DNA of 46,028 bases, from the NCBI GenBank assembly GCA_964636545.1, contig CAZWSR010000006.1, positions 1 to 46,028 on the forward strand. The letters are read 5' to 3'. The translations under genes and the position numbers were made by a program. The notes beneath the pieces are model-generated. The model was not told where the DNA came from. It ran no database searches and saw nothing but the letters and a program-made list of their open reading frames with translations. The stretch comes from Candidatus Undinarchaeota archaeon. Its GTDB lineage: Archaea; Undinarchaeota; Undinarchaeia; Undinarchaeales; UBA543. Positions 1-46,028 of the stretch are shown here, piece by piece. Position 1 is the first letter of the stretch. Every line of letters begins with the position of its first letter.

Positions 1-283
1 AAAGAGTAAGTAGAGCATCTTGTAAAATCTGTTCAAAAACTTTTGGCTGCATTGGAATGCAATATGGAGAAGTCCAGTCAATTGTTTTCTCAGATTCCGG
101 GTTTTTCACAATGTATGTGTCCTTTGGACTCCGGCCAGTGGATTCAGGTGGAGTGAAAGTTGCAAGTGCTCCGCATTTTGAGATTTTTGCTTCCTTGCGG
201 TTTACAGAGTCCTGGATAAGCGATTTTCTAGAAGGATTGAGCCTGATGTTTGAGTGAGTTTGCAGGAGCTCACTGATTTTCAT
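1..283 (-). CDS. pckA: Phosphoenolpyruvate carboxykinase (ATP-type), N-terminal part; runs off the window
   Basis: Not in the ORF track. Manual translation from ATG at 283: MKISELLQTHSNIRLNPSRKSLIQDSVNRKEAKISKCGALATFTPPESTGRSPKDTYIVKNPESEKTIDW. The TGRSPKD motif is typical of ATP-dependent PEPCK. Confidence 0.85.
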   Translation of the reverse strand, partial: MKISELLQTHSNIRLNPSRKSLIQDSVNRKEAKISKCGALATFTPPESTGRSPKDTYIVKNPESEKTIDWTSPYCIPMQPKVFEQILQDALLTL

Positions 284-335
284 ACTAGTAAATAGTTGCA
301 GAGCATATTTAAAACCTTACAAACTATTAAAATCC

Positions 336-1511
336 ATGATTTGCGCAAATCCGCGCTGTGAGCATATAAAATACGCTATCCGCGACATTATTGCTCCAGC
401 TGAGGAACTTGAAAAACAGGGTAAGAAAATCTTGAAACTGAATATTGGCGACCCTGACCAGTTTGATTTTGATACTCCAGATTTTATTAAAGATGCATTA
501 ATTGAAGCAGTTAAAGATCACACAAATAATGGTTATACTGCAAGTGCTGGGTCTAAAATGCTTAGAAACGCAATTGCGGCTCGAGAGAAAAGATTCAAGG
601 GAGTTGACCTTGATCCTGACAAGATTATTGTTACAAATGGTGTTTCTGAGGGGCTAATGTTCCTATTCTGCGCACTTGTTGGCAAAGGCGATGAAGTGCT
701 GATTCCAGGACCAAGTTACCCACCTTATACTTCTTATGTGAAAATGCTAGGTGCAAAACCAGTTGAGTACAAATGTGATGAGGAGAATGGATGGCAGCCA
801 GATGTTGATGATATTGCAAGTAAAATTACTGACAAGACCCGTGGTTTTGTGAGTATTAATCCAAATAATCCAACTGGAGCACTTGCTGATGAGAAAACAT
901 TGAAGAAAATGGTTGATGTGCTTGCACCAACTGGTATTCCAATAATTTCTGATGAGATTTATGATTTAATGACTTTCAAGGAGCCAGCGCATATGAGCTC
1001 AGTTGCAAAAGATGTTCCACTGATTTTGCTTAATGGAATGTCAAAAGTTTATTTGTCACCAGGCTGGAGAATTGGTTCAATGGCTTTCAGAGGCGGTTGT
1101 GATGAGATTTTTGAAGCTTGTATGAAGCAGGCACGGATTCGGTTGTGTGCTAATGGACCTGCTCAGTTTGCTTATGCAAAAGCATTGGAAAGTGATCATA
1201 GTCATATTAAACCAACAATTGAGAAATTGCGGGAGCGGAGAGATTTTGCTTACAAAAGATTAAATGAGATTGATGGATTGTCAGCTGCAAAACCAGAAGG
1301 AGCATTTTATATTTTCCCAAAAATTGAGAATAACAAATATAAAGATGATAAAGAATGGGTTTTGGAATTATTGAAACAGAAACAAGTGCTGACTGTATTC
1401 GGTTCTGGATTTGGACAAGAATATGGAACAGGGCATTTTAGAATTGTTTATTTGCCTAAGATGAAAGTTTTGGAAGAGGCGTTTGGAAAGATTGAGGAGT
1501 TTATGAAATAA
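336..1511 (+). CDS. PLP-dependent class I/II aminotransferase, alanine aminotransferase-like
   Basis: YAIRD, LNIGDP, INPNNPTG, ISDEIYD and SKVYLSPGWRIG motifs. Confidence 0.9.
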   Translation: MICANPRCEHIKYAIRDIIAPAEELEKQGKKILKLNIGDPDQFDFDTPDFIKDALIEAVKDHTNNGYTASAGSKMLRNAIAAREKRFKGVDLDPDKIIVTNGVSEGLMFLFCALVGKGDEVLIPGPSYPPYTSYVKMLGAKPVEYKCDEENGWQPDVDDIASKITDKTRGFVSINPNNPTGALADEKTLKKMVDVLAPTGIPIISDEIYDLMTFKEPAHMSSVAKDVPLILLNGMSKVYLSPGWRIGSMAFRGGCDEIFEACMKQARIRLCANGPAQFAYAKALESDHSHIKPTIEKLRERRDFAYKRLNEIDGLSAAKPEGAFYIFPKIENNKYKDDKEWVLELLKQKQVLTVFGSGFGQEYGTGHFRIVYLPKMKVLEEAFGKIEEFMK

Positions 1512-1512
1512 T

Positions 1513-2504
1513 TTATTTCAACAACGGAATTTTAGTTCTATCAAGAATCTTCTTCTGAATTCCCTTCAATTCCTCATCTGTTAAATGCTTAAACCTCTTC
1601 TGCGGTTTCAAATATAATTCAACTGGCTTTAATTGCCCTGGCTTGAATGTGTCTTTCCGCACTCCGTTTTCAATTTCAAATAAACCCCACAGTCCAGTTT
1701 CAACAGCTAATCTAGAAAGTTCAATTGATAATGCAGGATCATAGCCCCATCCAGGAACGCATGGTGAAATAACATCAATAAATCTGAAACCTTTCATTGA
1801 CTTTGCTTTTTCTACTTTAGCTTTGAAATCAGGCAGATAAGCAATACTTGCAGAAGCTGAATAAGGAATTCCATGAGCTGCGCAAATTTCAACAATTGGT
1901 TTCTTTGGCATCATTTTTCCGTGGATCTTGCATCCAACTGGTGAAGTTGTTGTTTTTGCTAATGGCGGAGTTGCACTTGAGCGCTGAACACCAGTATTCA
2001 TGTAAGCTTCATTATCATAGCAAATGTAAATTATGTCTTCATTTCTCTCCATTGCACCAGACATTGCACCAAAACCAATATCGTAAGTTGAGCCGTCTCC
2101 TGCAATTATTACAACTTGAGTATGATCATTTCCCATTGCTCTCAAAGCTCGGACAACACCTGTTGCAACAGCTGGAGTATTTTCAAAAAGCGAGTGGATG
2201 TATGGGGTTTTGAACGCACTTCTTGGGTACTGAGATGAAATAATTTCAGAACAGCTAGTTGCATTTACAACAATTGTATCTGGACCAAGCACATCAAGAA
2301 CATGTCGAATTATAATTGGCATTGGACATCCAGCGCATGCTGTGTGGCCAGAGCAGAATAGGTTTGGGGTTTGAGGTTTGGGGTTTGAGGTTTGGGGTTT
2401 GAGGTTTGGGGTTTGAGGTTTGGGGTTTGAGGTTGGAGGTTGGAGGTTTTTGGGTTCGCCTCCACGCCGCCCCGGTGCCCAGGTGCCCCCGTGTTTATAC
2501 CCAT
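1513..2504 (-). CDS. porB: Pyruvate/2-oxoacid:ferredoxin oxidoreductase beta subunit; frame disrupted by a tandem repeat near the 5' end
   Basis: GDG...YDNEAYMNTG TPP-binding motif. The conserved LFCSGHTACAGCP lies upstream of and in frame with the ATG at 2322 but has no in-frame start. The ATG at 2504 (GGTGA SD, overlapping the porA stop) is 182 nt upstream, so it is out of frame. Confidence 0.85.
2361..2450. repeat. Heptamer tandem array: (GGTTTGGGGTTTGA)x5 then GGTTGGA x2
   Basis: Five perfect 14-bp units at 2361-2430 followed by degenerate 7-mers. Confidence 0.97.
2458..2489 (-). repeat. GC-rich octamer tract (GGGGCACC TGGGCACC GGGGCGGC GTGGAGGC)
   Basis: 8-nt periodicity; shares unit types with 45765-45796 and 26610-26641. 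Confidence 0.8.
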
Positions 2505-3628
2505 TCCTTACTCACCCCCTTCTTTAATTTTCCAAACAAGTCTTTCAAATTATCAACTGTAACATCTTTTCCACCAAGTCCGCCAACAAAAGATGACAAC
2601 TGCGGCTTGGTTTTGCAATTTGTTATTGCTTCTGAAACATCACCATAAACTGGCGGAATTGCCCCCATACTGTATGCTTTTTCAAAAACACCAACGCCCT
2701 TTTTGCCATCTAGTGCTTTGGCAATATCTTCAGCAGGGAAAGGTCTGTAACAACGAATCCGAAGTACACCAACTTTCTCGCCAGCTTCTCGCAATTCATC
2801 AGCTGCATCCTTTGCATTTCCAGCAGCACTGCCCATTGAAATTAAAACATAATCAGCATCTTTAGTATTGTATTCTTCAATTAAACCATTTCCATATTTC
2901 CGACCAAATTGTTTTGAAAATTCATCATGAATTTGCTTGATAGTGGTTTGAGAAGCAATTAAATCATCATGAACATCCTTTCGGAAGTCCTGATAATATT
3001 TTGGAAATGCATACGCACCCATTGTAAGTGGATTTTTAGTATCTAGCTTAACTGCTGAAACTCTTTTAGGCAAGAATTTCTGCACTTCATTCATTTCAGG
3101 AATATCTAATGGCTCAACAGAGTGAGTCAAGTAGAATCCATCCATTCCAACAATTGCAGGCAGATTAACTGCTTCTGAAATTTTGAAAGCCTGAATTGAC
3201 AAATCAACTGCTTCTTGATTATTCTCAGCATAAAACTGCAAACATCCAGAATCTCGCTCTGCAATGCTGTCCTGCCAATCATTCCAAATACTCAACGGTG
3301 CTGACAAAGATCGGTTTCCAACCATAATTAGCATAGGTAATCGCATACCAGCTGCGCAAAATAATGATTCATGCATGTAAGCTAATCCCTGGGAAGCAGT
3401 AATTGTAACAGCACGTCCGCCAGCTGCACTTGCCCCAATTAATGCTGCAATTGAAGAAATTTCAGCTTCTGTATTAACATAAGATTTGAGTTCGCCATTT
3501 GCAAAAAATTCTGAAAGGTGTTCGCCAATGTGCGTACTTGGAGTAATTGGATAACAAGCTGCAACATCTGGTTCGCAGTTTTTAATTGCTTCTGCAACTG
3601 CTATTGAACCTTCTAGTGTTTTTTTCAT
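2495..3628 (-). CDS. porA: Pyruvate/2-oxoacid:ferredoxin oxidoreductase alpha subunit
   Basis: YPITPST, TASQGL and NRSLSAP motifs. Start moved to MKKTLEG at 3628, coupled to the porD stop. Confidence 0.93.
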   Translation of the reverse strand: MKKTLEGSIAVAEAIKNCEPDVAACYPITPSTHIGEHLSEFFANGELKSYVNTEAEISSIAALIGASAAGGRAVTITASQGLAYMHESLFCAAGMRLPMLIMVGNRSLSAPLSIWNDWQDSIAERDSGCLQFYAENNQEAVDLSIQAFKISEAVNLPAIVGMDGFYLTHSVEPLDIPEMNEVQKFLPKRVSAVKLDTKNPLTMGAYAFPKYYQDFRKDVHDDLIASQTTIKQIHDEFSKQFGRKYGNGLIEEYNTKDADYVLISMGSAAGNAKDAADELREAGEKVGVLRIRCYRPFPAEDIAKALDGKKGVGVFEKAYSMGAIPPVYGDVSEAITNCKTKPQLSSFVGGLGGKDVTVDNLKDLFGKLKKGVSKEWV

Positions 3629-3879
3629 TTCTTGACCTCCAAAGACATTGTAATTGCTTTTGATGGACATTCTCTTGCGCAAATTCCACATCCTTTGCAG
3701 TAATTATAATCAATAATTGCTCCAGTTTTTGGATCAATATTAATGCAACCTTCTGGACAAAAATTTGCACAAATCCCACATTTTGTACATTTTGAATAAT
3801 CAATAGTTGGTTTGTAAGTTCGCCAGCTACCGGTTTTATTTGCCACACTTGTTCCTGGTTTTGCATTTGGCGGATTCAT
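3625..3879 (-). CDS. porD: POR delta subunit (2x[4Fe-4S] ferredoxin)
   Basis: KTGSWR, CTKCGICANFCP and YCKGCGICARECP. Start at MNPP (3879). Confidence 0.93.
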   Translation of the reverse strand: MNPPNAKPGTSVANKTGSWRTYKPTIDYSKCTKCGICANFCPEGCINIDPKTGAIIDYNYCKGCGICARECPSKAITMSLEVKK

Positions 3880-4394
3880 TTTTTCACCCCAGCATAACAC
3901 TCTTCAAGAGCTTTCACATTTGATTCTCCAAATTTCTCAAGAACTGCTTGCTTTAAGGAATCTAATTTAACAACATTTGTAACTTTTGCAAAAGCACCAA
4001 GCATTGCAGTATTTACAATTGGTTTTTTAAGATGTTTAATTGCGATTTCAGTTGCATCAACATAATGAACACTGTCTGATTTCAAATTAGGACAAGTATT
4101 ACAATTCACAACAGCGTGGCCACCTTGCTTCAAACCAGAAACAACATCAACATCTTTAATCAAACTTGAATCCAAAACAACAACTGTGTCTGGCTCATAA
4201 ACATTCTGGTAAGATCGGAATGGTTTATCAGAAATTCTGCAAAATGCTTGTACTGGCGCACCTCGCCTTTCAACACCAAAGAATGGAAAAGCTCGAGAAT
4301 ATTTTCCTTCATGGCCTGCAGCAACAGCTAGCAAATTAGCAGCAGTAACAGCCCCTTGCCCACCTCGGCCGTGAAAACGGACTTCGTAAATCAT
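3876..4394 (-). CDS. porG: POR gamma subunit
   Basis: EVRFHGRGGQGAVT and FGVERRGAPV. Start at MIYEV (4394). Confidence 0.93.
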   Translation of the reverse strand: MIYEVRFHGRGGQGAVTAANLLAVAAGHEGKYSRAFPFFGVERRGAPVQAFCRISDKPFRSYQNVYEPDTVVVLDSSLIKDVDVVSGLKQGGHAVVNCNTCPNLKSDSVHYVDATEIAIKHLKKPIVNTAMLGAFAKVTNVVKLDSLKQAVLEKFGESNVKALEECYAGVKK

Positions 4395-4447
4395 AATAGC
4401 AAGATACAAGAATTTAGTATTTAAGTATTGTTAATAGAAAATCTGAA

Positions 4448-4515
4448 CAGTAGTGGCACTGGGCAGTGGAAATTTACTGCTGCCCACTACCCACTACCAA
4501 CTGCCTGAACCAATT
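4448..4515 (+). repeat. Heptamer palindrome element (GGCAGTG/CACTACC type) plus TGAACCAATT anchor
   Basis: Right arm tgctgcc cactacc cactacc aactgcc, then tgaaccaatt. The left arm is a degenerate complement. Confidence 0.8.
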
Positions 4516-4553
4516 GGATTAACTTTAAATACAGATACTTCCTACCGCAGATT

Positions 4554-5114
4554 ATGAAAACCAAAATAATTCTTTTAACATTAATACTACTAACAGCTGT
4601 TTTAGTTGCTGGTTGCACGCAAGTTCCAGCAAAAGAACAGGAACTTCCAGAAACTACAGAACCAGTGGATGAACCAATTGATGAAGTACAAGTAGAACCA
4701 GAACCAATTATGGGAACAGACTGTGTAGTTGATACAGACTGTGACGATGATGATTATTGTACAACAGAAGCTTGTCTTAGTGGAGAATGTGTTAACACTT
4801 TGATAACTGGATGTATTTCAAAAAAGAATTTAGAACCGTACTTAGTTGCAGTAAATCTTGGAGATGATGAATGGATAGAACTCTACTCTGAGCAATACCG
4901 AGTTGACTTTTGGACAATCCAGAACCAGAATGGTACAGTATTTTACGAATTCCCAGACACTTTCACAATTAATAATAAATTAAGAATATACACTGAAAAT
5001 GGATTTGCAACAACAACAGAGTGGTATTTGTTTGAGAAAGATTTCTGGAATGAGGGCGACACAGTTTACCTGAAGAATGTTGATGGCGAAGTAATTAGTG
5101 AAATGAAAGGGTAG
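4554..5114 (+). CDS. Putative lipoprotein with a Cys/Asp-rich module and a lamin-tail-like domain
   Basis: LVAGC lipobox, acidic Pro-rich linker, CVVDTDCDDDDYCTTEAC, and EWIELY...WNEGDTVYLKN resembling an LTD. Confidence 0.65.
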   Translation: MKTKIILLTLILLTAVLVAGCTQVPAKEQELPETTEPVDEPIDEVQVEPEPIMGTDCVVDTDCDDDDYCTTEACLSGECVNTLITGCISKKNLEPYLVAVNLGDDEWIELYSEQYRVDFWTIQNQNGTVFYEFPDTFTINNKLRIYTENGFATTTEWYLFEKDFWNEGDTVYLKNVDGEVISEMKG

Positions 5115-5200
5115 TTGGTGAAATTGGTTCGGAATTTAGAGTTTGGAGTGTGGAATTTAGAATAGATTCTAAACTCTAAATACTAAACTCCAAATTCCAC
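5115..5200 (-). repeat. Heptamer palindrome element (GGAATTT/AAATTCC type) plus GAACCAATTTCACCAA anchor
   Basis: ggaattt agagttt ggagtgt ggaattt agaatag / attctaa actctaa atactaa actccaa attccac, abutting ttggtgaaattggttc. Confidence 0.85.
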
Positions 5201-5211
5201 ATAAAAAATAG

Positions 5212-5293
5212 CGCCGAGACCAGGATTTGAACCTGGAATCCCAAGGGGACTGGTTTTCGAGACCAGCGCAATACCAGATTATGCAATCTCGGC
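5212..5293 (-). tRNA. tRNA-Ser (anticodon CGA), CCA not encoded
   Basis: Acceptor GCCGAGA/TCTCGGC with discriminator G, anticodon arm CTGGT-CTCGAAA-ACCAG, long variable arm, T-loop GTTCAAATC. Confidence 0.95.
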
Positions 5294-5391
5294 ATATTTT
5301 AATACACGGAGCCCCTGCGCCCCGGATACATGATATTAAACACCTCAATAAAACAATAAACAACTCAAATAAAATAATAAAATAACCAATA

Positions 5392-5553
5392 CTATTTCTT
5401 CTTCTTCGAACGCAGACGAGTATAATGGCACTCTCTGCATTTGGCCTTTCCCAATCTAATGCGTCTCTTATCCACGCGGTTTAATGCATTACATTTTAAA
5501 CAGACATACACATTTTCAAACAAACGTGCTTCTGCTTCTGGAAATTTTGCCAT
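5392..5553 (-). CDS. rpl40e: 50S ribosomal protein L40e
   Basis: Below the ORF-track cutoff. [53 protein letters not shown], a Zn-ribbon CxxC...CxxC. Confidence 0.93.
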
Positions 5554-5590
5554 TGTAGTACTCCGTTAGATAATATACTGTATTTATAAA

Positions 5591-5676
5591 GTTTGTCCTA
5601 TCGATTAAGGCAGTGGGTGGTGGGCACTAGGCAGTGGGCCAGACCTACTACCCACTACCTACTACCTAGTGCCTTA
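5591..5676 (-). repeat. Heptamer palindrome element (GGCAGTG/CACTACC type) plus variant anchor AATCGATAGGACAAAC
   Basis: ggcagtg ggtggtg ggcacta ggcagtg / tactacc cactacc tactacc tagtgcc. The flank gtttgtcctatcgattaagg matches gtttgtcctattggttaagg at 32495. Confidence 0.85.
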
Positions 5677-5694
5677 TTAAATAAAATAACGAAA

Positions 5695-6126
5695 TTAAAC
5701 TGTAAATTTCTTAGCAGGCGAATTCTGCTCAACAATCCTATGTGAAGCATGAATAACTGCCTCATTAACTTGTTCAGAACCCCAGCCCCAATGCAGTAAA
5801 GCGTTTTTCAATTGAGTTGCTTGGTGCCCTTTTTTCATATTATGATAAACATAATGATATAATTCAAGTGATGAAACAACTTCTTTTACAAGCTTCTCAT
5901 TGTGGTTAGCATTAATCAGATTTTTCTTAATTGTTTTCAAGTTGCGACCTAAACGCAATTCGTGTTTAACATGCTGTTTTATTGTTTCTTTAGATTCCAG
6001 CATAAGACCATAACGATGATTTCTGCGCCAATTATAAACTGAATAACCGCCAGCAGCAGCTAAAGAAGCAGCAGATCCACCTAGAATAAGTTTTGCACTT
6101 GTATCTAATACAAACGGTAGCGCCAT
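5695..6126 (-). CDS. Hypothetical protein with an N-terminal hydrophobic segment and two short helical repeats
   Basis: ORF; probable start MALPF at 6126. Confidence 0.6.
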   Translation of the reverse strand: MALPFVLDTSAKLILGGSAASLAAAGGYSVYNWRRNHRYGLMLESKETIKQHVKHELRLGRNLKTIKKNLINANHNEKLVKEVVSSLELYHYVYHNMKKGHQATQLKNALLHWGWGSEQVNEAVIHASHRIVEQNSPAKKFTV

Positions 6127-6157
6127 AATAAAATAGTGGTGCATCTGCTATTTATAC

Positions 6158-7756
6158 TTATTTTTTAATGCATGCTTTAACAAAATGCACAAACAGCGGA
6201 GCTGGTGATTCAACTCTGGACTTGAATTCTGGATGCCCTTGTGTTGCAATAAAGAATGGATGATTTGGCAGTTCCAAGATTTCCATTATTGGAGAACCAG
6301 GAGCTTTTCCTGAAAACTTTAATCCATTTTTCTCAAGAACTTCAATATATTCTGGATTCAGCTCATAACGATGTCTATGCCTTTCATGAACTAGAGTTTT
6401 ACCATAAATCTTGTACGCAAGTGTGCCTTTTTCAATTTTGCATGGCCAGGAGCCAAGCCGCATTGTAGCACCCATATTGATTCCATCATATTGATCAGGT
6501 AGAATACAAATTATTGGATGTTTTGGATTTTTCTTAATTTCAACAGAATTTGCACCTTTTAGATTGCAAGCTTTTCTAGCAAAACCAACAGCTGCCATTT
6601 GGAAACCATAACATAATCCAAGAAACGGAATCTTGTTTTTCCTAGCATAATTTATTGCAGTGATTTTTCCTTCAGCTCCACGAGAACCAAAGCCACCAGG
6701 AACAAGCAAACCATCAACCTTGTCTAAAATGCGAACTTTGTTTTTGTCTTTTTCAAAATCAGTTGTTTCAATCCATTCAACCTCAACTTCACAATTATTC
6801 TCAGCACCAGCATGTTTGAGTGATTCTAAAATACTAACATAGGAATCAGAAAGAACAGTATACTTTCCAGCCATTGCAATTTTCACTTTCTTTTTTGGCT
6901 TAAGCATTCGGTTGACAATTTTCCGCCAGTCATTCATGTTCTTGTTGCCTTTCTTTTTCAAGCCAAATTTTTTCATTAACTTGCGGTCAAGACCTTCTTT
7001 TTTCAAAAGAAGTGGAACTTCATACAAGCTTTTGCAATCGGGATCTGAAATAACATGATCAGCATGAACATTGCAGAAATTTGCAATTTTTTCCTGAGTT
7101 TTCTTGTGCAATCGTTTTTCAGCTCTTGCAACAATGAAATCTGGCTGTATTCCTGCTTCTTGCAATCTCTGAACACTGTGCTGAGTTGGTTTTGTTTTCT
7201 GCTCACCAACAACACTTAGAGACGGAACTAAAGTAACATGAATAAATGCAACATTTTCATCACCATCTTTCAAGTGCATTTGTCGAACTGTTTCCAAGAA
7301 AGGCATGCTTTCAATATCTCCAACTGTTCCACCAAGCTCAATAATACAAATTTCAAAACCCTTTGCAGCCTTATGAATTTGATCGCGGATTTCGTGTGTA
7401 ACATGCGGAATTATTTGAACAGTTTTTCCAAGATAGTCACCTTTTCTCTCTTTGTCAATAACTGCTTTGTATGCCTTGCCAGTGGTGATGTTATTATTTC
7501 TTTTAAGATTGATACTCAAAAAGCGCTCGTAATTTCCCAAATCCATATCACATTCGCCACCATCATCAAGAACAAAAACCTCACCATGTTCAAATGGATT
7601 CATTGTACCAGCATCAACATTAATGTATGGATCAATTTTTACAATAGTAACTTTGTAGCCAGCTGCTTTTAGAAGACGCCCGATAGAAGAAGAGACAATA
7701 CCCTTACCAAGCCCGGAAATCACTCCGCCGGTAGTGATAATGTATTTTGTTTGCAT
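6158..7756 (-). CDS. pyrG: CTP synthase
   Basis: GGVISGLGKG, KIDPYINVDAGTM, GLCYG and ATQGHPEF. Confidence 0.97.
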   Translation of the reverse strand: MQTKYIITTGGVISGLGKGIVSSSIGRLLKAAGYKVTIVKIDPYINVDAGTMNPFEHGEVFVLDDGGECDMDLGNYERFLSINLKRNNNITTGKAYKAVIDKERKGDYLGKTVQIIPHVTHEIRDQIHKAAKGFEICIIELGGTVGDIESMPFLETVRQMHLKDGDENVAFIHVTLVPSLSVVGEQKTKPTQHSVQRLQEAGIQPDFIVARAEKRLHKKTQEKIANFCNVHADHVISDPDCKSLYEVPLLLKKEGLDRKLMKKFGLKKKGNKNMNDWRKIVNRMLKPKKKVKIAMAGKYTVLSDSYVSILESLKHAGAENNCEVEVEWIETTDFEKDKNKVRILDKVDGLLVPGGFGSRGAEGKITAINYARKNKIPFLGLCYGFQMAAVGFARKACNLKGANSVEIKKNPKHPIICILPDQYDGINMGATMRLGSWPCKIEKGTLAYKIYGKTLVHERHRHRYELNPEYIEVLEKNGLKFSGKAPGSPIMEILELPNHPFFIATQGHPEFKSRVESPAPLFVHFVKACIKK

Positions 7757-7830
7757 ACTGATGGGAGGTTAAGGTGGTATAAAAGCTTTACTCAAACCAA
7801 AACACTTATTTATACAAAATCTTTATCCCG

Positions 7831-8259
7831 ATGATGAGAGAAGAACAAATTCACAAAATTGAGACACATATTGCTGGCATTTGTATTAATGCAGATGGTA
7901 AAATTCTGATTGCAAAGCGCAATGCTGAGAGGAAGATTTATCCAAATATGTGGGAATGTGGTGGCGGCCAAGTGCATGCTGGCGAATGTTTTGAAGATGC
8001 TGTAAAACGACAATTAAAAGAAGAATTGGGCGTTATAATTGAACCAGAGAAAGTTTTAGGAATTTACAAAATACAAGTTCCAGATGAAGAGCAGAAAGTT
8101 ATTCCAGGTGTAAAATTCAAATGCAAAATAACAGGATTTGAAAATGGAAATGAACCAACCGCTTGCTCAGAATTTAGTGAATGGAAATTCATTGGAAAAG
8201 AAGAATTGGATAATTACGAATTTATTCCAGGGATAAAGGAAGATTTGTTGGGACTATAA
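7831..8259 (+). CDS. NUDIX hydrolase
   Basis: Variant Nudix box GGQVHAGECFEDAVKRQLKEELG. Confidence 0.85.
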   Translation: MMREEQIHKIETHIAGICINADGKILIAKRNAERKIYPNMWECGGGQVHAGECFEDAVKRQLKEELGVIIEPEKVLGIYKIQVPDEEQKVIPGVKFKCKITGFENGNEPTACSEFSEWKFIGKEELDNYEFIPGIKEDLLGL

Positions 8260-8735
8260 TGGAACATTCAACAAAAACAGGATTCAGTTTCGGAATCACA
8301 ACAGCAGTAATTACAACACTCGGGCTAATGGTTGGACTAAGTTCTGGAACAAATTCACAGCTCGCAGTTATTGGAGGAATTCTCACAATTGCAATTGCAG
8401 ATGCGTTTTCAGATGCATTGGGTATTCATATTTCAGAGGAATCAGAAGGTAAGCACACCCCAAAAGAGATCTGGACTAGTACTGGTGCAACTTTTCTGAC
8501 GAAGATAATTTTCGGGTTGTCATTCCTTGTGCCAGTTCTGATTTTCCAGCTCTCAACAGCAATTATTGTAAGCATTGTGTGGGGACTGTTGATTATGGGA
8601 GTTTTCAGTTTCTATCTTGCAAAACAAGAGAAAATAAAAGCATGGAGAGTAATTCTGGAACATCTATTAATTATGGCAGCAGTTATTGCAATAACCCATT
8701 ATCTTGGAATTGGAATTAAGATAATGTTTGGTTAA
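8259..8735 (+). CDS. VIT1/CCC1-like membrane protein (putative metal transporter)
   Basis: About five TM segments; IAIADAFSDALGIHISEESE. Confidence 0.7.
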   Translation: MEHSTKTGFSFGITTAVITTLGLMVGLSSGTNSQLAVIGGILTIAIADAFSDALGIHISEESEGKHTPKEIWTSTGATFLTKIIFGLSFLVPVLIFQLSTAIIVSIVWGLLIMGVFSFYLAKQEKIKAWRVILEHLLIMAAVIAITHYLGIGIKIMFG

Positions 8736-10903
8736 AGTTTTAGTTTTTTCAAAAGCAAAGAATTTGTTACAACACTCACAGAACTGAATGCCATTGCTGC
8801 CCCCGCCAATATTGGTGAAAGAAGCCATCCAGTAAATGGATAAAGCACTCCAGCAGCTACTGGTATTCCAAGAGTATTGTAGAATAAAGCCCAGAACATG
8901 TTTTGCTTGATTTTTCTCATTGTTGATTGGCTTAATTTAATGGATTTGGCAACATCAAGTAAGTCATCCTGCATTAAAACAATGTTTCCTGTCTCCATTG
9001 CAACATCAGTGCCTGATCCAAGTGCAATTCCAATATCTGCTTGCGCAATAGCTGGAGCGTCATTAATTCCATCACCAACCATGGCAACTTTTCCTTTTTC
9101 CTGTAGTTGTTTAACATAACCAAGCTTGTCTTTTGGTAGAACATCAGCAAAAACATTAGTGATTCCAACACTGGTTGCTATTGCTTTTGCAGTTCTCTCA
9201 TTATCACCAGTTATCAAATAAACTTCTGAACCAAGATCTTGTAATTCTTTTACTGCTTGTTTTGAAGTTTCTCTAAGAGTATCAGCAACACCAATTAATC
9301 CAAGAACTGTTTTAGTATCTGAAAGAACCATTACTGTTTTTCCTTGTGATTCTAATTCAGTAATTTGAGTAACATGCGCTGAAACATCAACCTTATTGAC
9401 TTGCATTAGCTTCTTGTTTCCAAGCAAATATTTCTGAGAATTAATTGTTCCAGAAACACCATGGCCAGGAACTGCAGTAAATCCAGAAACTTTATCCAAA
9501 GCCAGACTGCCAGCTTTCTTGACAATTGCATCTGCAAGAGGGTGCTCTGAAGCTTTTTCAAGGGAAGCAGCTATTTTCAAAACTTCGCCACTAAATTTAA
9601 CAAGATCAGTAACTTCTGGCTTTCCTTTTGTTATGGTGCCTGTTTTGTCAAGGATAATGTAGTCAAGCTTGTGCGCGGTTTCAAGTGCTTCACCACCTTT
9701 GATGAGAATGCCATTCTGTGCCCCTTTCCCAGATCCAACCATTATTGCAGTTGGTGTTGCAAGACCAAGAGAACATGGACATGCAATTACTAAAACTGCA
9801 ACTGAGGCAATTAATGCAAATGATAATTCAACTGAAAAGATGAAGAACCATGTAATAAATGTTAATATTGAAATTACAATCACAATAGGTACAAAATATT
9901 TTGAAACAGTGTCTGCAAATCTCTGAATAGGTGCTTTCTGAGCTTGCGCATCGTCAATAAGCTTAATTATTCTTGAAAGAGTTGTGTTTGCTCCAACTTT
10001 TGTTGCTTTAAAAGTGAAAGAACCATTTTTGTTAATTGTTGCTGACAAAACGTCAGATCCTTTTTTCTTTTCAATTGGAATACTTTCCCCAGTAACCATG
10101 CTCTCATCAACAGAAGATGTCCCTTCTAAAATAACGCCGTCAACAGGAACTCGCTCACCTGGCTTAACCATAATAATATCGCCAACTTGCACACCATCAA
10201 TTGAAATACTCACAAACTCGCCATTACGCTTGACCATAGCGGTTTTCGGACTTAATTGCATGAGTTTTTTAATTGCTTCAGAAGTCCTACCTTTTGCAAT
10301 TGATTCAAAATACTTGCCCATAATAACAAGTGTTATCAAAATTGCGGAAGTTTCAAAATACTGGCCACTGCCAGGATTGAAAAGTACAAGATAAACACTG
10401 AAAAAGTATGCAGCACTTGTACCAAGAGCAATTAGCGAATCCATATTTGCTGATTTGTTTTTGAGTGCAGACCATGTCCCTTTGTAAAATTGCCAACCAA
10501 CAATGAACTGAACAGGAGTTGCAAGGAACCATAATATATAATCATTATACGGAATCATAATTCCAGCCCACATGAAAACCATTCCGAAAATAAATGCAGG
10601 AATTGCGAAAATCATACTAAACAAAAATCTTTTCTTAAAATAATCAACTTCTTTTTTCTGAAAATTAGAATCCTTGAGAACATCTTCTTCTTTTAAAACT
10701 TCAGCTGTAAAACCAATGCCTTTTATTAATTCCATAAGCTTAGCTTCATTAATTACAGTGGGATCGTGCTCAACGATTGCTTTTGCTGTTCCAAAATTAA
10801 CAGCTGTTTTTGAAACCCCATTCTCCTTGTTTAAGGTTGTTTCAATATTGGCAGCACAGCTTGCACAGTGCATTCCAGTTACTTGAAATGTTGTTTTAGT
10901 CAA
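8732..10903 (-). CDS. copA: Cu(I)-translocating P1B-type ATPase
   Basis: GMHCASC, TGES, CPC, DKTGT, HP, GDGINDAP, YN and MAFSS. Likely TTG start at 10903. Confidence 0.95.
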   Translation of the reverse strand: MTKTTFQVTGMHCASCAANIETTLNKENGVSKTAVNFGTAKAIVEHDPTVINEAKLMELIKGIGFTAEVLKEEDVLKDSNFQKKEVDYFKKRFLFSMIFAIPAFIFGMVFMWAGIMIPYNDYILWFLATPVQFIVGWQFYKGTWSALKNKSANMDSLIALGTSAAYFFSVYLVLFNPGSGQYFETSAILITLVIMGKYFESIAKGRTSEAIKKLMQLSPKTAMVKRNGEFVSISIDGVQVGDIIMVKPGERVPVDGVILEGTSSVDESMVTGESIPIEKKKGSDVLSATINKNGSFTFKATKVGANTTLSRIIKLIDDAQAQKAPIQRFADTVSKYFVPIVIVISILTFITWFFIFSVELSFALIASVAVLVIACPCSLGLATPTAIMVGSGKGAQNGILIKGGEALETAHKLDYIILDKTGTITKGKPEVTDLVKFSGEVLKIAASLEKASEHPLADAIVKKAGSLALDKVSGFTAVPGHGVSGTINSQKYLLGNKKLMQVNKVDVSAHVTQITELESQGKTVMVLSDTKTVLGLIGVADTLRETSKQAVKELQDLGSEVYLITGDNERTAKAIATSVGITNVFADVLPKDKLGYVKQLQEKGKVAMVGDGINDAPAIAQADIGIALGSGTDVAMETGNIVLMQDDLLDVAKSIKLSQSTMRKIKQNMFWALFYNTLGIPVAAGVLYPFTGWLLSPILAGAAMAFSSVSVVTNSLLLKKLKL

Positions 10904-10905
10904 GA

Positions 10906-11805
10906 TTAACCACCACAGCCGCAGCTTGGTTTTCCGCAACTTCCTGTTCCGCCACAGCTTCCATCACAAGAGCTGCTAGGAGCTGGCTGGTTATTAAGGC
11001 TTTCTGCTTCAATTGAACTTATAACAGTTGGCTTGTACTCTTCAAAAACTTCCAGTGCCAGCATTTCTGTTTTTGGTGTGATAGTAGGATCGTATTTCAC
11101 TTCAAAATTATTGGGGAAACTGAAAGTAACTAAAGCAATTCCAGCTAGTGTTTTCAATTCACTTGTGATAAGAGGTGCGTGTCCAGGACATGGAATATCA
11201 ACTTTCATGTTTAGTGTTGACAAATCAGAATCTGCAACTCCGACTAAAGCTCCAGTTGGGCTTAAATTAGCAAGCATTGGAAATACGAAAAAGAACAGCA
11301 ACACATTGATTCCAACAGTGATTCCGTACATTGTTGCCAAATACCCTTTCTTTCTTTTGATTCCAGCAAATGAAAGTAGTTTGTTTTTTCTTAAGTATAT
11401 TACAGAAGAAACTGTTGCAAACCCAATTGAGATCAAAATCAGGATATGGAAAATATACCTGTTCATAAGCAATGGTCTGAAAATACTCATAGCAACTGTT
11501 GCGCCAATTACAGAAGCTACAATAAATCCAATACAACCAATATGCGGAATTAATCCATATGCTAGTGCCTGTTTCCAAGTTTTCGGTTTCTTTGCTTCTC
11601 CTTCAGAAGAAAAACCAATTTCACTAAGTTTTGAAAGAATAGTTTCCTGATTTGTTTTGTCAGGATAATATTCTATAGTGACGTCATTCTCAAGCAAATT
11701 TGCATTAACACTTGTAACACCTTCCATAGAGCCGACTCCCTGCTCTATTTTATTTACACAGCTTTCGCAGTGCATTCCTTTTACTGGTAAGTTTATTTTT
11801 TTCAT
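10906..11805 (-). CDS. Heavy-metal-associated domain membrane protein with a Cys-rich tail
   Basis: GMHCESC, three TMs with PHIGC, a second HMA-like domain IPCPGH, tail CDGSCGGTGSCGKPSCGCGG. Confidence 0.8.
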   Translation of the reverse strand: MKKINLPVKGMHCESCVNKIEQGVGSMEGVTSVNANLLENDVTIEYYPDKTNQETILSKLSEIGFSSEGEAKKPKTWKQALAYGLIPHIGCIGFIVASVIGATVAMSIFRPLLMNRYIFHILILISIGFATVSSVIYLRKNKLLSFAGIKRKKGYLATMYGITVGINVLLFFFVFPMLANLSPTGALVGVADSDLSTLNMKVDIPCPGHAPLITSELKTLAGIALVTFSFPNNFEVKYDPTITPKTEMLALEVFEEYKPTVISSIEAESLNNQPAPSSSCDGSCGGTGSCGKPSCGCGG

Positions 11806-12164
11806 TTTGAACCTAAATTACAGTCACTAAGCTCTACAAGCTCTCTAAGTGATTGTGTGCCAGAATATTGCTCTCCATCAATAATCCAAGTTGGATAACT
11901 ATTTACTCCAGCATCTTTGCATTCGCTCCTTCTAGCATCGCAGTCAATGTAATCAACTTTCTTAAAAGATTTCCCAAATAATTCTTTCTGATCTTTGCAA
12001 TGAGAACACCATTCTGTTCCATACATCTTAATGCCCTTGTTTGTTAGACAATCTGCAAAATCATCATAATCGCCAGGCGAAGTTGCGGACTTAAACATTC
12101 CATAGCCAGCCAATACAACTATGATTCCAATGATTGCAAGATATGCTGTGGTTTTTGTTTTCAT
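11802..12164 (-). CDS. Membrane-anchored thioredoxin/glutaredoxin-like protein
   Basis: N-terminal TM, WCSHC and YPTW. Confidence 0.85.
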   Translation of the reverse strand: MKTKTTAYLAIIGIIVVLAGYGMFKSATSPGDYDDFADCLTNKGIKMYGTEWCSHCKDQKELFGKSFKKVDYIDCDARRSECKDAGVNSYPTWIIDGEQYSGTQSLRELVELSDCNLGSK

Positions 12165-12169
12165 TTTAT

Positions 12170-12607
12170 TTAATTGAATTTTGAAGCTCCTGTGTTTAAA
12201 TCAGCTTCAGTTATTATAATATTATCACCTTCAATTTTATGAGGGAGATAGCCGGGCCAGCAACCGCCGCCTTTTGTGTTCTTTGTTCCAAGACCGTCAA
12301 TTGCATACTTGTTTCCGCAATTATTGCAAATCATGTAATCGCCTTCTTGTCTGTAACCTTTTCCTGACCTGTAACAAACATCGCAGGCATCAAATGCAGT
12401 TCTTGGTGTTCCGTCAGAACCAAGGATAGTAAAATAGCGAATACCTTCAAATGTGTAAAAAGTTGCTTGGTCAGATACTTCTGACAAAGAGAGTTCAATA
12501 GATTTGCCATTATCTACAGATTTGTCTGCGTTTCCAGTACAACCAGATACAGCTACAATAGATATTAACAAGATTCCGATGAATATCTGAATTTTCATGA
12601 AATACAT
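12170..12607 (-). CDS. DUF2318-like putative Fe-S/metal-binding lipoprotein
   Basis: VSGC lipobox; AFDACDVC, GY, CNNCG and GGCWP. Confidence 0.75.
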   Translation of the reverse strand: MYFMKIQIFIGILLISIVAVSGCTGNADKSVDNGKSIELSLSEVSDQATFYTFEGIRYFTILGSDGTPRTAFDACDVCYRSGKGYRQEGDYMICNNCGNKYAIDGLGTKNTKGGGCWPGYLPHKIEGDNIIITEADLNTGASKFN

Positions 12608-12636
12608 GTGTTTGAAACAGCATATAACTTATAGCA

Positions 12637-12650
12637 TGAAACTAGTTTCA
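12637..12650. promoter_or_regulatory. Perfect 14-bp palindrome TGAAACTAGTTTCA, putative operator
   Basis: Lies just upstream of an AT-rich TATA-like box for the 12607 gene. A further TGAAAC half-site sits at 12613-12618. Confidence 0.45.
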
Positions 12651-13502
12651 CTTCTTTAATCCAAGAATTTTAATAAGCTCACAGCGTTTACATAATTCAT
12701 TTTTAGTAGGTTCTTTGCAAACTGCGCAAGAATTGTTTGAGTTGGTTTGTGGTTTTGGAGCTTGTTTTTTCAGAAGTGGAAATATTTTCAAAAAGTTCCT
12801 CACTAGTTTCTCTTTTGCACCTGGCTCTTGCTTTTCAATTTCCGCAATGAAAGCTCTTGCATCACTTCGGAAAGCACCATGAGAACAAGGACAAGGATCA
12901 TAAAGCACTTGGAATTTTTTTGTTTTGGAATATTTTCGTATTTCGTCGTTGGTGCAGAAGAATAATGGTTTAATTCTGTGTACAAACTTCTTATTTGGAC
13001 AGTTCCTTTTTGGACCAAAACCAAGTAGAAGTTCCTGATTTCCATTAAAAAGATTCATCAATAATGTTTCTGCTTCATCATCAAGATTATGACCAGTTAC
13101 AAGTTTTGTTCCGCCAAGTTCTCTGGCTTTTTTATTAATTAACCAGCGTTTTATTACTCCGCAAATCATACAATTGTTTAATTTTTTTCTAGCTTGAATT
13201 CCCATCCGGATATGGCAAATTGAGCAACCAAGTTCTTTTCGAATATCCACAACATTCAGCTTGATGTTTTGTTCTTTGCAGAATTTTTTAGCGTTATCAA
13301 GATTATCATCAGACCATTTTCCAATAAGCAAATCAATCATCAGACCCTCAACATCATATCCGAATTTTTTAAGAAGATATAGAATTACAATTGAATCCTT
13401 GCCACCAGAACAAGCAACAACAATTTTGTCTTTTTTTGTAGCAAGCTTGTACTCCTTGACAGTGTTTCTCACTTTGTTTTCAAAATCTTTCATAAAATCC
13501 AT
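12648..13502 (-). CDS. TtuA/Ncs6-like PP-loop tRNA sulfurtransferase
   Basis: SGGKDS, CMICGVIKR, TGHNLDDEAET, PCP and a C-terminal CxxC...CxxC. The N-terminal Zn finger is absent. Confidence 0.8.
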   Translation of the reverse strand: MDFMKDFENKVRNTVKEYKLATKKDKIVVACSGGKDSIVILYLLKKFGYDVEGLMIDLLIGKWSDDNLDNAKKFCKEQNIKLNVVDIRKELGCSICHIRMGIQARKKLNNCMICGVIKRWLINKKARELGGTKLVTGHNLDDEAETLLMNLFNGNQELLLGFGPKRNCPNKKFVHRIKPLFFCTNDEIRKYSKTKKFQVLYDPCPCSHGAFRSDARAFIAEIEKQEPGAKEKLVRNFLKIFPLLKKQAPKPQTNSNNSCAVCKEPTKNELCKRCELIKILGLKK

Positions 13503-13503
13503 T

Positions 13504-14001
13504 TTAGTGTTTTAAAATAACAATATTAGACATTCCCCTGCGTTTTCTTTCAATTAAGTTTCGGCCTTCAAGTTTATCAAGAAGCCTAGTTACTTTTACT
13601 TTATTGAATCCAGTTTTTTTAACAAGCTCTGTTTGGAAAATTGATCCCTGATCAACAATTAGTTTTCCAAAAACATGTCTTTCATCAGCAGGAAGTGTTC
13701 CAAGAACCTTTGTATAATCATTTTTTGAAATTTGTTTTTCTTTTGGTTTCTGTTTTGGCTTGAAAAATCTTTTGTCAATTTGCTCTGAAAACACTAAGTA
13801 GAGACCAATAAGCAGAATAACTCCCATTAAAACCAAACTAATGTTTGTATGCAAATTTATTGACTGCCACATAGGACAGGATTCTCCATGAGAGCAAGTA
13901 GCATTTACAATATTTGTTAAAGCTCTGTTGAAAAGCAGAGTAACTAGACCAATAACTCCTGCAGTTCCAATTATAATAAAGCCAACAAAGCGATTTTCCA
14001 T
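13504..14001 (-). CDS. Membrane-anchored winged-helix transcription regulator
   Basis: TM, loop CSHGESCPMW, TM, then wHTH (IFQTELVKKTGFNKVKVTRLLDKLEGRNLIERKRRG). Confidence 0.8.
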   Translation of the reverse strand: MENRFVGFIIIGTAGVIGLVTLLFNRALTNIVNATCSHGESCPMWQSINLHTNISLVLMGVILLIGLYLVFSEQIDKRFFKPKQKPKEKQISKNDYTKVLGTLPADERHVFGKLIVDQGSIFQTELVKKTGFNKVKVTRLLDKLEGRNLIERKRRGMSNIVILKH

Positions 14002-14039
14002 AAAATTAAATTGAAAAGTTCTTATTTAAAGGTAGTGGA

Positions 14040-15062
14040 TTAGGAAGATAGCCCAGCTTTCTTCAAAATCTCTTCAGCGCGCTTAACAGTTGCTTCAGAT
14101 TCCAGGCCATTCTTATGTTCTTTCTTGTACTCACCACATCTTCGCAGAATCTCTTTTTCAGCTGCTTTGCGAACTACAGAGTCATTAACCAGCCCTTCTT
14201 TAATCATATTCACACCCATTTCAGTTGGAGAACTAAGCCAATTGGTCTGTCCAGGTGCGGTTTTTTCTAAAAGTTCTTTCATTAAAGCATAATTTTCAAT
14301 ATCGCGATTATAATTTACTGAATCAACACCTGTTTTTTTCTTGTAATAAATATCAATTTGATTTTCATCAGCAAGGTCAGCTGTTGCAGATTCGTAAGCC
14401 AGATTTACTGGATGCTCTATTGGTAAATTCCAAACAGGAAATGTTTCATATTTTGCATAATGAGAATAATGTTTTTGCTTGTAATCATGGTAAAGTTGAA
14501 TTAAACAGGTGCTGAATTTGCCAGAACCTCCGCCAGGACCAGTTATTCCAACTAATCGTTCTTTGAATTTGATTTGATGCTCTTGTCCAAAACCACTTTC
14601 ACTAATAATTAATTCTAGATTAGTAGGATAATTTTCAATTCTATTAAAAACATAATTTTTTACACCAAGTTTGTCAAGCTTTTTCTTTAATTCATCTGCT
14701 TTCTTTTCACCATTGTAGATTGTAATTGCAACACAAGAAACATTTAGATTGTTCTTTTTCAGAATTTCAAGATCTTTGAAAACCTGCTTGGGATATGGTA
14801 GACCAGTATCCTCGTAAATTTTTCCTCGCTCAAGATCAGGAGCACTTACACAATAAACTAATTCAAGGTTTTCAGCAATTTGGCTAAGCACTTGTAATTT
14901 AGCATCTGGTTCATAGCCAGGAAGAACTCTGGATGCATGCATATCTGCGTAGAGCTTGCCACCTATTTCAAAATAAAATCGCTTATTGAAAGTTTTTAGT
15001 CGTTTTAGGATTTCCTCAGATTGAGCTTGCACATATTTTTTTGTGTTGAATGCAGTAGGCAT
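14040..15062 (-). CDS. DUF1846/UPF0371-family P-loop protein, apparently a short form
   Basis: EIGGKL, HASRVLPG, GPGGGSGK, KYETFPVWNLP, YNRD and SPTEMGVN. Start MPTAF at 15062. Confidence 0.85.
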   Translation of the reverse strand: MPTAFNTKKYVQAQSEEILKRLKTFNKRFYFEIGGKLYADMHASRVLPGYEPDAKLQVLSQIAENLELVYCVSAPDLERGKIYEDTGLPYPKQVFKDLEILKKNNLNVSCVAITIYNGEKKADELKKKLDKLGVKNYVFNRIENYPTNLELIISESGFGQEHQIKFKERLVGITGPGGGSGKFSTCLIQLYHDYKQKHYSHYAKYETFPVWNLPIEHPVNLAYESATADLADENQIDIYYKKKTGVDSVNYNRDIENYALMKELLEKTAPGQTNWLSSPTEMGVNMIKEGLVNDSVVRKAAEKEILRRCGEYKKEHKNGLESEATVKRAEEILKKAGLSS

Positions 15063-15135
15063 GTAAAAAGAATATGAAAAGTTTGTATAAAAAGTGTGCG
15101 GTAGATTAAAATAAGGAAAGAAACAAGAAGAGGAT

Positions 15136-15906
15136 ATGGGTGACAAAGAAGATCTTGAGAAAATAGTGAACAAGCCAGGAACATTTTCTAAATTAGTTGA
15201 TATGCCACTGAAAACACACCTCAAGGAAAGTTTACTTAGAGAAAAAAGGAAATATCAAAAAAAAGAATATACACTAAAAATGCACTTAACGCAAAAGAAT
15301 AATGAATTAGAATTATTTGGAGAAGGATTCTTTTCAATTAAAATACGGACATCTTGGACTGGAATAATTTTTAATAAAAAATTAACTGAATTAGTTCGGG
15401 GAAAATATAAAAAAATATTAAAAAAGGATATAGAGAAATTAATAAATGAAAAAGATATCATCCCGCCGATACCAAGCAGATGGATAAATATGGATGTGAT
15501 TAAATGGAAAAATTGGAAAAATGTAGAAGTGTTTTTAAAAGAGGAGGAAATAAAAATAGTAAAAGTAAGAGAAGAAAATGAGAATATTTTAGAAAGATTT
15601 TTAAGAAGATATATATGGAAATTCGCCGATAAAGTTCAAAGAGAAAGAATATTTGGCGAATATATCTTCACTTTAGCAGCGTTAGAAAATCTTGTTGAAG
15701 CCCATTGGGATAAAGGAGTAAGCACATATTTTCTAGGAAAAGATAATGTAATCAGACCAATTAACAATATACATTGGAAATACATAAATGCAATTGTCAA
15801 AAAAGACTATACAGCAGAGGACTTGGAATGCGTTAAAAAATTCAAAAACAAAATTAAATTCTATACATATAATCCAGAAACAGGATATACTAAATTACTA
15901 AATTAA
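15136..15906 (+). CDS. Hypothetical protein, very AT-rich
   Basis: 256-aa ORF with no recognised motif. Confidence 0.65.
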   Translation: MGDKEDLEKIVNKPGTFSKLVDMPLKTHLKESLLREKRKYQKKEYTLKMHLTQKNNELELFGEGFFSIKIRTSWTGIIFNKKLTELVRGKYKKILKKDIEKLINEKDIIPPIPSRWINMDVIKWKNWKNVEVFLKEEEIKIVKVREENENILERFLRRYIWKFADKVQRERIFGEYIFTLAALENLVEAHWDKGVSTYFLGKDNVIRPINNIHWKYINAIVKKDYTAEDLECVKKFKNKIKFYTYNPETGYTKLLN

Positions 15907-16962
15907 TTTCTCAACAATCCTTTCCGCAGTTTTACCATCCCACAATTCAGGAACTTGAGTAATTACTGATTCAGAAACTTGATTTACAGCATTTAATATT
16001 TTTTCTTTATCTTGACCTGCAATTACATTTGCACCAACTTCAACAGTCACAGGCCTTTCTGTTTCACTTCTCAAAGTTACACAAGGCACTTTCAAAATAG
16101 TTGCTTCCTCCTGAATCCCACCAGAATCAGTTAAAATCAGTTTTGCATTTGAGATCAGATTCAAAAAGTCCAGATAACCAAGTGGTTCAATAATTTGCAA
16201 AGAGTTCAATTTGTCTGTTAATCCAAATTCGTCAATCATTTTCTTTGTTCTTGGATGAATTGGAAATACAATTTTTGTTTTTTCAGAAATTTCTGCTAAA
16301 GTATCCAGCAAACCAATTAAAACTTCTTTTTTATCAACATTTCCAGGCCTGTGAAGAGTCAAAACAGCATAATTCTTTGTTTCTAAATTCAGAAGTTCAA
16401 GTACTTTGGATGTTTTTGCTTTTTCCAATGACTTGAGAAGAGTGTCAATCATTACATTTCCAACAAAATGAACACCTTCAGTAATTCCTTCTTTCTTTAA
16501 ATTCTCATTTGCACTATTTTCAGTTGTGAAAAGTAAATTTGAAACCTTGTCAACAACAATTCTATTAATTTCTTCAGGCATTTCCCAATTAAAACTGCGC
16601 AAACCTGCTTCAATATGAGCGATTTTGATTTTCAATTTAGCTGCAACAATTGCTCCAGCAAGTGCTGAATTGCAATCGCCAACCACAATTACCAAGTCTG
16701 GATTCTGCTCAAGCATTACTTTCTCAAGTTTAACCATCATTTCAGCTGTTTGCTGAGCTTGTGAGCCTGGCCCAACTCCTAAATTCATATTTGGTTCTGG
16801 AATTCCAAGTTCATCAAAAAAGAGTTTGGACATATTCTCGTCATAATGCTGGCCAGTGTGAACTAGGAAATGCTCTACAGATTCGTGCTGTTTCAGTGCA
16901 TCTACAATAGGCGCGATTTTCATAAAATTCGGTCTTGCACCTACTATTGACAAAATTTTCAT
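15898..16962 (-). CDS. wecB: UDP-N-acetylglucosamine 2-epimerase (non-hydrolysing)
   Basis: GARPNFMK, HTGQHYD, HIEAGLRS, PEEINR and DSGGIQEEA. Confidence 0.95.
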   Translation of the reverse strand: MKILSIVGARPNFMKIAPIVDALKQHESVEHFLVHTGQHYDENMSKLFFDELGIPEPNMNLGVGPGSQAQQTAEMMVKLEKVMLEQNPDLVIVVGDCNSALAGAIVAAKLKIKIAHIEAGLRSFNWEMPEEINRIVVDKVSNLLFTTENSANENLKKEGITEGVHFVGNVMIDTLLKSLEKAKTSKVLELLNLETKNYAVLTLHRPGNVDKKEVLIGLLDTLAEISEKTKIVFPIHPRTKKMIDEFGLTDKLNSLQIIEPLGYLDFLNLISNAKLILTDSGGIQEEATILKVPCVTLRSETERPVTVEVGANVIAGQDKEKILNAVNQVSESVITQVPELWDGKTAERIVEKLI

Positions 16963-17069
16963 TACCTAGAATGAGTTGGTTGGAGTATAAAAAAGTTGGG
17001 GAGGACATACCCAACAAACCCACCAGAGTTGGCTAATACTTAAATATGCTCCAACGCGCACCACCAACT

Positions 17070-17137
17070 TGAAGACAATTTGTCTTCAGCTCACGAAAAC
17101 CTTTGTCTGCAAGCCAAAATCAAAAGATTAGGCTTGC
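17070..17137 (+). promoter_or_regulatory. Two inverted repeats in the leader of the pilin gene
   Basis: TGAAGACAA-T-TTGTCTTCA (17070-17088) and GCAAGCC...GGCTTGC (17109-17137). TATA-like cttaaata at about 17040; SD AGGAGGT before 17164. Confidence 0.5.
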
Positions 17138-17163
17138 TGGCATTCTTCAAAAGGAGGTAAAAA

Positions 17164-17493
17164 ATGAAAAAACTATTGATAGCAATATTGGTTTTCACTT
17201 GTCTTGTAGTGGTTCCTCAGCTTGTAATTGGGCTGGAATCAGACAACTTAACAGAAAATCAAACAAATGCAATGAATGAAATCAAAACAACTGTTGGAAG
17301 CATAACTTTATTCATCCGACTGATTGGCGGAGCAGTTGGAACTCTTGTTTTAACTGCTGGCGGAGTAATGTTCATGACTGCTGGAGAAAAACCAGAGCGA
17401 AAAGAGCAAGCAAAGCAGATTCTGACAATGGGCGTTATTGGTTTAGTGATAATTCTAATTGCACCAGCTGTTGTGACATTTATTATTGGATGA
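17164..17493 (+). CDS. TrbC/VirB2-like pilin
   Basis: Signal peptide plus two hydrophobic helices separated by a charged loop (AGEKPERKEQAK), then GVIGLVII. Confidence 0.7.
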   Translation: MKKLLIAILVFTCLVVVPQLVIGLESDNLTENQTNAMNEIKTTVGSITLFIRLIGGAVGTLVLTAGGVMFMTAGEKPERKEQAKQILTMGVIGLVIILIAPAVVTFIIG

Positions 17494-18149
17494 AACTGAA
17501 AATATTGATTGCGTCAGTGCTAATTGGAATGCTTTTACAAGTTTCATTAGCAAGTGCAGTTGGAACTAGTGGAGGAACAACTGGAGGATTTGTTGGCGGA
17601 CCGCCAATGAGTGGAGGAGGTAGCAGTTGCGATTGTCCAGATGCTGGAGAAATTGCAGATACAGTTATTGGTAAAATAAAAGAAGAAACAAAAACAGAAA
17701 TCCCCCAAACAATTGATTACTCAGAATTAGAAAAACCAATAGAAAAAATTAAGGAAAAAATCAATATAACAACTTTTTCTGGAAAAGCTGAAGAAATAAT
17801 AGGCCAGGGCCAAGAATTATTAGATACACCACTTACAGAAGCTCCAGCTGGAATAGGCTGGCTTCTTGACAAACTCAAATATGTTGGAATAGATATGTCA
17901 ATTTTGACTTACAGAGAAGCAAGGCAAGTTGGTTCTTGTGCTGTGATTTCAGCTGGTGGATTATGGGATTATCTTTCAACACTTCAAGATTGTGTGTCAA
18001 ATGTTATTGATGCAAAACTTGCAAAAGAAGCTCCAGAGAGACTTGCGCGAGAACAACAAGAAAAAAATATTGAATCAGCATATGAAGCAACTGTAATAAT
18101 TTCTAAAGAACTTGTATCAAATAACACAGCTTCATTATTTGGGTGGTAA
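17490..18149 (+). CDS. Secreted hypothetical protein in the T4SS-like cluster
   Basis: Signal peptide and Gly-rich segment; ATGA coupling to the pilin gene. Confidence 0.6.
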   Translation: MKLKILIASVLIGMLLQVSLASAVGTSGGTTGGFVGGPPMSGGGSSCDCPDAGEIADTVIGKIKEETKTEIPQTIDYSELEKPIEKIKEKINITTFSGKAEEIIGQGQELLDTPLTEAPAGIGWLLDKLKYVGIDMSILTYREARQVGSCAVISAGGLWDYLSTLQDCVSNVIDAKLAKEAPERLAREQQEKNIESAYEATVIISKELVSNNTASLFGW

Positions 18150-18150
18150 A

Positions 18151-18876
18151 ATGAGAACTGTTTTTTCCTTATACAAAATGTGTTTGGCGGTTGTGTTAGT
18201 AACACTAATTCCGTTTCTAAGCTTTTTTGCACTTCGCTTGCTAATGTCTGGTTTCAGCACTCCTGAAAAACGAGCACAAATAAAAGAATCATTAACAGGT
18301 TTTGTAACTTTCCTAATCGCAGTTCCAGTTGCTTATTTAGCATATGGAATTCTTGTTAAATTTTCTGGATTAATTTCACTTTATTTGCTTGGTTCATCAT
18401 TTTCAATTACAGGACTTACGAATTTTTCAGGCACGTTGATAAGCTTGCTATCTAGTGAAACACTTGTTGGAGTTTACAATACAGCAACGTTGTTTGCAAT
18501 GATAACAATTTCAATGCAGAGAATCTTACTGGTTTTGGGCGCTGTCCTTTTGCCAGTTTCATTAGCATTTGTTTTTCTTTCATCTGGTTCACTAAAAAAT
18601 CTGGGAAATTCATTATTGATGTTTTTCAGTATGATAATTTTTCTTCCAGTAATTGATTCATTAATTTTCCAATGTGCTGAACTCGCTATTCCAGTTGCTG
18701 AAAGTGCAGAATTCTTGGTTTTATCATCTTACTGGCTTGTTGCACTTGTAAATGTGCTTGTATTTTTCGCTGCATTCAGTATTTCAAAATCTGGATCTGG
18801 GGTTAAAGTTGTTAGAGGAGTTATTGAACTTGTGAAAAAGGAGGTACAATGTCTTACGAAATCCCACAAGCTTTGA
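18151..18876 (+). CDS. Polytopic membrane protein, VirB6/TrbL-like
   Basis: About six TMs; RILLVLGAVLLPVSLA resembles the VirB6 core; gene context. Confidence 0.5.
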   Translation: MRTVFSLYKMCLAVVLVTLIPFLSFFALRLLMSGFSTPEKRAQIKESLTGFVTFLIAVPVAYLAYGILVKFSGLISLYLLGSSFSITGLTNFSGTLISLLSSETLVGVYNTATLFAMITISMQRILLVLGAVLLPVSLAFVFLSSGSLKNLGNSLLMFFSMIIFLPVIDSLIFQCAELAIPVAESAEFLVLSSYWLVALVNVLVFFAAFSISKSGSGVKVVRGVIELVKKEVQCLTKSHKL

Positions 18877-19694
18877 AATATGAAGAAAAGGTGATTTTCG
18901 GGCTTACAATGAAACAGCTTGCTTATCTTGGAACAGCTGGACTATTGAGTGCAATTATTTTCAAAACACAATTTTCAATTTTTCTGAAAATTCCAGTTTG
19001 CTTATTACTGGTTTCGCTTGCAGGAACAATGGCATTTCTTAAATTAGACTCACGAATAGCAGATATGTTTAATTTTTACAAGAAAAAACAAAAACTTGGT
19101 TATTTTGATAAAGAACTTGGAAAACTAATACAAGTAAAAAGTGTTTCAGAAAATTGTATTTTACTTAAGGACAAATCACTAGTTGGAATTTTACAAGTTA
19201 GACCAACAAATTTTTCAATAAAATCAAAAAACGACAAAAACGCAATAATAAAAAATTTCCAGCAGTTTCTGAACTCTCTTGATTTTCCAATACAAATTCT
19301 TGTGCGAACTGTAAACGCCAATATTGATTTTTACATTGAACATTTAAGAACTTCAGTAAAAAAACAAGTGGAAAAGCGTAAGAATACTGGGCTTGAGCGG
19401 CTTTTCAATAATTATGTTGAGTTTTTGGAAGAATATTTGAAAGAAAATGCAGTGAAAAATAAATTGTTTTATGTTATTCTGAGGAGCAAAGAGCAGTCAG
19501 AAATTGAAACTCGACTAGATTTGTGCAGAGATGGTCTTGAAAAATGCGGATTAGCTTCAAAACAATTGAAAACTGGAGAGTTGATTAACCTGCTTTCAAG
19601 TTTTTTTGGATGCAATGTCAGAGTTGGCGATAATTATCTTTCTCCAATAACAATTTTCAAACATCCCGCTCAACAAAAAAATCAGCAATCTTAA
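18849..19694 (+). CDS. PrgI (VirB3-like) fused to a TraC/VirB4-associated domain
   Basis: YEIPQALKYEEKVIFGLTMKQL (PrgI-like), two TMs, then PTNFSIKS...FLNSLDFPIQI. No Walker A motif. Confidence 0.75.
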   Translation: MSYEIPQALKYEEKVIFGLTMKQLAYLGTAGLLSAIIFKTQFSIFLKIPVCLLLVSLAGTMAFLKLDSRIADMFNFYKKKQKLGYFDKELGKLIQVKSVSENCILLKDKSLVGILQVRPTNFSIKSKNDKNAIIKNFQQFLNSLDFPIQILVRTVNANIDFYIEHLRTSVKKQVEKRKNTGLERLFNNYVEFLEEYLKENAVKNKLFYVILRSKEQSEIETRLDLCRDGLEKCGLASKQLKTGELINLLSSFFGCNVRVGDNYLSPITIFKHPAQQKNQQS

Positions 19695-20625
19695 GAATTT
19701 CTGTTTTAGCTTCAGAAGCTGGCAAGACACCAAGTTTTTCTTTTGCTTCATTAACAAGCTTTACTGCATAGTCCTTTGCATATTGAATTGATCCAGATTT
19801 TTCAAGAATTTCAACAGCGCGATTAATCATTTCATCAGTTGTTGCTTCAATACTTGTTTTCAAAATTTCTAGAAGCTCTTTTTTATCTGCTTCTTCCAAA
19901 TTTTCAAGAGCATGACACACAATAACGGTTTTCTTGCCTTTTTTAATATCTGAACCCTTTGTTTTTCCAGTATTATCTGAAGCAAAATCAATATAATCAT
20001 CCCAAATCTGGTAAGCAAGACCAAGTTTTCTTCCTGCATCATAAATTTCATCCTGAACTTTCTCATCTTCACCTGCAATAACTGCACCAAGTTTGAGTGA
20101 AGTTGCAATATAACAACCAGTTTTCAGCACACTCATCCTGTAATAATCATCAAGTGTAATTGAATCGCGGTTTTCATACATCATATCAAGTGCCTGACCT
20201 TCACACATGTCCATAACACCTTTTGAGAAAGTTTTTAGAATTTCAGCTAAGTTTTCTCCAGTGTAATTTCCCATTGCTTCAATGCTTTTTGTGAAAATAC
20301 CATCACCCATGTTCATTGCTTGCCAATCACCAACTTGTTTCCACAAAGTAGGCAGACCTCTGCGAAAATCATCGCGGTCAGCAATATCATCATGAACTAA
20401 ACTAAATGCTTGAACAAGTTCAATTGCAGCTGCAACAGGAACTGCTTTTTGAATTTCTGTTCCAAGTGCCTCGCAAGTTAGCATGCAAAAAACAGGGCGA
20501 ACTCGCTTTCCTCCTGCAAAAATATGTTCCCTAATTGGATTGTAAAAATCCTCAAACTGGTTGGTTTCAAGGAGCTTTTTGAGCTCTTCATCTACTAATT
20601 TTTTGCATTTGTCTGTTGTTGTCAT
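19657..20625 (-). CDS. idsA: Polyprenyl diphosphate synthase (GGPP synthase type)
   Basis: GGKRVRP, SLVHDDIADRDDFRRG, GQALD, KTG and YQIWDD. Confidence 0.92.
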   Translation of the reverse strand: MTTTDKCKKLVDEELKKLLETNQFEDFYNPIREHIFAGGKRVRPVFCMLTCEALGTEIQKAVPVAAAIELVQAFSLVHDDIADRDDFRRGLPTLWKQVGDWQAMNMGDGIFTKSIEAMGNYTGENLAEILKTFSKGVMDMCEGQALDMMYENRDSITLDDYYRMSVLKTGCYIATSLKLGAVIAGEDEKVQDEIYDAGRKLGLAYQIWDDYIDFASDNTGKTKGSDIKKGKKTVIVCHALENLEEADKKELLEILKTSIEATTDEMINRAVEILEKSGSIQYAKDYAVKLVNEAKEKLGVLPASEAKTEILKIADFFVERDV

Positions 20626-21167
20626 TTTAATAATCGGAAGAGGCTTTTAAAAAACTCTAAATCTGTATCTATATCAGATTGTTCAGTTATTTTTCTACAA
20701 TAACCAAGATCAATTATATATGGTCGTTTATTTTTAATTCTAATATTCTGTGTTGCTATGTCTTTAATTGCGTAACCTAACTGGTGAATCTGGTTAATAG
20801 TTTCTAAAAGCATTTCTTTGCTTTCTTGGTTATTTTGTATGTCTTTAAATGAATGTGTTTTTTCAATATATTCTTTTTCAAGAAAAATCCCAATATTAGG
20901 GATTTCAAAATATTTTATGATGTGAGATACCCCAATTATGTTCGCTTCTTTGCACTTTTCTAAAACTTCTATTTCTTGTTTAATATGATTTACATATTTT
21001 TTAACACTTTTTGCTGAAAATTTAAGAATGAATTTTTCATTATCTCTGCGCATTAAACATACTTTTGAACGCACGCCTTTTTTTGCCTTTCCACCAACTT
21101 GAACATCACGATTCTCGTTAAGATACGCTTGCAATACAGGATCTTTGACTTTTCTTCCCCATTTCAT
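20622..21167 (-). CDS. Minimal protein-kinase-like protein (RIO/Bud32-like fold)
   Basis: ILKF (ATP Lys), QEIEVL (alphaC Glu), KDIATQNI catalytic loop and IIDLG. Confidence 0.7.
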   Translation of the reverse strand: MKWGRKVKDPVLQAYLNENRDVQVGGKAKKGVRSKVCLMRRDNEKFILKFSAKSVKKYVNHIKQEIEVLEKCKEANIIGVSHIIKYFEIPNIGIFLEKEYIEKTHSFKDIQNNQESKEMLLETINQIHQLGYAIKDIATQNIRIKNKRPYIIDLGYCRKITEQSDIDTDLEFFKSLFRLLK

Positions 21168-21221
21168 ACAAAAATATAAGTGATTGGTGTTAAATAAGTT
21201 AGTATTGGGGGGAAGAATTTC

Positions 21222-23009
21222 CTAATCAACAGTCAATGTCTTACTCAAGTTCCGTGGAAAATCAGGATTTAAATCAAGGTTCTTGCTTGCGTAATAAGAA
21301 ATCAATTGAGCTGAAACTGTTGCTAAAATTGGGAACAAAATTTGTGAGCTTTTTGGGATTTTCACAAAAGATGTTGCATATTTCTGCAAAACTTCATTAT
21401 CCTCAGCAATTATCAATGCTTTTCCATCTCTGCAAGCAACTTCATTAATATGGCTAATCATTATGTCAATATTGTCAGGAGCAGTAATGAAAGCAACGGG
21501 ATAATCTGCGACAACTGCACTAAGTGGGCCATGTTTGAATTCTGAACTGAAAATACCCTCACAGTGCATGTAAGTTATCTCTTTTAGCTTGAGAGCACCT
21601 TCTTTTGCAACTGGATGCGTTATTCCATATCCAAGATAATACAATTCTTTCCAACCACGCAGGTGTTCGGCCATTTCTTTGCTTGTTGATTCTGTCTCTT
21701 CAATGGTTTTTTGAATAAGTTCAGGAAGTTTTGAAAGCTCAGCAATATCTTCTCCACCTTCGCGCATTGCAAGATACAAGAACATTATTGCCTGATTCAG
21801 GAAAGTTTTAGTTGCAGGAACTGAAATTTCATAACCGCAAGCAATTGGCAAATAAACATCTGAAATATTCATTAAAGTTGAGCCAAGAACATTCAGCATT
21901 CCAAGAACTTTGCATCCTTTTTCTTTTGCAAATTTCAGTGCATCAAGCACATCTTTGGTTTCTCCGCTCTGGCTCACAAAAACCACAACATCTTCTGATG
22001 ACAAGGAGTTTCCATATTCTTCAGTAAATTGCTGAGGAAGTGATGGAATTGCCCTGCGTTTTGCGATTTTATTAAAATAATAAGAACCCAGCATGCAAGC
22101 ATGATAGCTTGTTCCGCAACCAACAAAATAAAGCCCTCTTGCATTCTTGATTGCATCAACAAATGGTTCAACAAATTTTGAGCTGTTTAGCAAATCAATC
22201 AAGTCCCTTGCCCTGTCTGGTTGCTCGTGAATTTCTTTTAGCATGAAATGGTCGTAACCGCCTTTTTGAGCAGAATCCATTGTTTCAGTGTGGGTAAATG
22301 GTTCTCTTTCAACTTTCTCACCAGTATCTGCTCTACAAAACTCAACTTTTCCTGGCTCAATAACGGCAATATCGCCATCCTGCATACTAATTATTTCATT
22401 TGTAAGTGGAAGAATTGAAGGAACATCTGAAGAGCAGTATGATTCATTTTCAGTAACTGCAACAACTAATCCAGATCCTTTTTTAATTGCATAAAGTTTG
22501 TTTTCAATTTTATTAAAGAAAATAAGTGCATAATCGCCTTTCAGTTCTTTGTAAGCTAACTGGATACTTTCCAGCATTGTTTTGCCTTTTCGCATGTGTT
22601 CTGCAACAATATGAACACAAACTTCACCATCATTAGTACTTTCTATATTGTGCCCTTCTTTCAAAAGCATTTCACGCAATTGAAGAGTATTTACAACATT
22701 ACCGTTTTCAGCGCCAACAATTTCCTTTTTGCAATCCATAAATGGCTGTGCATTAACTTGTGCAGGAGCTCCAAAAGTAGCCCATCTAAGCTGAGTTATC
22801 CCGCGCTTGCCTTTCATTTCAGCAAAATTAAGTGATTCACTAACTTCCTCTACTTTGCCAATATCTTTTCTAAGATCAATATCATTACTTGAAAAAGTAG
22901 CTGCGCCAACTGAATCATAACCGCGATAAGCTAATCGTTTTCCAGCCTCAGTCAGTATAGGACCAAGTATTTTCTCCTCTTTTGAAACAATTCCAAATAT
23001 GCCACACAT
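21222..23009 (-). CDS. glmS: Glutamine-fructose-6-phosphate transaminase
   Basis: MCGIFG, YRGYDS, RWAT, SQSGET, EGALKLKE and PRNLSKTLTVD. Confidence 0.96.
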   Translation of the reverse strand: MCGIFGIVSKEEKILGPILTEAGKRLAYRGYDSVGAATFSSNDIDLRKDIGKVEEVSESLNFAEMKGKRGITQLRWATFGAPAQVNAQPFMDCKKEIVGAENGNVVNTLQLREMLLKEGHNIESTNDGEVCVHIVAEHMRKGKTMLESIQLAYKELKGDYALIFFNKIENKLYAIKKGSGLVVAVTENESYCSSDVPSILPLTNEIISMQDGDIAVIEPGKVEFCRADTGEKVEREPFTHTETMDSAQKGGYDHFMLKEIHEQPDRARDLIDLLNSSKFVEPFVDAIKNARGLYFVGCGTSYHACMLGSYYFNKIAKRRAIPSLPQQFTEEYGNSLSSEDVVVFVSQSGETKDVLDALKFAKEKGCKVLGMLNVLGSTLMNISDVYLPIACGYEISVPATKTFLNQAIMFLYLAMREGGEDIAELSKLPELIQKTIEETESTSKEMAEHLRGWKELYYLGYGITHPVAKEGALKLKEITYMHCEGIFSSEFKHGPLSAVVADYPVAFITAPDNIDIMISHINEVACRDGKALIIAEDNEVLQKYATSFVKIPKSSQILFPILATVSAQLISYYASKNLDLNPDFPRNLSKTLTVD

Positions 23010-23092
23010 GATATTTCCGTTCCTGAAGTGAATATATAACCTTTACTAAAATATTTATACTAGTATTTTAAACAAATTTGTAGTGGTTTAAG

Positions 23093-24004
23093 ATGCAAGT
23101 TGTAAAAAGAACAGGAAAAAACGTACTTTCGGTCTCTGCAAAAGAGATAAGCGGCACCCAACTTAAGAGCTTAAGCTCGGACCTGGCGCAGAAGGTATTA
23201 AAAATTCTTTCAAAGCAAGAGAATTATCCCAAAGAGGTTGCAAAACAACTCAAAATGCACGAGCAAAAAGTGTATTATCATATCCGTAATCTTGAGAAAG
23301 CTGGAATTATCAAGGTTATTCGCGAGGAAACTCGACAAGGTGCAACTGCAAAATACTATGCTCTTTGTGATTCTGCATTTGTTATGCGATACAAGGAATT
23401 TAAGGATGCTAAAAAAATTGCTGAAGACACTGTTGACTTACAGCCATTTGTATCAAATGGAGAATTGCATTCAACAATTGTTATTGGAAGTCCGTTTTCA
23501 CATGGTCCAGAACGCTCACAATCAAGAGATGGCTATTATGGTGTAGATCTTGCACTCTTTTTAGGTACTTTCCTGACGCATTTGCCTGACTCAAAAGTTA
23601 AAATGGATACTGAGATGAAGCCAGAGGACTTGAAAGAAAACTTGATTCTACTCGGCGGACCTGCTGTTAACAAGATTTTGGAAAGAGTGAACAGCAAACT
23701 TCCAATACGCTTTGTAAAAGACAAAAAATGGTATATTTATTCAAGATTTTCAAAAAAGAAATATGATGCTGATGAATGTGGAATGGTGATTGAAGCTGAA
23801 AATCCATTTGCAAAAGGAAAACGACTTTTGATTATTGCAGGAATTCGATATTCTGGAACAAAATCTGCTGTTCTTGCCTTGATAAAAGGCTTTAACAAAT
23901 TTGTTAAAGGAAATAAATTCAATAAAAAAGCAAAAGCCAGTGTAATTGAGGGAGTTGATGCAGATTCAGATGGAATCCTTGACACTGTGGAGTTTTTGGA
24001 GTAA
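23093..24004 (+). CDS. ArsR/TrmB-like HTH regulator with a C-terminal alpha/beta domain
   Basis: EQKVYYHIRNLEKAG HTH; NLILLGGPAVN and IAGIRYSGT. Divergent from glmS. Confidence 0.75.
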   Translation: MQVVKRTGKNVLSVSAKEISGTQLKSLSSDLAQKVLKILSKQENYPKEVAKQLKMHEQKVYYHIRNLEKAGIIKVIREETRQGATAKYYALCDSAFVMRYKEFKDAKKIAEDTVDLQPFVSNGELHSTIVIGSPFSHGPERSQSRDGYYGVDLALFLGTFLTHLPDSKVKMDTEMKPEDLKENLILLGGPAVNKILERVNSKLPIRFVKDKKWYIYSRFSKKKYDADECGMVIEAENPFAKGKRLLIIAGIRYSGTKSAVLALIKGFNKFVKGNKFNKKAKASVIEGVDADSDGILDTVEFLE

Positions 24005-24756
24005 TGGAATTAATAGATGCTCACTGTCATTTGAATGCAATGCAATTTGATAGGGACAGAGATGTTGTAGTGCAACACTCGCTTGATGCTGGTTTAGTAG
24101 CAATTCTAGATTCAGGAGAATCGCTTCAGGAAAATGAAAAATCGTGTGAACTTTCTGTGAAATATCCAGTAATAAAACCTTGTGCAGGTTTTAGTCCAAA
24201 GAATTTGAAGCAAACAGAAGCAAAATTAGTTCAAGATTATATTCGTGCAACAGCTGAAAAGTTTACTGCAATTAGTGAAGTTGGTTTAGATTACTGGTGC
24301 GTTAAGGAAGAAGCAGGTAGAAAAAAGCAAAGAGACATTTTTGAAGGTTTTGTAAAACTCGCAGTTGAACTTGACAAACCAATTGTTGTGCATTCCCGTT
24401 CTGCTGGAAAATATGCAATTGATATTTTGAAAAAATGTAACGCAACTAAAGTTTGTATGCATGCTTTTGATGGTTCTGCACAAAATGCAATGCTTGGCGT
24501 AGAAGCTGGTTATTATTTTTCAATACCACCGTCAATTGTACGGTCTGATCAAAAAAAGAAACTTGTTGAAAAAGTTCCTATTGAAAATATTTTACTTGAA
24601 AGTGATGCACCGTCACTTGGTCCTGAGCAAGGAAAGAAAAATGAGCCAAAAAATATTTTAGTTTCACTAAGAGAAGTTGCAAAAATCAAGGGTTTGAGTA
24701 AAGAAGAGGTTGCAAGGATTACAACTGAGAATGCTAGAAAGTTGTTTAAGTTTTGA
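24004..24756 (+). CDS. tatD: TatD-family nuclease
   Basis: DAHCH, EVGLDY, VHSR and LESDAP. Confidence 0.92.
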   Translation: MELIDAHCHLNAMQFDRDRDVVVQHSLDAGLVAILDSGESLQENEKSCELSVKYPVIKPCAGFSPKNLKQTEAKLVQDYIRATAEKFTAISEVGLDYWCVKEEAGRKKQRDIFEGFVKLAVELDKPIVVHSRSAGKYAIDILKKCNATKVCMHAFDGSAQNAMLGVEAGYYFSIPPSIVRSDQKKKLVEKVPIENILLESDAPSLGPEQGKKNEPKNILVSLREVAKIKGLSKEEVARITTENARKLFKF

Positions 24757-24759
24757 GAA

Positions 24760-24843
24760 GGTAGTGGGCAGGAGGCACTAGGCAGTGGGAACCAAACTAC
24801 TACCTACAACCCACCACCTACCACCTGAACCAATTTAACAAAT
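24760..24843 (+). repeat. Heptamer palindrome element (GGCAGTG/CACTACC type) plus TGAACCAATTTAACAAAT anchor
   Basis: ggtagtg ggcagga ggcacta ggcagtg / tactacc tacaacc caccacc taccacc, then tgaaccaatt. Confidence 0.85.
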
Positions 24844-24897
24844 ATGACATATGTCAGTAACACTTATATACCAAAAACTTCACGGGAAATAGTCTGA

Positions 24898-25572
24898 ATG
24901 AACCAGAAAAATTTCCTATTATTGGCGTTATTGATAGCAGTGCCAATGCTAATTTACTTAACTGCAGATATGGTAGTTGCTCGTGGTTTTGGCGGAGATG
25001 TAGGACCTACTGCTTTCATGACTTTTGATTATGTTTCAGATAACTGGAATTCTTATGAATATGGCTTTTTTGAAGCAAGAACAGGAAATTGCGAACCAGA
25101 AAAATATACTTCTTCTCCAAGAATGCGATCATTTGAAACAAGTTTAGAAATTAATGAACTTGCACAAAGGATTGTTGGAGATTCAATAAATGAGCGCGAG
25201 AAAACATACAAAGTATTTGAATATGTTTCTGAAAATGTTCTGTATACCATTTACACTGATTTGTGGAGAAACCCAACTGAAGTTCTTGAAACAATGGATG
25301 GCGACTGCACAGACAAATCAATTTTGATGGTTACTTTACTTGATGAAATTGGAGTTGAATCATATGTTGTTTATGGTGGAGAATCTGAACTTGATACTCA
25401 GCATGCTTGGGTTGTTGCAAGTATTGACGGAACCTGGTTTGAAGTTGACGCAACTTCAGATGATTTTTATTCAGTTTACAAATGCAAAAAGGATATTGAG
25501 TGCGCAAATGAGAAATATTATAATTCTGTATTAGGATTGTTTGGGTCTGAAGTAGCTCTTGAGTGTAAGTAA
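24898..25572 (+). CDS. Exported transglutaminase-like cysteine protease
   Basis: N-terminal TM; GDCTD, HAWV and VDAT triad. Confidence 0.85.
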   Translation: MNQKNFLLLALLIAVPMLIYLTADMVVARGFGGDVGPTAFMTFDYVSDNWNSYEYGFFEARTGNCEPEKYTSSPRMRSFETSLEINELAQRIVGDSINEREKTYKVFEYVSENVLYTIYTDLWRNPTEVLETMDGDCTDKSILMVTLLDEIGVESYVVYGGESELDTQHAWVVASIDGTWFEVDATSDDFYSVYKCKKDIECANEKYYNSVLGLFGSEVALECK

Positions 25573-25573
25573 T

Positions 25574-27448
25574 TCACTTCAAAACTTCTTTCCGCAACAG
25601 CTCCATAACCTGCTTTCCATCAGCTTTTCCACGAACTTCTTTCATAACAAGTCCCATTAATGGCTGAATTGCTCGTTCTCCTTTCTCATCAATCATTTTC
25701 TTGTGCTTTTTAACAATATCCCGAACTATTTTATCCAACGCACCTGTTTTAATGCTTCCAGCACCTGCTTTCTTTGTAATTTCATCAATTTTCAGCTCTG
25801 GTTTTTTGTACCAGGCTTCCAGAATCTGCGGAATTGCACCTTTGCTGAACTTTCCTGCAACAAGTGATTTGAACAACGCCCGCAAATGACCTTCTGACAA
25901 ATCAGCTTCGGAATCAGCATCTTTTTGAGAATTTTTCAAAGTTGCAGTAAGTGTTGTTGCAATTAAAGTTGGATCAGCTTTTGTTTTAATAAGTTCATTG
26001 AAAAGATCAAAGAATTTTGAACGATAAATTGTTTCAGCTAATCCATGCGACATTTTGTGCTTCTTGCTCAAGTTTTCAATTTGTTTCCAAGGTAATTCAG
26101 GAAGTTTCTTTTGCAATTCATCTAAATATTTTTTAGTAACACGAATTGCTGGCAAATCAGTTTCAGGATACATTCTAGATTTGCCAGGAAGTGGTCGCAA
26201 ATAAGTTGAAGTTCCATCCATTTGCGCTTTTCTAGTTTCTTCAGGAACACCATCAAATGCCATATTCACTCGAGTTATTGCTGCATTAACGCATTTTTCA
26301 CATCTTTCAGGTGATTCAGCAATTAAAATAAATCCATCTTCTTTTTTACAAGCCAGTTTTTTCCGCAAATCCGTAACTTCAGTTTCAGTAATACCGTAAT
26401 TTGGCAGTTCATCACTGTGGAAAAGTCCTTTTGCACCTAGTGCTTTTGCGTAGTCAGATAATTCAGAACCAAGCCGACGCCCTGGCTGGACTTCTTTTCC
26501 AAGTAATCCATTGAATTTTGGAAGTTTAACAGCAAAAACAACTCCTTTTTTCTCAAGTGAATGTTTGATTACTTTTGCTTTTGTTTTTCGGAATAATTCA
26601 GTAACATTCTGAGCCCCTGTGCCCCTGTGCCCCTGTGCCCCCCGCTTCTTCAATTCATCTCGAATTTCCAGCAACCTAACTTGCCTCAAAACCTCATGTT
26701 CAACCTGCTTGCTCAGCATATTCAAATCTTGAACCCCTTTTAATTCAACTCGAGCTCCGTCCCTAATTGAAATATTCAAATCCTGTCGAATTGTTCCAAT
26801 CCCGCGCTTTACTTTCTTTGTTGCACGCAAAATATCTCCAAGTCCGCGAGCAACTTTACGAGCTTCTTCAGGAGTGTGAATACATGGATCAGTTGCCATT
26901 TCAATTAGTGGAATTCCCAAACGATCCAAATTGTAGATTGTTTTGCCTTCTTCTTCACCGATTTTACGAGCTGCATCTTCTTCAATACAAACACTGAGAA
27001 TTTTAACATCAATTCCGTCAATGTCAATTTGACCATCTTCGGCAACAAGTGAAGTTCTTTGAAATCCAGAAACATTTGAGCCATCAATAACTGTTTTGCG
27101 CATTACAAATGCTTCATCAAAAATATTGCAGTTCAGCATAAGCGAAACCAAGTGAACTGTTTCAAGTGCTTCAGAGTTTATTAGATTTGGTGGCTGTTCA
27201 TCAATTTCAACAAGACAATTGCAATCAGACCAACCATGATAAGTGTAAGAATGGCCTTTCAAATATGCCTGCAGAGCAGCTGGATCAATTAATCCAGTTT
27301 CTCCAGCAACTGGACGCAGGTTTCTGCTTATTTTGAAATTCGGAGTACCTTCTTTGAGAAGTGAAGGACAATTACAGAATAATTTAGCAGTATCTAATTG
27401 TTGGTGAATTTCTAGTCCTGCCTTTAGTCCAAGTTTCTTATAATCCAT
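25574..27448 (-). CDS. gatE: Glutamyl-tRNA(Gln) amidotransferase subunit E
   Basis: GLEIHQQL, RKTVIDGSNVSGFQRT, GTIRQD and RMYPETD. Start MDYKK at 27448. Confidence 0.96.
   Translation of the reverse strand: MDYKKLGLKAGLEIHQQLDTAKLFCNCPSLLKEGTPNFKISRNLRPVAGETGLIDPAALQAYLKGHSYTYHGWSDCNCLVEIDEQPPNLINSEALETVHLVSLMLNCNIFDEAFVMRKTVIDGSNVSGFQRTSLVAEDGQIDIDGIDVKILSVCIEEDAARKIGEEEGKTIYNLDRLGIPLIEMATDPCIHTPEEARKVARGLGDILRATKKVKRGIGTIRQDLNISIRDGARVELKGVQDLNMLSKQVEHEVLRQVRLLEIRDELKKRGAQGHRGTGAQNVTELFRKTKAKVIKHSLEKKGVVFAVKLPKFNGLLGKEVQPGRRLGSELSDYAKALGAKGLFHSDELPNYGITETEVTDLRKKLACKKEDGFILIAESPERCEKCVNAAITRVNMAFDGVPEETRKAQMDGTSTYLRPLPGKSRMYPETDLPAIRVTKKYLDELQKKLPELPWKQIENLSKKHKMSHGLAETIYRSKFFDLFNELIKTKADPTLIATTLTATLKNSQKDADSEADLSEGHLRALFKSLVAGKFSKGAIPQILEAWYKKPELKIDEITKKAGAGSIKTGALDKIVRDIVKKHKKMIDEKGERAIQPLMGLVMKEVRGKADGKQVMELLRKEVLK
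26610..26641 (-). repeat. Octamer tandem (GGGGCACA)x3 + GGGGCTCA inside gatE
   Basis: Seen directly; encodes GAQGHRGTGAQ. Confidence 0.9.
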
Positions 27449-27474
27449 TAGAATTGTGTTAAGTAGATGGGTTT

Positions 27475-28821
27475 TTAATGTTTTTCTTTCGATCTTTTTT
27501 TTGGTAAGAGTTTGAGAACCCAATCGGTTGCATCAAGATCGCGGACGGCATTATACCCACCATTTTCTTTTAAGAATTTTCGATATTTAGTTAAAACTTC
27601 TTTTCTTTTTTCCTTATACTCAGCAGGACCTTTTGCTTTGTCCTTTTTGTTATATTCCTCAACTTTTGATTTGTATTCATCAATTGCTTCTCGAACTTCT
27701 TTACCAGCTCCTTGCCACAAATCAGCAATCTTTACGATTTCGTCCTCAATATCAGAAAGCGTCTCCCCAGTAAGAGAATTCCGAAACAAGTGTTTTGTTT
27801 CATCGAGATTAAGATGGAAAGACCATTTAAAAAATTGACCAAGCAAAACAGTTAAGATATCATCAGTTTTCTCCATTAACCACTTAAGACGATCTTCTAT
27901 TTTAGTAGTAGGATCAAAAAAAGTTTTAGCTCCATGAAGTACATTATAATTTATTGTTTTTTTGATACTATAGAGTGTGATACTATCCCATAAATCTGCG
28001 TCATTAACAATTTTTTCCTCGATCTTTGTTGGAGAAATATTCTTATTATCGTGCATTGCAAGAAAAACAAGCATCCTCTCCATTTCTTTTTGACTAAAAG
28101 CAAGATCTAAATCATACATTCTAAGAAGCATAGGAACACCCCAGATGGGAGCAGCGGCTTTGGCCTCGTGTTTATGAGAAAGTTCTGTAACATTTCTACG
28201 GAACTCGATGTTTTTTATTAGAAGAGTAAACTCTTTTGCTCGCGCAGGTTCAGAGTCCATAACTTCTTTGATAAGTTCAATTGCTGTTTTTTCAAAAACG
28301 ATTTTTCTTTCTTCCTCGTTTGAATCACGTGCGTCTTGAAGAGAGTTTAGGGCTTTTTCAAGCTTTTTTTTATTCAACCCACTAGTTTTTTCAAGGGAGT
28401 CTGAGAAGGACTTAGAAGCCCATCCACGTATTTATCGAATATCCCCTGGAATGTCTTTGAACTTACAAGTTGCGTCATACATAGATTTGTCTATATCCCA
28501 AGCTCTCCAAGCATCGTGAAGTCCAGCCATAGTATATGTAAAATGTGTGTCCACGCCCCCATCACCCAACCTATCGAGAATTAGTTTGCAACGTCGTAAA
28601 ACATACATCATGTGCCCTGCGCCATGAGTAGAATCAAAATTATAGAAATTTTCATCAGGAAGTTTGTTTTCATGCTTAAAATCTACAGGTATTATATAGC
28701 GACGAAGCATTTTTTCTTCTTGAGGACTTAACCGAAATTTGTATTTTTTACCATAACCTTTGAGGTGGTCCCGAACTGCTTTAGGTATATGTTTCTTTTT
28801 TAGAGTAGAGTTATCTGCCAT
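27475..28821 (-). pseudogene. HD-domain phosphohydrolase-like gene interrupted by one in-frame TAA (28434-28432)
   Basis: The two track ORFs share a frame, with 18 sense codons between the TAA and 28377. Motifs THGAGH and LHD precede the stop; MHD and DADLWD follow it. Confidence 0.7.
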
Positions 28822-28879
28822 ATGTAAGAATATCTATAGTTATACAAGTTTTTAAGGTTTTTCAAGTGAGAGAAAAGAA

Positions 28880-29704
28880 TTATTTTCTTTGTGATTTGGT
28901 AAATCCAGATTCTATAGCGTCCAGATTTTTCACTTTTCTCATAATTAATTTCCTAATATCACTTGGAACACCATGACCTTTGAAACTTTTCTCAACATCT
29001 TTCATATCTCTTGTTTTCTTATAAACGCCAAGTGTTTCCTCAGTAGCTTCCCAAGGATATAAGATCCAGTCAGTTGAGTCCATTTTATCAGCAAAGAATA
29101 AGCCGCCTGTCTTTTTCTTAATTCTTTCCACAGCTTTTTCTTTTTGTTCTAGCTTGAATGCTCGCTTTTTTGGATCTGTCTCAAAAGGTTCATTTTTCAC
29201 ACCAATAACAGCTGCATAAAGTTCTTTTGGATTTGCTTTTGCAATATCTTTCAATACTAAACGCAAACTTTCTCCAACATCAAAAACATCATCAACAATT
29301 AATGTAACTTTGTTTCGAATACTTCTTTTTGCTTTTCCTTGTATTGGTTGGAACCAATCAACTTTACCAGTTTGTTCAACTTCTCCAACAGTATATCGCC
29401 TCATTCCAACATTGAGCAAGTGAGGATGACGAACTTTAACATCATAGGAGATTTTGTTCTTTGGTTTGCCGTCTTTGCCTTCTTTTTTAGTTACTGTTCG
29501 AACTTTTTCATACTGAGCAAACAAATCCCCTAAAAATCGAGCTGGAATCCAGCCACCTCTTGCAACTCCAATAATAACATCTGGCCAAATATTGGCCTTA
29601 GCCATTTGATCATAAATACTATAACATCTATCCCACACATGTGTGAGATCATAACGGACATAATCTGGTTCTATAGTTTTCTGATTTTTGTCTTTAGTTG
29701 TCAT
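28880..29704 (-). CDS. Type I phosphoribosyltransferase (purine PRT-like) with insertions
   Basis: IGVARGGWIPA, LIVDDVFDVGESL and WILYPWE. Confidence 0.85.
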   Translation of the reverse strand: MTTKDKNQKTIEPDYVRYDLTHVWDRCYSIYDQMAKANIWPDVIIGVARGGWIPARFLGDLFAQYEKVRTVTKKEGKDGKPKNKISYDVKVRHPHLLNVGMRRYTVGEVEQTGKVDWFQPIQGKAKRSIRNKVTLIVDDVFDVGESLRLVLKDIAKANPKELYAAVIGVKNEPFETDPKKRAFKLEQKEKAVERIKKKTGGLFFADKMDSTDWILYPWEATEETLGVYKKTRDMKDVEKSFKGHGVPSDIRKLIMRKVKNLDAIESGFTKSQRK

Positions 29705-29737
29705 AACTATACACTGTTTTTCCTGCTTTTTATAGTT

Positions 29738-31030
29738 TTAGCTCAGGAAAGCTTTTGGATCTATTCTTTCAGAAATCTCACCTGCAATATTCTCAAGCAT
29801 TTTCTCTTTAATTTCTTCTTTAGTCTTCCATTCCTTGTGTCCTAAAACCCAACCAAGTTTGACATAAGCTGTTTCAGGTAGCATATCTTTTAGGAAAATT
29901 GCTCCAGAATCCAACATCAAGCGCCCTGCTGCATAAACATATGGATCAGTTGTTCCATAAAGAGTTTGAGTAGTAATTCCAACAAAAACACCTTTGCTAG
30001 TTGCTTTCTTAATGCTGTCAAGCCAGCTGTTCTTTTTATCAAGTGGTTGAGTTGCAACATGACCAAATCCAGTTCCAGCAATTATTATTCCTTTGTATCC
30101 CTTGCTAACAAGTGAATCCAGCAATTCTGGTTTTGCACCAGGATAAGCATGAATTAATGCAACTTTTTCCTCAAATTTATTATCAAGTTCAACTTCTCCA
30201 CTTTCTCGTGAATTGTGGTCAGTGTTCTCGATTATCAAGTTGCCATCTGGGAAGATTTTTGCAAGTGGAGAATCATTTATTGGCCTGAAAGAATCTCGTC
30301 TGGATGAATGCATTTTTCGAACCTTTGCTCCACGAGTTGCAATGCAATAATCATCTTCATTAGTTGCATGCATTACAATTGAAACTTCTGAAATATCTGA
30401 TAAACAATAATGAGCTGCGCAAAGCAAGTTCTGTGCACCATCAAATGAACCGCGGTCTGTTGAACGCTGTGCACCAACAACAGCCACTGGTTTGTTGAGC
30501 TTTCTTAGCATAAATGATAATGCAGCTGCAGTGTAATGCAAAGTGTCTGTGCCATGAGTTACAATAACCCCTTCTGCCCCAGAATTAAGCTCTTTAGCAA
30601 CGGATTCTGCGATTTTGCCCCAATCAGTTGAACTCATGTCTTCACTCAAAAGTTTAAACGGACTTATTAAATTTTTAATACTAACATAATCAGCAAGCTC
30701 AGGCACTTTTCCAAGCAAATCCTCTGCAGATTCTGAAGGAAAAACTCCACCTGTTTTGTAATCAACTTCAGAAGTAATTGTTCCGCCAGTTGAAACAACT
30801 GAAATTGGTGGTTTTGTCTTGTCAAACTTTGTGGTTTTCTTTTTTGGCCTTGCTCCTGCTTTTTCAATAACATTAGAAGAAATAATACTGTCCTTAGGCA
30901 ATCCGATATTATATCCGTTTTCCAGTTTTAGCACTAAGTGAGTATCATCTGCAAGCCCTGGGCGCGGTATTAGAATTCCCTGATATTCGCGCTTTTTTGT
31001 CTTTATTTTGACAAGGTCGCCTGTGTTCAT
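29738..31030 (-). CDS. gatD: Glutamyl-tRNA(Gln) amidotransferase subunit D
   Basis: KLENGYNIG, TGGTI, HGTDT, QRSTDRGS and KMHSSRRD. Confidence 0.96.
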   Translation of the reverse strand: MNTGDLVKIKTKKREYQGILIPRPGLADDTHLVLKLENGYNIGLPKDSIISSNVIEKAGARPKKKTTKFDKTKPPISVVSTGGTITSEVDYKTGGVFPSESAEDLLGKVPELADYVSIKNLISPFKLLSEDMSSTDWGKIAESVAKELNSGAEGVIVTHGTDTLHYTAAALSFMLRKLNKPVAVVGAQRSTDRGSFDGAQNLLCAAHYCLSDISEVSIVMHATNEDDYCIATRGAKVRKMHSSRRDSFRPINDSPLAKIFPDGNLIIENTDHNSRESGEVELDNKFEEKVALIHAYPGAKPELLDSLVSKGYKGIIIAGTGFGHVATQPLDKKNSWLDSIKKATSKGVFVGITTQTLYGTTDPYVYAAGRLMLDSGAIFLKDMLPETAYVKLGWVLGHKEWKTKEEIKEKMLENIAGEISERIDPKAFLS

Positions 31031-31096
31031 GAGAATGAGTAATTAGGACTAGGTTATAAAGTTTCTCAGAACACCACAACTCTGCTGATATTTGAA

Positions 31097-31210
31097 TTGG
31101 TGAAATTTGTTAATTGGTTCTTGAGTGGCGCTCCAGAGTGCAGCGCGCACTGCATAAAGCCCATTCACCTTCGGTGAAGGGGCTTAAACAATTCTGTAGA
31201 AATTGGTTCG
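31097..31210. other. GC-rich hairpin cluster bracketed by two AATTGGTTC anchor motifs
   Basis: TGCAG-cgcgca-CTGCA and AAGCCC-a-TTCACC-ttc-GGTGAA-g-GGGCTT; aattggttc at about 31112-31120 and 31201-31209. Confidence 0.55.
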
Positions 31211-31229
31211 ACCTGTTTGGATAAATGTT

Positions 31230-31379
31230 TCAGAAAACTCCAGTTAGTTTCAATATCAACAAAACAAACCCAATAAAAACCAATACACTAACAATAATTG
31301 GAGCAAATGTCATAAACAAAAACAGTTTCTCCCGCTTTTTTGGGTCTTTCAATATTTTCTTGATAAATCTACTAGTCAT
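31230..31379 (-). CDS. Small single-TM protein (49 aa)
   Basis: MTSRFIKKILKDPKKREKLFLFMTFAPIIVSVLVFIGFVLLILKLTGVF. Its ATG overlaps the upstream stop (TAATG). Confidence 0.7.
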   Translation of the reverse strand: MTSRFIKKILKDPKKREKLFLFMTFAPIIVSVLVFIGFVLLILKLTGVF

Positions 31380-31744
31380 TACCTAAGACTCTTCTCAACA
31401 GGCATTAAAACAACGTATCCAAGAAAATCACCTTTAGAAACTTTCCCATCAACAATAGGAGTAAATCGAGCATAACCAATTGTCCTGTCCATATCCAATG
31501 GCTTTGGCTCTGCTTCACTTACACCAGAAACATTTCCGTGCTTGTTCATCCTGTACATAGATGGGAGCACAATATGATTTGCAGGAACAGCAATTCGATT
31601 CACACGAATTGAATGGCAACGACCCTTCAGAACATCATGATCTTCTTCTGCAACTAAATGCTCAAGCTTCCAGTTTGCCTGTTTAAGACCGACTGCATGC
31701 TTTTTTTGTTTGAAATCCTGCCAGAAATTTTCAACTGTTGTCAT
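31379..31744 (-). CDS. DUF22-like protein
   Basis: IAVPANHIV...GNVSGV...P...DRTI...F.P..DG.V..GDFLG pattern; located after atpD. Confidence 0.7.
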   Translation of the reverse strand: MTTVENFWQDFKQKKHAVGLKQANWKLEHLVAEEDHDVLKGRCHSIRVNRIAVPANHIVLPSMYRMNKHGNVSGVSEAEPKPLDMDRTIGYARFTPIVDGKVSKGDFLGYVVLMPVEKSLR

Positions 31745-31749
31745 TTTTT

Positions 31750-31832
31750 GTTTGTCCTATTGGTTAGTGTTGTTCGTTATTGGTTGTTCGTTATTCGTTA
31801 CGAATTACGAAATACAAACAACGAATTACACT
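31750..31832 (-). repeat. Heptamer palindrome element (TTCGTTA/TAACGAA type) plus AACCAATAGGACAAAC anchor
   Basis: agtgttg ttcgtta ttggttg ttcgtta ttcgtta / cgaatta cgaaata caaacaa cgaatta cact. Confidence 0.85.
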
Positions 31833-31834
31833 AT

Positions 31835-32491
31835 TTAACCAAGTGACGCCTCCTTCTTTTTTGCTAATTTGCCTTTAATTTTCTTTAATCGTGAAAAGTC
31901 CTCTCTTTCCATTTCATCCAAACGCATTCTAATGAATGTGCTTGTGTTTTTCATTCTTGGAATAACAATATACTCAAGTGCATTTACACGTCTTTTTGTT
32001 TTCTCAACTTCAGTTGCCAACATCTCAATTGTTTTCTCAATCTCAGCCATTTGCACAACAAGCGAAAGTGCACTGTCAAATTGGCCAGCTGCTTCATCCA
32101 AACTTGCTGAAGTTGTAATTGGACTGTAACCGCGGTTTCCAAGATTCCTCTCATCTTCTTCCAAAGCAATTTCAGGAACTTTTATCCCAATAATATTCTT
32201 GGTTTCAAATTTCGCATTTGCAATCTCGCGAACTGCCATTGACGCACTCTTGACTTCAAGCGGACCCATAATTGCTTTGGCTTTCACCAAATCCATATAG
32301 GCCTGTTTGAAATGCTTTTCAACATCATCCCGCAAAGTAGAGCCTTGCTTGATAATTTCCAGGAACTTCATAATCAATGCATCGCGCTTTTCTTTTAGGA
32401 GTTTGTATCCTTTGTCAGCTAGCTTGATCTTTTTCCTGAGCTTTATCAGCTCCATGCGGGTCGGGTTTATTCCCGATATTATGTCGGTCAT
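31835..32491 (-). CDS. atpD: A-type ATP synthase subunit D
   Basis: PTRMEL, LLKEKRDAL and KTKRRVNALE. Confidence 0.96.
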   Translation of the reverse strand: MTDIISGINPTRMELIKLRKKIKLADKGYKLLKEKRDALIMKFLEIIKQGSTLRDDVEKHFKQAYMDLVKAKAIMGPLEVKSASMAVREIANAKFETKNIIGIKVPEIALEEDERNLGNRGYSPITTSASLDEAAGQFDSALSLVVQMAEIEKTIEMLATEVEKTKRRVNALEYIVIPRMKNTSTFIRMRLDEMEREDFSRLKKIKGKLAKKKEASLG

Positions 32492-32494
32492 TTG

Positions 32495-32572
32495 TTTGTC
32501 CTATTGGTTAAGGTATGAGCCCTCGGCCTTCAGCTGTCAGGTCCTGACTGCTGAGGGCTGACTGCTGACACC
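32495..32572 (-). repeat. Heptamer palindrome element (nnTCAGC/GCTGAnn type) plus AACCAATAGGACAAAC anchor
   Basis: Its reverse complement is nearly identical to 45545-45625. Confidence 0.92.
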
Positions 32573-33951
32573 TATTCTTTCAAATATTTCTCAATCTGAG
32601 CTGGTTTCAGTCGCTTTAGCTCTTCTTTAGGTAATATCTTGAACATATCCCAGCAAATTCCAAGAGTGGTTTCAATACTGCGGTCTTCATCCTTGCCCTG
32701 AGTAACAAAACGCTTCTCAAATTCTTGTGAGAATTTTAGGAACGCCTTATCTCGGTCAGACAAAGCTTCTTCACCAATAACAGCAACCAAGTCCTGCAAG
32801 CTTCTTCCTTCAGCATAGCCAGCATATCCCTGGTTTGAAACACCTGAATGGTCTTCTCTGGTCTTACCTTCGCCAATACCCTTGTTCATCAAACGAGACA
32901 AGCAAGGAAGCACATCAACTGGAGGGAAAACACCTTTCTTGTGCAAATCCCTTGAAAGAACAATCTGTCCTTCTGTAATGTACCCAGTAAGATCAGGAAT
33001 TGGGTGTGTTATGTCGTCCTGAGGCATGGAAAGAATTGGAAGCTGTGTAATTGAACCTTTTTTACCTTCAATTTTTCCAGCTCGCTCATACAATGAAGCC
33101 AAATCAGTGTACATGTATCCAGGATAACCACGTCTTCCAGGAACTTCTTCTCGAGCAGCTGAAATTTCTCGCAATGCTTCGCAGTAGTTTGTCATGTCGG
33201 TCAAGATAACAAGAACATGCATACCTTTCTCAAATGCAAGATATTCTGCAGCTGTAAGTGCAGCTCTTGGTGTAATGATTCTCTCAATTGTTGGATCATT
33301 TGCCAAATTAACAAACATCAATACTTTCTCAAGTGCGCCAGATTTCTCAAAGTCCTCTTTGAAAAATGCAGCTTCTTCAAAAGTAATTCCCATTGCAGCA
33401 AAAATTACAGCAAAGTCCTCTTTTGAACCAAGCACTTTTGCTTGCCTTGCAATCTGCGCAGCAAGTTCATTGTGCGGAAGTCCAGAACCTGAGAAAATCG
33501 GAAGTTTCTGTCCTCGAACAAGTGTATTCATCCCATCAATTGTGGAAATACCTGTCTGAATGAAATCCTCTGGATATTCTCGAGCAGTTGGGTTTATTGG
33601 AGCACCATTGATGTCAATGAATTTCTCAGCAACAATCTTTGGACCGCCATCAAGTGGTTCGCCTCGTGAGTTGAAAACACGACCAAGCATGTCTTTTGAA
33701 ACCGGAAGCATAACACCTTTTCCAGTGAATCTGGTGCTTGTCTTGTCAGTATCAATTCCACGAGTTCCTTCGAAAACCTGCACAATTGCAGTTTCTCCAG
33801 CAACCTCAAGAACCTGTCCGTATCTCTTTTCCTTTTCAGGTGTCTTTATTTCCACAAGCTCGTTGTATGTTGCGCCTTCTACGCCGTCAACAACAATCAG
33901 CGGACCGCTGACTTCTTTTACTGTTGAATATTCCTTGTTTTTTTCACTCAT
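32572..33951 (-). CDS. atpB: A-type ATP synthase subunit B
   Basis: [24 protein letters not shown] and [15 protein letters not shown]. Confidence 0.97.
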
Positions 33952-35725
33952 TTGACTCTACCCCCGTAACTATTTTTTCACGCTGCGCTAATTTCTTCAA
34001 CCCCTCTTCAAATTTGTGCTTTACATCACGAATCTTTGCATCAACCTTACTTTCTTCTAAATATTTCAGGCCAGCAATATCTGCTGTAACAGGAATTTTT
34101 GAAATGTCGTTAGTACTAATTCCTGAATCAATTGACTCATTTGACTTGTGATGTTTCCACAAAATCAAATTCATTAAGTTGAACTGTTTCTTCGGACTGG
34201 TATAGGTATCCACAGCATCATACGCATTTTGTTGTAGGAAATCCTCCCTCAAAGACCGTGCAGTTTCCATAAGAAGTTTGTCTTGTTCTGGAAGCGCATC
34301 TGGTCCAACCAAACGTACAATTTCCTGAAGCTCAGCTTCTCTTTGAAGAATACCCATTGACTCTTTCTTTAACTCAAGCCAATTTCCAACTTCCTTTGTC
34401 CACCAGCTTGAAACATTATCATCATACAGAGAGTATGAAGTTAGCCAGTTAATACTTGGGAAGTGGCGTCTGTTTGCAAGATCAGCATCAAGTGCCCAGA
34501 AAACCTTACAGATACGAAGTGTGTTCTGCGTAACTGGTTCAGAAAAGTCACCACCAGGTGGACTGACAGCTCCAATAACTGAAACAGAACCGCGATTTTT
34601 CTCGTCAGTTCCAATTGGCTGTACAACACCAGCTCGCTCATAAAACTGAGCAATTCTTGGTGCAAGGTAAGCAGGATATCCTTCCTCACCAGGCATCTCT
34701 TCCAAACGGGAACTGATTTCACGCATTGCCTCTGCCCATCTTGACGTTGAGTCAGCCATTAGCGCAACATTGTAACCCATATCACGGTAATACTCTGCAA
34801 TTGTAATTCCAGTGTATACTGAAGCTTCACGAGCTGCTACAGGCATGTTTGAAGTGTTTGCAATCAGCACAGTTCTCTCAAGAAGTGCTTTTCCAGTTCT
34901 TGGATCTTTCAAGTGCGGGAATTCTTTCAGTACTTCAGTCATCTCATTTCCACGCTCTCCGCATCCAATATAAACAACAATATCTGCATCAGACCATTTT
35001 GCAAGCTGTTGCTGCATCACAGTTTTTCCAGCACCAAATGGCCCTGGAATTGCACTTGCCCCACCTTTTGCAACTGGGAAAAAAGTATCAACAATTCTTT
35101 GTCCAGTAATAAGAGGAGTTGTTGGTCTGAATTTTTCACTATAAGGTCGAGGAATACGAACAGGCCATTTCTGTGCCATTTGCACTGGCTTTCCGTCAAT
35201 CTCAGCAATTGTGTGATGAACAGTGTATTTGCCATCAGATTCAATCTTGGTTACTTCCCCACTCATTTTTGGAGGAACCATAATCTTGTTCACAACAACT
35301 TCAGACTCCTTGACTGTTCCGAGAATATCTCCGCCTTTCACTTTGTCGCCTTTCTTGACCTGGGGTTTGAAATCCCAAGTCTTTTTGGTGTTAAGTGTTG
35401 GCTCATCAATTCCACGAGTAATGTAAGAACCGGCCTTTTTCATAATATTTTCTAGAGGTCTGGCTATTCCATCATAAGTGGTGCCGATAAGTCCTGGCCC
35501 GAGCTCTACAGATAGTGGCATGCCTGTGTTTTCAACTGGCTGTCCTGGCCCTATACCTGCAGTTTCCTCGTAAACCTGCACTGTCGCCCTGTCTCCATTA
35601 AGCTGAATAACTTCGCCAAGAAGCCCTTCTGCTCCAACTTTAACAACATCGTACATCTTGGAACCTTTCATTCCGTCTGCCACGATAACTGGTCCTGCAA
35701 TCCTAACAATTTTTCCTTTTATCAC
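33944..35725 (-). CDS. atpA: A-type ATP synthase subunit A (no intein)
   Basis: [17 protein letters not shown] and [10 protein letters not shown]. Confidence 0.97.
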
Positions 35726-36054
35726 TGTATTTCACCTTCCTTTTTAGAAGTAATATCAACGCCGACAGCCCTGCGGATCATTTCCTTTATGTTCTTCTTC
35801 GCATGGCCTGTACTGCCGGTCTGGTCAGGCACCTCAATAACAACTGGGTGCGGTTTGCTTCTCAGCTTGCTGATTTCCTCACTTACATAGCTGGCATGAT
35901 TTTCTGAAATTATGATTAGGTCGTACTCTTTCTGAAGTGCCTGATTAAGTACATTAGATGTGTCTGCAACTTTCTCAACAGGATAAGCTGCAGTAACTCC
36001 TGCAAGACGGAATCCCATCACCATATCTTTGTCACCAATAACACAGATGTTCAT
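35722..36054 (-). CDS. atpF: A-type ATP synthase subunit F
   Basis: [15 protein letters not shown] and IRRAVGVDI. Confidence 0.95.
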
Positions 36055-37205
36055 ACTGCACCCCCGGTTTCAATATCAATTCCACTATGGTTGAAACTTG
36101 AAAACATCCTAATTTTTCGTGCATCTACTTCCTTGCCAGTTATCAAGTAAAGCGCAGGTCCAAGACCAAGGCCGTTCTTGACAGATAGCTGTTTTGCAGT
36201 TTGCTCATAATGTGCATCAAGCTTGTTCTCAATTTGATAAAGTGAGCCAGTATCTTTGAAAGTAGTTGAAACCTCTGCAAGAACTTCAGAATAGTTAGTT
36301 CCTTCAAGTTGTGAAAGTATTTCATCAATTGTTTCTGCTTTTGCAATTGTCTTCAGTTTGTCTTTTGATAAATTATAGGACGCATTAATTATGAAATCAT
36401 CAATGTTTTCAACACTGCTTCCAGCAGCGCGCATTCTTAGTAATGTTTTCAAATTAAGAGTATCGATTTTTGTTCCAAGCAAAAGGTTCACTGCAACCAT
36501 GTTCTTTTCTTTTGAAAGTGCGATTTTTCCATGAGCTTTCTCATAAACATACTTATCAATTGCAAGTTCAAGTGGAAGGAGAGATTTCTGCTCTTCAACC
36601 TGTTGCATTGCTTCAGAAACAGTTTTTCCATATTCTGTGCTTTCAAGTTCAGAAACTGCTTCCTCAATTGTTTTTGATTCAATAAGTGCTTTGAGAATGT
36701 GTTCTTTTAATGTGCCAATAGGAATTACAAGATCAGCTCTTGCTTCAACAGGGAACTTGTCATCTTTCAAGCACCTGAAAACCATTTTAATGTTTTTAGC
36801 ATCGTAAATCTTGAGAAGGTCTTTTATTACATTTTTAACTTCACTAGGGACTGTTCTTACAACTTTACTGTAAATATCTGAAGTGTGTTGATTTAATGCT
36901 TTCTCAAGTCCATCCTCGCACGCAGGATCTGTCATTTTTGTCAGATAGGCACCATAATCTGTATTTTCAAGAGTACTTACGCAATCAATTTGCGTTTTTG
37001 AGTTTTTTAGGTCTTCAAGTTTTTGTTTTTTAAGTAAACCAGCTTCAAGTGCACGTATTTTCGCATTAGTATACATGTAAGGAGCAAGATCAACAACATT
37101 CATTATAACTGGAATCATCAATATTACAAATCCTGCAACAGCTACAGCTGCGATAATTGCCACCACTGGTTCGCTCATGACAAGCGCATTTATTGACCAA
37201 TCCAT
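36051..37205 (-). CDS. atpC: A-type ATP synthase subunit C with an N-terminal hydrophobic extension
   Basis: Y.YTNAKIRALE..LL and ID..NLKTLLR; operon position. Confidence 0.9.
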   Translation of the reverse strand: MDWSINALVMSEPVVAIIAAVAVAGFVILMIPVIMNVVDLAPYMYTNAKIRALEAGLLKKQKLEDLKNSKTQIDCVSTLENTDYGAYLTKMTDPACEDGLEKALNQHTSDIYSKVVRTVPSEVKNVIKDLLKIYDAKNIKMVFRCLKDDKFPVEARADLVIPIGTLKEHILKALIESKTIEEAVSELESTEYGKTVSEAMQQVEEQKSLLPLELAIDKYVYEKAHGKIALSKEKNMVAVNLLLGTKIDTLNLKTLLRMRAAGSSVENIDDFIINASYNLSKDKLKTIAKAETIDEILSQLEGTNYSEVLAEVSTTFKDTGSLYQIENKLDAHYEQTAKQLSVKNGLGLGPALYLITGKEVDARKIRMFSSFNHSGIDIETGGAV

Positions 37206-37206
37206 T

Positions 37207-37788
37207 TTATTTGAATAGTATTTCTGCTACTTTACCTCGAATTACTTCAGATTCTCGCTCAAGTATTCTTTCAATACTGTTATCGATTCTCAAGTTTCCT
37301 GAACTATTTTCAATAACAACACCGCCAAGCAACTCAATTGCGTCGCCGGTTTTAACACTAAGTTCTTTTGCAAGTTCTTTTCCAAGTGCGTGGTTCTCTT
37401 TGTTGAACAGAAGGGTGCTTCCTTCCCCAATTGCCTTAATCCCATCTTCTGACAAAAGTTTCACAGCTTTTTTGTATCTGCCAGTTCCATCATTGCTCAT
37501 TCTCTTTAGATGAGTTTCAGCTTTAGAAAGTGCATTTGAAATAAGCTTATCCTTGCTCTGAAGAGTCAAGTTGTGCGCCTCAAGGTTTGATGAAGAGCGA
37601 ATTCTCTGCTCCTCTCGTGCAGCTGCTTTCTTTCCACTATCCTGAATTGCTTTTTTCTCAGCATGTGTTTTTTCATCTGCTGATTTCTTGACTGCAGCTG
37701 CCTGTTCCTTAGCGTCGCTAATAATTTTATTAGCTTCGTTAATGGCGTCTTTCATTATTTTTTGATTGATTTTTGTTACTCCTTCCAT
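37207..37788 (-). CDS. atpE: A-type ATP synthase subunit E
   Basis: Coiled coil followed by GGVVI...IDNSIE. Confidence 0.9.
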   Translation of the reverse strand: MEGVTKINQKIMKDAINEANKIISDAKEQAAAVKKSADEKTHAEKKAIQDSGKKAAAREEQRIRSSSNLEAHNLTLQSKDKLISNALSKAETHLKRMSNDGTGRYKKAVKLLSEDGIKAIGEGSTLLFNKENHALGKELAKELSVKTGDAIELLGGVVIENSSGNLRIDNSIERILERESEVIRGKVAEILFK

Positions 37789-37793
37789 TTTAA

Positions 37794-39254
37794 TCACCCG
37801 AAGAATCCTACTCCAAGCATAATCAGTATTGCAATAAGCAATCCGAAAATAGCATATGTTTCAGGGATAACAGAGAGTACAAGACCCTTTCCTGTTGAAT
37901 CCTTGTTCTTTGCAGTAGCACCAATAGCTCCACCAGATACAATTCCCTGACCAATAGCTGAAAGCCCTGCAAGACCTACAGCACAGCCAGCTGCAATTGA
38001 AGCCATTCCAGCAACACTTGAGATTGCGCCAGTTTTAGCAGCACCCACAAGTCCTACTGATGCTAATATGAGAATTCCGATAATGAATCCGTACAATGCC
38101 TGAGTTTCTGGAAGCACAGAGAAAACCATGCTCTTTCCAAAGAGTTCACTCTTTTCAGAAACTGCGCCGATTCCAGCACCTGCTGCAATTCCCTGTCCAA
38201 TAGCTGACAAACCAGCTACACCAACAGCGATTCCAGCACCTACTCCAGCAAGTCCAACTGTTTCAGATATTCCAATTCCACCTTTTGCACCAAGAATTCC
38301 TGCACCAAGCAAAATCAAAATTGCAATGAGCATTCCGTAAATTGCCTGAGTTTCTGGGAGTACAGAGAAAACCATTCCCTTACCCATCATCTTGTCATTT
38401 TCTGCAACAGTTGCAACAGCTGAACCAGCCGCAATTCCCTGTCCAATAGCTGAAAGACCAGCTACACCAACAGCGATTCCAGCACCAACAGCAGCAATTC
38501 CTGCACCCATCTTAAGTGAGCCAACAATTGTACCACCGATTAATCCAGTTGAAACCAATATCAAAATTGCTACAATGAAACCATACAATGCCTGAGTTTC
38601 AGGAAGCACAGAGAAAACCATACCTTTTCCAAACATTTCCTCTTTTTCAGTAACTGCACCAATTGCAGCTCCTGCAGCTATACCTTGACCAAGACCTGAT
38701 AATCCAGCTACTCCAACAGCAATACCTGCGCCAAGTGCTGCAAGACCAATTGGAAGTGGAAGCTGAGTTGTTGCAGTTCCAATAATTCCTGCGCCTAGCA
38801 AGATAAGAACTGCAATAAGCATTCCGTAAATAGCCTGAGTTTCTGGGAGTACAGAGAAAACCATTCCCTTACCCATCATCTTGTCATTTTCTGTTACTGC
38901 ACCAATGGCAGCGCCAGCAGCGATTCCTTGACCAATAGCTGACAAACCTGCGAAACCAACAGCAATTCCTGCACCAACACATGCTAGTGAAACACCAACT
39001 GAAATTTCAGCAACAGCTGTGCCAACAATTCCAGTTCCCATAAGAATTAAGATTGCAATAAGGAAACCATAAATTCCCTGTGTTTGCGGAAGCGCCTGGA
39101 AAATCAATGCAGTTGAGAATTTATCAGGATCTTCTGCAATAGCACCTGCTCCTGCAGCTCCTGCAATACCTGCACCAATTCCGCTTGCAAGACCGGCTAC
39201 GCCGACTGCAATACCTGCTCCGACTGCTGCAAGTGCAACTTCTACACCTACCAT
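37794..39254 (-). CDS. atpK: A-type ATP synthase proteolipid (c/K) with six fused hairpins
   Basis: Six ~81-aa repeats with PQTQ, PETQ x4 and PETY. Confidence 0.95.
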   Translation of the reverse strand: MVGVEVALAAVGAGIAVGVAGLASGIGAGIAGAAGAGAIAEDPDKFSTALIFQALPQTQGIYGFLIAILILMGTGIVGTAVAEISVGVSLACVGAGIAVGFAGLSAIGQGIAAGAAIGAVTENDKMMGKGMVFSVLPETQAIYGMLIAVLILLGAGIIGTATTQLPLPIGLAALGAGIAVGVAGLSGLGQGIAAGAAIGAVTEKEEMFGKGMVFSVLPETQALYGFIVAILILVSTGLIGGTIVGSLKMGAGIAAVGAGIAVGVAGLSAIGQGIAAGSAVATVAENDKMMGKGMVFSVLPETQAIYGMLIAILILLGAGILGAKGGIGISETVGLAGVGAGIAVGVAGLSAIGQGIAAGAGIGAVSEKSELFGKSMVFSVLPETQALYGFIIGILILASVGLVGAAKTGAISSVAGMASIAAGCAVGLAGLSAIGQGIVSGGAIGATAKNKDSTGKGLVLSVIPETYAIFGLLIAILIMLGVGFFG

Positions 39255-39303
39255 TTTAATTCACCTCTGCAGTTTTTGTTCATTGTTGAGATTTTTGTAG
39301 TTT

Positions 39304-41274
39304 TCATTGTTTTACCTCAAGGATAGTATAATCGCGTTTGACTGAGAATGGCTCGTATTTTCGGCCACCACCAGAGTAGAATTTACTGAAAAATTCCACA
39401 TATTGAAGACGAAGTGCGTGCACAAAAGCTCCGAGTGCATTCATTGCAAAACTGAAAATGTGCCCACCAAGGAAAATTATAGCTGCCAAAAGTATTCCGA
39501 TATACGGCACACCAATAACCATTCCAGCAAGCAAGTTCATTGTCATTGCAATTCCACCTGTTGCAAGGCAGAGCGCAAGCAAACGACTGAAAGACATGAC
39601 ATCTCCGAAGAAACCAGTTATATCAAACAACCCAATTGCCCCATTATATTTGACAAGTATTGCAAGCGAAAGTCCAGCAAGTATGTATGCTGCGTAATTT
39701 AGTGAATGTGGAAGCCAAGTTATTCCAAGCATTGGAGCAAGCATTATGAATGCTGCAAACTGAATGAAGAACCAAATTATCTGGCTGTGAACCATTTCAA
39801 TTTTTTTGCCGAGTTTGAAATTATTAACTGCACCAAGAATCAAACCAAGGTTCAGGTGTGCGATTCCAACAAATAATGACAATTTCAAGATAACAAGTGG
39901 GTTTGTAAGTGGATCAACCCAAGGTGCTATTTGTGCTGGCGTCAAACCCCAAATATAGTTTGGAAGATCTCCAAGATAACTGCCAGTTAATACTCCAAAG
40001 AACATTGTTGATAAACCAACAGCAGTCACAATTATTCCAAATTCCTTGAAACTTTGTTTGTGTTTTCCGAGTTTTAGAAGTAAGAATAATCCACCAAGGA
40101 AAAGCAGGAATCCATAAACAAAATCAGTAAGCATAAGCCCGGCGTAGAGAATAAGTAATGGAGTAAGGATTGTTGTCGGGTCAATTTCGTTGTACTTTGG
40201 TACTGAGTACATTTCAGTTAACATTTCAAATGGTTTTGCAATCCATTTGTTTTTGAGAAGAACTGGAACATTATCGTCTTCAGCTGGAGCTTCAATTTTA
40301 ATATGACAACAACTATGAGAAGATTCTGTAATTGCTTTTACAACATCATCTGCTTTTTTAGTTGGAACCCATCCATCCATAATAAATGTCTTTTTAGTAC
40401 CTGCAATTTTGCCAAGTGCATCCATTCGCTCTTTTTCAATAACTAATTGTTCCCGAGTAATCTGAAGTTTCTTATGCCATTTTTCATATAATTTACTAAG
40501 CTGTTCCTTTTTGGTTTCAGTATCTTTTGCAATTTCTTTGACTTTTGCATCAAGATCCTTTATGTTCTTGTCAATTGCAGGAATTTCAAATTCTTCAAAA
40601 CCAAATGTTCTAAGAACAAGGTTGATTGGCTCCATTTCCTCTTTCATTACAGTGATTGTAATAATACTTGATTCAGCATCCAGTTTTCCAGAAATAATGT
40701 GTGCGTCTGGGCTTTTTTGCTTAACATCTCTTTTTAAATCTGCAAGTTTTTCTGGCTGAATTTTTCCTGCAAAAGTATGAACTCGACTTGAGACACCAAC
40801 ATGAGTATAATCAACATCAATTTTGTCCAACATTTCCTTAACTTTTTTAAGATTTGTTAATTGGTAATCTTGGGTTTGTAGTGTTTCCAAACTTGAACTT
40901 AGTGCACCAGCTTTGATATCAAGTTCTTTGATAATCTCACTAGTTTCCTTAAGAAGAGTGTCTGGATTATCATCTGATACCTTTACTTTCTTTTCTTCAT
41001 CAGAAAGACCTGCAAATAAACCTTCTTTCTTGGTTTGAGTGCTTTTTAAAATATCAGTAATTCTGTCAAGTTTTATTAAAAGTGGTACAACTTCTCGGTT
41101 TTCAGGAGTATGAACTGCTCCTTGCAAAAATGTTTTCCATTCTGGTTGTTCAAGAAAAATATTTGCGTCTTCCAGCTGGATGACCCCTGAATTATGAAGT
41201 GCTCTAATAACATCGTCCCTGTATTTGCTCAGGGCAATGAACTTGAGCTTCTGCATCCGTGCTGGTCTGAACAT
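39304..41274 (-). CDS. atpI: A-type ATP synthase subunit I (a)
   Basis: EIDPT, SFSRLLAL and HALRLQYVEFF. Confidence 0.96.
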   Translation of the reverse strand: MFRPARMQKLKFIALSKYRDDVIRALHNSGVIQLEDANIFLEQPEWKTFLQGAVHTPENREVVPLLIKLDRITDILKSTQTKKEGLFAGLSDEEKKVKVSDDNPDTLLKETSEIIKELDIKAGALSSSLETLQTQDYQLTNLKKVKEMLDKIDVDYTHVGVSSRVHTFAGKIQPEKLADLKRDVKQKSPDAHIISGKLDAESSIITITVMKEEMEPINLVLRTFGFEEFEIPAIDKNIKDLDAKVKEIAKDTETKKEQLSKLYEKWHKKLQITREQLVIEKERMDALGKIAGTKKTFIMDGWVPTKKADDVVKAITESSHSCCHIKIEAPAEDDNVPVLLKNKWIAKPFEMLTEMYSVPKYNEIDPTTILTPLLILYAGLMLTDFVYGFLLFLGGLFLLLKLGKHKQSFKEFGIIVTAVGLSTMFFGVLTGSYLGDLPNYIWGLTPAQIAPWVDPLTNPLVILKLSLFVGIAHLNLGLILGAVNNFKLGKKIEMVHSQIIWFFIQFAAFIMLAPMLGITWLPHSLNYAAYILAGLSLAILVKYNGAIGLFDITGFFGDVMSFSRLLALCLATGGIAMTMNLLAGMVIGVPYIGILLAAIIFLGGHIFSFAMNALGAFVHALRLQYVEFFSKFYSGGGRKYEPFSVKRDYTILEVKQ

Positions 41275-41280
41275 TGCTTT

Positions 41281-41598
41281 TTAGTCCTCTCTAAGTATGT
41301 GTTTGACAACTGCTTCAACTGCAGTATCCATGTGTTTTTCGCACTTTTTCTCCTCGTGCTCAATATCTTTCTTTGCTTTCTGAATAACTTGAGATGCTTC
41401 TTTTTCAGAACTATCTTTTGATTTTGCAATTAGAGCATTCGCTTCTTCATCAGCTTTTTTAAGAATTGTTTCACGATGCATAGAACTGTCTTTTGCAGCC
41501 TTTTCAAGAAGCTTTTCTGCTTCTTTCTGGGCTTTTTCCACAAGTGCGTCTGCCTTGTGTTCTGCTTCTTTTATTTGAACTAGTGCTTGCTTTGGCAT
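41281..41598 (-). CDS. atpH: A-type ATP synthase subunit H (G-like peripheral stalk)
   Basis: IKEAE..A coiled coil; first gene of the operon. Confidence 0.85.
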   Translation of the reverse strand: MPKQALVQIKEAEHKADALVEKAQKEAEKLLEKAAKDSSMHRETILKKADEEANALIAKSKDSSEKEASQVIQKAKKDIEHEEKKCEKHMDTAVEAVVKHILRED

Positions 41599-41845
41599 TT
41601 TTTCACCTATTTAAGATTAGAATCCCCGCTCGTATGATTAAAATGTGCGCTTACTCTCTCCCCTCTTTATTCATGAATAGTACGCGTGTGGTTTTTTCTA
41701 TGAGCACTAGATATATATAAATGTAGTTGTTCGTGAATCTTTTGAGTGGAAAAGTTGTTTTTTGGGCATATGTAACTCCTAGAAACTGCTATACTCCACT
41801 TCCCTAAACTTTTTATATTCGGGATTTGAGTAACTATTGATAAAA

Positions 41846-42769
41846 ATGGCTAGCTATGTAGTTACAGGGGGTGCGGGTTTTATTGGCACTAACATTGTTG
41901 AGGAGCTAATAAAACGCGGACAAGAAGTAAAAGTTATAGATGACCTGAGTACAGGAAAGCGCTCAAATCTAAAAGATTTTATGAGTGACATTACTTTTGT
42001 AAAGGGCAGTATCATGAATTATTCACTGCTCAAAAAGGAATTTCAAGGATTTGACTATGTTTTGCACCAAGCAGCTGATGTTTCAGTGCAGAGTTCAGTA
42101 AAAAATCCATCTGGAACAGCAAAAACAAATGTACTTGGCACAATTAATGTTCTAAAAGCAGCAAAAGATGCTGGAGTCAAGAGAGTTGTTCTTGCATCTT
42201 CATGTGCTGTTTATGGCGAATATCCAACTGCAGTTAATGAAAATACACCACTAAAACCACTTTCACCATATGCTGTTACAAAATCATCTGCAGAAAGTTT
42301 TGCAAAGTTGTATAATGAATTATATGGGCTTGAAACAGTTTGTTTACGATATTTCAATGTTTTTGGACCAAGACAGGATGACAAAGCAGATTATTCTGCT
42401 GTTATTCCAAAATTCATCAAAATCATAAAAGGTAGGAGAAGGCCTACAATTTTTGGTGATGGATTCCAATCACGCGATTTTGTTTATGTGTCAAATGTTG
42501 TTGAAGCTTGCTTACTAGCTTGCACAAAACAAGGAGTTTCAGGCAAGATTTACAATATTGGAACTGGAATCAGCACTGACCTGAACAGTTTAGTAAAACA
42601 CTTGAATAAAATTTTGGAAAAAAGTATGGAACCAAAATATGAAGAACAGCGTGCAGGCGATATAATGAATTCTAAAGCAAATATCGGACTTGCACGAAAA
42701 GAACTTGGATATTTCCCAAAAGTTGACATGGTTGGAGGCCTTAGGCGCACTGTTGAATTTAATAAATGA
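41846..42769 (+). CDS. NAD-dependent nucleotide-sugar epimerase/dehydratase
   Basis: TGGAGFIG, YAVTK and RYFNVFGPRQ. Confidence 0.93.
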   Translation: MASYVVTGGAGFIGTNIVEELIKRGQEVKVIDDLSTGKRSNLKDFMSDITFVKGSIMNYSLLKKEFQGFDYVLHQAADVSVQSSVKNPSGTAKTNVLGTINVLKAAKDAGVKRVVLASSCAVYGEYPTAVNENTPLKPLSPYAVTKSSAESFAKLYNELYGLETVCLRYFNVFGPRQDDKADYSAVIPKFIKIIKGRRRPTIFGDGFQSRDFVYVSNVVEACLLACTKQGVSGKIYNIGTGISTDLNSLVKHLNKILEKSMEPKYEEQRAGDIMNSKANIGLARKELGYFPKVDMVGGLRRTVEFNK

Positions 42770-44028
42770 GTAAGGTTTGTGTTGTTGGACTTGGTTATGT
42801 TGGATTGCCGTTGGCATGCTTGTGCGCAAAGAAGGGGCACGGAGTTGCTGGATTAGATATTGATTCTGAAAAAATTGAGCAAATTAATAACGGAACTAGC
42901 CCAATTAATGATTCTGCACTTGTTACTGCAGTTAAGGAAGTGCAAGGAAAATTAAAAGCAACAACTGATGCAAGTGTTGTAAAAGAAGCTGAAATCATTA
43001 TAGTGTGTGTTCCAACACCAGTTGATGAGAACAAACACCCAAATCTTGAGCCATTAAAGAAAGCTGTGAAAACAATTTCTGAGAATTTACAAAATGGACA
43101 AGTGATTGTGGTTGAGTCAACAATTTTCCCAGGAACAACTGAAGATATTTTGAAACCAATACTTGAAGAAAGTGGTTTGAAAGCTGGAACTGACTTCTTT
43201 GTTGCACACTGTCCTGAGAGAATTGATCCAGGAAACAAAAAATGGACTTTGGAAAATATTCCAAGAGTACTTGGTGCAGGTTCTGAACAAGGTGCAGAAA
43301 AAGCAAAGCAGTTTTATGAATCAATTCTGACTTCGCCAGTAAATGTTTTATCCACACTCAAATCAGCAGAAGCAGTCAAGGTTGTTGAAAACACTTTCAG
43401 GGACATAAATATTGCTTATGTTAATGAGCTTGCAAAATCATTTGATAAAGCAGGAATTGATGTTGTTGAAGTTATTGAAGGTGCTGCAATCAAGCCATTT
43501 GCATTTATGGCGCATTATCCAGGATGTGGGGTTGGTGGCCATTGTATTCCAGTTGATCCATATTACTTAATTGACAAAGCAGAGCAGGATGGTTTCAAAC
43601 ATACTTTTTTGAAAATGGCAAGGGAAATTAATAACAGCATGCCTCAGTACACAATTGACTTATTGGAGAACCTTGCTGGTGATTTAAGTGGTGCAAAAGT
43701 TGGAGTACTTGGATTAGCTTACAAGCCAGATGTTGATGATGTTAGGGAAAGCCCTTCTTTGGATATTATTAAAATTTTAAAGCAAAAGAATGCTGAAGTT
43801 ACTGTTTTTGACCCAAATATTCCGGAAAAAAGCGATGCTGGGTCACTTGATGAAGTTTTAGAGAAAGTTGATTATGTTGTTGTTGCAACAGCGCATAAGG
43901 AATTTAAGGCAATTAGTGCAGAGCAATTGAAAAATGCAGGAATTAAGGCAATTGTTGATGGGCGAAATTGTTTAGATAAGAAATCAATTGAAAGTGCTGG
44001 TGTGAAGTATAAGGGGATTGGGCAGTAA
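42766..44028 (+). CDS. UDP-N-acetylhexosamine dehydrogenase (WecC/WbpA family)
   Basis: GLGYVGLP, CVPTP, ESTIFPG and GVGGHCIPVDP. Confidence 0.93.
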   Translation: MSKVCVVGLGYVGLPLACLCAKKGHGVAGLDIDSEKIEQINNGTSPINDSALVTAVKEVQGKLKATTDASVVKEAEIIIVCVPTPVDENKHPNLEPLKKAVKTISENLQNGQVIVVESTIFPGTTEDILKPILEESGLKAGTDFFVAHCPERIDPGNKKWTLENIPRVLGAGSEQGAEKAKQFYESILTSPVNVLSTLKSAEAVKVVENTFRDINIAYVNELAKSFDKAGIDVVEVIEGAAIKPFAFMAHYPGCGVGGHCIPVDPYYLIDKAEQDGFKHTFLKMAREINNSMPQYTIDLLENLAGDLSGAKVGVLGLAYKPDVDDVRESPSLDIIKILKQKNAEVTVFDPNIPEKSDAGSLDEVLEKVDYVVVATAHKEFKAISAEQLKNAGIKAIVDGRNCLDKKSIESAGVKYKGIGQ

Positions 44029-44060
44029 ATTTTCAAACCCGCAACACTTATAAACTATTA

Positions 44061-44076
44061 ATGAAATAGAATTCAT
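44061..44076. promoter_or_regulatory. ArsR/SmtB-type operator ATGAA-N6-TTCAT
   Basis: Lies between TATA (cttataaa, 44047-44054) and the ArsR ATG. TGAA-N6-TTCA is the CzrA/SmtB-type core. Confidence 0.6.
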
Positions 44077-44376
44077 ATGAATTGCAATTCAATTAATGTA
44101 TTCTTTCAGAACTTTGCAAATAAAGCAAACCTAGATATTATTCTGGCTCTGAGAAATGGGCCTAAAAACGTTAAAACATTGTGCGAGTGTGTCTGCTGTG
44201 AGCAGTCAGCTGTTTCGCACAACCTCAAGAATTTGTGCAACTGCAATATAATTTCTGGTGAAACAAAAGGACGAGAACGAATTTATTCGCTGAACAGCGA
44301 CACAGTTGTCCCATTACTACAGTTAGTTGAAACCCATGTAAAAAAACACTGCTGTAGCGGATGTACAAAAAAATGA
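44077..44376 (+). CDS. Cys-rich ArsR-family regulator
   Basis: EQSAVSHNL and GRERIYSL; Cys clusters CECVCC, CNC and HCCSGC. Confidence 0.85.
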   Translation: MNCNSINVFFQNFANKANLDIILALRNGPKNVKTLCECVCCEQSAVSHNLKNLCNCNIISGETKGRERIYSLNSDTVVPLLQLVETHVKKHCCSGCTKK

Positions 44377-45587
44377 CAAAAGAAGTTTACCTGGATTCAG
44401 GAGCAAGCACACAAGTTGATCCACGAGTTGTTGAGGTTATGTTGCCATACTTTAATGAAAAGTACGGTAATGCAAGTTCAATGCACACTTATGGAAGAGA
44501 TGCAAAAGAAGCACTTAACAAAGCAAGGCGGCAAATAGCTAGTCTGCTTGGTGCCAAAGAAAAAGAAATAGTTTTCACATCAGGTGGAACAGAATCAAAT
44601 AATTTCTGTTTGAAAAGCGTTGCTTTCACTAATCGTGAAAAGAACCACATAATCACATCAAATGTTGAGCACAAGTGCGTAATGAACACATGCAAGTGGC
44701 TTGAAACACAAGGTTTCAAAGTAACTTACCTTGAAGCAGATAATGAAGGTTTGATTAAAGCAGAAACATTGAGAAACGCTATTACTGACAAGACTTTGAT
44801 ATTTTCAGTAATTCATGGAAATAATGAAATTGGAACAATCCAAAACCTTGAGGAACTTGGAAAAATCTGCAAGGAGAAAGGAGTTCTGTTCCACACAGAT
44901 GCATGCCAAAGTTTTACAAAAACAGATATTGATGTTGACAAACAGAATCTTGATTTTGTAACATTGAATTCTCATAAAATACATGGGCCAAAAGGAGTTG
45001 GAGCATTGTATATTCGAGAAGGTTCTCCAATTGAAACATGGCAACATGGTGGCGGACACGAATTTGGATTGCGATCAGGAACTGAGGACATTCCAGGAAT
45101 TGTTGGATTTGCAGAAGCAGCAAAACTGGCTACAAATACTGCACATGTTGAGAAAATGACAAAAATGCGGGACAAGCTAATAGAAAGTGCAATGGCTCTT
45201 GGAGATGTTAAATTAAATGGAACAAAAGGAACTGCGCGATTATGTAATAATATTAATTTGTCATTCCAAATGATTGAAGGTGAAGCACTTGGCGGATATC
45301 TTGACCAAAAAGGAATTGCAACATCAACTGGCTCAGCATGTTCAGCTAAAACACTTGCACCAAGTTATGTTCTGAAAGCAATTGGATTAACTGATGAGGA
45401 AGCAAATGGCAGTTTACGATTAACACTAAGCAGATTTACAACTGAAGAAGATATTGATTATGTGCTAGAACACCTTCCAAAGATTGTGAAAAAGCTCCGT
45501 GGCTTCTCGCCATTGAAAAAAGTAACTGATTATGTAATGAAGAAGGCGTCAGCGGTCAGCCCTCAGCAGTCAGGACCTGATGGCTGA
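44373..45587 (+). CDS. iscS: Cysteine desulfurase (IscS/NifS type)
   Basis: FTSGGTES, HTDACQ, SHKIHGPKG and STGSACS. Start MTKEV at 44373. Confidence 0.95.
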   Translation: MTKEVYLDSGASTQVDPRVVEVMLPYFNEKYGNASSMHTYGRDAKEALNKARRQIASLLGAKEKEIVFTSGGTESNNFCLKSVAFTNREKNHIITSNVEHKCVMNTCKWLETQGFKVTYLEADNEGLIKAETLRNAITDKTLIFSVIHGNNEIGTIQNLEELGKICKEKGVLFHTDACQSFTKTDIDVDKQNLDFVTLNSHKIHGPKGVGALYIREGSPIETWQHGGGHEFGLRSGTEDIPGIVGFAEAAKLATNTAHVEKMTKMRDKLIESAMALGDVKLNGTKGTARLCNNINLSFQMIEGEALGGYLDQKGIATSTGSACSAKTLAPSYVLKAIGLTDEEANGSLRLTLSRFTTEEDIDYVLEHLPKIVKKLRGFSPLKKVTDYVMKKASAVSPQQSGPDG

Positions 45588-45625
45588 AGGCCGAGGGCCG
45601 ATACCTTAACCAAAAGGACAAAAAC
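45545..45625 (+). repeat. Heptamer palindrome element (nnTCAGC type) overlapping the iscS 3' end, plus AACCAAAAGGACAAAA anchor
   Basis: ggcgtcagcggtcagccctcagcagtcaggacctgatggctgaaggccgagggccgataccttaaccaaaaggacaaaa, a near copy of 32495-32572. Confidence 0.92.
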
Positions 45626-45629
45626 AAAA

Positions 45630-46028
45630 ATGTACTCAAAAAAACTTCTGGATAGATTCCAGAACCCAAAGCACGTGAAGGAAATGGAGAATCCTTCATC
45701 TACTGGACAGGTTGGAAACCCTGCTTGCGGTGATGTAATGAAGATATTTTTGAAGATAGAACCAGGGGCGCCGGGGCGCAGTGGAGCCGGGGCGGCGAAA
45801 GCGAAGATTATTGATGCAAGTGTTCAGACATATGGGTGTGTTGCTGCAATTGCGGCTTCAGATGCTTTGTGCGAAATCGCGATTGGGAAAACAATTGAAG
45901 AAGCTGAGAAATTGGTTTTTCAGGATGTAATTGATGCACTTGGTGGCGAAGTTCCACAAGTTAAAGTGCATTGTTCGCAATTAGGAATTAGTGCTTTGAA
46001 AAAAGCAATTGAGAATTATAAAAAAGGT
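45630..46028 (+). CDS. iscU: IscU/NifU-type Fe-S scaffold; stop lies beyond the window
   Basis: Not in the ORF track. MYSKKLLDRFQNPK...GNPACGD...TYGCVAAIA...KVHCS. Confidence 0.93.
   Translation, partial: MYSKKLLDRFQNPKHVKEMENPSSTGQVGNPACGDVMKIFLKIEPGAPGRSGAGAAKAKIIDASVQTYGCVAAIAASDALCEIAIGKTIEEAEKLVFQDVIDALGGEVPQVKVHCSQLGISALKKAIENYKKG
45765..45796 (+). repeat. GC-rich octamer tract inside iscU
   Basis: GGGGCGCC GGGGCGCA GTGGAGCC GGGGCGGC. Confidence 0.85.

Follow-up and report, generated by a model that had tools for sequence, protein, structure and literature searches.

Anchored heptamer hairpins at gene junctions of a Candidatus Undinarchaeota archaeon: probable miniature copies of a small mobile cassette

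In this work we describe a family of short palindromic elements in a 46,028-nt stretch of DNA (the window) from a Candidatus Undinarchaeota archaeon (contig CAZWSR010000006.1 of GCA_964636545.1). The genome that contains it, G000, is an 840-kb assembly that is 83% complete, and was compared with two congeners (G001 and G002) and with contigs from marine metagenomes (X runs). Seven hairpins had been proposed by a sequence-only reading of the window, and all seven were found where it placed them, with arms of three to five degenerate heptamers followed by a complementary run and with the unit types that it named: GGCAGTG (4446-4507, 5606-5672 and 24760-24826), GGAATTT (5131-5198), TTCGTTA (31765-31833) and nnTCAGC (32511-32573 and 45545-45606). 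Their fold energies range from -24 to -35 kcal/mol, and 0, 0, 3, 3, 0, 0 and 10 of 200 shuffles per hairpin were as stable. Each adjoins an A/C-rich anchor, which takes the form GAACCAATT at 4508 and 24827 (its reverse complement at 5119-5130) and GTTTGTCCTATTGGTT at 31750 and 32494, with variants at 5591 and 45606. The anchor had been described as strictly one-sided, which holds for six of the seven; the hairpin at 31765 carries TTAACCAAG on its other side too (31835-31843).

On the plus strand, the element at 4446-4517, whose anchor GAACCAATTG occupies 4508-4517, is followed by the TATA box and the leaderless start of a gene at 4554 (-26.5 kcal/mol; none of 200 shuffles equally stable), and the orthologous G002 site is empty, with the anchor absent as well. 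The minus-strand element at 5119-5198 (anchor GAACCAATTTCACCAAC, 5114-5130; fold z -6.96) is flanked by the stop codon of the 4554-5114 gene on one side and by a convergent tRNA gene (5212-5293) on the other; a copy at C12 12274 is 87% identical to it across 85 nt, and no hairpin occurs at its G002 counterpart. At 5591-5672, also on the minus strand, a GGCAGTG-type hairpin bears the variant anchor TAATCGATAGGACAAAC (5591-5610, reverse-complemented) immediately ahead of the TATA box, TTTATAAATA, of a small gene at 5392-5553 whose 53-aa product has no Pfam match; G002 is without the hairpin here, but ACAAACTTT and the TATA box are common to both genomes, and G001 has a GGCGTTA-type hairpin with GAACCAACATGATAAAC. 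The plus-strand element at 24760-24843 ends in a two-iteron anchor, GAACCAATTTAACAAAT (24827-24843), and lies between a TatD gene and the next gene, at a junction that in G001 has neither hairpin nor anchor.

Two minus-strand elements lie at ATPase gene junctions. In the first (31750-31843; fold z -6.1) the anchor AACCAATAGGACAAAC is followed by AAAAA and the ATG of a DUF22 gene (reverse complement of 31745-31766), while the second TTAACCAAG overlaps the atpD stop codon; in both congeners this junction reads TAAATG, stop abutting start, with neither hairpin nor anchor. In the second (32494-32573) the anchor TTAACCAATAGGACAAAC is followed by AA and the ATG of atpD, and the atpB stop codon TAG touches the opposite arm; the G002 junction is empty, with an 8-nt spacer and the anchor absent, and G001 carries a GGGGCTAG-type hairpin plus CTAACCAACAGGAAAAATAAAAATG. 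The last of the seven forms part of a polymorphic 98-nt insertion on the plus strand (45532-45629), between a cysteine desulfurase (class-V aminotransferase) gene and a NifU gene, which comprises a 93-nt element (hairpin 45545-45606, anchor TTAACCAAAAGGACAAAAACAAAA) and a 5-nt duplication, ATGTA.

The window holds further repeats. An eighth array, absent from the sequence-only reading, lies on the minus strand at 2362-2494, at the junction of pyruvate:ferredoxin oxidoreductase subunit genes; one arm is of an 8-mer GGGGCACC type and the other consists of about 12 units of a CCAAACC/CCTCAAA 7-mer type; its arms are non-complementary, and we infer that two adjacent elements produced it. A second repeat family of about 150 nt, with two stem-loops and AACCAAT-type iterons at its borders, is represented at 31075-31225 on the minus strand, upstream of the TATA box of a GatD gene (fold z -2.98); it has six copies in the genome, in which stem differences are paired, and no Rfam match. 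Hairpins ending in TTAACCAA are present on another piece of this genome.

Across the G000 assembly, a scan recovered 129 arrays of period 7, compared with 51 of period 6 and 26 of period 8. Scoring AACCAA as outward-reading within -8 to +24 nt of the stem end, we found the anchor at 27 of 54 strict heptamer hairpins (about 3.5 expected; a random intergenic 32-nt window contains AACCAA in 3.3% of trials; binomial P ~3e-18), on both sides in two of these 27, in the inverted orientation at 0/54, and absent from the scored window in the other 27. All ten genome matches to AACCAANAGGAYAAA abut a hairpin, and the same 15-nt tail adjoins several unit families, as had been claimed from the window. An alignment of 15 TCAGC copies showed conservation extending from AGGT..TCAG to ACCTTAACCAA.AGGA.AAA on one side only. 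In G001, 5 of 26 hairpins have an outward anchor (about 0.7 expected), and GAACCAATAGGACAAAC plus ATG comes after another unit type there and after a hybrid hairpin in G002. The anchor also tends to face gene starts: 20/29 anchor sides, versus 39/79 other sides, have an ORF start at most 90 nt outward, and 8/29 versus 42/79 have a gene end in that range. Both Shine-Dalgarno (SD) motifs (GGAG, GAGG and AGGA, peaking at -20 to -10) and TATA boxes at -40 to -20 are used as start signals in this genome.

Comparison with relatives revealed both filled and empty orthologous sites and swaps of unit type; the loci are not invariant terminators. In contigs of two marine metagenomes, X2 and X5, position 45531 joins 45630, skipping exactly 98 nt with five letters that fit either side; the X5 contig (record 24, 878 nt) is otherwise about 99.5% identical, with 4 differences, and X4 record 16 spans the filled form. 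G001 is empty here with the same junction, and G002 is empty at the window sites 4448 and 5591 and at both ATPase junctions. At 14 of 47 colinear sites no more than 30 nt is left in G001, and 13 of these 14 have neither hairpin nor remnant. A target duplication is clear in just two of 14 empty/filled pairs (ATGTA and CCATA, both 5-6 nt), the remainder having a duplication of 0-3 nt or an ambiguous one because their flanks are only 65-85% identical; genome-wide, flanking direct repeats of at least 6 nt occur at 42/66 sites versus 41% in permuted pairs, a modest excess. Furthermore, an 82-nt stretch of the 45532-45629 element is 100% identical to C10 23341 on another contig, and many further pairs are 83-92% identical across 79-98 nt, tail included. 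Together these observations demonstrate that the hairpins are insertions in intergenic DNA.

This body of evidence bears directly on an origin in place, by slippage and palindrome formation that the host tolerated, with the anchor as a by-product of survivable locations. The variable number and sequence of units would suit such an origin, as would the loosely defined period-7 loci, 46 of 151 of which fall inside ORF calls. However, the identical 82 nt at two unrelated loci and the other similar pairs already contradict it, as do the precise presence/absence with a 5-nt duplication, the 15-nt tail shared beside several families and the gene that arms enclose in all four cases described below, and we regard it as the least likely of the explanations considered.

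The sequence-only reading had interpreted the hairpins as empty or non-autonomous cassettes of a dedicated system or, alternatively, as putative processed RNA hairpins, and had proposed to look for anchor enrichment and for filled or empty sites. The cassette view is supported, as are the enrichment and the filled and empty sites; the suggestion that hairpins are written at the anchor as a pre-existing site is not supported in that simple form. The anchor is missing together with the hairpin at eight of nine empty G001 counterparts, and the strain-level empty allele of 45532-45629 removes it too; it is therefore part of the inserted DNA, and arrives with the element. Nevertheless, ACAAAC, part of the long anchor, also occurs in the empty G002 site at 5591, and at C7 44379 G001 retains the anchor beside a mere 25-nt remnant; at some sites, therefore, element and host sequence are not sharply separated.

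A complete turnover of unit families accompanies this persistence of the anchor: GGCAGTG counts are 75 in G000 and 0 in G001, GGCGTTA counts 0 and 41, and where colinear sites are occupied in both genomes (14 of 47, as counted by reading the orthologous sequences by eye) they are nearly always occupied by different families. Since 26-60 hairpins per 690 ORF calls would give about 2-4 co-occupied sites, one may ask whether the anchor is an attachment or homing site, beside which elements are inserted or arms rewritten so that units swap and the anchor stays. The anchor is kept in place at C14 11712, C6 5608 and C6 32511 and persists with the remnant at C7 44379; G001 anchors are embedded among arm units in the C3 273 hairpin (ortholog of C17 822) and in the right arm of the G001:C1 cassette; hybrid arms of two families, left and right, occur at 2362-2494, C5 19662 and elsewhere; and three different elements occupy one junction in three species. 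The anchor's absence from the empty sites means that a pre-existing one is not required, while co-occupancy, itself a count made by reading, could come from a few permissive junctions or from old occupants that insertions and deletions close by later replaced. We therefore hold homing to be a serious but unlikely account of the elements as a whole; it may act on top of primary insertions carrying their own anchor, and new elements could possibly prefer, secondarily, sites that are already occupied and anchored.

The placement of the elements also raises the prospect of host-serving RNA elements, selected for a transcript role as intercistronic stabilizers, processing sites or insulators, with mobility incidental; the REP/BIME elements of enterobacteria are the model for this. 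Location at operon junctions from stop to next start, a tail in sense to the downstream gene, strong hairpins, and two natural variants (32529 T>C and 32535 T>A, in runs X5 and X7) that restore stem pairing in the 32511 hairpin are all consistent with such a role. However, the same junctions work in congeners without hairpins, the families turn over completely between species, and the hairpins, with an A/C-rich tail after them in place of a T run, are not terminator-like. Moreover, among 25 anchored hairpins the sense (would-be mRNA) strand was the weaker folder of the two in 16, the better one in 8 and equal in 1 (P 0.018), which therefore gives no sign of selection for a hairpin in the message. 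Selection for a transcript role thus appears doubtful.

A further key finding was the association of these arms with a specific gene. The sequence-only reading had pointed to a link, in some bacteria, of 7-mer arms to four-helix-bundle (TIGR02436) genes, and in G000 inverted arms of heptamers or octamers enclose all four such genes, with a different unit type at each, which supports its view of the hairpins as non-autonomous relatives of a dedicated cassette. Among 18 full-length cassette loci in seven related genomes, 12 have period-7 or period-8 self-matches of at least 14/21 on both sides. Three of the four arm types in G000 (TCAGC, TTCGTTA and GGGATCG) recur as gene-less hairpins, a cassette resident in G001 has arms that match GGCGTTA, the commonest hairpin type of that genome, and one operon junction holds a full TCAGC cassette in G000 and a gene-less GTCAG hairpin in G001. 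Three of the four G000 cassettes carry, 3' of the right arm, an anchor-like tail that runs in the same direction as the gene. For the two commonest G000 families, GGCAGTG and RGARTTT, no full cassette is present in the 83% complete assembly. These correspondences suggest that the miniatures derive from the cassettes.

We take TIGR02436 to be a family of 23S-rRNA intervening-sequence (IVS) proteins distantly related to the Avd protein of diversity-generating retroelements (DGR). The protein matches the DGR Avd model weakly (E 5.4e-5, below cut-off), and a relative from Xanthomonas campestris has been solved (2gsc); a four-helix bundle is not known to be catalytically active. Searches of the 83% complete G000 assembly for RVT_1, Y1_Tnp, rve and DDE_Tnp_1 returned no match, and the best match to the TnpB zinc-ribbon model was sub-threshold (16.9 bits). 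The four-helix-bundle protein plus host enzymes would be the candidate movers. In principle, an RNA copy could instead be reverse-transcribed into the target with the Avd-like protein as accessory factor, which would fit the A-rich 3' tail, the few variable 5' bases and duplications of variable length. Beyond the Avd match, the A-rich run at the tail end varies in length, the two 100%-identical copies are offset by 3-6 nt at their left ends, and the candidate flanking repeats (ATGTA, CCATA, ATAAGC.TT and TGGCTCAGCAGC) are 4 to about 12 nt long. However, RVT_1 was found neither in G000 nor in any of the eight genomes with the gene, all incomplete assemblies, occurring in 1 of 31 relatives, one without the gene; and the well-supported duplications are just two, both 5-6 nt. 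Retroposition is accordingly very improbable.

Among known systems, several share features with these elements. An IVS is defined by the excision of RNA by RNase III, and lies in an rRNA helix; the elements here, known from DNA alone, are found in an archaeon between genes for proteins, show DNA insertion polymorphism with a target duplication, mostly lack the gene, and carry an asymmetric tail. Bacterial 23S rRNA IVSs with an ORF (Coxiella burnetii, and Leptospira as cited in PMC4990558) likewise place an S23p/TIGR02436 gene inside terminal inverted repeats, which pair in a long stem. A 28-bp terminal stem and tandem GACAGAT heptamers whose number varies among strains have been described, together with old suggestions that IVSs are mobile elements or their remnants (PMC4990558). 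Our elements resemble MITEs in being short, non-coding and dispersed in sequence families, with terminal inverted repeats; they also vary in presence or absence, duplicate a short stretch of target, and have larger relatives that bear a gene and share their ends. Unlike MITEs, the gene-bearing relative encodes no recognizable transposase, the inverted repeats are periodic (7-8-nt units) and make up nearly the whole element, and a conserved tail at one end is common to families with unrelated arms.

The STRR of cyanobacteria are heptamer repeats. These, and the inverted GGGAATC pairs of Xanthomonas, are likewise tandem 7-nt units in intergenic DNA; in X. campestris, 70 convergent array pairs are capable of forming stem-loops, the authors noted that there was no detailed literature on heptameric repeats, and the sections of their report consulted make no mention of a gene linked to the repeats, of mobility or of a constant motif beside them (PMC4692102). 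Here, by contrast, the host is an archaeon, a single genome has several unit families, and a tail is shared. REP/BIME elements with RAYT (TnpA-REP) are also multicopy intergenic palindromes, often at operon junctions, whereas no Y1/HUH transposase was found in G000, and the arms here are periodic, of many families, and tailed. Integron attC sites too form imperfect palindromes whose sequence is free apart from a short conserved core, and the TCAGC family starts with GTTAAGG and ends with CCTTAAC, which we take to resemble the attC core and inverse core; here, however, the hairpin encloses the gene, which in attC stands next to it, target bases are duplicated on insertion, and no array beside an integrase is known.

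On balance, the hairpins are probably miniature, gene-less copies of a small mobile cassette family in a tiny marine archaeon, with a tail that would let them lodge among operon genes while the next gene stays active. A full cassette begins with a left arm of tandem 7-8-nt units and a mini-hairpin, AACTC-N-GAGTT, with a BRE/TATA promoter, and continues with the four-helix-bundle gene, a complementary right arm and an A/C-rich tail, a miniature having the two arms and the tail. The tail, our anchor, consists of one to three (T/G)(T/A)AAC(C/A)AAT iterons at about 9-nt spacing, often preceding AGGA(C/T)AAAC and a short A run. Elements insert intergenically, often precisely at a stop-to-start junction, duplicating about 5 bp of target at least sometimes, and the tail comes in with them, facing the downstream gene. 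At operon junctions its AGGA, 8-12 nt before the ATG, could stand in for the displaced SD sequence, and elsewhere the tail lies about 10 nt upstream of a TATA box; this putative leader function would explain why insertions are tolerated. Arm families are swapped fast between species while the tail is kept, and occupied junctions tend toward re-occupation. What this work adds is the archaeal setting, an anchor that travels with its element, live polymorphism and the turnover of families.

Seven heptamer hairpins that the sequence-only reading had placed between positions 4448 and 45625 of the window are present where it put them and carry the unit types that it had assigned. Each consists of two inverted, mutually pairing arrays of tandem 7-8-nt units closed by a loop of 1-12 nt, with predicted folding energies of -24 to -35 kcal/mol that were equalled by 0 to 10 of every 200 shuffled sequences. 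Across the whole genome (G000; 840 kb in 39 contigs, 37% G+C, 83% complete, the window being contig C6), arrays of period 7 (n=129) outnumber those of period 6 (n=51) and period 8 (n=26), and 151 loosely defined period-7 loci reduce to 90 hairpins with at least 16 pairs and then to 54 in which both arms are clearly periodic. The enrichment that had been predicted for the A/C-rich, AACCAAT-type anchor beside the hairpins is borne out in this strict set: AACCAA faces outward within -8 to +24 nt of the stem end in 27 of 54 hairpins (on both sides in two of the 27, and in the inverse orientation in none of the 54), compared with 3.3% of trials in random intergenic windows of equal size (P ~3e-18). 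The long form of the anchor, AACCAANAGGAYAAA, has ten copies in the genome, all of which adjoin a hairpin. The further claim that the anchor lies on one side of each element fails for the hairpin at 31765, where a second TTAACCAAG is found on the far side.

One array was missing from the earlier list. It occupies 2362-2494, where two genes for pyruvate:ferredoxin oxidoreductase subunits meet, and sets a G-rich arm of 8-mers beside about 12 C-rich 7-mer units of a different family; its two arms are not complementary. Similar hybrid arrays were seen at C1 30527, C5 19662, C10 1640, C12 3333 and C14 4028, and hairpins with TTAACCAA ends occur on another contig of the genome. As a separate observation, 46 of the 151 loosely defined loci fall inside ORF calls (e.g. 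C10 1655-1733, C12 3348-3446, C14 4043-4119 and C1 156082-156347); some of these are hybrid arrays that would read as low-complexity protein segments, and some are plain A-rich low complexity.

Several features mark the genome as archaeal. It encodes GatD/GatE together with an A-type ATPase operon and matches the archaeal LSU model, with partial 23S genes on C27 and C28; TATA-like hexamers peak 20-40 nt, and GGAG/GAGG/AGGA 10-20 nt, before its start codons. DNA near-identical to the window was found in 20 sequencing runs from 15 studies, all of them DNA runs, labelled as seawater, marine, hydrothermal-vent and, in one case, plain metagenome. Contigs from two independent runs, X2 and X5, join position 45531 directly to 45630, skipping 98 nt with 5 letters that fit either side, the X5 contig showing 4 differences over the 878 nt that precede the joint, while in a third run, X4, a contig reads through the filled form. 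The skipped 98 nt take in the hairpin together with its entire anchor TTAACCAAAAGGACAAAAACAAAA and a single ATGTA copy, and the empty 45531/45630 junction is shared by the congener G001. Over 82 nt this element (45532-45629) is 100% identical to a copy on C10, and other pairs of elements are 83-92% identical over 79-98 nt. Growth of the repeats in place is contradicted by such dispersed, near-identical copies and by the precision of the empty and filled alleles, which together indicate mobile DNA copies.

The filled and empty sites that had been suggested as a check are found among relatives as well as between strains. We compared two congeners, G001 (AtpD 92% identical) and G002 (85%). At the atpB-atpD junction, G000 carries a TCAGC hairpin with TTAACCAATAGGACAAACAAATG, G001 a hairpin of a different unit type with CTAACCAACAGGAAAAATAAAAATG, and G002 an 8-nt spacer and no anchor; at the atpD-DUF22 junction, a TTCGTTA hairpin and its anchor in G000 correspond to adjacent stop and start codons in both congeners. 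Sites 4448 and 5591 are likewise empty in G002. When 66 hairpin sites of G000 were mapped by their flanks onto G001 loci (659 kb), 47 proved colinear, of which 14 retain no more than 30 nt in G001. Nine such sites bear on the anchor: in eight, G001 lacks the anchor (or close variant) of the G000 copy, the exception being C7 44379, where G001 keeps it beside a 25-nt remnant. A target duplication of 5 nt can be read at 45532/45630 and one of 5-6 nt at C2 75419, the other 12 of the 14 empty/filled pairs being ambiguous, and flanking direct repeats of at least 6 nt occur at 42 of 66 sites, a modest excess over the 41% of permuted pairs. On these comparisons of sequence, the elements are currently mobile in an archaeon, and the anchor arrives with the element.

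Two further allelic differences were noted. In run X7, one contig passes directly from 41599 to 41799 (88 letters on the shorter side), leaving out 199 nt of the divergent intergenic region that separates the ATPase operon from the sugar-nucleotide genes; the piece left out is not a heptamer hairpin by eye. In X5 and X7, single-base variants at 32529 and 32535 give Watson-Crick pairs where the 32511 hairpin of the G000 assembly has a T-G wobble and a T-T mismatch, so that the assembled copy is the less perfect one.

What these elements derive from is suggested by the four-helix-bundle (TIGR02436) genes of the same genome. The association of such genes with 7-mer arms, raised by the sequence-only reading, holds for all four in G000 (E 3e-35 to 3e-30), each of which lies, on a contig other than the window, between a G/T-rich array and its complement. 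The arm units differ from cassette to cassette (GGTATCT/GGGATCG; an 8-mer of GGGGCTAG type; TTCGTTA type; TCAGC type). In all four, the left arm is followed by a mini-hairpin (AACTC..GAGTT) and a TATA-like box, and in three of the four the right arm is followed by an anchor-like tail that reads in the same direction as the gene. The encoded protein belongs to its family at E 5e-35 and matches 2gsc and 2rld, two solved pentameric four-helix bundles; its match to the model of Avd, a nucleic-acid-binding pentamer of diversity-generating retroelements (DGRs), is weak and below that model's cut-off. We know of no established function for this large family, which includes the proteins of 23S rRNA intervening sequences (IVSs). 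Counting G000, members occur in 8 of 31 related genomes, all carriers belonging to one phylum, and in none of 14 more distant archaea searched. The seven other carriers have 18 full-length loci between them, and in 12 of these both flanks pass a threshold of 14 or more self-matches out of 21 at period 7 or 8; of the remaining six, five have shorter arrays by eye and the last has repeats of long period.

None of the seven window hairpins holds a TIGR02436 ORF between its arms or has room for one, and with the genes confined to other contigs the window elements are at most derivatives of cassettes and not members of the class. Gene-less hairpins of G000 share three of the four cassette arm types. 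Cassettes on C1 and C4 match the TCAGC and TTCGTTA elements of the window in arm type, and the 83%-complete assembly contains no cassette with arms like those of the GGCAGTG and GGAATTT elements. Orthologous junctions show both states. One operon junction carries a full TCAGC cassette in G000, a gene-less GTCAG hairpin in G001 and an array of a third type in G002, and a neighbouring one carries a cassette in G001 and G002, of which G000 retains only about 20 nt of the left arm. Given the shared arm types and these exchanges between cassette and hairpin, the window elements are best read as MITE-like miniatures of four-helix-bundle cassettes. The interpretation offered by the sequence-only reading was partly right: its link of the hairpins to a dedicated cassette is supported, and its view of the anchor as a site at which hairpins are written is not.

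Other features accompany these elements. A conserved stretch of about 70 nt (TGGCTCAGCAGCTACC...TTCATGGCC) follows a heptamer element both in G000 (C7 42855-43030), where the element is a gene-less hairpin, and in G001 (L047 1890-1990), where it is a full cassette; in G000 the first 12 nt of this stretch also appear on the other side of the hairpin. The stretch is a candidate small RNA gene, and its 12-nt repeat may be a long target duplication. In G001, a conserved A/C-rich module some 25 nt long (A[CT]TCAA.CAACTC....AACTCAAAAC) breaks up the right arms of GGCGTTA-family hairpins, as in the orthologs of C3 57488, C3 58875, C6 5608 and C8 14271; the G001:C12 cassette has the module in its right arm, and a hairpin from a different unit family contains it as well.

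Among known systems, MITEs resemble the window elements in their terminal inverted repeats, their lack of coding capacity and their many dispersed copies in families; the window elements differ in that their larger partners encode no recognisable transposase. REP/BIME elements mobilized by a RAYT would call for a Y1 (HUH) transposase, and PF01797 is not matched in this genome. IVSs of 23S rRNA, which occupy helix 25 or 45 and are removed from the rRNA by RNase III, share the protein family of the cassettes; the window elements stand between protein-coding genes and, in one case, beside a tRNA gene (5212-5293, the only feature of the window to reach an Rfam gathering score). A reading as integron gene cassettes was considered and dropped: an attC hairpin lies 3' of a promoterless ORF, in an array beside an integrase and with no target duplication; here the ORF lies inside the hairpin with its own TATA box, and insertion leaves a 5-nt duplication. 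According to the available text of PMC4990558, the Coxiella IVS encloses an S23p ORF in terminal inverted repeats and contains GACAGAT heptamers in tandem, in varying number; the same text cites old proposals of IVS mobility. The available text of PMC4692102 reports 70 convergent pairs of GGGAATC arrays in Xanthomonas campestris and an over-representation of heptamer repeats in many prokaryotic genomes for which it gives no accepted explanation, and its authors call the detailed literature on such repeats nonexistent. Outside subscription journals, we found no publication in which heptamer arms are connected with this protein family, or archaea with heptamer repeats.

Comparison of the congeners shows how differently arms and tail have fared. 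Several unit types abundant in G000 are absent or nearly absent from G001, namely GGCAGTG type (75 against 0), RGARTTT (57 against 0), TTCGTTA (32 against 1) and GGGATCG (21 against 0), and GGCGTTA and GGCTTGT are found in G001 (41 and 10, respectively) and not at all in G000. The tail recurs beside other arms: in G001, GAACCAATAGGACAAAC followed by ATG adjoins a further unit type, in G002 it adjoins a hybrid hairpin, and an outward anchor accompanies 5 of 26 hairpins in G001, with about 0.7 expected. As far as these counts go, the unit families are species-specific, and arms turn over quickly while the tail stays. By-eye reading finds that 14 of the 47 colinear sites carry a hairpin in each species, the family nearly always differing between the two; 2-4 co-occupied sites would be expected from 26-60 hairpins per 690 ORF calls. 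Taken with the hybrid arms and with the anchors that lie among arm units, this co-occupancy suggests that occupied junctions are re-used, or that new elements prefer existing ones. Of the earlier picture of interchangeable units at a constant anchor, this much survives.

The structure of the tail suggests a role for the next gene. In an alignment of 15 TCAGC copies, conservation runs from AGGT.TCAG to ACCTTAACCAA.AGGA.AAA on one side only, the other side showing an upstream stop codon within a few bases of the arm. The anchor takes two forms, the first being (T/G)(T/A)AACCAA(T/A/G) followed by AGGA(C/T)AAAC, a short A run and ATG, and the second being GAACCAATT followed by more AAC(C/A)AAT words at a spacing of about 9 nt (e.g. 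GAACCAATTTAACAAAT at 24827 and GAACCAATTTCACCAAC at 5114-5130). A gene starts within 90 nt of the anchor side in 20 of 29 cases versus 39 of 79 for other sides, and ends there in 8 of 29 versus 42 of 79. Distances from anchor to start codon form two groups: those of 13-30 nt are right for a Shine-Dalgarno (SD)-type leader, and those of 40-61 nt for a place upstream of a TATA box. At empty operon junctions, stop and start codons overlap or abut and the SD lies inside the upstream gene. Insertion at such a junction would separate the start codon from its SD, and the AGGA of the tail, at the usual SD distance, would replace the displaced one. The tail is thus probably a portable leader serving the downstream gene, and this ability would let elements colonise the stop-start junctions of essential operons such as that of the A-type ATPase. 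A general promoter or SD element of this genome, to which the AACCAA motif might otherwise be attributed, is rejected, since the motif occurs at only 81 places in 835 upstream regions with no sharp peak. Nor do the hairpins resemble intrinsic terminators, which have a G+C-rich stem and then a T run: here an A/C-rich tail, and not a T run, follows the stem on the sense strand, and several families are A+T-rich. In a G:U test for a stem at the RNA level, the mRNA-sense strand had the poorer fold of the two in 16 of 25 anchored hairpins, the better in 8 and an equal one in 1, which is contrary to expectation and lends no support to selection on the message.

Matches to the long-anchor pattern number ten in G000 and one in each of G001 and G002, both of the latter beside hairpins; four other relatives have one match each, in coding-like sequence and at background level. 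Hairpin-linked copies being confined to these three genomes, the long form is a genus-level feature. A second, unrelated repeat family is bounded by AACCAAT-type iterons too. Its window copy (31075-31225, minus strand) lies upstream of a TATA box; the repeat, of about 150-170 nt, has six copies (C6, C5, C1, C2, C3 and a partial one on C7) and forms two stem-loops with paired sequence differences between copies, and the region 30950-31400 has no Rfam match at E<=1. One metagenome contig skips 31124-31174 within it.

Candidate mobilizing enzymes were sought in the 83%-complete assembly, in which RVT_1, Y1_Tnp (PF01797), rve and DDE_Tnp_1 have no match and a TnpB zinc-ribbon model has one sub-threshold match. 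RVT_1 is found in one of the 31 relatives, in a genome that has no four-helix-bundle gene. All carrier assemblies are incomplete, and mobile genes are often left out of assemblies. No autonomous, transposase-encoding partner was found; the larger partners encode only the four-helix-bundle protein. It is conceivable, if rather unlikely, that this protein is itself the specificity factor of a transposase-free mobility, in which hairpins with periodic arms are what moves and the AACCAAT iteron tail is an end or homing site common to the arm families. Were this so, 23S rRNA intervening sequences, the prokaryotic excess of heptamer repeats and the archaeal elements would belong to one ancient, cross-domain system, and the same tail on the unrelated repeat at 31075-31225 would offer a handle for moving different cargo.

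Together these results place the design of a gene within a heptamer hairpin in Archaea, and show its gene-less copies to be mobile now, with empty and filled alleles coexisting in marine metagenomes, the filled one with a 5-nt duplication. Such elements break contigs and, in small archaeal genomes, may be mistaken for terminators, small RNAs or low-complexity segments of proteins. They carry a conserved tail that would be able to serve the next gene, and the wholesale replacement of arms between sister species, with the tail kept, provides a testable handle on mechanism through the proteins that would bind the tail and the arms.

Follow-up and report, generated by a model that had tools for sequence, protein, structure and literature searches.

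An open reading frame in the window, by which is meant the whole 46,028-nt stretch of DNA that was analysed, almost certainly encodes a true K (c, proteolipid) subunit of an A-type ATP synthase with six fused hairpins and five ion sites. The explanation that best accounts for the data, and which we consider probable as a whole, is a K subunit capped at both ends, with five Na+-type sites shared between neighboring hairpins and a ring likely made of two copies. Ions per turn set the ion cost per ATP; in ordinary rings this number follows from the count of single hairpins in the assembly and can hardly be predicted from sequence. With six hairpins and five sites per chain, a ring can have only 12, 18, or 24 hairpins, carrying 10, 15, or 20 ions.

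The 486-aa ORF holds six stretches of PF00137 (ATP-synt_C; E 2.9e-97, 319 bits vs a cut-off of 24), and a six-frame search of the genome returned six separate matches, each with E ≤ 3.6e-16, in one open frame. The length and the hairpin number that the earlier note had read from the letters are confirmed. The NCBIfam equivalogs for ‘V-type ATP synthase subunit K’ were matched at 622 bits (NF011483, cut-off 188) and 498 bits (NF004913, cut-off 211). The AlphaFold2 monomer (mean pLDDT 91.3, pTM 0.91) is all-helical, and its twelve transmembrane-length helical spans bear out the 12 transmembrane segments predicted before.

The gene is part of a complete A-type ATP synthase operon ordered H-I-K-E-C-F-A-B-D (31835-41598, all on the minus strand), in which it adjoins subunit I (Table 1). 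The claim that ring size has to be a multiple of six holds. In the genome (82.8% complete), no c/K gene other than this one was found, and its product would serve the A-type ATP synthase/ATPase of this small-genome marine archaeon, the named group closest to it being ‘Candidatus Undinarchaeales’, as the only rotor (K/c) subunit detected. At the K loci fetched, the start motif of subunit C downstream of K had no match in 13 of 60, Methanomicrobiales records included; the flanks extended only 1500 nt and the motif is narrow, so this has no bearing on an N-terminal extension there.

Table 1. Features of the operon and of the K gene; positions are those of the window
Feature	Position	Strand	Remarks
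Subunit H-like peripheral stalk	41281..41598	-	V-ATPase_G_2 and ATP-synt_B Pfam matches, weak, below cut-off
Subunit I (a-type stator)	39304..41274	-	V_ATPase_I
Shine-Dalgarno-like GAGGTGA	39261..39267	-	Ends 6 nt ahead of K ATG; read from sequence
K (c, proteolipid) subunit gene, A-type ATP synthase	37794..39254	-	486 aa, six fused hairpins
Hairpin 1 (residues 1-81), N-cap	39012..39254	-	PQTQ 39078-39089; Ala28 for helix-1 Gln; Gln57 (39084-39086) for helix-2 Glu; T58, Q59, Y62 kept, predicted to be given to the hairpin 2 site
Hairpin 2 (residues 82-162), full, type a	38769..39011	-	PETQ 38835-38846; Q109, E138 (38841-38843), T139, Q140, Y143
Hairpin 3 (residues 163-244), full, type b	38523..38768	-	PETQ 38592-38603; Q190, E219 (38598-38600), T220, Q221, Y224
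Hairpin 4 (residues 245-326), full, type a	38277..38522	-	75% identity to hairpin 2; PETQ 38346-38357; Q272, E301 (38352-38354), T302, Q303, Y306
Hairpin 5 (residues 327-408), full, type b	38031..38276	-	70% identity to hairpin 3; PETQ 38100-38111; Q354, E383 (38106-38108), T384, Q385, Y388
Hairpin 6 (residues 409-486), C-cap	37797..38030	-	PETY 37854-37865; Q436, E465 (37860-37862) kept; Y467 at +2, F470 at +5, predicted to make no donation to a following site
61-nt exact repeat, first copy	38833..38893	-	489-nt offset, one two-hairpin (a-b) unit
61-nt exact repeat, second copy	38344..38404	-	
Subunit E	37207..37797	-	GTG start; 4-nt overlap with K stop codon
Subunit C (AC39/d type)	36051..37205	-	Hydrophobic N-terminal extension of ~45 aa
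Subunit F	35722..36054	-	
Catalytic subunit A	33944..35725	-	
Subunit B	32572..33951	-	
Central stalk subunit D	31835..32491	-	

Hairpins, probable shared ion sites, and the junction between copies

The six hairpins are 42-75% identical to one another in protein and 53-76% in DNA, and the chain would be laid out as an N-cap, four full hairpins in the order a-b-a-b (a duplicated two-hairpin unit), and a C-cap. The PQTQ, PETQ, and PETY motifs lie exactly where the earlier note had placed them, and GQG occurs in hairpins 2-6 as it had said (residues 108, 189, 271, 353, and 435), the equivalent spot in hairpin 1 being GAG. The buried helix-2 carboxylate that marks the family is a Glu in hairpins 2-6 (E138, E219, E301, E383, and E465) and is replaced by Gln57 in hairpin 1. 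Along the chain, the five site columns read AQTQY in the first hairpin, QETQY in each of the four full ones, and QETYF in the last.

Among relatives with a solved structure, the best match both by sequence (E 2.6e-17) and by fold (TM 0.75 over 151 columns) is NtpK (PDB 2bl2), the rotor of the V-type Na+-ATPase of E. hirae. PGTQGLY in its hairpin 1 is aligned to PQTQGIY in our H1, and its hairpin 2 (VETYAIL) resembles our H6 (PETYAIF) in the E-T-Y pattern, a pairing made by motif as the alignment covers query residues 11-155 only. The two hairpins of NtpK match our N-cap and C-cap, and its one site is built from both; the ligands of that site are L61, T64, Q65, Q110, and E139. Ten NtpK copies, each with two hairpins and one site, make a 20-hairpin ring, whereas our chain has four full hairpins inserted between the caps.

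Homology to NtpK and covariation lead us to infer that each ion site is common to two neighbors, the Glu and the helix-1 Gln coming from hairpin n+1 and T (+1), Q (+2), and Y (+5) from hairpin n. Read across neighboring hairpins in this way, the Na+ motif (helix-1 Q/E plus E-[STQ]-[STQ]-x-x-Y) is complete at five sites and absent at H6|H1', in keeping with the Q...ET signature noted earlier, and five complete Na+-type sites would lie inside the chain, H1|H2 through H5|H6. Hairpin 1 is without Glu and Gln and hairpin 6 without the donor Q and Y, which would leave a single dead site at the H6|H1' junction; that the dead site marks the junction between protomers is very probable. PETY is more than a variant site. 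In hairpin 6, Q has given way to Y at +2 and Y to F at +5, and both substitutions would fall in the dead site formed with hairpin 1 of the following copy; the Glu of hairpin 6 would complete the site with hairpin 5.

Strong conservation of the site residues is seen across 33 six-hairpin sequences with 50-92% identity to our K. Invariant among them are Q57/T58/Q59/Y62, Q109/E138/T139/Q140/Y143, Q190/E219/Q221/Y224, Q272/E301/T302/Q303/Y306, Q354/E383/T384/Q385/Y388, and Q436/E465/T466, and T220 is kept in at least 90%. Covariation points the same way as the proposed sharing, since the preceding hairpin has a degenerate TQxxY for all 41 internal hairpins that lack Glu compared with 98 of 1229 that have it, counts that overstate independence because the sequences are related. 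The degenerate forms ahead of Glu-less hairpins comprise several different substitutions (M, HS, HA, FF, and N).

Number of copies per ring

Two K copies per ring are the arrangement we lean toward, judging from fusions, single-chain relatives, and a structure model. Two copies would close into a 12-hairpin ring passing 10 Na+ per turn, or ~3.3 per ATP, and the ion/ATP ratio would then be fixed by gene architecture. The K (L) ring of the T. thermophilus V/A-ATPase is H+-coupled. As an A/V-type ring of 12 hairpins (PDB 6qum and others; 11 entries with 132 chains of 74 aa, 12 in each), it has the size proposed for two copies of ours, but it consists of twelve separate single hairpins, none fused, and has no dead site.

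With three copies of the same subunit, the ring would instead have 18 hairpins and pass 15 ions per turn, or 5 per ATP; with four copies it would have 24 hairpins and 20 ions. We regard these larger rings as unlikely, although E. hirae K10 rings contain 20 hairpins (5 entries, with 50 chains of 156 aa), from which it follows that larger A/V-type rings exist, that A/V-type stators and C/d sockets can take them, and that 18 or 24 hairpins are possible; a high ion/ATP ratio would also suit ATP synthesis at low driving force. Natural genes speak for the smaller ring. P0131, P0141, and P0144 are 6+6 tandem fusions with halves 76-78% identical and QETFF|VQTQY kept mid-chain, amounting to 12 hairpins and 10 sites. 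Complete single-chain relatives end at 12-13 hairpins with 8-12 complete sites (12 hairpins in 14 and 13 in 11 of the 25 long chains classed as complete from cap to cap), and 18 hairpins occur in none of 37 long proteins. A genome of the same order carries a 978-aa, 12-hairpin K.

The ring of two copies was also modeled, as had been proposed earlier, and the dimer closed with a score of 0.71 vs a best of 0.00 in three controls; only two copies were offered, so this is no test against three. The same mark was attained by 20 of 30 proteins whose solved structures are pairs of one chain and by 1 of 23 whose structures are single chains. Agreement of contacts among the dimer runs was at least 96% and partner pLDDT at least 84. 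The modeled interface includes H1 (residues 2-77) and H6 (413-482) of both copies, which suggests a closed ring of 12 hairpins, and F470 contacts residue 60 of the next copy in the model. The pass may stem from likeness to solved c-rings. In a Foldseek search, no solved rotor chain aligned beyond ~200 columns. The earlier note had weighed two copies against three, and the 6+6 fusions, the chains of 12-13 hairpins, and the closed dimer model together favor two, each being compatible with three.

A chain that may make the ring alone is known from M. kandleri, whose 13-hairpin K has been predicted to work as a monomeric rotor (Lolkema and Boekema 2003, cited by PMC2359735 and PMC3639240). It is like ours in being a multi-hairpin single polypeptide with Na+-type sites (mostly QETQY in P0148). 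The Methanopyrus proteins P0145-P0149 have 13 hairpins with Glu in all of them and no N-cap or C-cap, and this K is thought to be a whole ring by itself, whereas ours has six hairpins, the first without Glu, and must oligomerize.

Coupling ion and soundness of the assembly

Na+ specificity is predicted from the motif, which reportedly goes back to Mulkidjanian et al. 2008. That the sites bind H+ instead, or both ions, and that the enzyme may in this host run mainly as an ATP-driven ion pump and less as a synthase, strikes us as doubtful. This alternative draws on the choice of ion having been made from the motif only and on the 82.8%-complete genome, in which a membrane pyrophosphatase was found and a Mrp/complex-I type antiporter subunit, Rnf/Nqr, and a decarboxylase beta subunit were not, so that no respiratory ion-gradient source was seen, four families having been searched and absence from an incomplete genome being weak evidence. 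Against it, all five sites carry the full set of features, a helix-1 Q/E plus E[STQ][STQ]xxY, given for Na+ sites in the accessible parts of bioRxiv 10.64898/2026.10.01.756066 and PMC2359735.

Tandem repeats may be gained or lost when a metagenome is assembled, and the idea that the six-hairpin gene is such an artefact, the true gene having fewer or more hairpins, was rejected as highly improbable in view of unit divergence, same-genus genomes, repeat depth, and intact contigs. The gene does contain an exact repeat, the longest being 61 nt (Table 1), and public k=31 contigs break at it. Apart from this repeat, the level of identity among the hairpins makes repeat collapse or expansion unlikely. 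Contigs from public runs X2-X5 match the gene at 100% with no joints (the X3 and X4 pieces are nearly identical and maybe one data set), and no unit-skipping contig was found among the public contigs. In runs X2-X4, the repeat piece has a depth of 10.6-11.8 vs 3.5-5.7 for the flanks, the ~2x expected because there are two copies, and the 488-nt piece between the copies is single-copy. Two further genomes of the genus, making three with ours, have six hairpins in one frame, and so do independent clusters 91%, 89%, and 77% identical to our K; the signature is the same in all of them.

Relatives and the range of hairpin numbers

A K with six hairpins had been noted before as lacking any known characterized example. 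No description of a six-hairpin c/K subunit was found in the searchable full-text literature, though it is possibly listed in the supplement of ProAD, which according to the accessible part of PMC11738941 groups K subunits by hairpin number. Hairpin numbers of 1, 2, 3, or 13 are given in the accessible part of PMC9171764; those of bioRxiv 10.64898/2026.10.01.756066 and PMC3639240 have the number varying widely with M. kandleri as the only named case, and that of PMC3146512 contains nothing on it. The architecture itself is abundant in public data: 90 of 277 fetched protein clusters are six-hairpin K, in a histogram that is biased because it was drawn from ranked match lists. What is new is therefore an undescribed and uncharacterized form, not an unseen one.

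Chains of other lengths follow the same layout, in which k full hairpins lie between the two caps: k is 0 in E. hirae NtpK and 1 in M. jannaschii K, and relatives having 4, 5, 6, 12, and 13 hairpins conform as well. The triplicated c subunit of M. jannaschii (AhaK/AtpK; P0205, 220 aa) has the same end caps as ours, with AQTQY QETQY QETFF along the chain (no helix-1 Gln or Glu in the first hairpin; Glu, but F at both +2 and +5, in the last) and cap hairpins 63-67% identical to ours, and in both the sites equal the hairpins minus one. It has three hairpins, with one full hairpin between the caps and two sites per chain, whereas ours has six, with four between the caps and five sites. Five-hairpin relatives exist in the same order (G005, P0021, and P0022); five does not divide 12, a point against a 12-hairpin ring.

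Tentatively, fused archaeal rotor subunits may share one building rule, with N-cap, k full hairpins, C-cap, and exactly one dead site per chain junction, the internal hairpins having been amplified independently by lineage and the products fitting a ring of ~12 hairpins (chains of 2, 3, 4, 6, or 12). Were this rule true, the ion/ATP ratio would be tuned genetically by the number of junctions (dead sites), giving 6 to 11 sites in 12 hairpins, and not by ring size, and six-hairpin chains would make up a conserved and widely distributed gear that passes 10 Na+ with each turn. No positional orthology of internal hairpins was found between Undinarchaeales, Methanofollis, and Thermoplasmata (52-58% identity, in a matrix without a diagonal), and the comparison thus did not demonstrate that six-hairpin chains arose only once. 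In the long K proteins, Pfam matches to the profiles DNA_polI_exo1, SET7_N, and Speriolin_C included no stretch that was significant by itself and were taken as composition noise.

Taken with the 6+6 fusions, the chains of 2, 3, 4, 5, 6, 12, and 13 hairpins that occur in nature amount to a set of natural experiments on what fixes ring size and gearing. Of 41 genomes from the Methanogenium order, 14 carry a six-hairpin K, and cultured species are among the carriers (Methanomicrobiales such as Methanogenium and Methanocalculus), which makes this form directly testable without culturing a DPANN-type archaeon.

The K gene, its operon and the sixfold repeat

The single 486-aa protein with six fused hairpins proposed in the earlier note is borne out by an open frame of 486 codons containing six ATP-synt_C stretches (PF00137, E 2.9e-97) and by scores far over the cut-offs of the NCBIfam equivalogs "V-type ATP synthase subunit K". 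In a six-frame search of its own genome (840 kb, 39 contigs, 82.8% complete), six ATP-synt_C matches, each with E <= 3.6e-16, fall in this one frame and nowhere else. The PQTQ, four PETQ and PETY motifs lie exactly where the note placed them, and GQG is present in hairpins 2-6, as it stated, with GAG instead in hairpin 1. The K gene is part of a full A-type ATP synthase operon in the order H-like, I, K, E, C, F, A, B, D; GAGGTGA is read 6 nt upstream of its ATG, and the start of E overlaps its stop codon.

Subunit C (AC39/d type) begins with a hydrophobic, transmembrane-like extension of ~45 aa, its Pfam domain starting only at residue 47. The extension is also kept in four relatives with multi-hairpin K genes (genomes G012, G013, G006 and G005) and might be an anchor holding C in the ring lumen. 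Elsewhere in the window, genes for a T4SS_pilin-family and a PrgI-family protein enclose two ORFs matching no known family, a small cluster, perhaps a conjugation-like or cell-contact apparatus of this small-genome archaeon.

Features of the window
Feature	Position	Strand	Basis
T4SS_pilin to PrgI cluster	17164-19694	+	
T4SS_pilin-family protein	17164-17493	+	
PrgI-family protein	18849-19694	+	
Subunit D	31835-32491	-	Pfam
Subunit B	32572-33951	-	Pfam
Subunit A	33944-35725	-	Pfam
Subunit F	35722-36054	-	Pfam
Subunit C	36051-37205	-	Pfam
Subunit C extension	about 37071-37205	-	
Subunit E	37207-37797	-	Pfam
Subunit K	37794-39254	-	ORF reading, Pfam
PETY motif of K	37854-37865	-	
61-nt repeat, copy	38344-38404		
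61-nt repeat, copy	38833-38893		
PQTQ motif of K	39078-39089	-	
Subunit I	39304-41274	-	Pfam
H-like subunit	41281-41598	-	Pfam

The six hairpins are only 42-75% identical as protein and 53-76% as DNA. Tandem Repeats Finder reports periods of 246 and 489 nt, and the longest exact repeat within the gene is 61 nt. At least 20 public runs, drawn from 17 studies and bearing the label marine, seawater or hydrothermal-vent metagenome, contain the stretch 37500-39500, and at least 12 of them include half or more of its sampled words. Contigs of four runs (X2-X5; X3 and X4, whose pieces are almost the same, are perhaps not independent) match it at 100%, except for two 36-nt records with three differences each, and contain no joints, insertions or deletions over it. 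The contig pieces end at the 61-nt repeat, since k=31 contigs must break there; the repeat has a depth of 10.6-11.8 vs 3.5-5.7 in adjoining pieces, and the 488-nt piece separating its copies has single-copy depth, which fits two copies of the repeat and hence six hairpins. The other two genomes of the genus (G012 and G013) likewise encode six hairpins with an identical site signature, as do the protein clusters P0005 (91% identical), P0008 (89%, source name "Candidatus Undinarchaeales archaeon") and P0012 (77%).

Predicted ion sites within and between chains

Read in five columns (helix-1 Gln, Glu, +1, +2, +5), hairpins H1-H6 give AQTQY, QETQY, QETQY, QETQY, QETQY and QETYF. The closest solved relative is Enterococcus hirae NtpK (2bl2), whose hairpin 1 (LPGTQGLYGF) is aligned to H1 (LPQTQGIYGF) and whose hairpin 2 (MVETYAILGF) has the E-T-Y-A-I pattern in common with H6 (IPETYAIFGL). 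NtpK binds one Na+ through E139 and Q110, both in hairpin 2, and through T64, Q65 and the carbonyl of L61, which hairpin 1 supplies. By homology, we infer that each site of K combines Glu and the helix-1 Gln of hairpin n+1 with T, Q and Y of hairpin n, a geometry which yields complete sites at H1|H2 to H5|H6 and thus the five sites per chain counted earlier. The sixth site, between neighbouring chains (H6|H1'), reads as degenerate on both faces (Y467 and F470 in H6; A28 and Q57 in H1). Among 33 six-hairpin sequences that share 50-92% identity, only two of the site positions vary: T220, which at least 90% of them keep, and the helix-1 residue of H1, which is A, V or T and never Gln.

Among 277 fetched proteins, all 41 internal hairpins lacking Glu are preceded by a hairpin with a degenerate TQxxY, vs 98 of 1229 Glu-bearing hairpins, and a Glu-less hairpin is itself followed by a degenerate one just 17 times in 262; Fisher values on these counts are not real probabilities because the sequences are related. 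The degenerate partners differ (QETQM, QETHS, QETHA, QETFF, QETQN), which suggests several independent events.

The AlphaFold2 model of K is all-helical (mean pLDDT 91.3, pTM 0.91), with 2bl2_A as top Foldseek match (TM 0.75 on target). For solved rotor chains, no Foldseek alignment exceeds about 200 columns, so the six-hairpin architecture is not represented by any solved structure.

A series of multi-hairpin K subunits

Methanocaldococcus jannaschii K (P0205) reads AQTQY QETQY QETFF and two-hairpin forms VQTQY QETFF. These shared signatures place the proteins in one series: an N-cap (first hairpin, without Glu and helix-1 Gln), k full hairpins and a C-cap (last hairpin, keeping Glu and losing the +2 Q/+5 Y), where k is 0 in NtpK-like, 1 in M. 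jannaschii-like and 4 in the present protein. Of 277 clusters, 204 are complete (N-cap first, C-cap last, chain ending at the C terminus), with 2 (n = 9), 3 (n = 66), 4 (n = 4), 5 (n = 5), 6 (n = 90), 7 (n = 3), 8 (n = 1), 9 (n = 1), 12 (n = 14) or 13 (n = 11) hairpins, numbers biased by taking only the highest hits of three ranked lists, which under-represents 4- and 5-hairpin forms in particular; P0003 has 8 hairpins by profile and 9 by motif. The remaining 73 are truncated or have no caps, as in Methanopyrus (13 hairpins) and Promethearchaeota (15 hairpins). Five sites are complete in 81 of the 90 six-hairpin clusters and four in 9.

Multi-hairpin A-type K subunits are already known as a kind. 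A six-hairpin, five-site form is described in no searchable paper, the ProAD supplement, which perhaps lists hairpin numbers, lying outside the search. The earlier claim that no such form is characterised thus stands for the searchable literature; in sequence data the form is widespread. The gene belongs to a large, conserved and testable class and is no singular oddity.

Within the phylum (17 genomes searched), six hairpins occur in all three genomes of the genus, five in G005 and twelve in G006 of the same order (P0124; locus L007, G006:C2), in a single 978-aa frame reading AQTQY, ten QETQY and QETYF. G003 has fragments of 4 and 7 hairpins at contig ends, ten genomes one match each, in a short frame, and one no K match. 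Among K and its 12- and 5-hairpin relatives, the N-caps are orthologous, at 81-83% identity, and so are the C-caps, at 74-76%. Internal hairpins of all three are of two alternating types, a and b (H2 vs H4 75%, H3 vs H5 70% identical), arranged N-a-b-a-b-C in K, N-(a-b)x5-C in G006 and N-a-a-b-C in G005, so that growth proceeds in steps of two hairpins. Comparison from lineage to lineage likewise shows orthologous caps (52-69% identity). Identity among internal hairpins is higher inside one protein (75-81% for H3-H5 of Methanofollis) than from one lineage to another (52-58%), so that the six-hairpin state has either arisen independently or been homogenised.

In the order of Methanogenium marinum DSM 15558, a frame of 482-520 aa with several PF00137 matches is present in at least 14 of the 41 genomes sampled; M. 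marinum itself (G017) has, among the matches listed, six in the long frame and one single-hairpin gene. Besides this frame, the same genomes contain between one and three single-hairpin c/K genes, a pattern suggesting that each cell has several rotary ATPases, in accord with a ProAD statement on Methanomicrobiales (PMC11738941). Other carriers are, by source name, Methanofollis fontis, Methanomicrobium sp. W14, Methanocalculus taiwanensis and Methanolinea mesophila and, by record title, Methanogenium cariaci, Methanocalculus chunghsingensis and others. Six-hairpin K of Thermoplasmatota (P0029-P0074 and others) has an N-terminal PKD domain of ~130-140 aa (residues 41-126 matched in P0072), probably on the outer membrane face, an odd arrangement for a rotor ring subunit.

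The 15-hairpin Promethearchaeota (Asgard) proteins (P0154-P0157, 1108-1147 aa) have Glu in all hairpins, E-A-L-x-x-Y and no helix-1 Gln, and are therefore probably H+-type. Bacterial MAGs (Desulfobacteraceae, Desulfatiglandales, others; L036-L058, L063, L065, L071, L072) encode ~160-aa relatives of archaeal K, 48-53% identical, presumably of two-hairpin V/A-type ATPases.

Copies per ring and direction of work

A single K gene seen in the 82.8% complete genome forces, as the earlier note argued, a ring of a multiple of six hairpins. Between the two copies (12 hairpins, 10 ions) and three (18, 15) it had left side by side, the evidence leans to two, which we consider somewhat probable. Three clusters of different source, P0131, P0141 and P0144, share 85% identity and are each a 6+6 tandem (halves 76-78% identical) retaining the dead junction QETFF|VQTQY at the middle; the long chains classed as complete run to 12 or 13 hairpins, with 8-12 complete sites, and the Thermus thermophilus ring consists of 12 single hairpins. 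A model given two copies only scored 0.71 (best of 3 controls 0.00), a mark that 20 of 30 proteins attain if their solved form is a pair of one chain, against 1 of 23 if it is a single chain, although this pass may reflect likeness to complexes already solved. Contacts agreed to at least 96% between runs, with partner pLDDT of at least 84. In both copies, residues 2-77 and 413-482 take part in the interface, so that the modelled ring is closed, and F470 contacts residue 60 of the other copy. Against two copies, E. hirae rings have 20 hairpins, and five-hairpin relatives do not divide 12.

Single-chain K of 12 or 13 hairpins also occurs in DPANN-type archaea (source names Nanoarchaeota/Nanobdellota, among P0121-P0144), some with internal dead junctions (e.g., 5+4+4, 6+3+3, 5+3+4). 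With such chains there and in the window's order, Methanopyrus kandleri is not the sole candidate for a monomeric rotor.

Among four families searched, Mrp/complex-I antiporter subunits, Rnf/Nqr and decarboxylase beta subunits were not found in the 82.8% complete genome, and the only other primary ion pump found was a membrane-bound pyrophosphatase (G000:C10:2932-4860, +; 672-aa frame, E 1.8e-271). From this pattern, the enzyme may, in this host, pump Na+ at the expense of ATP.
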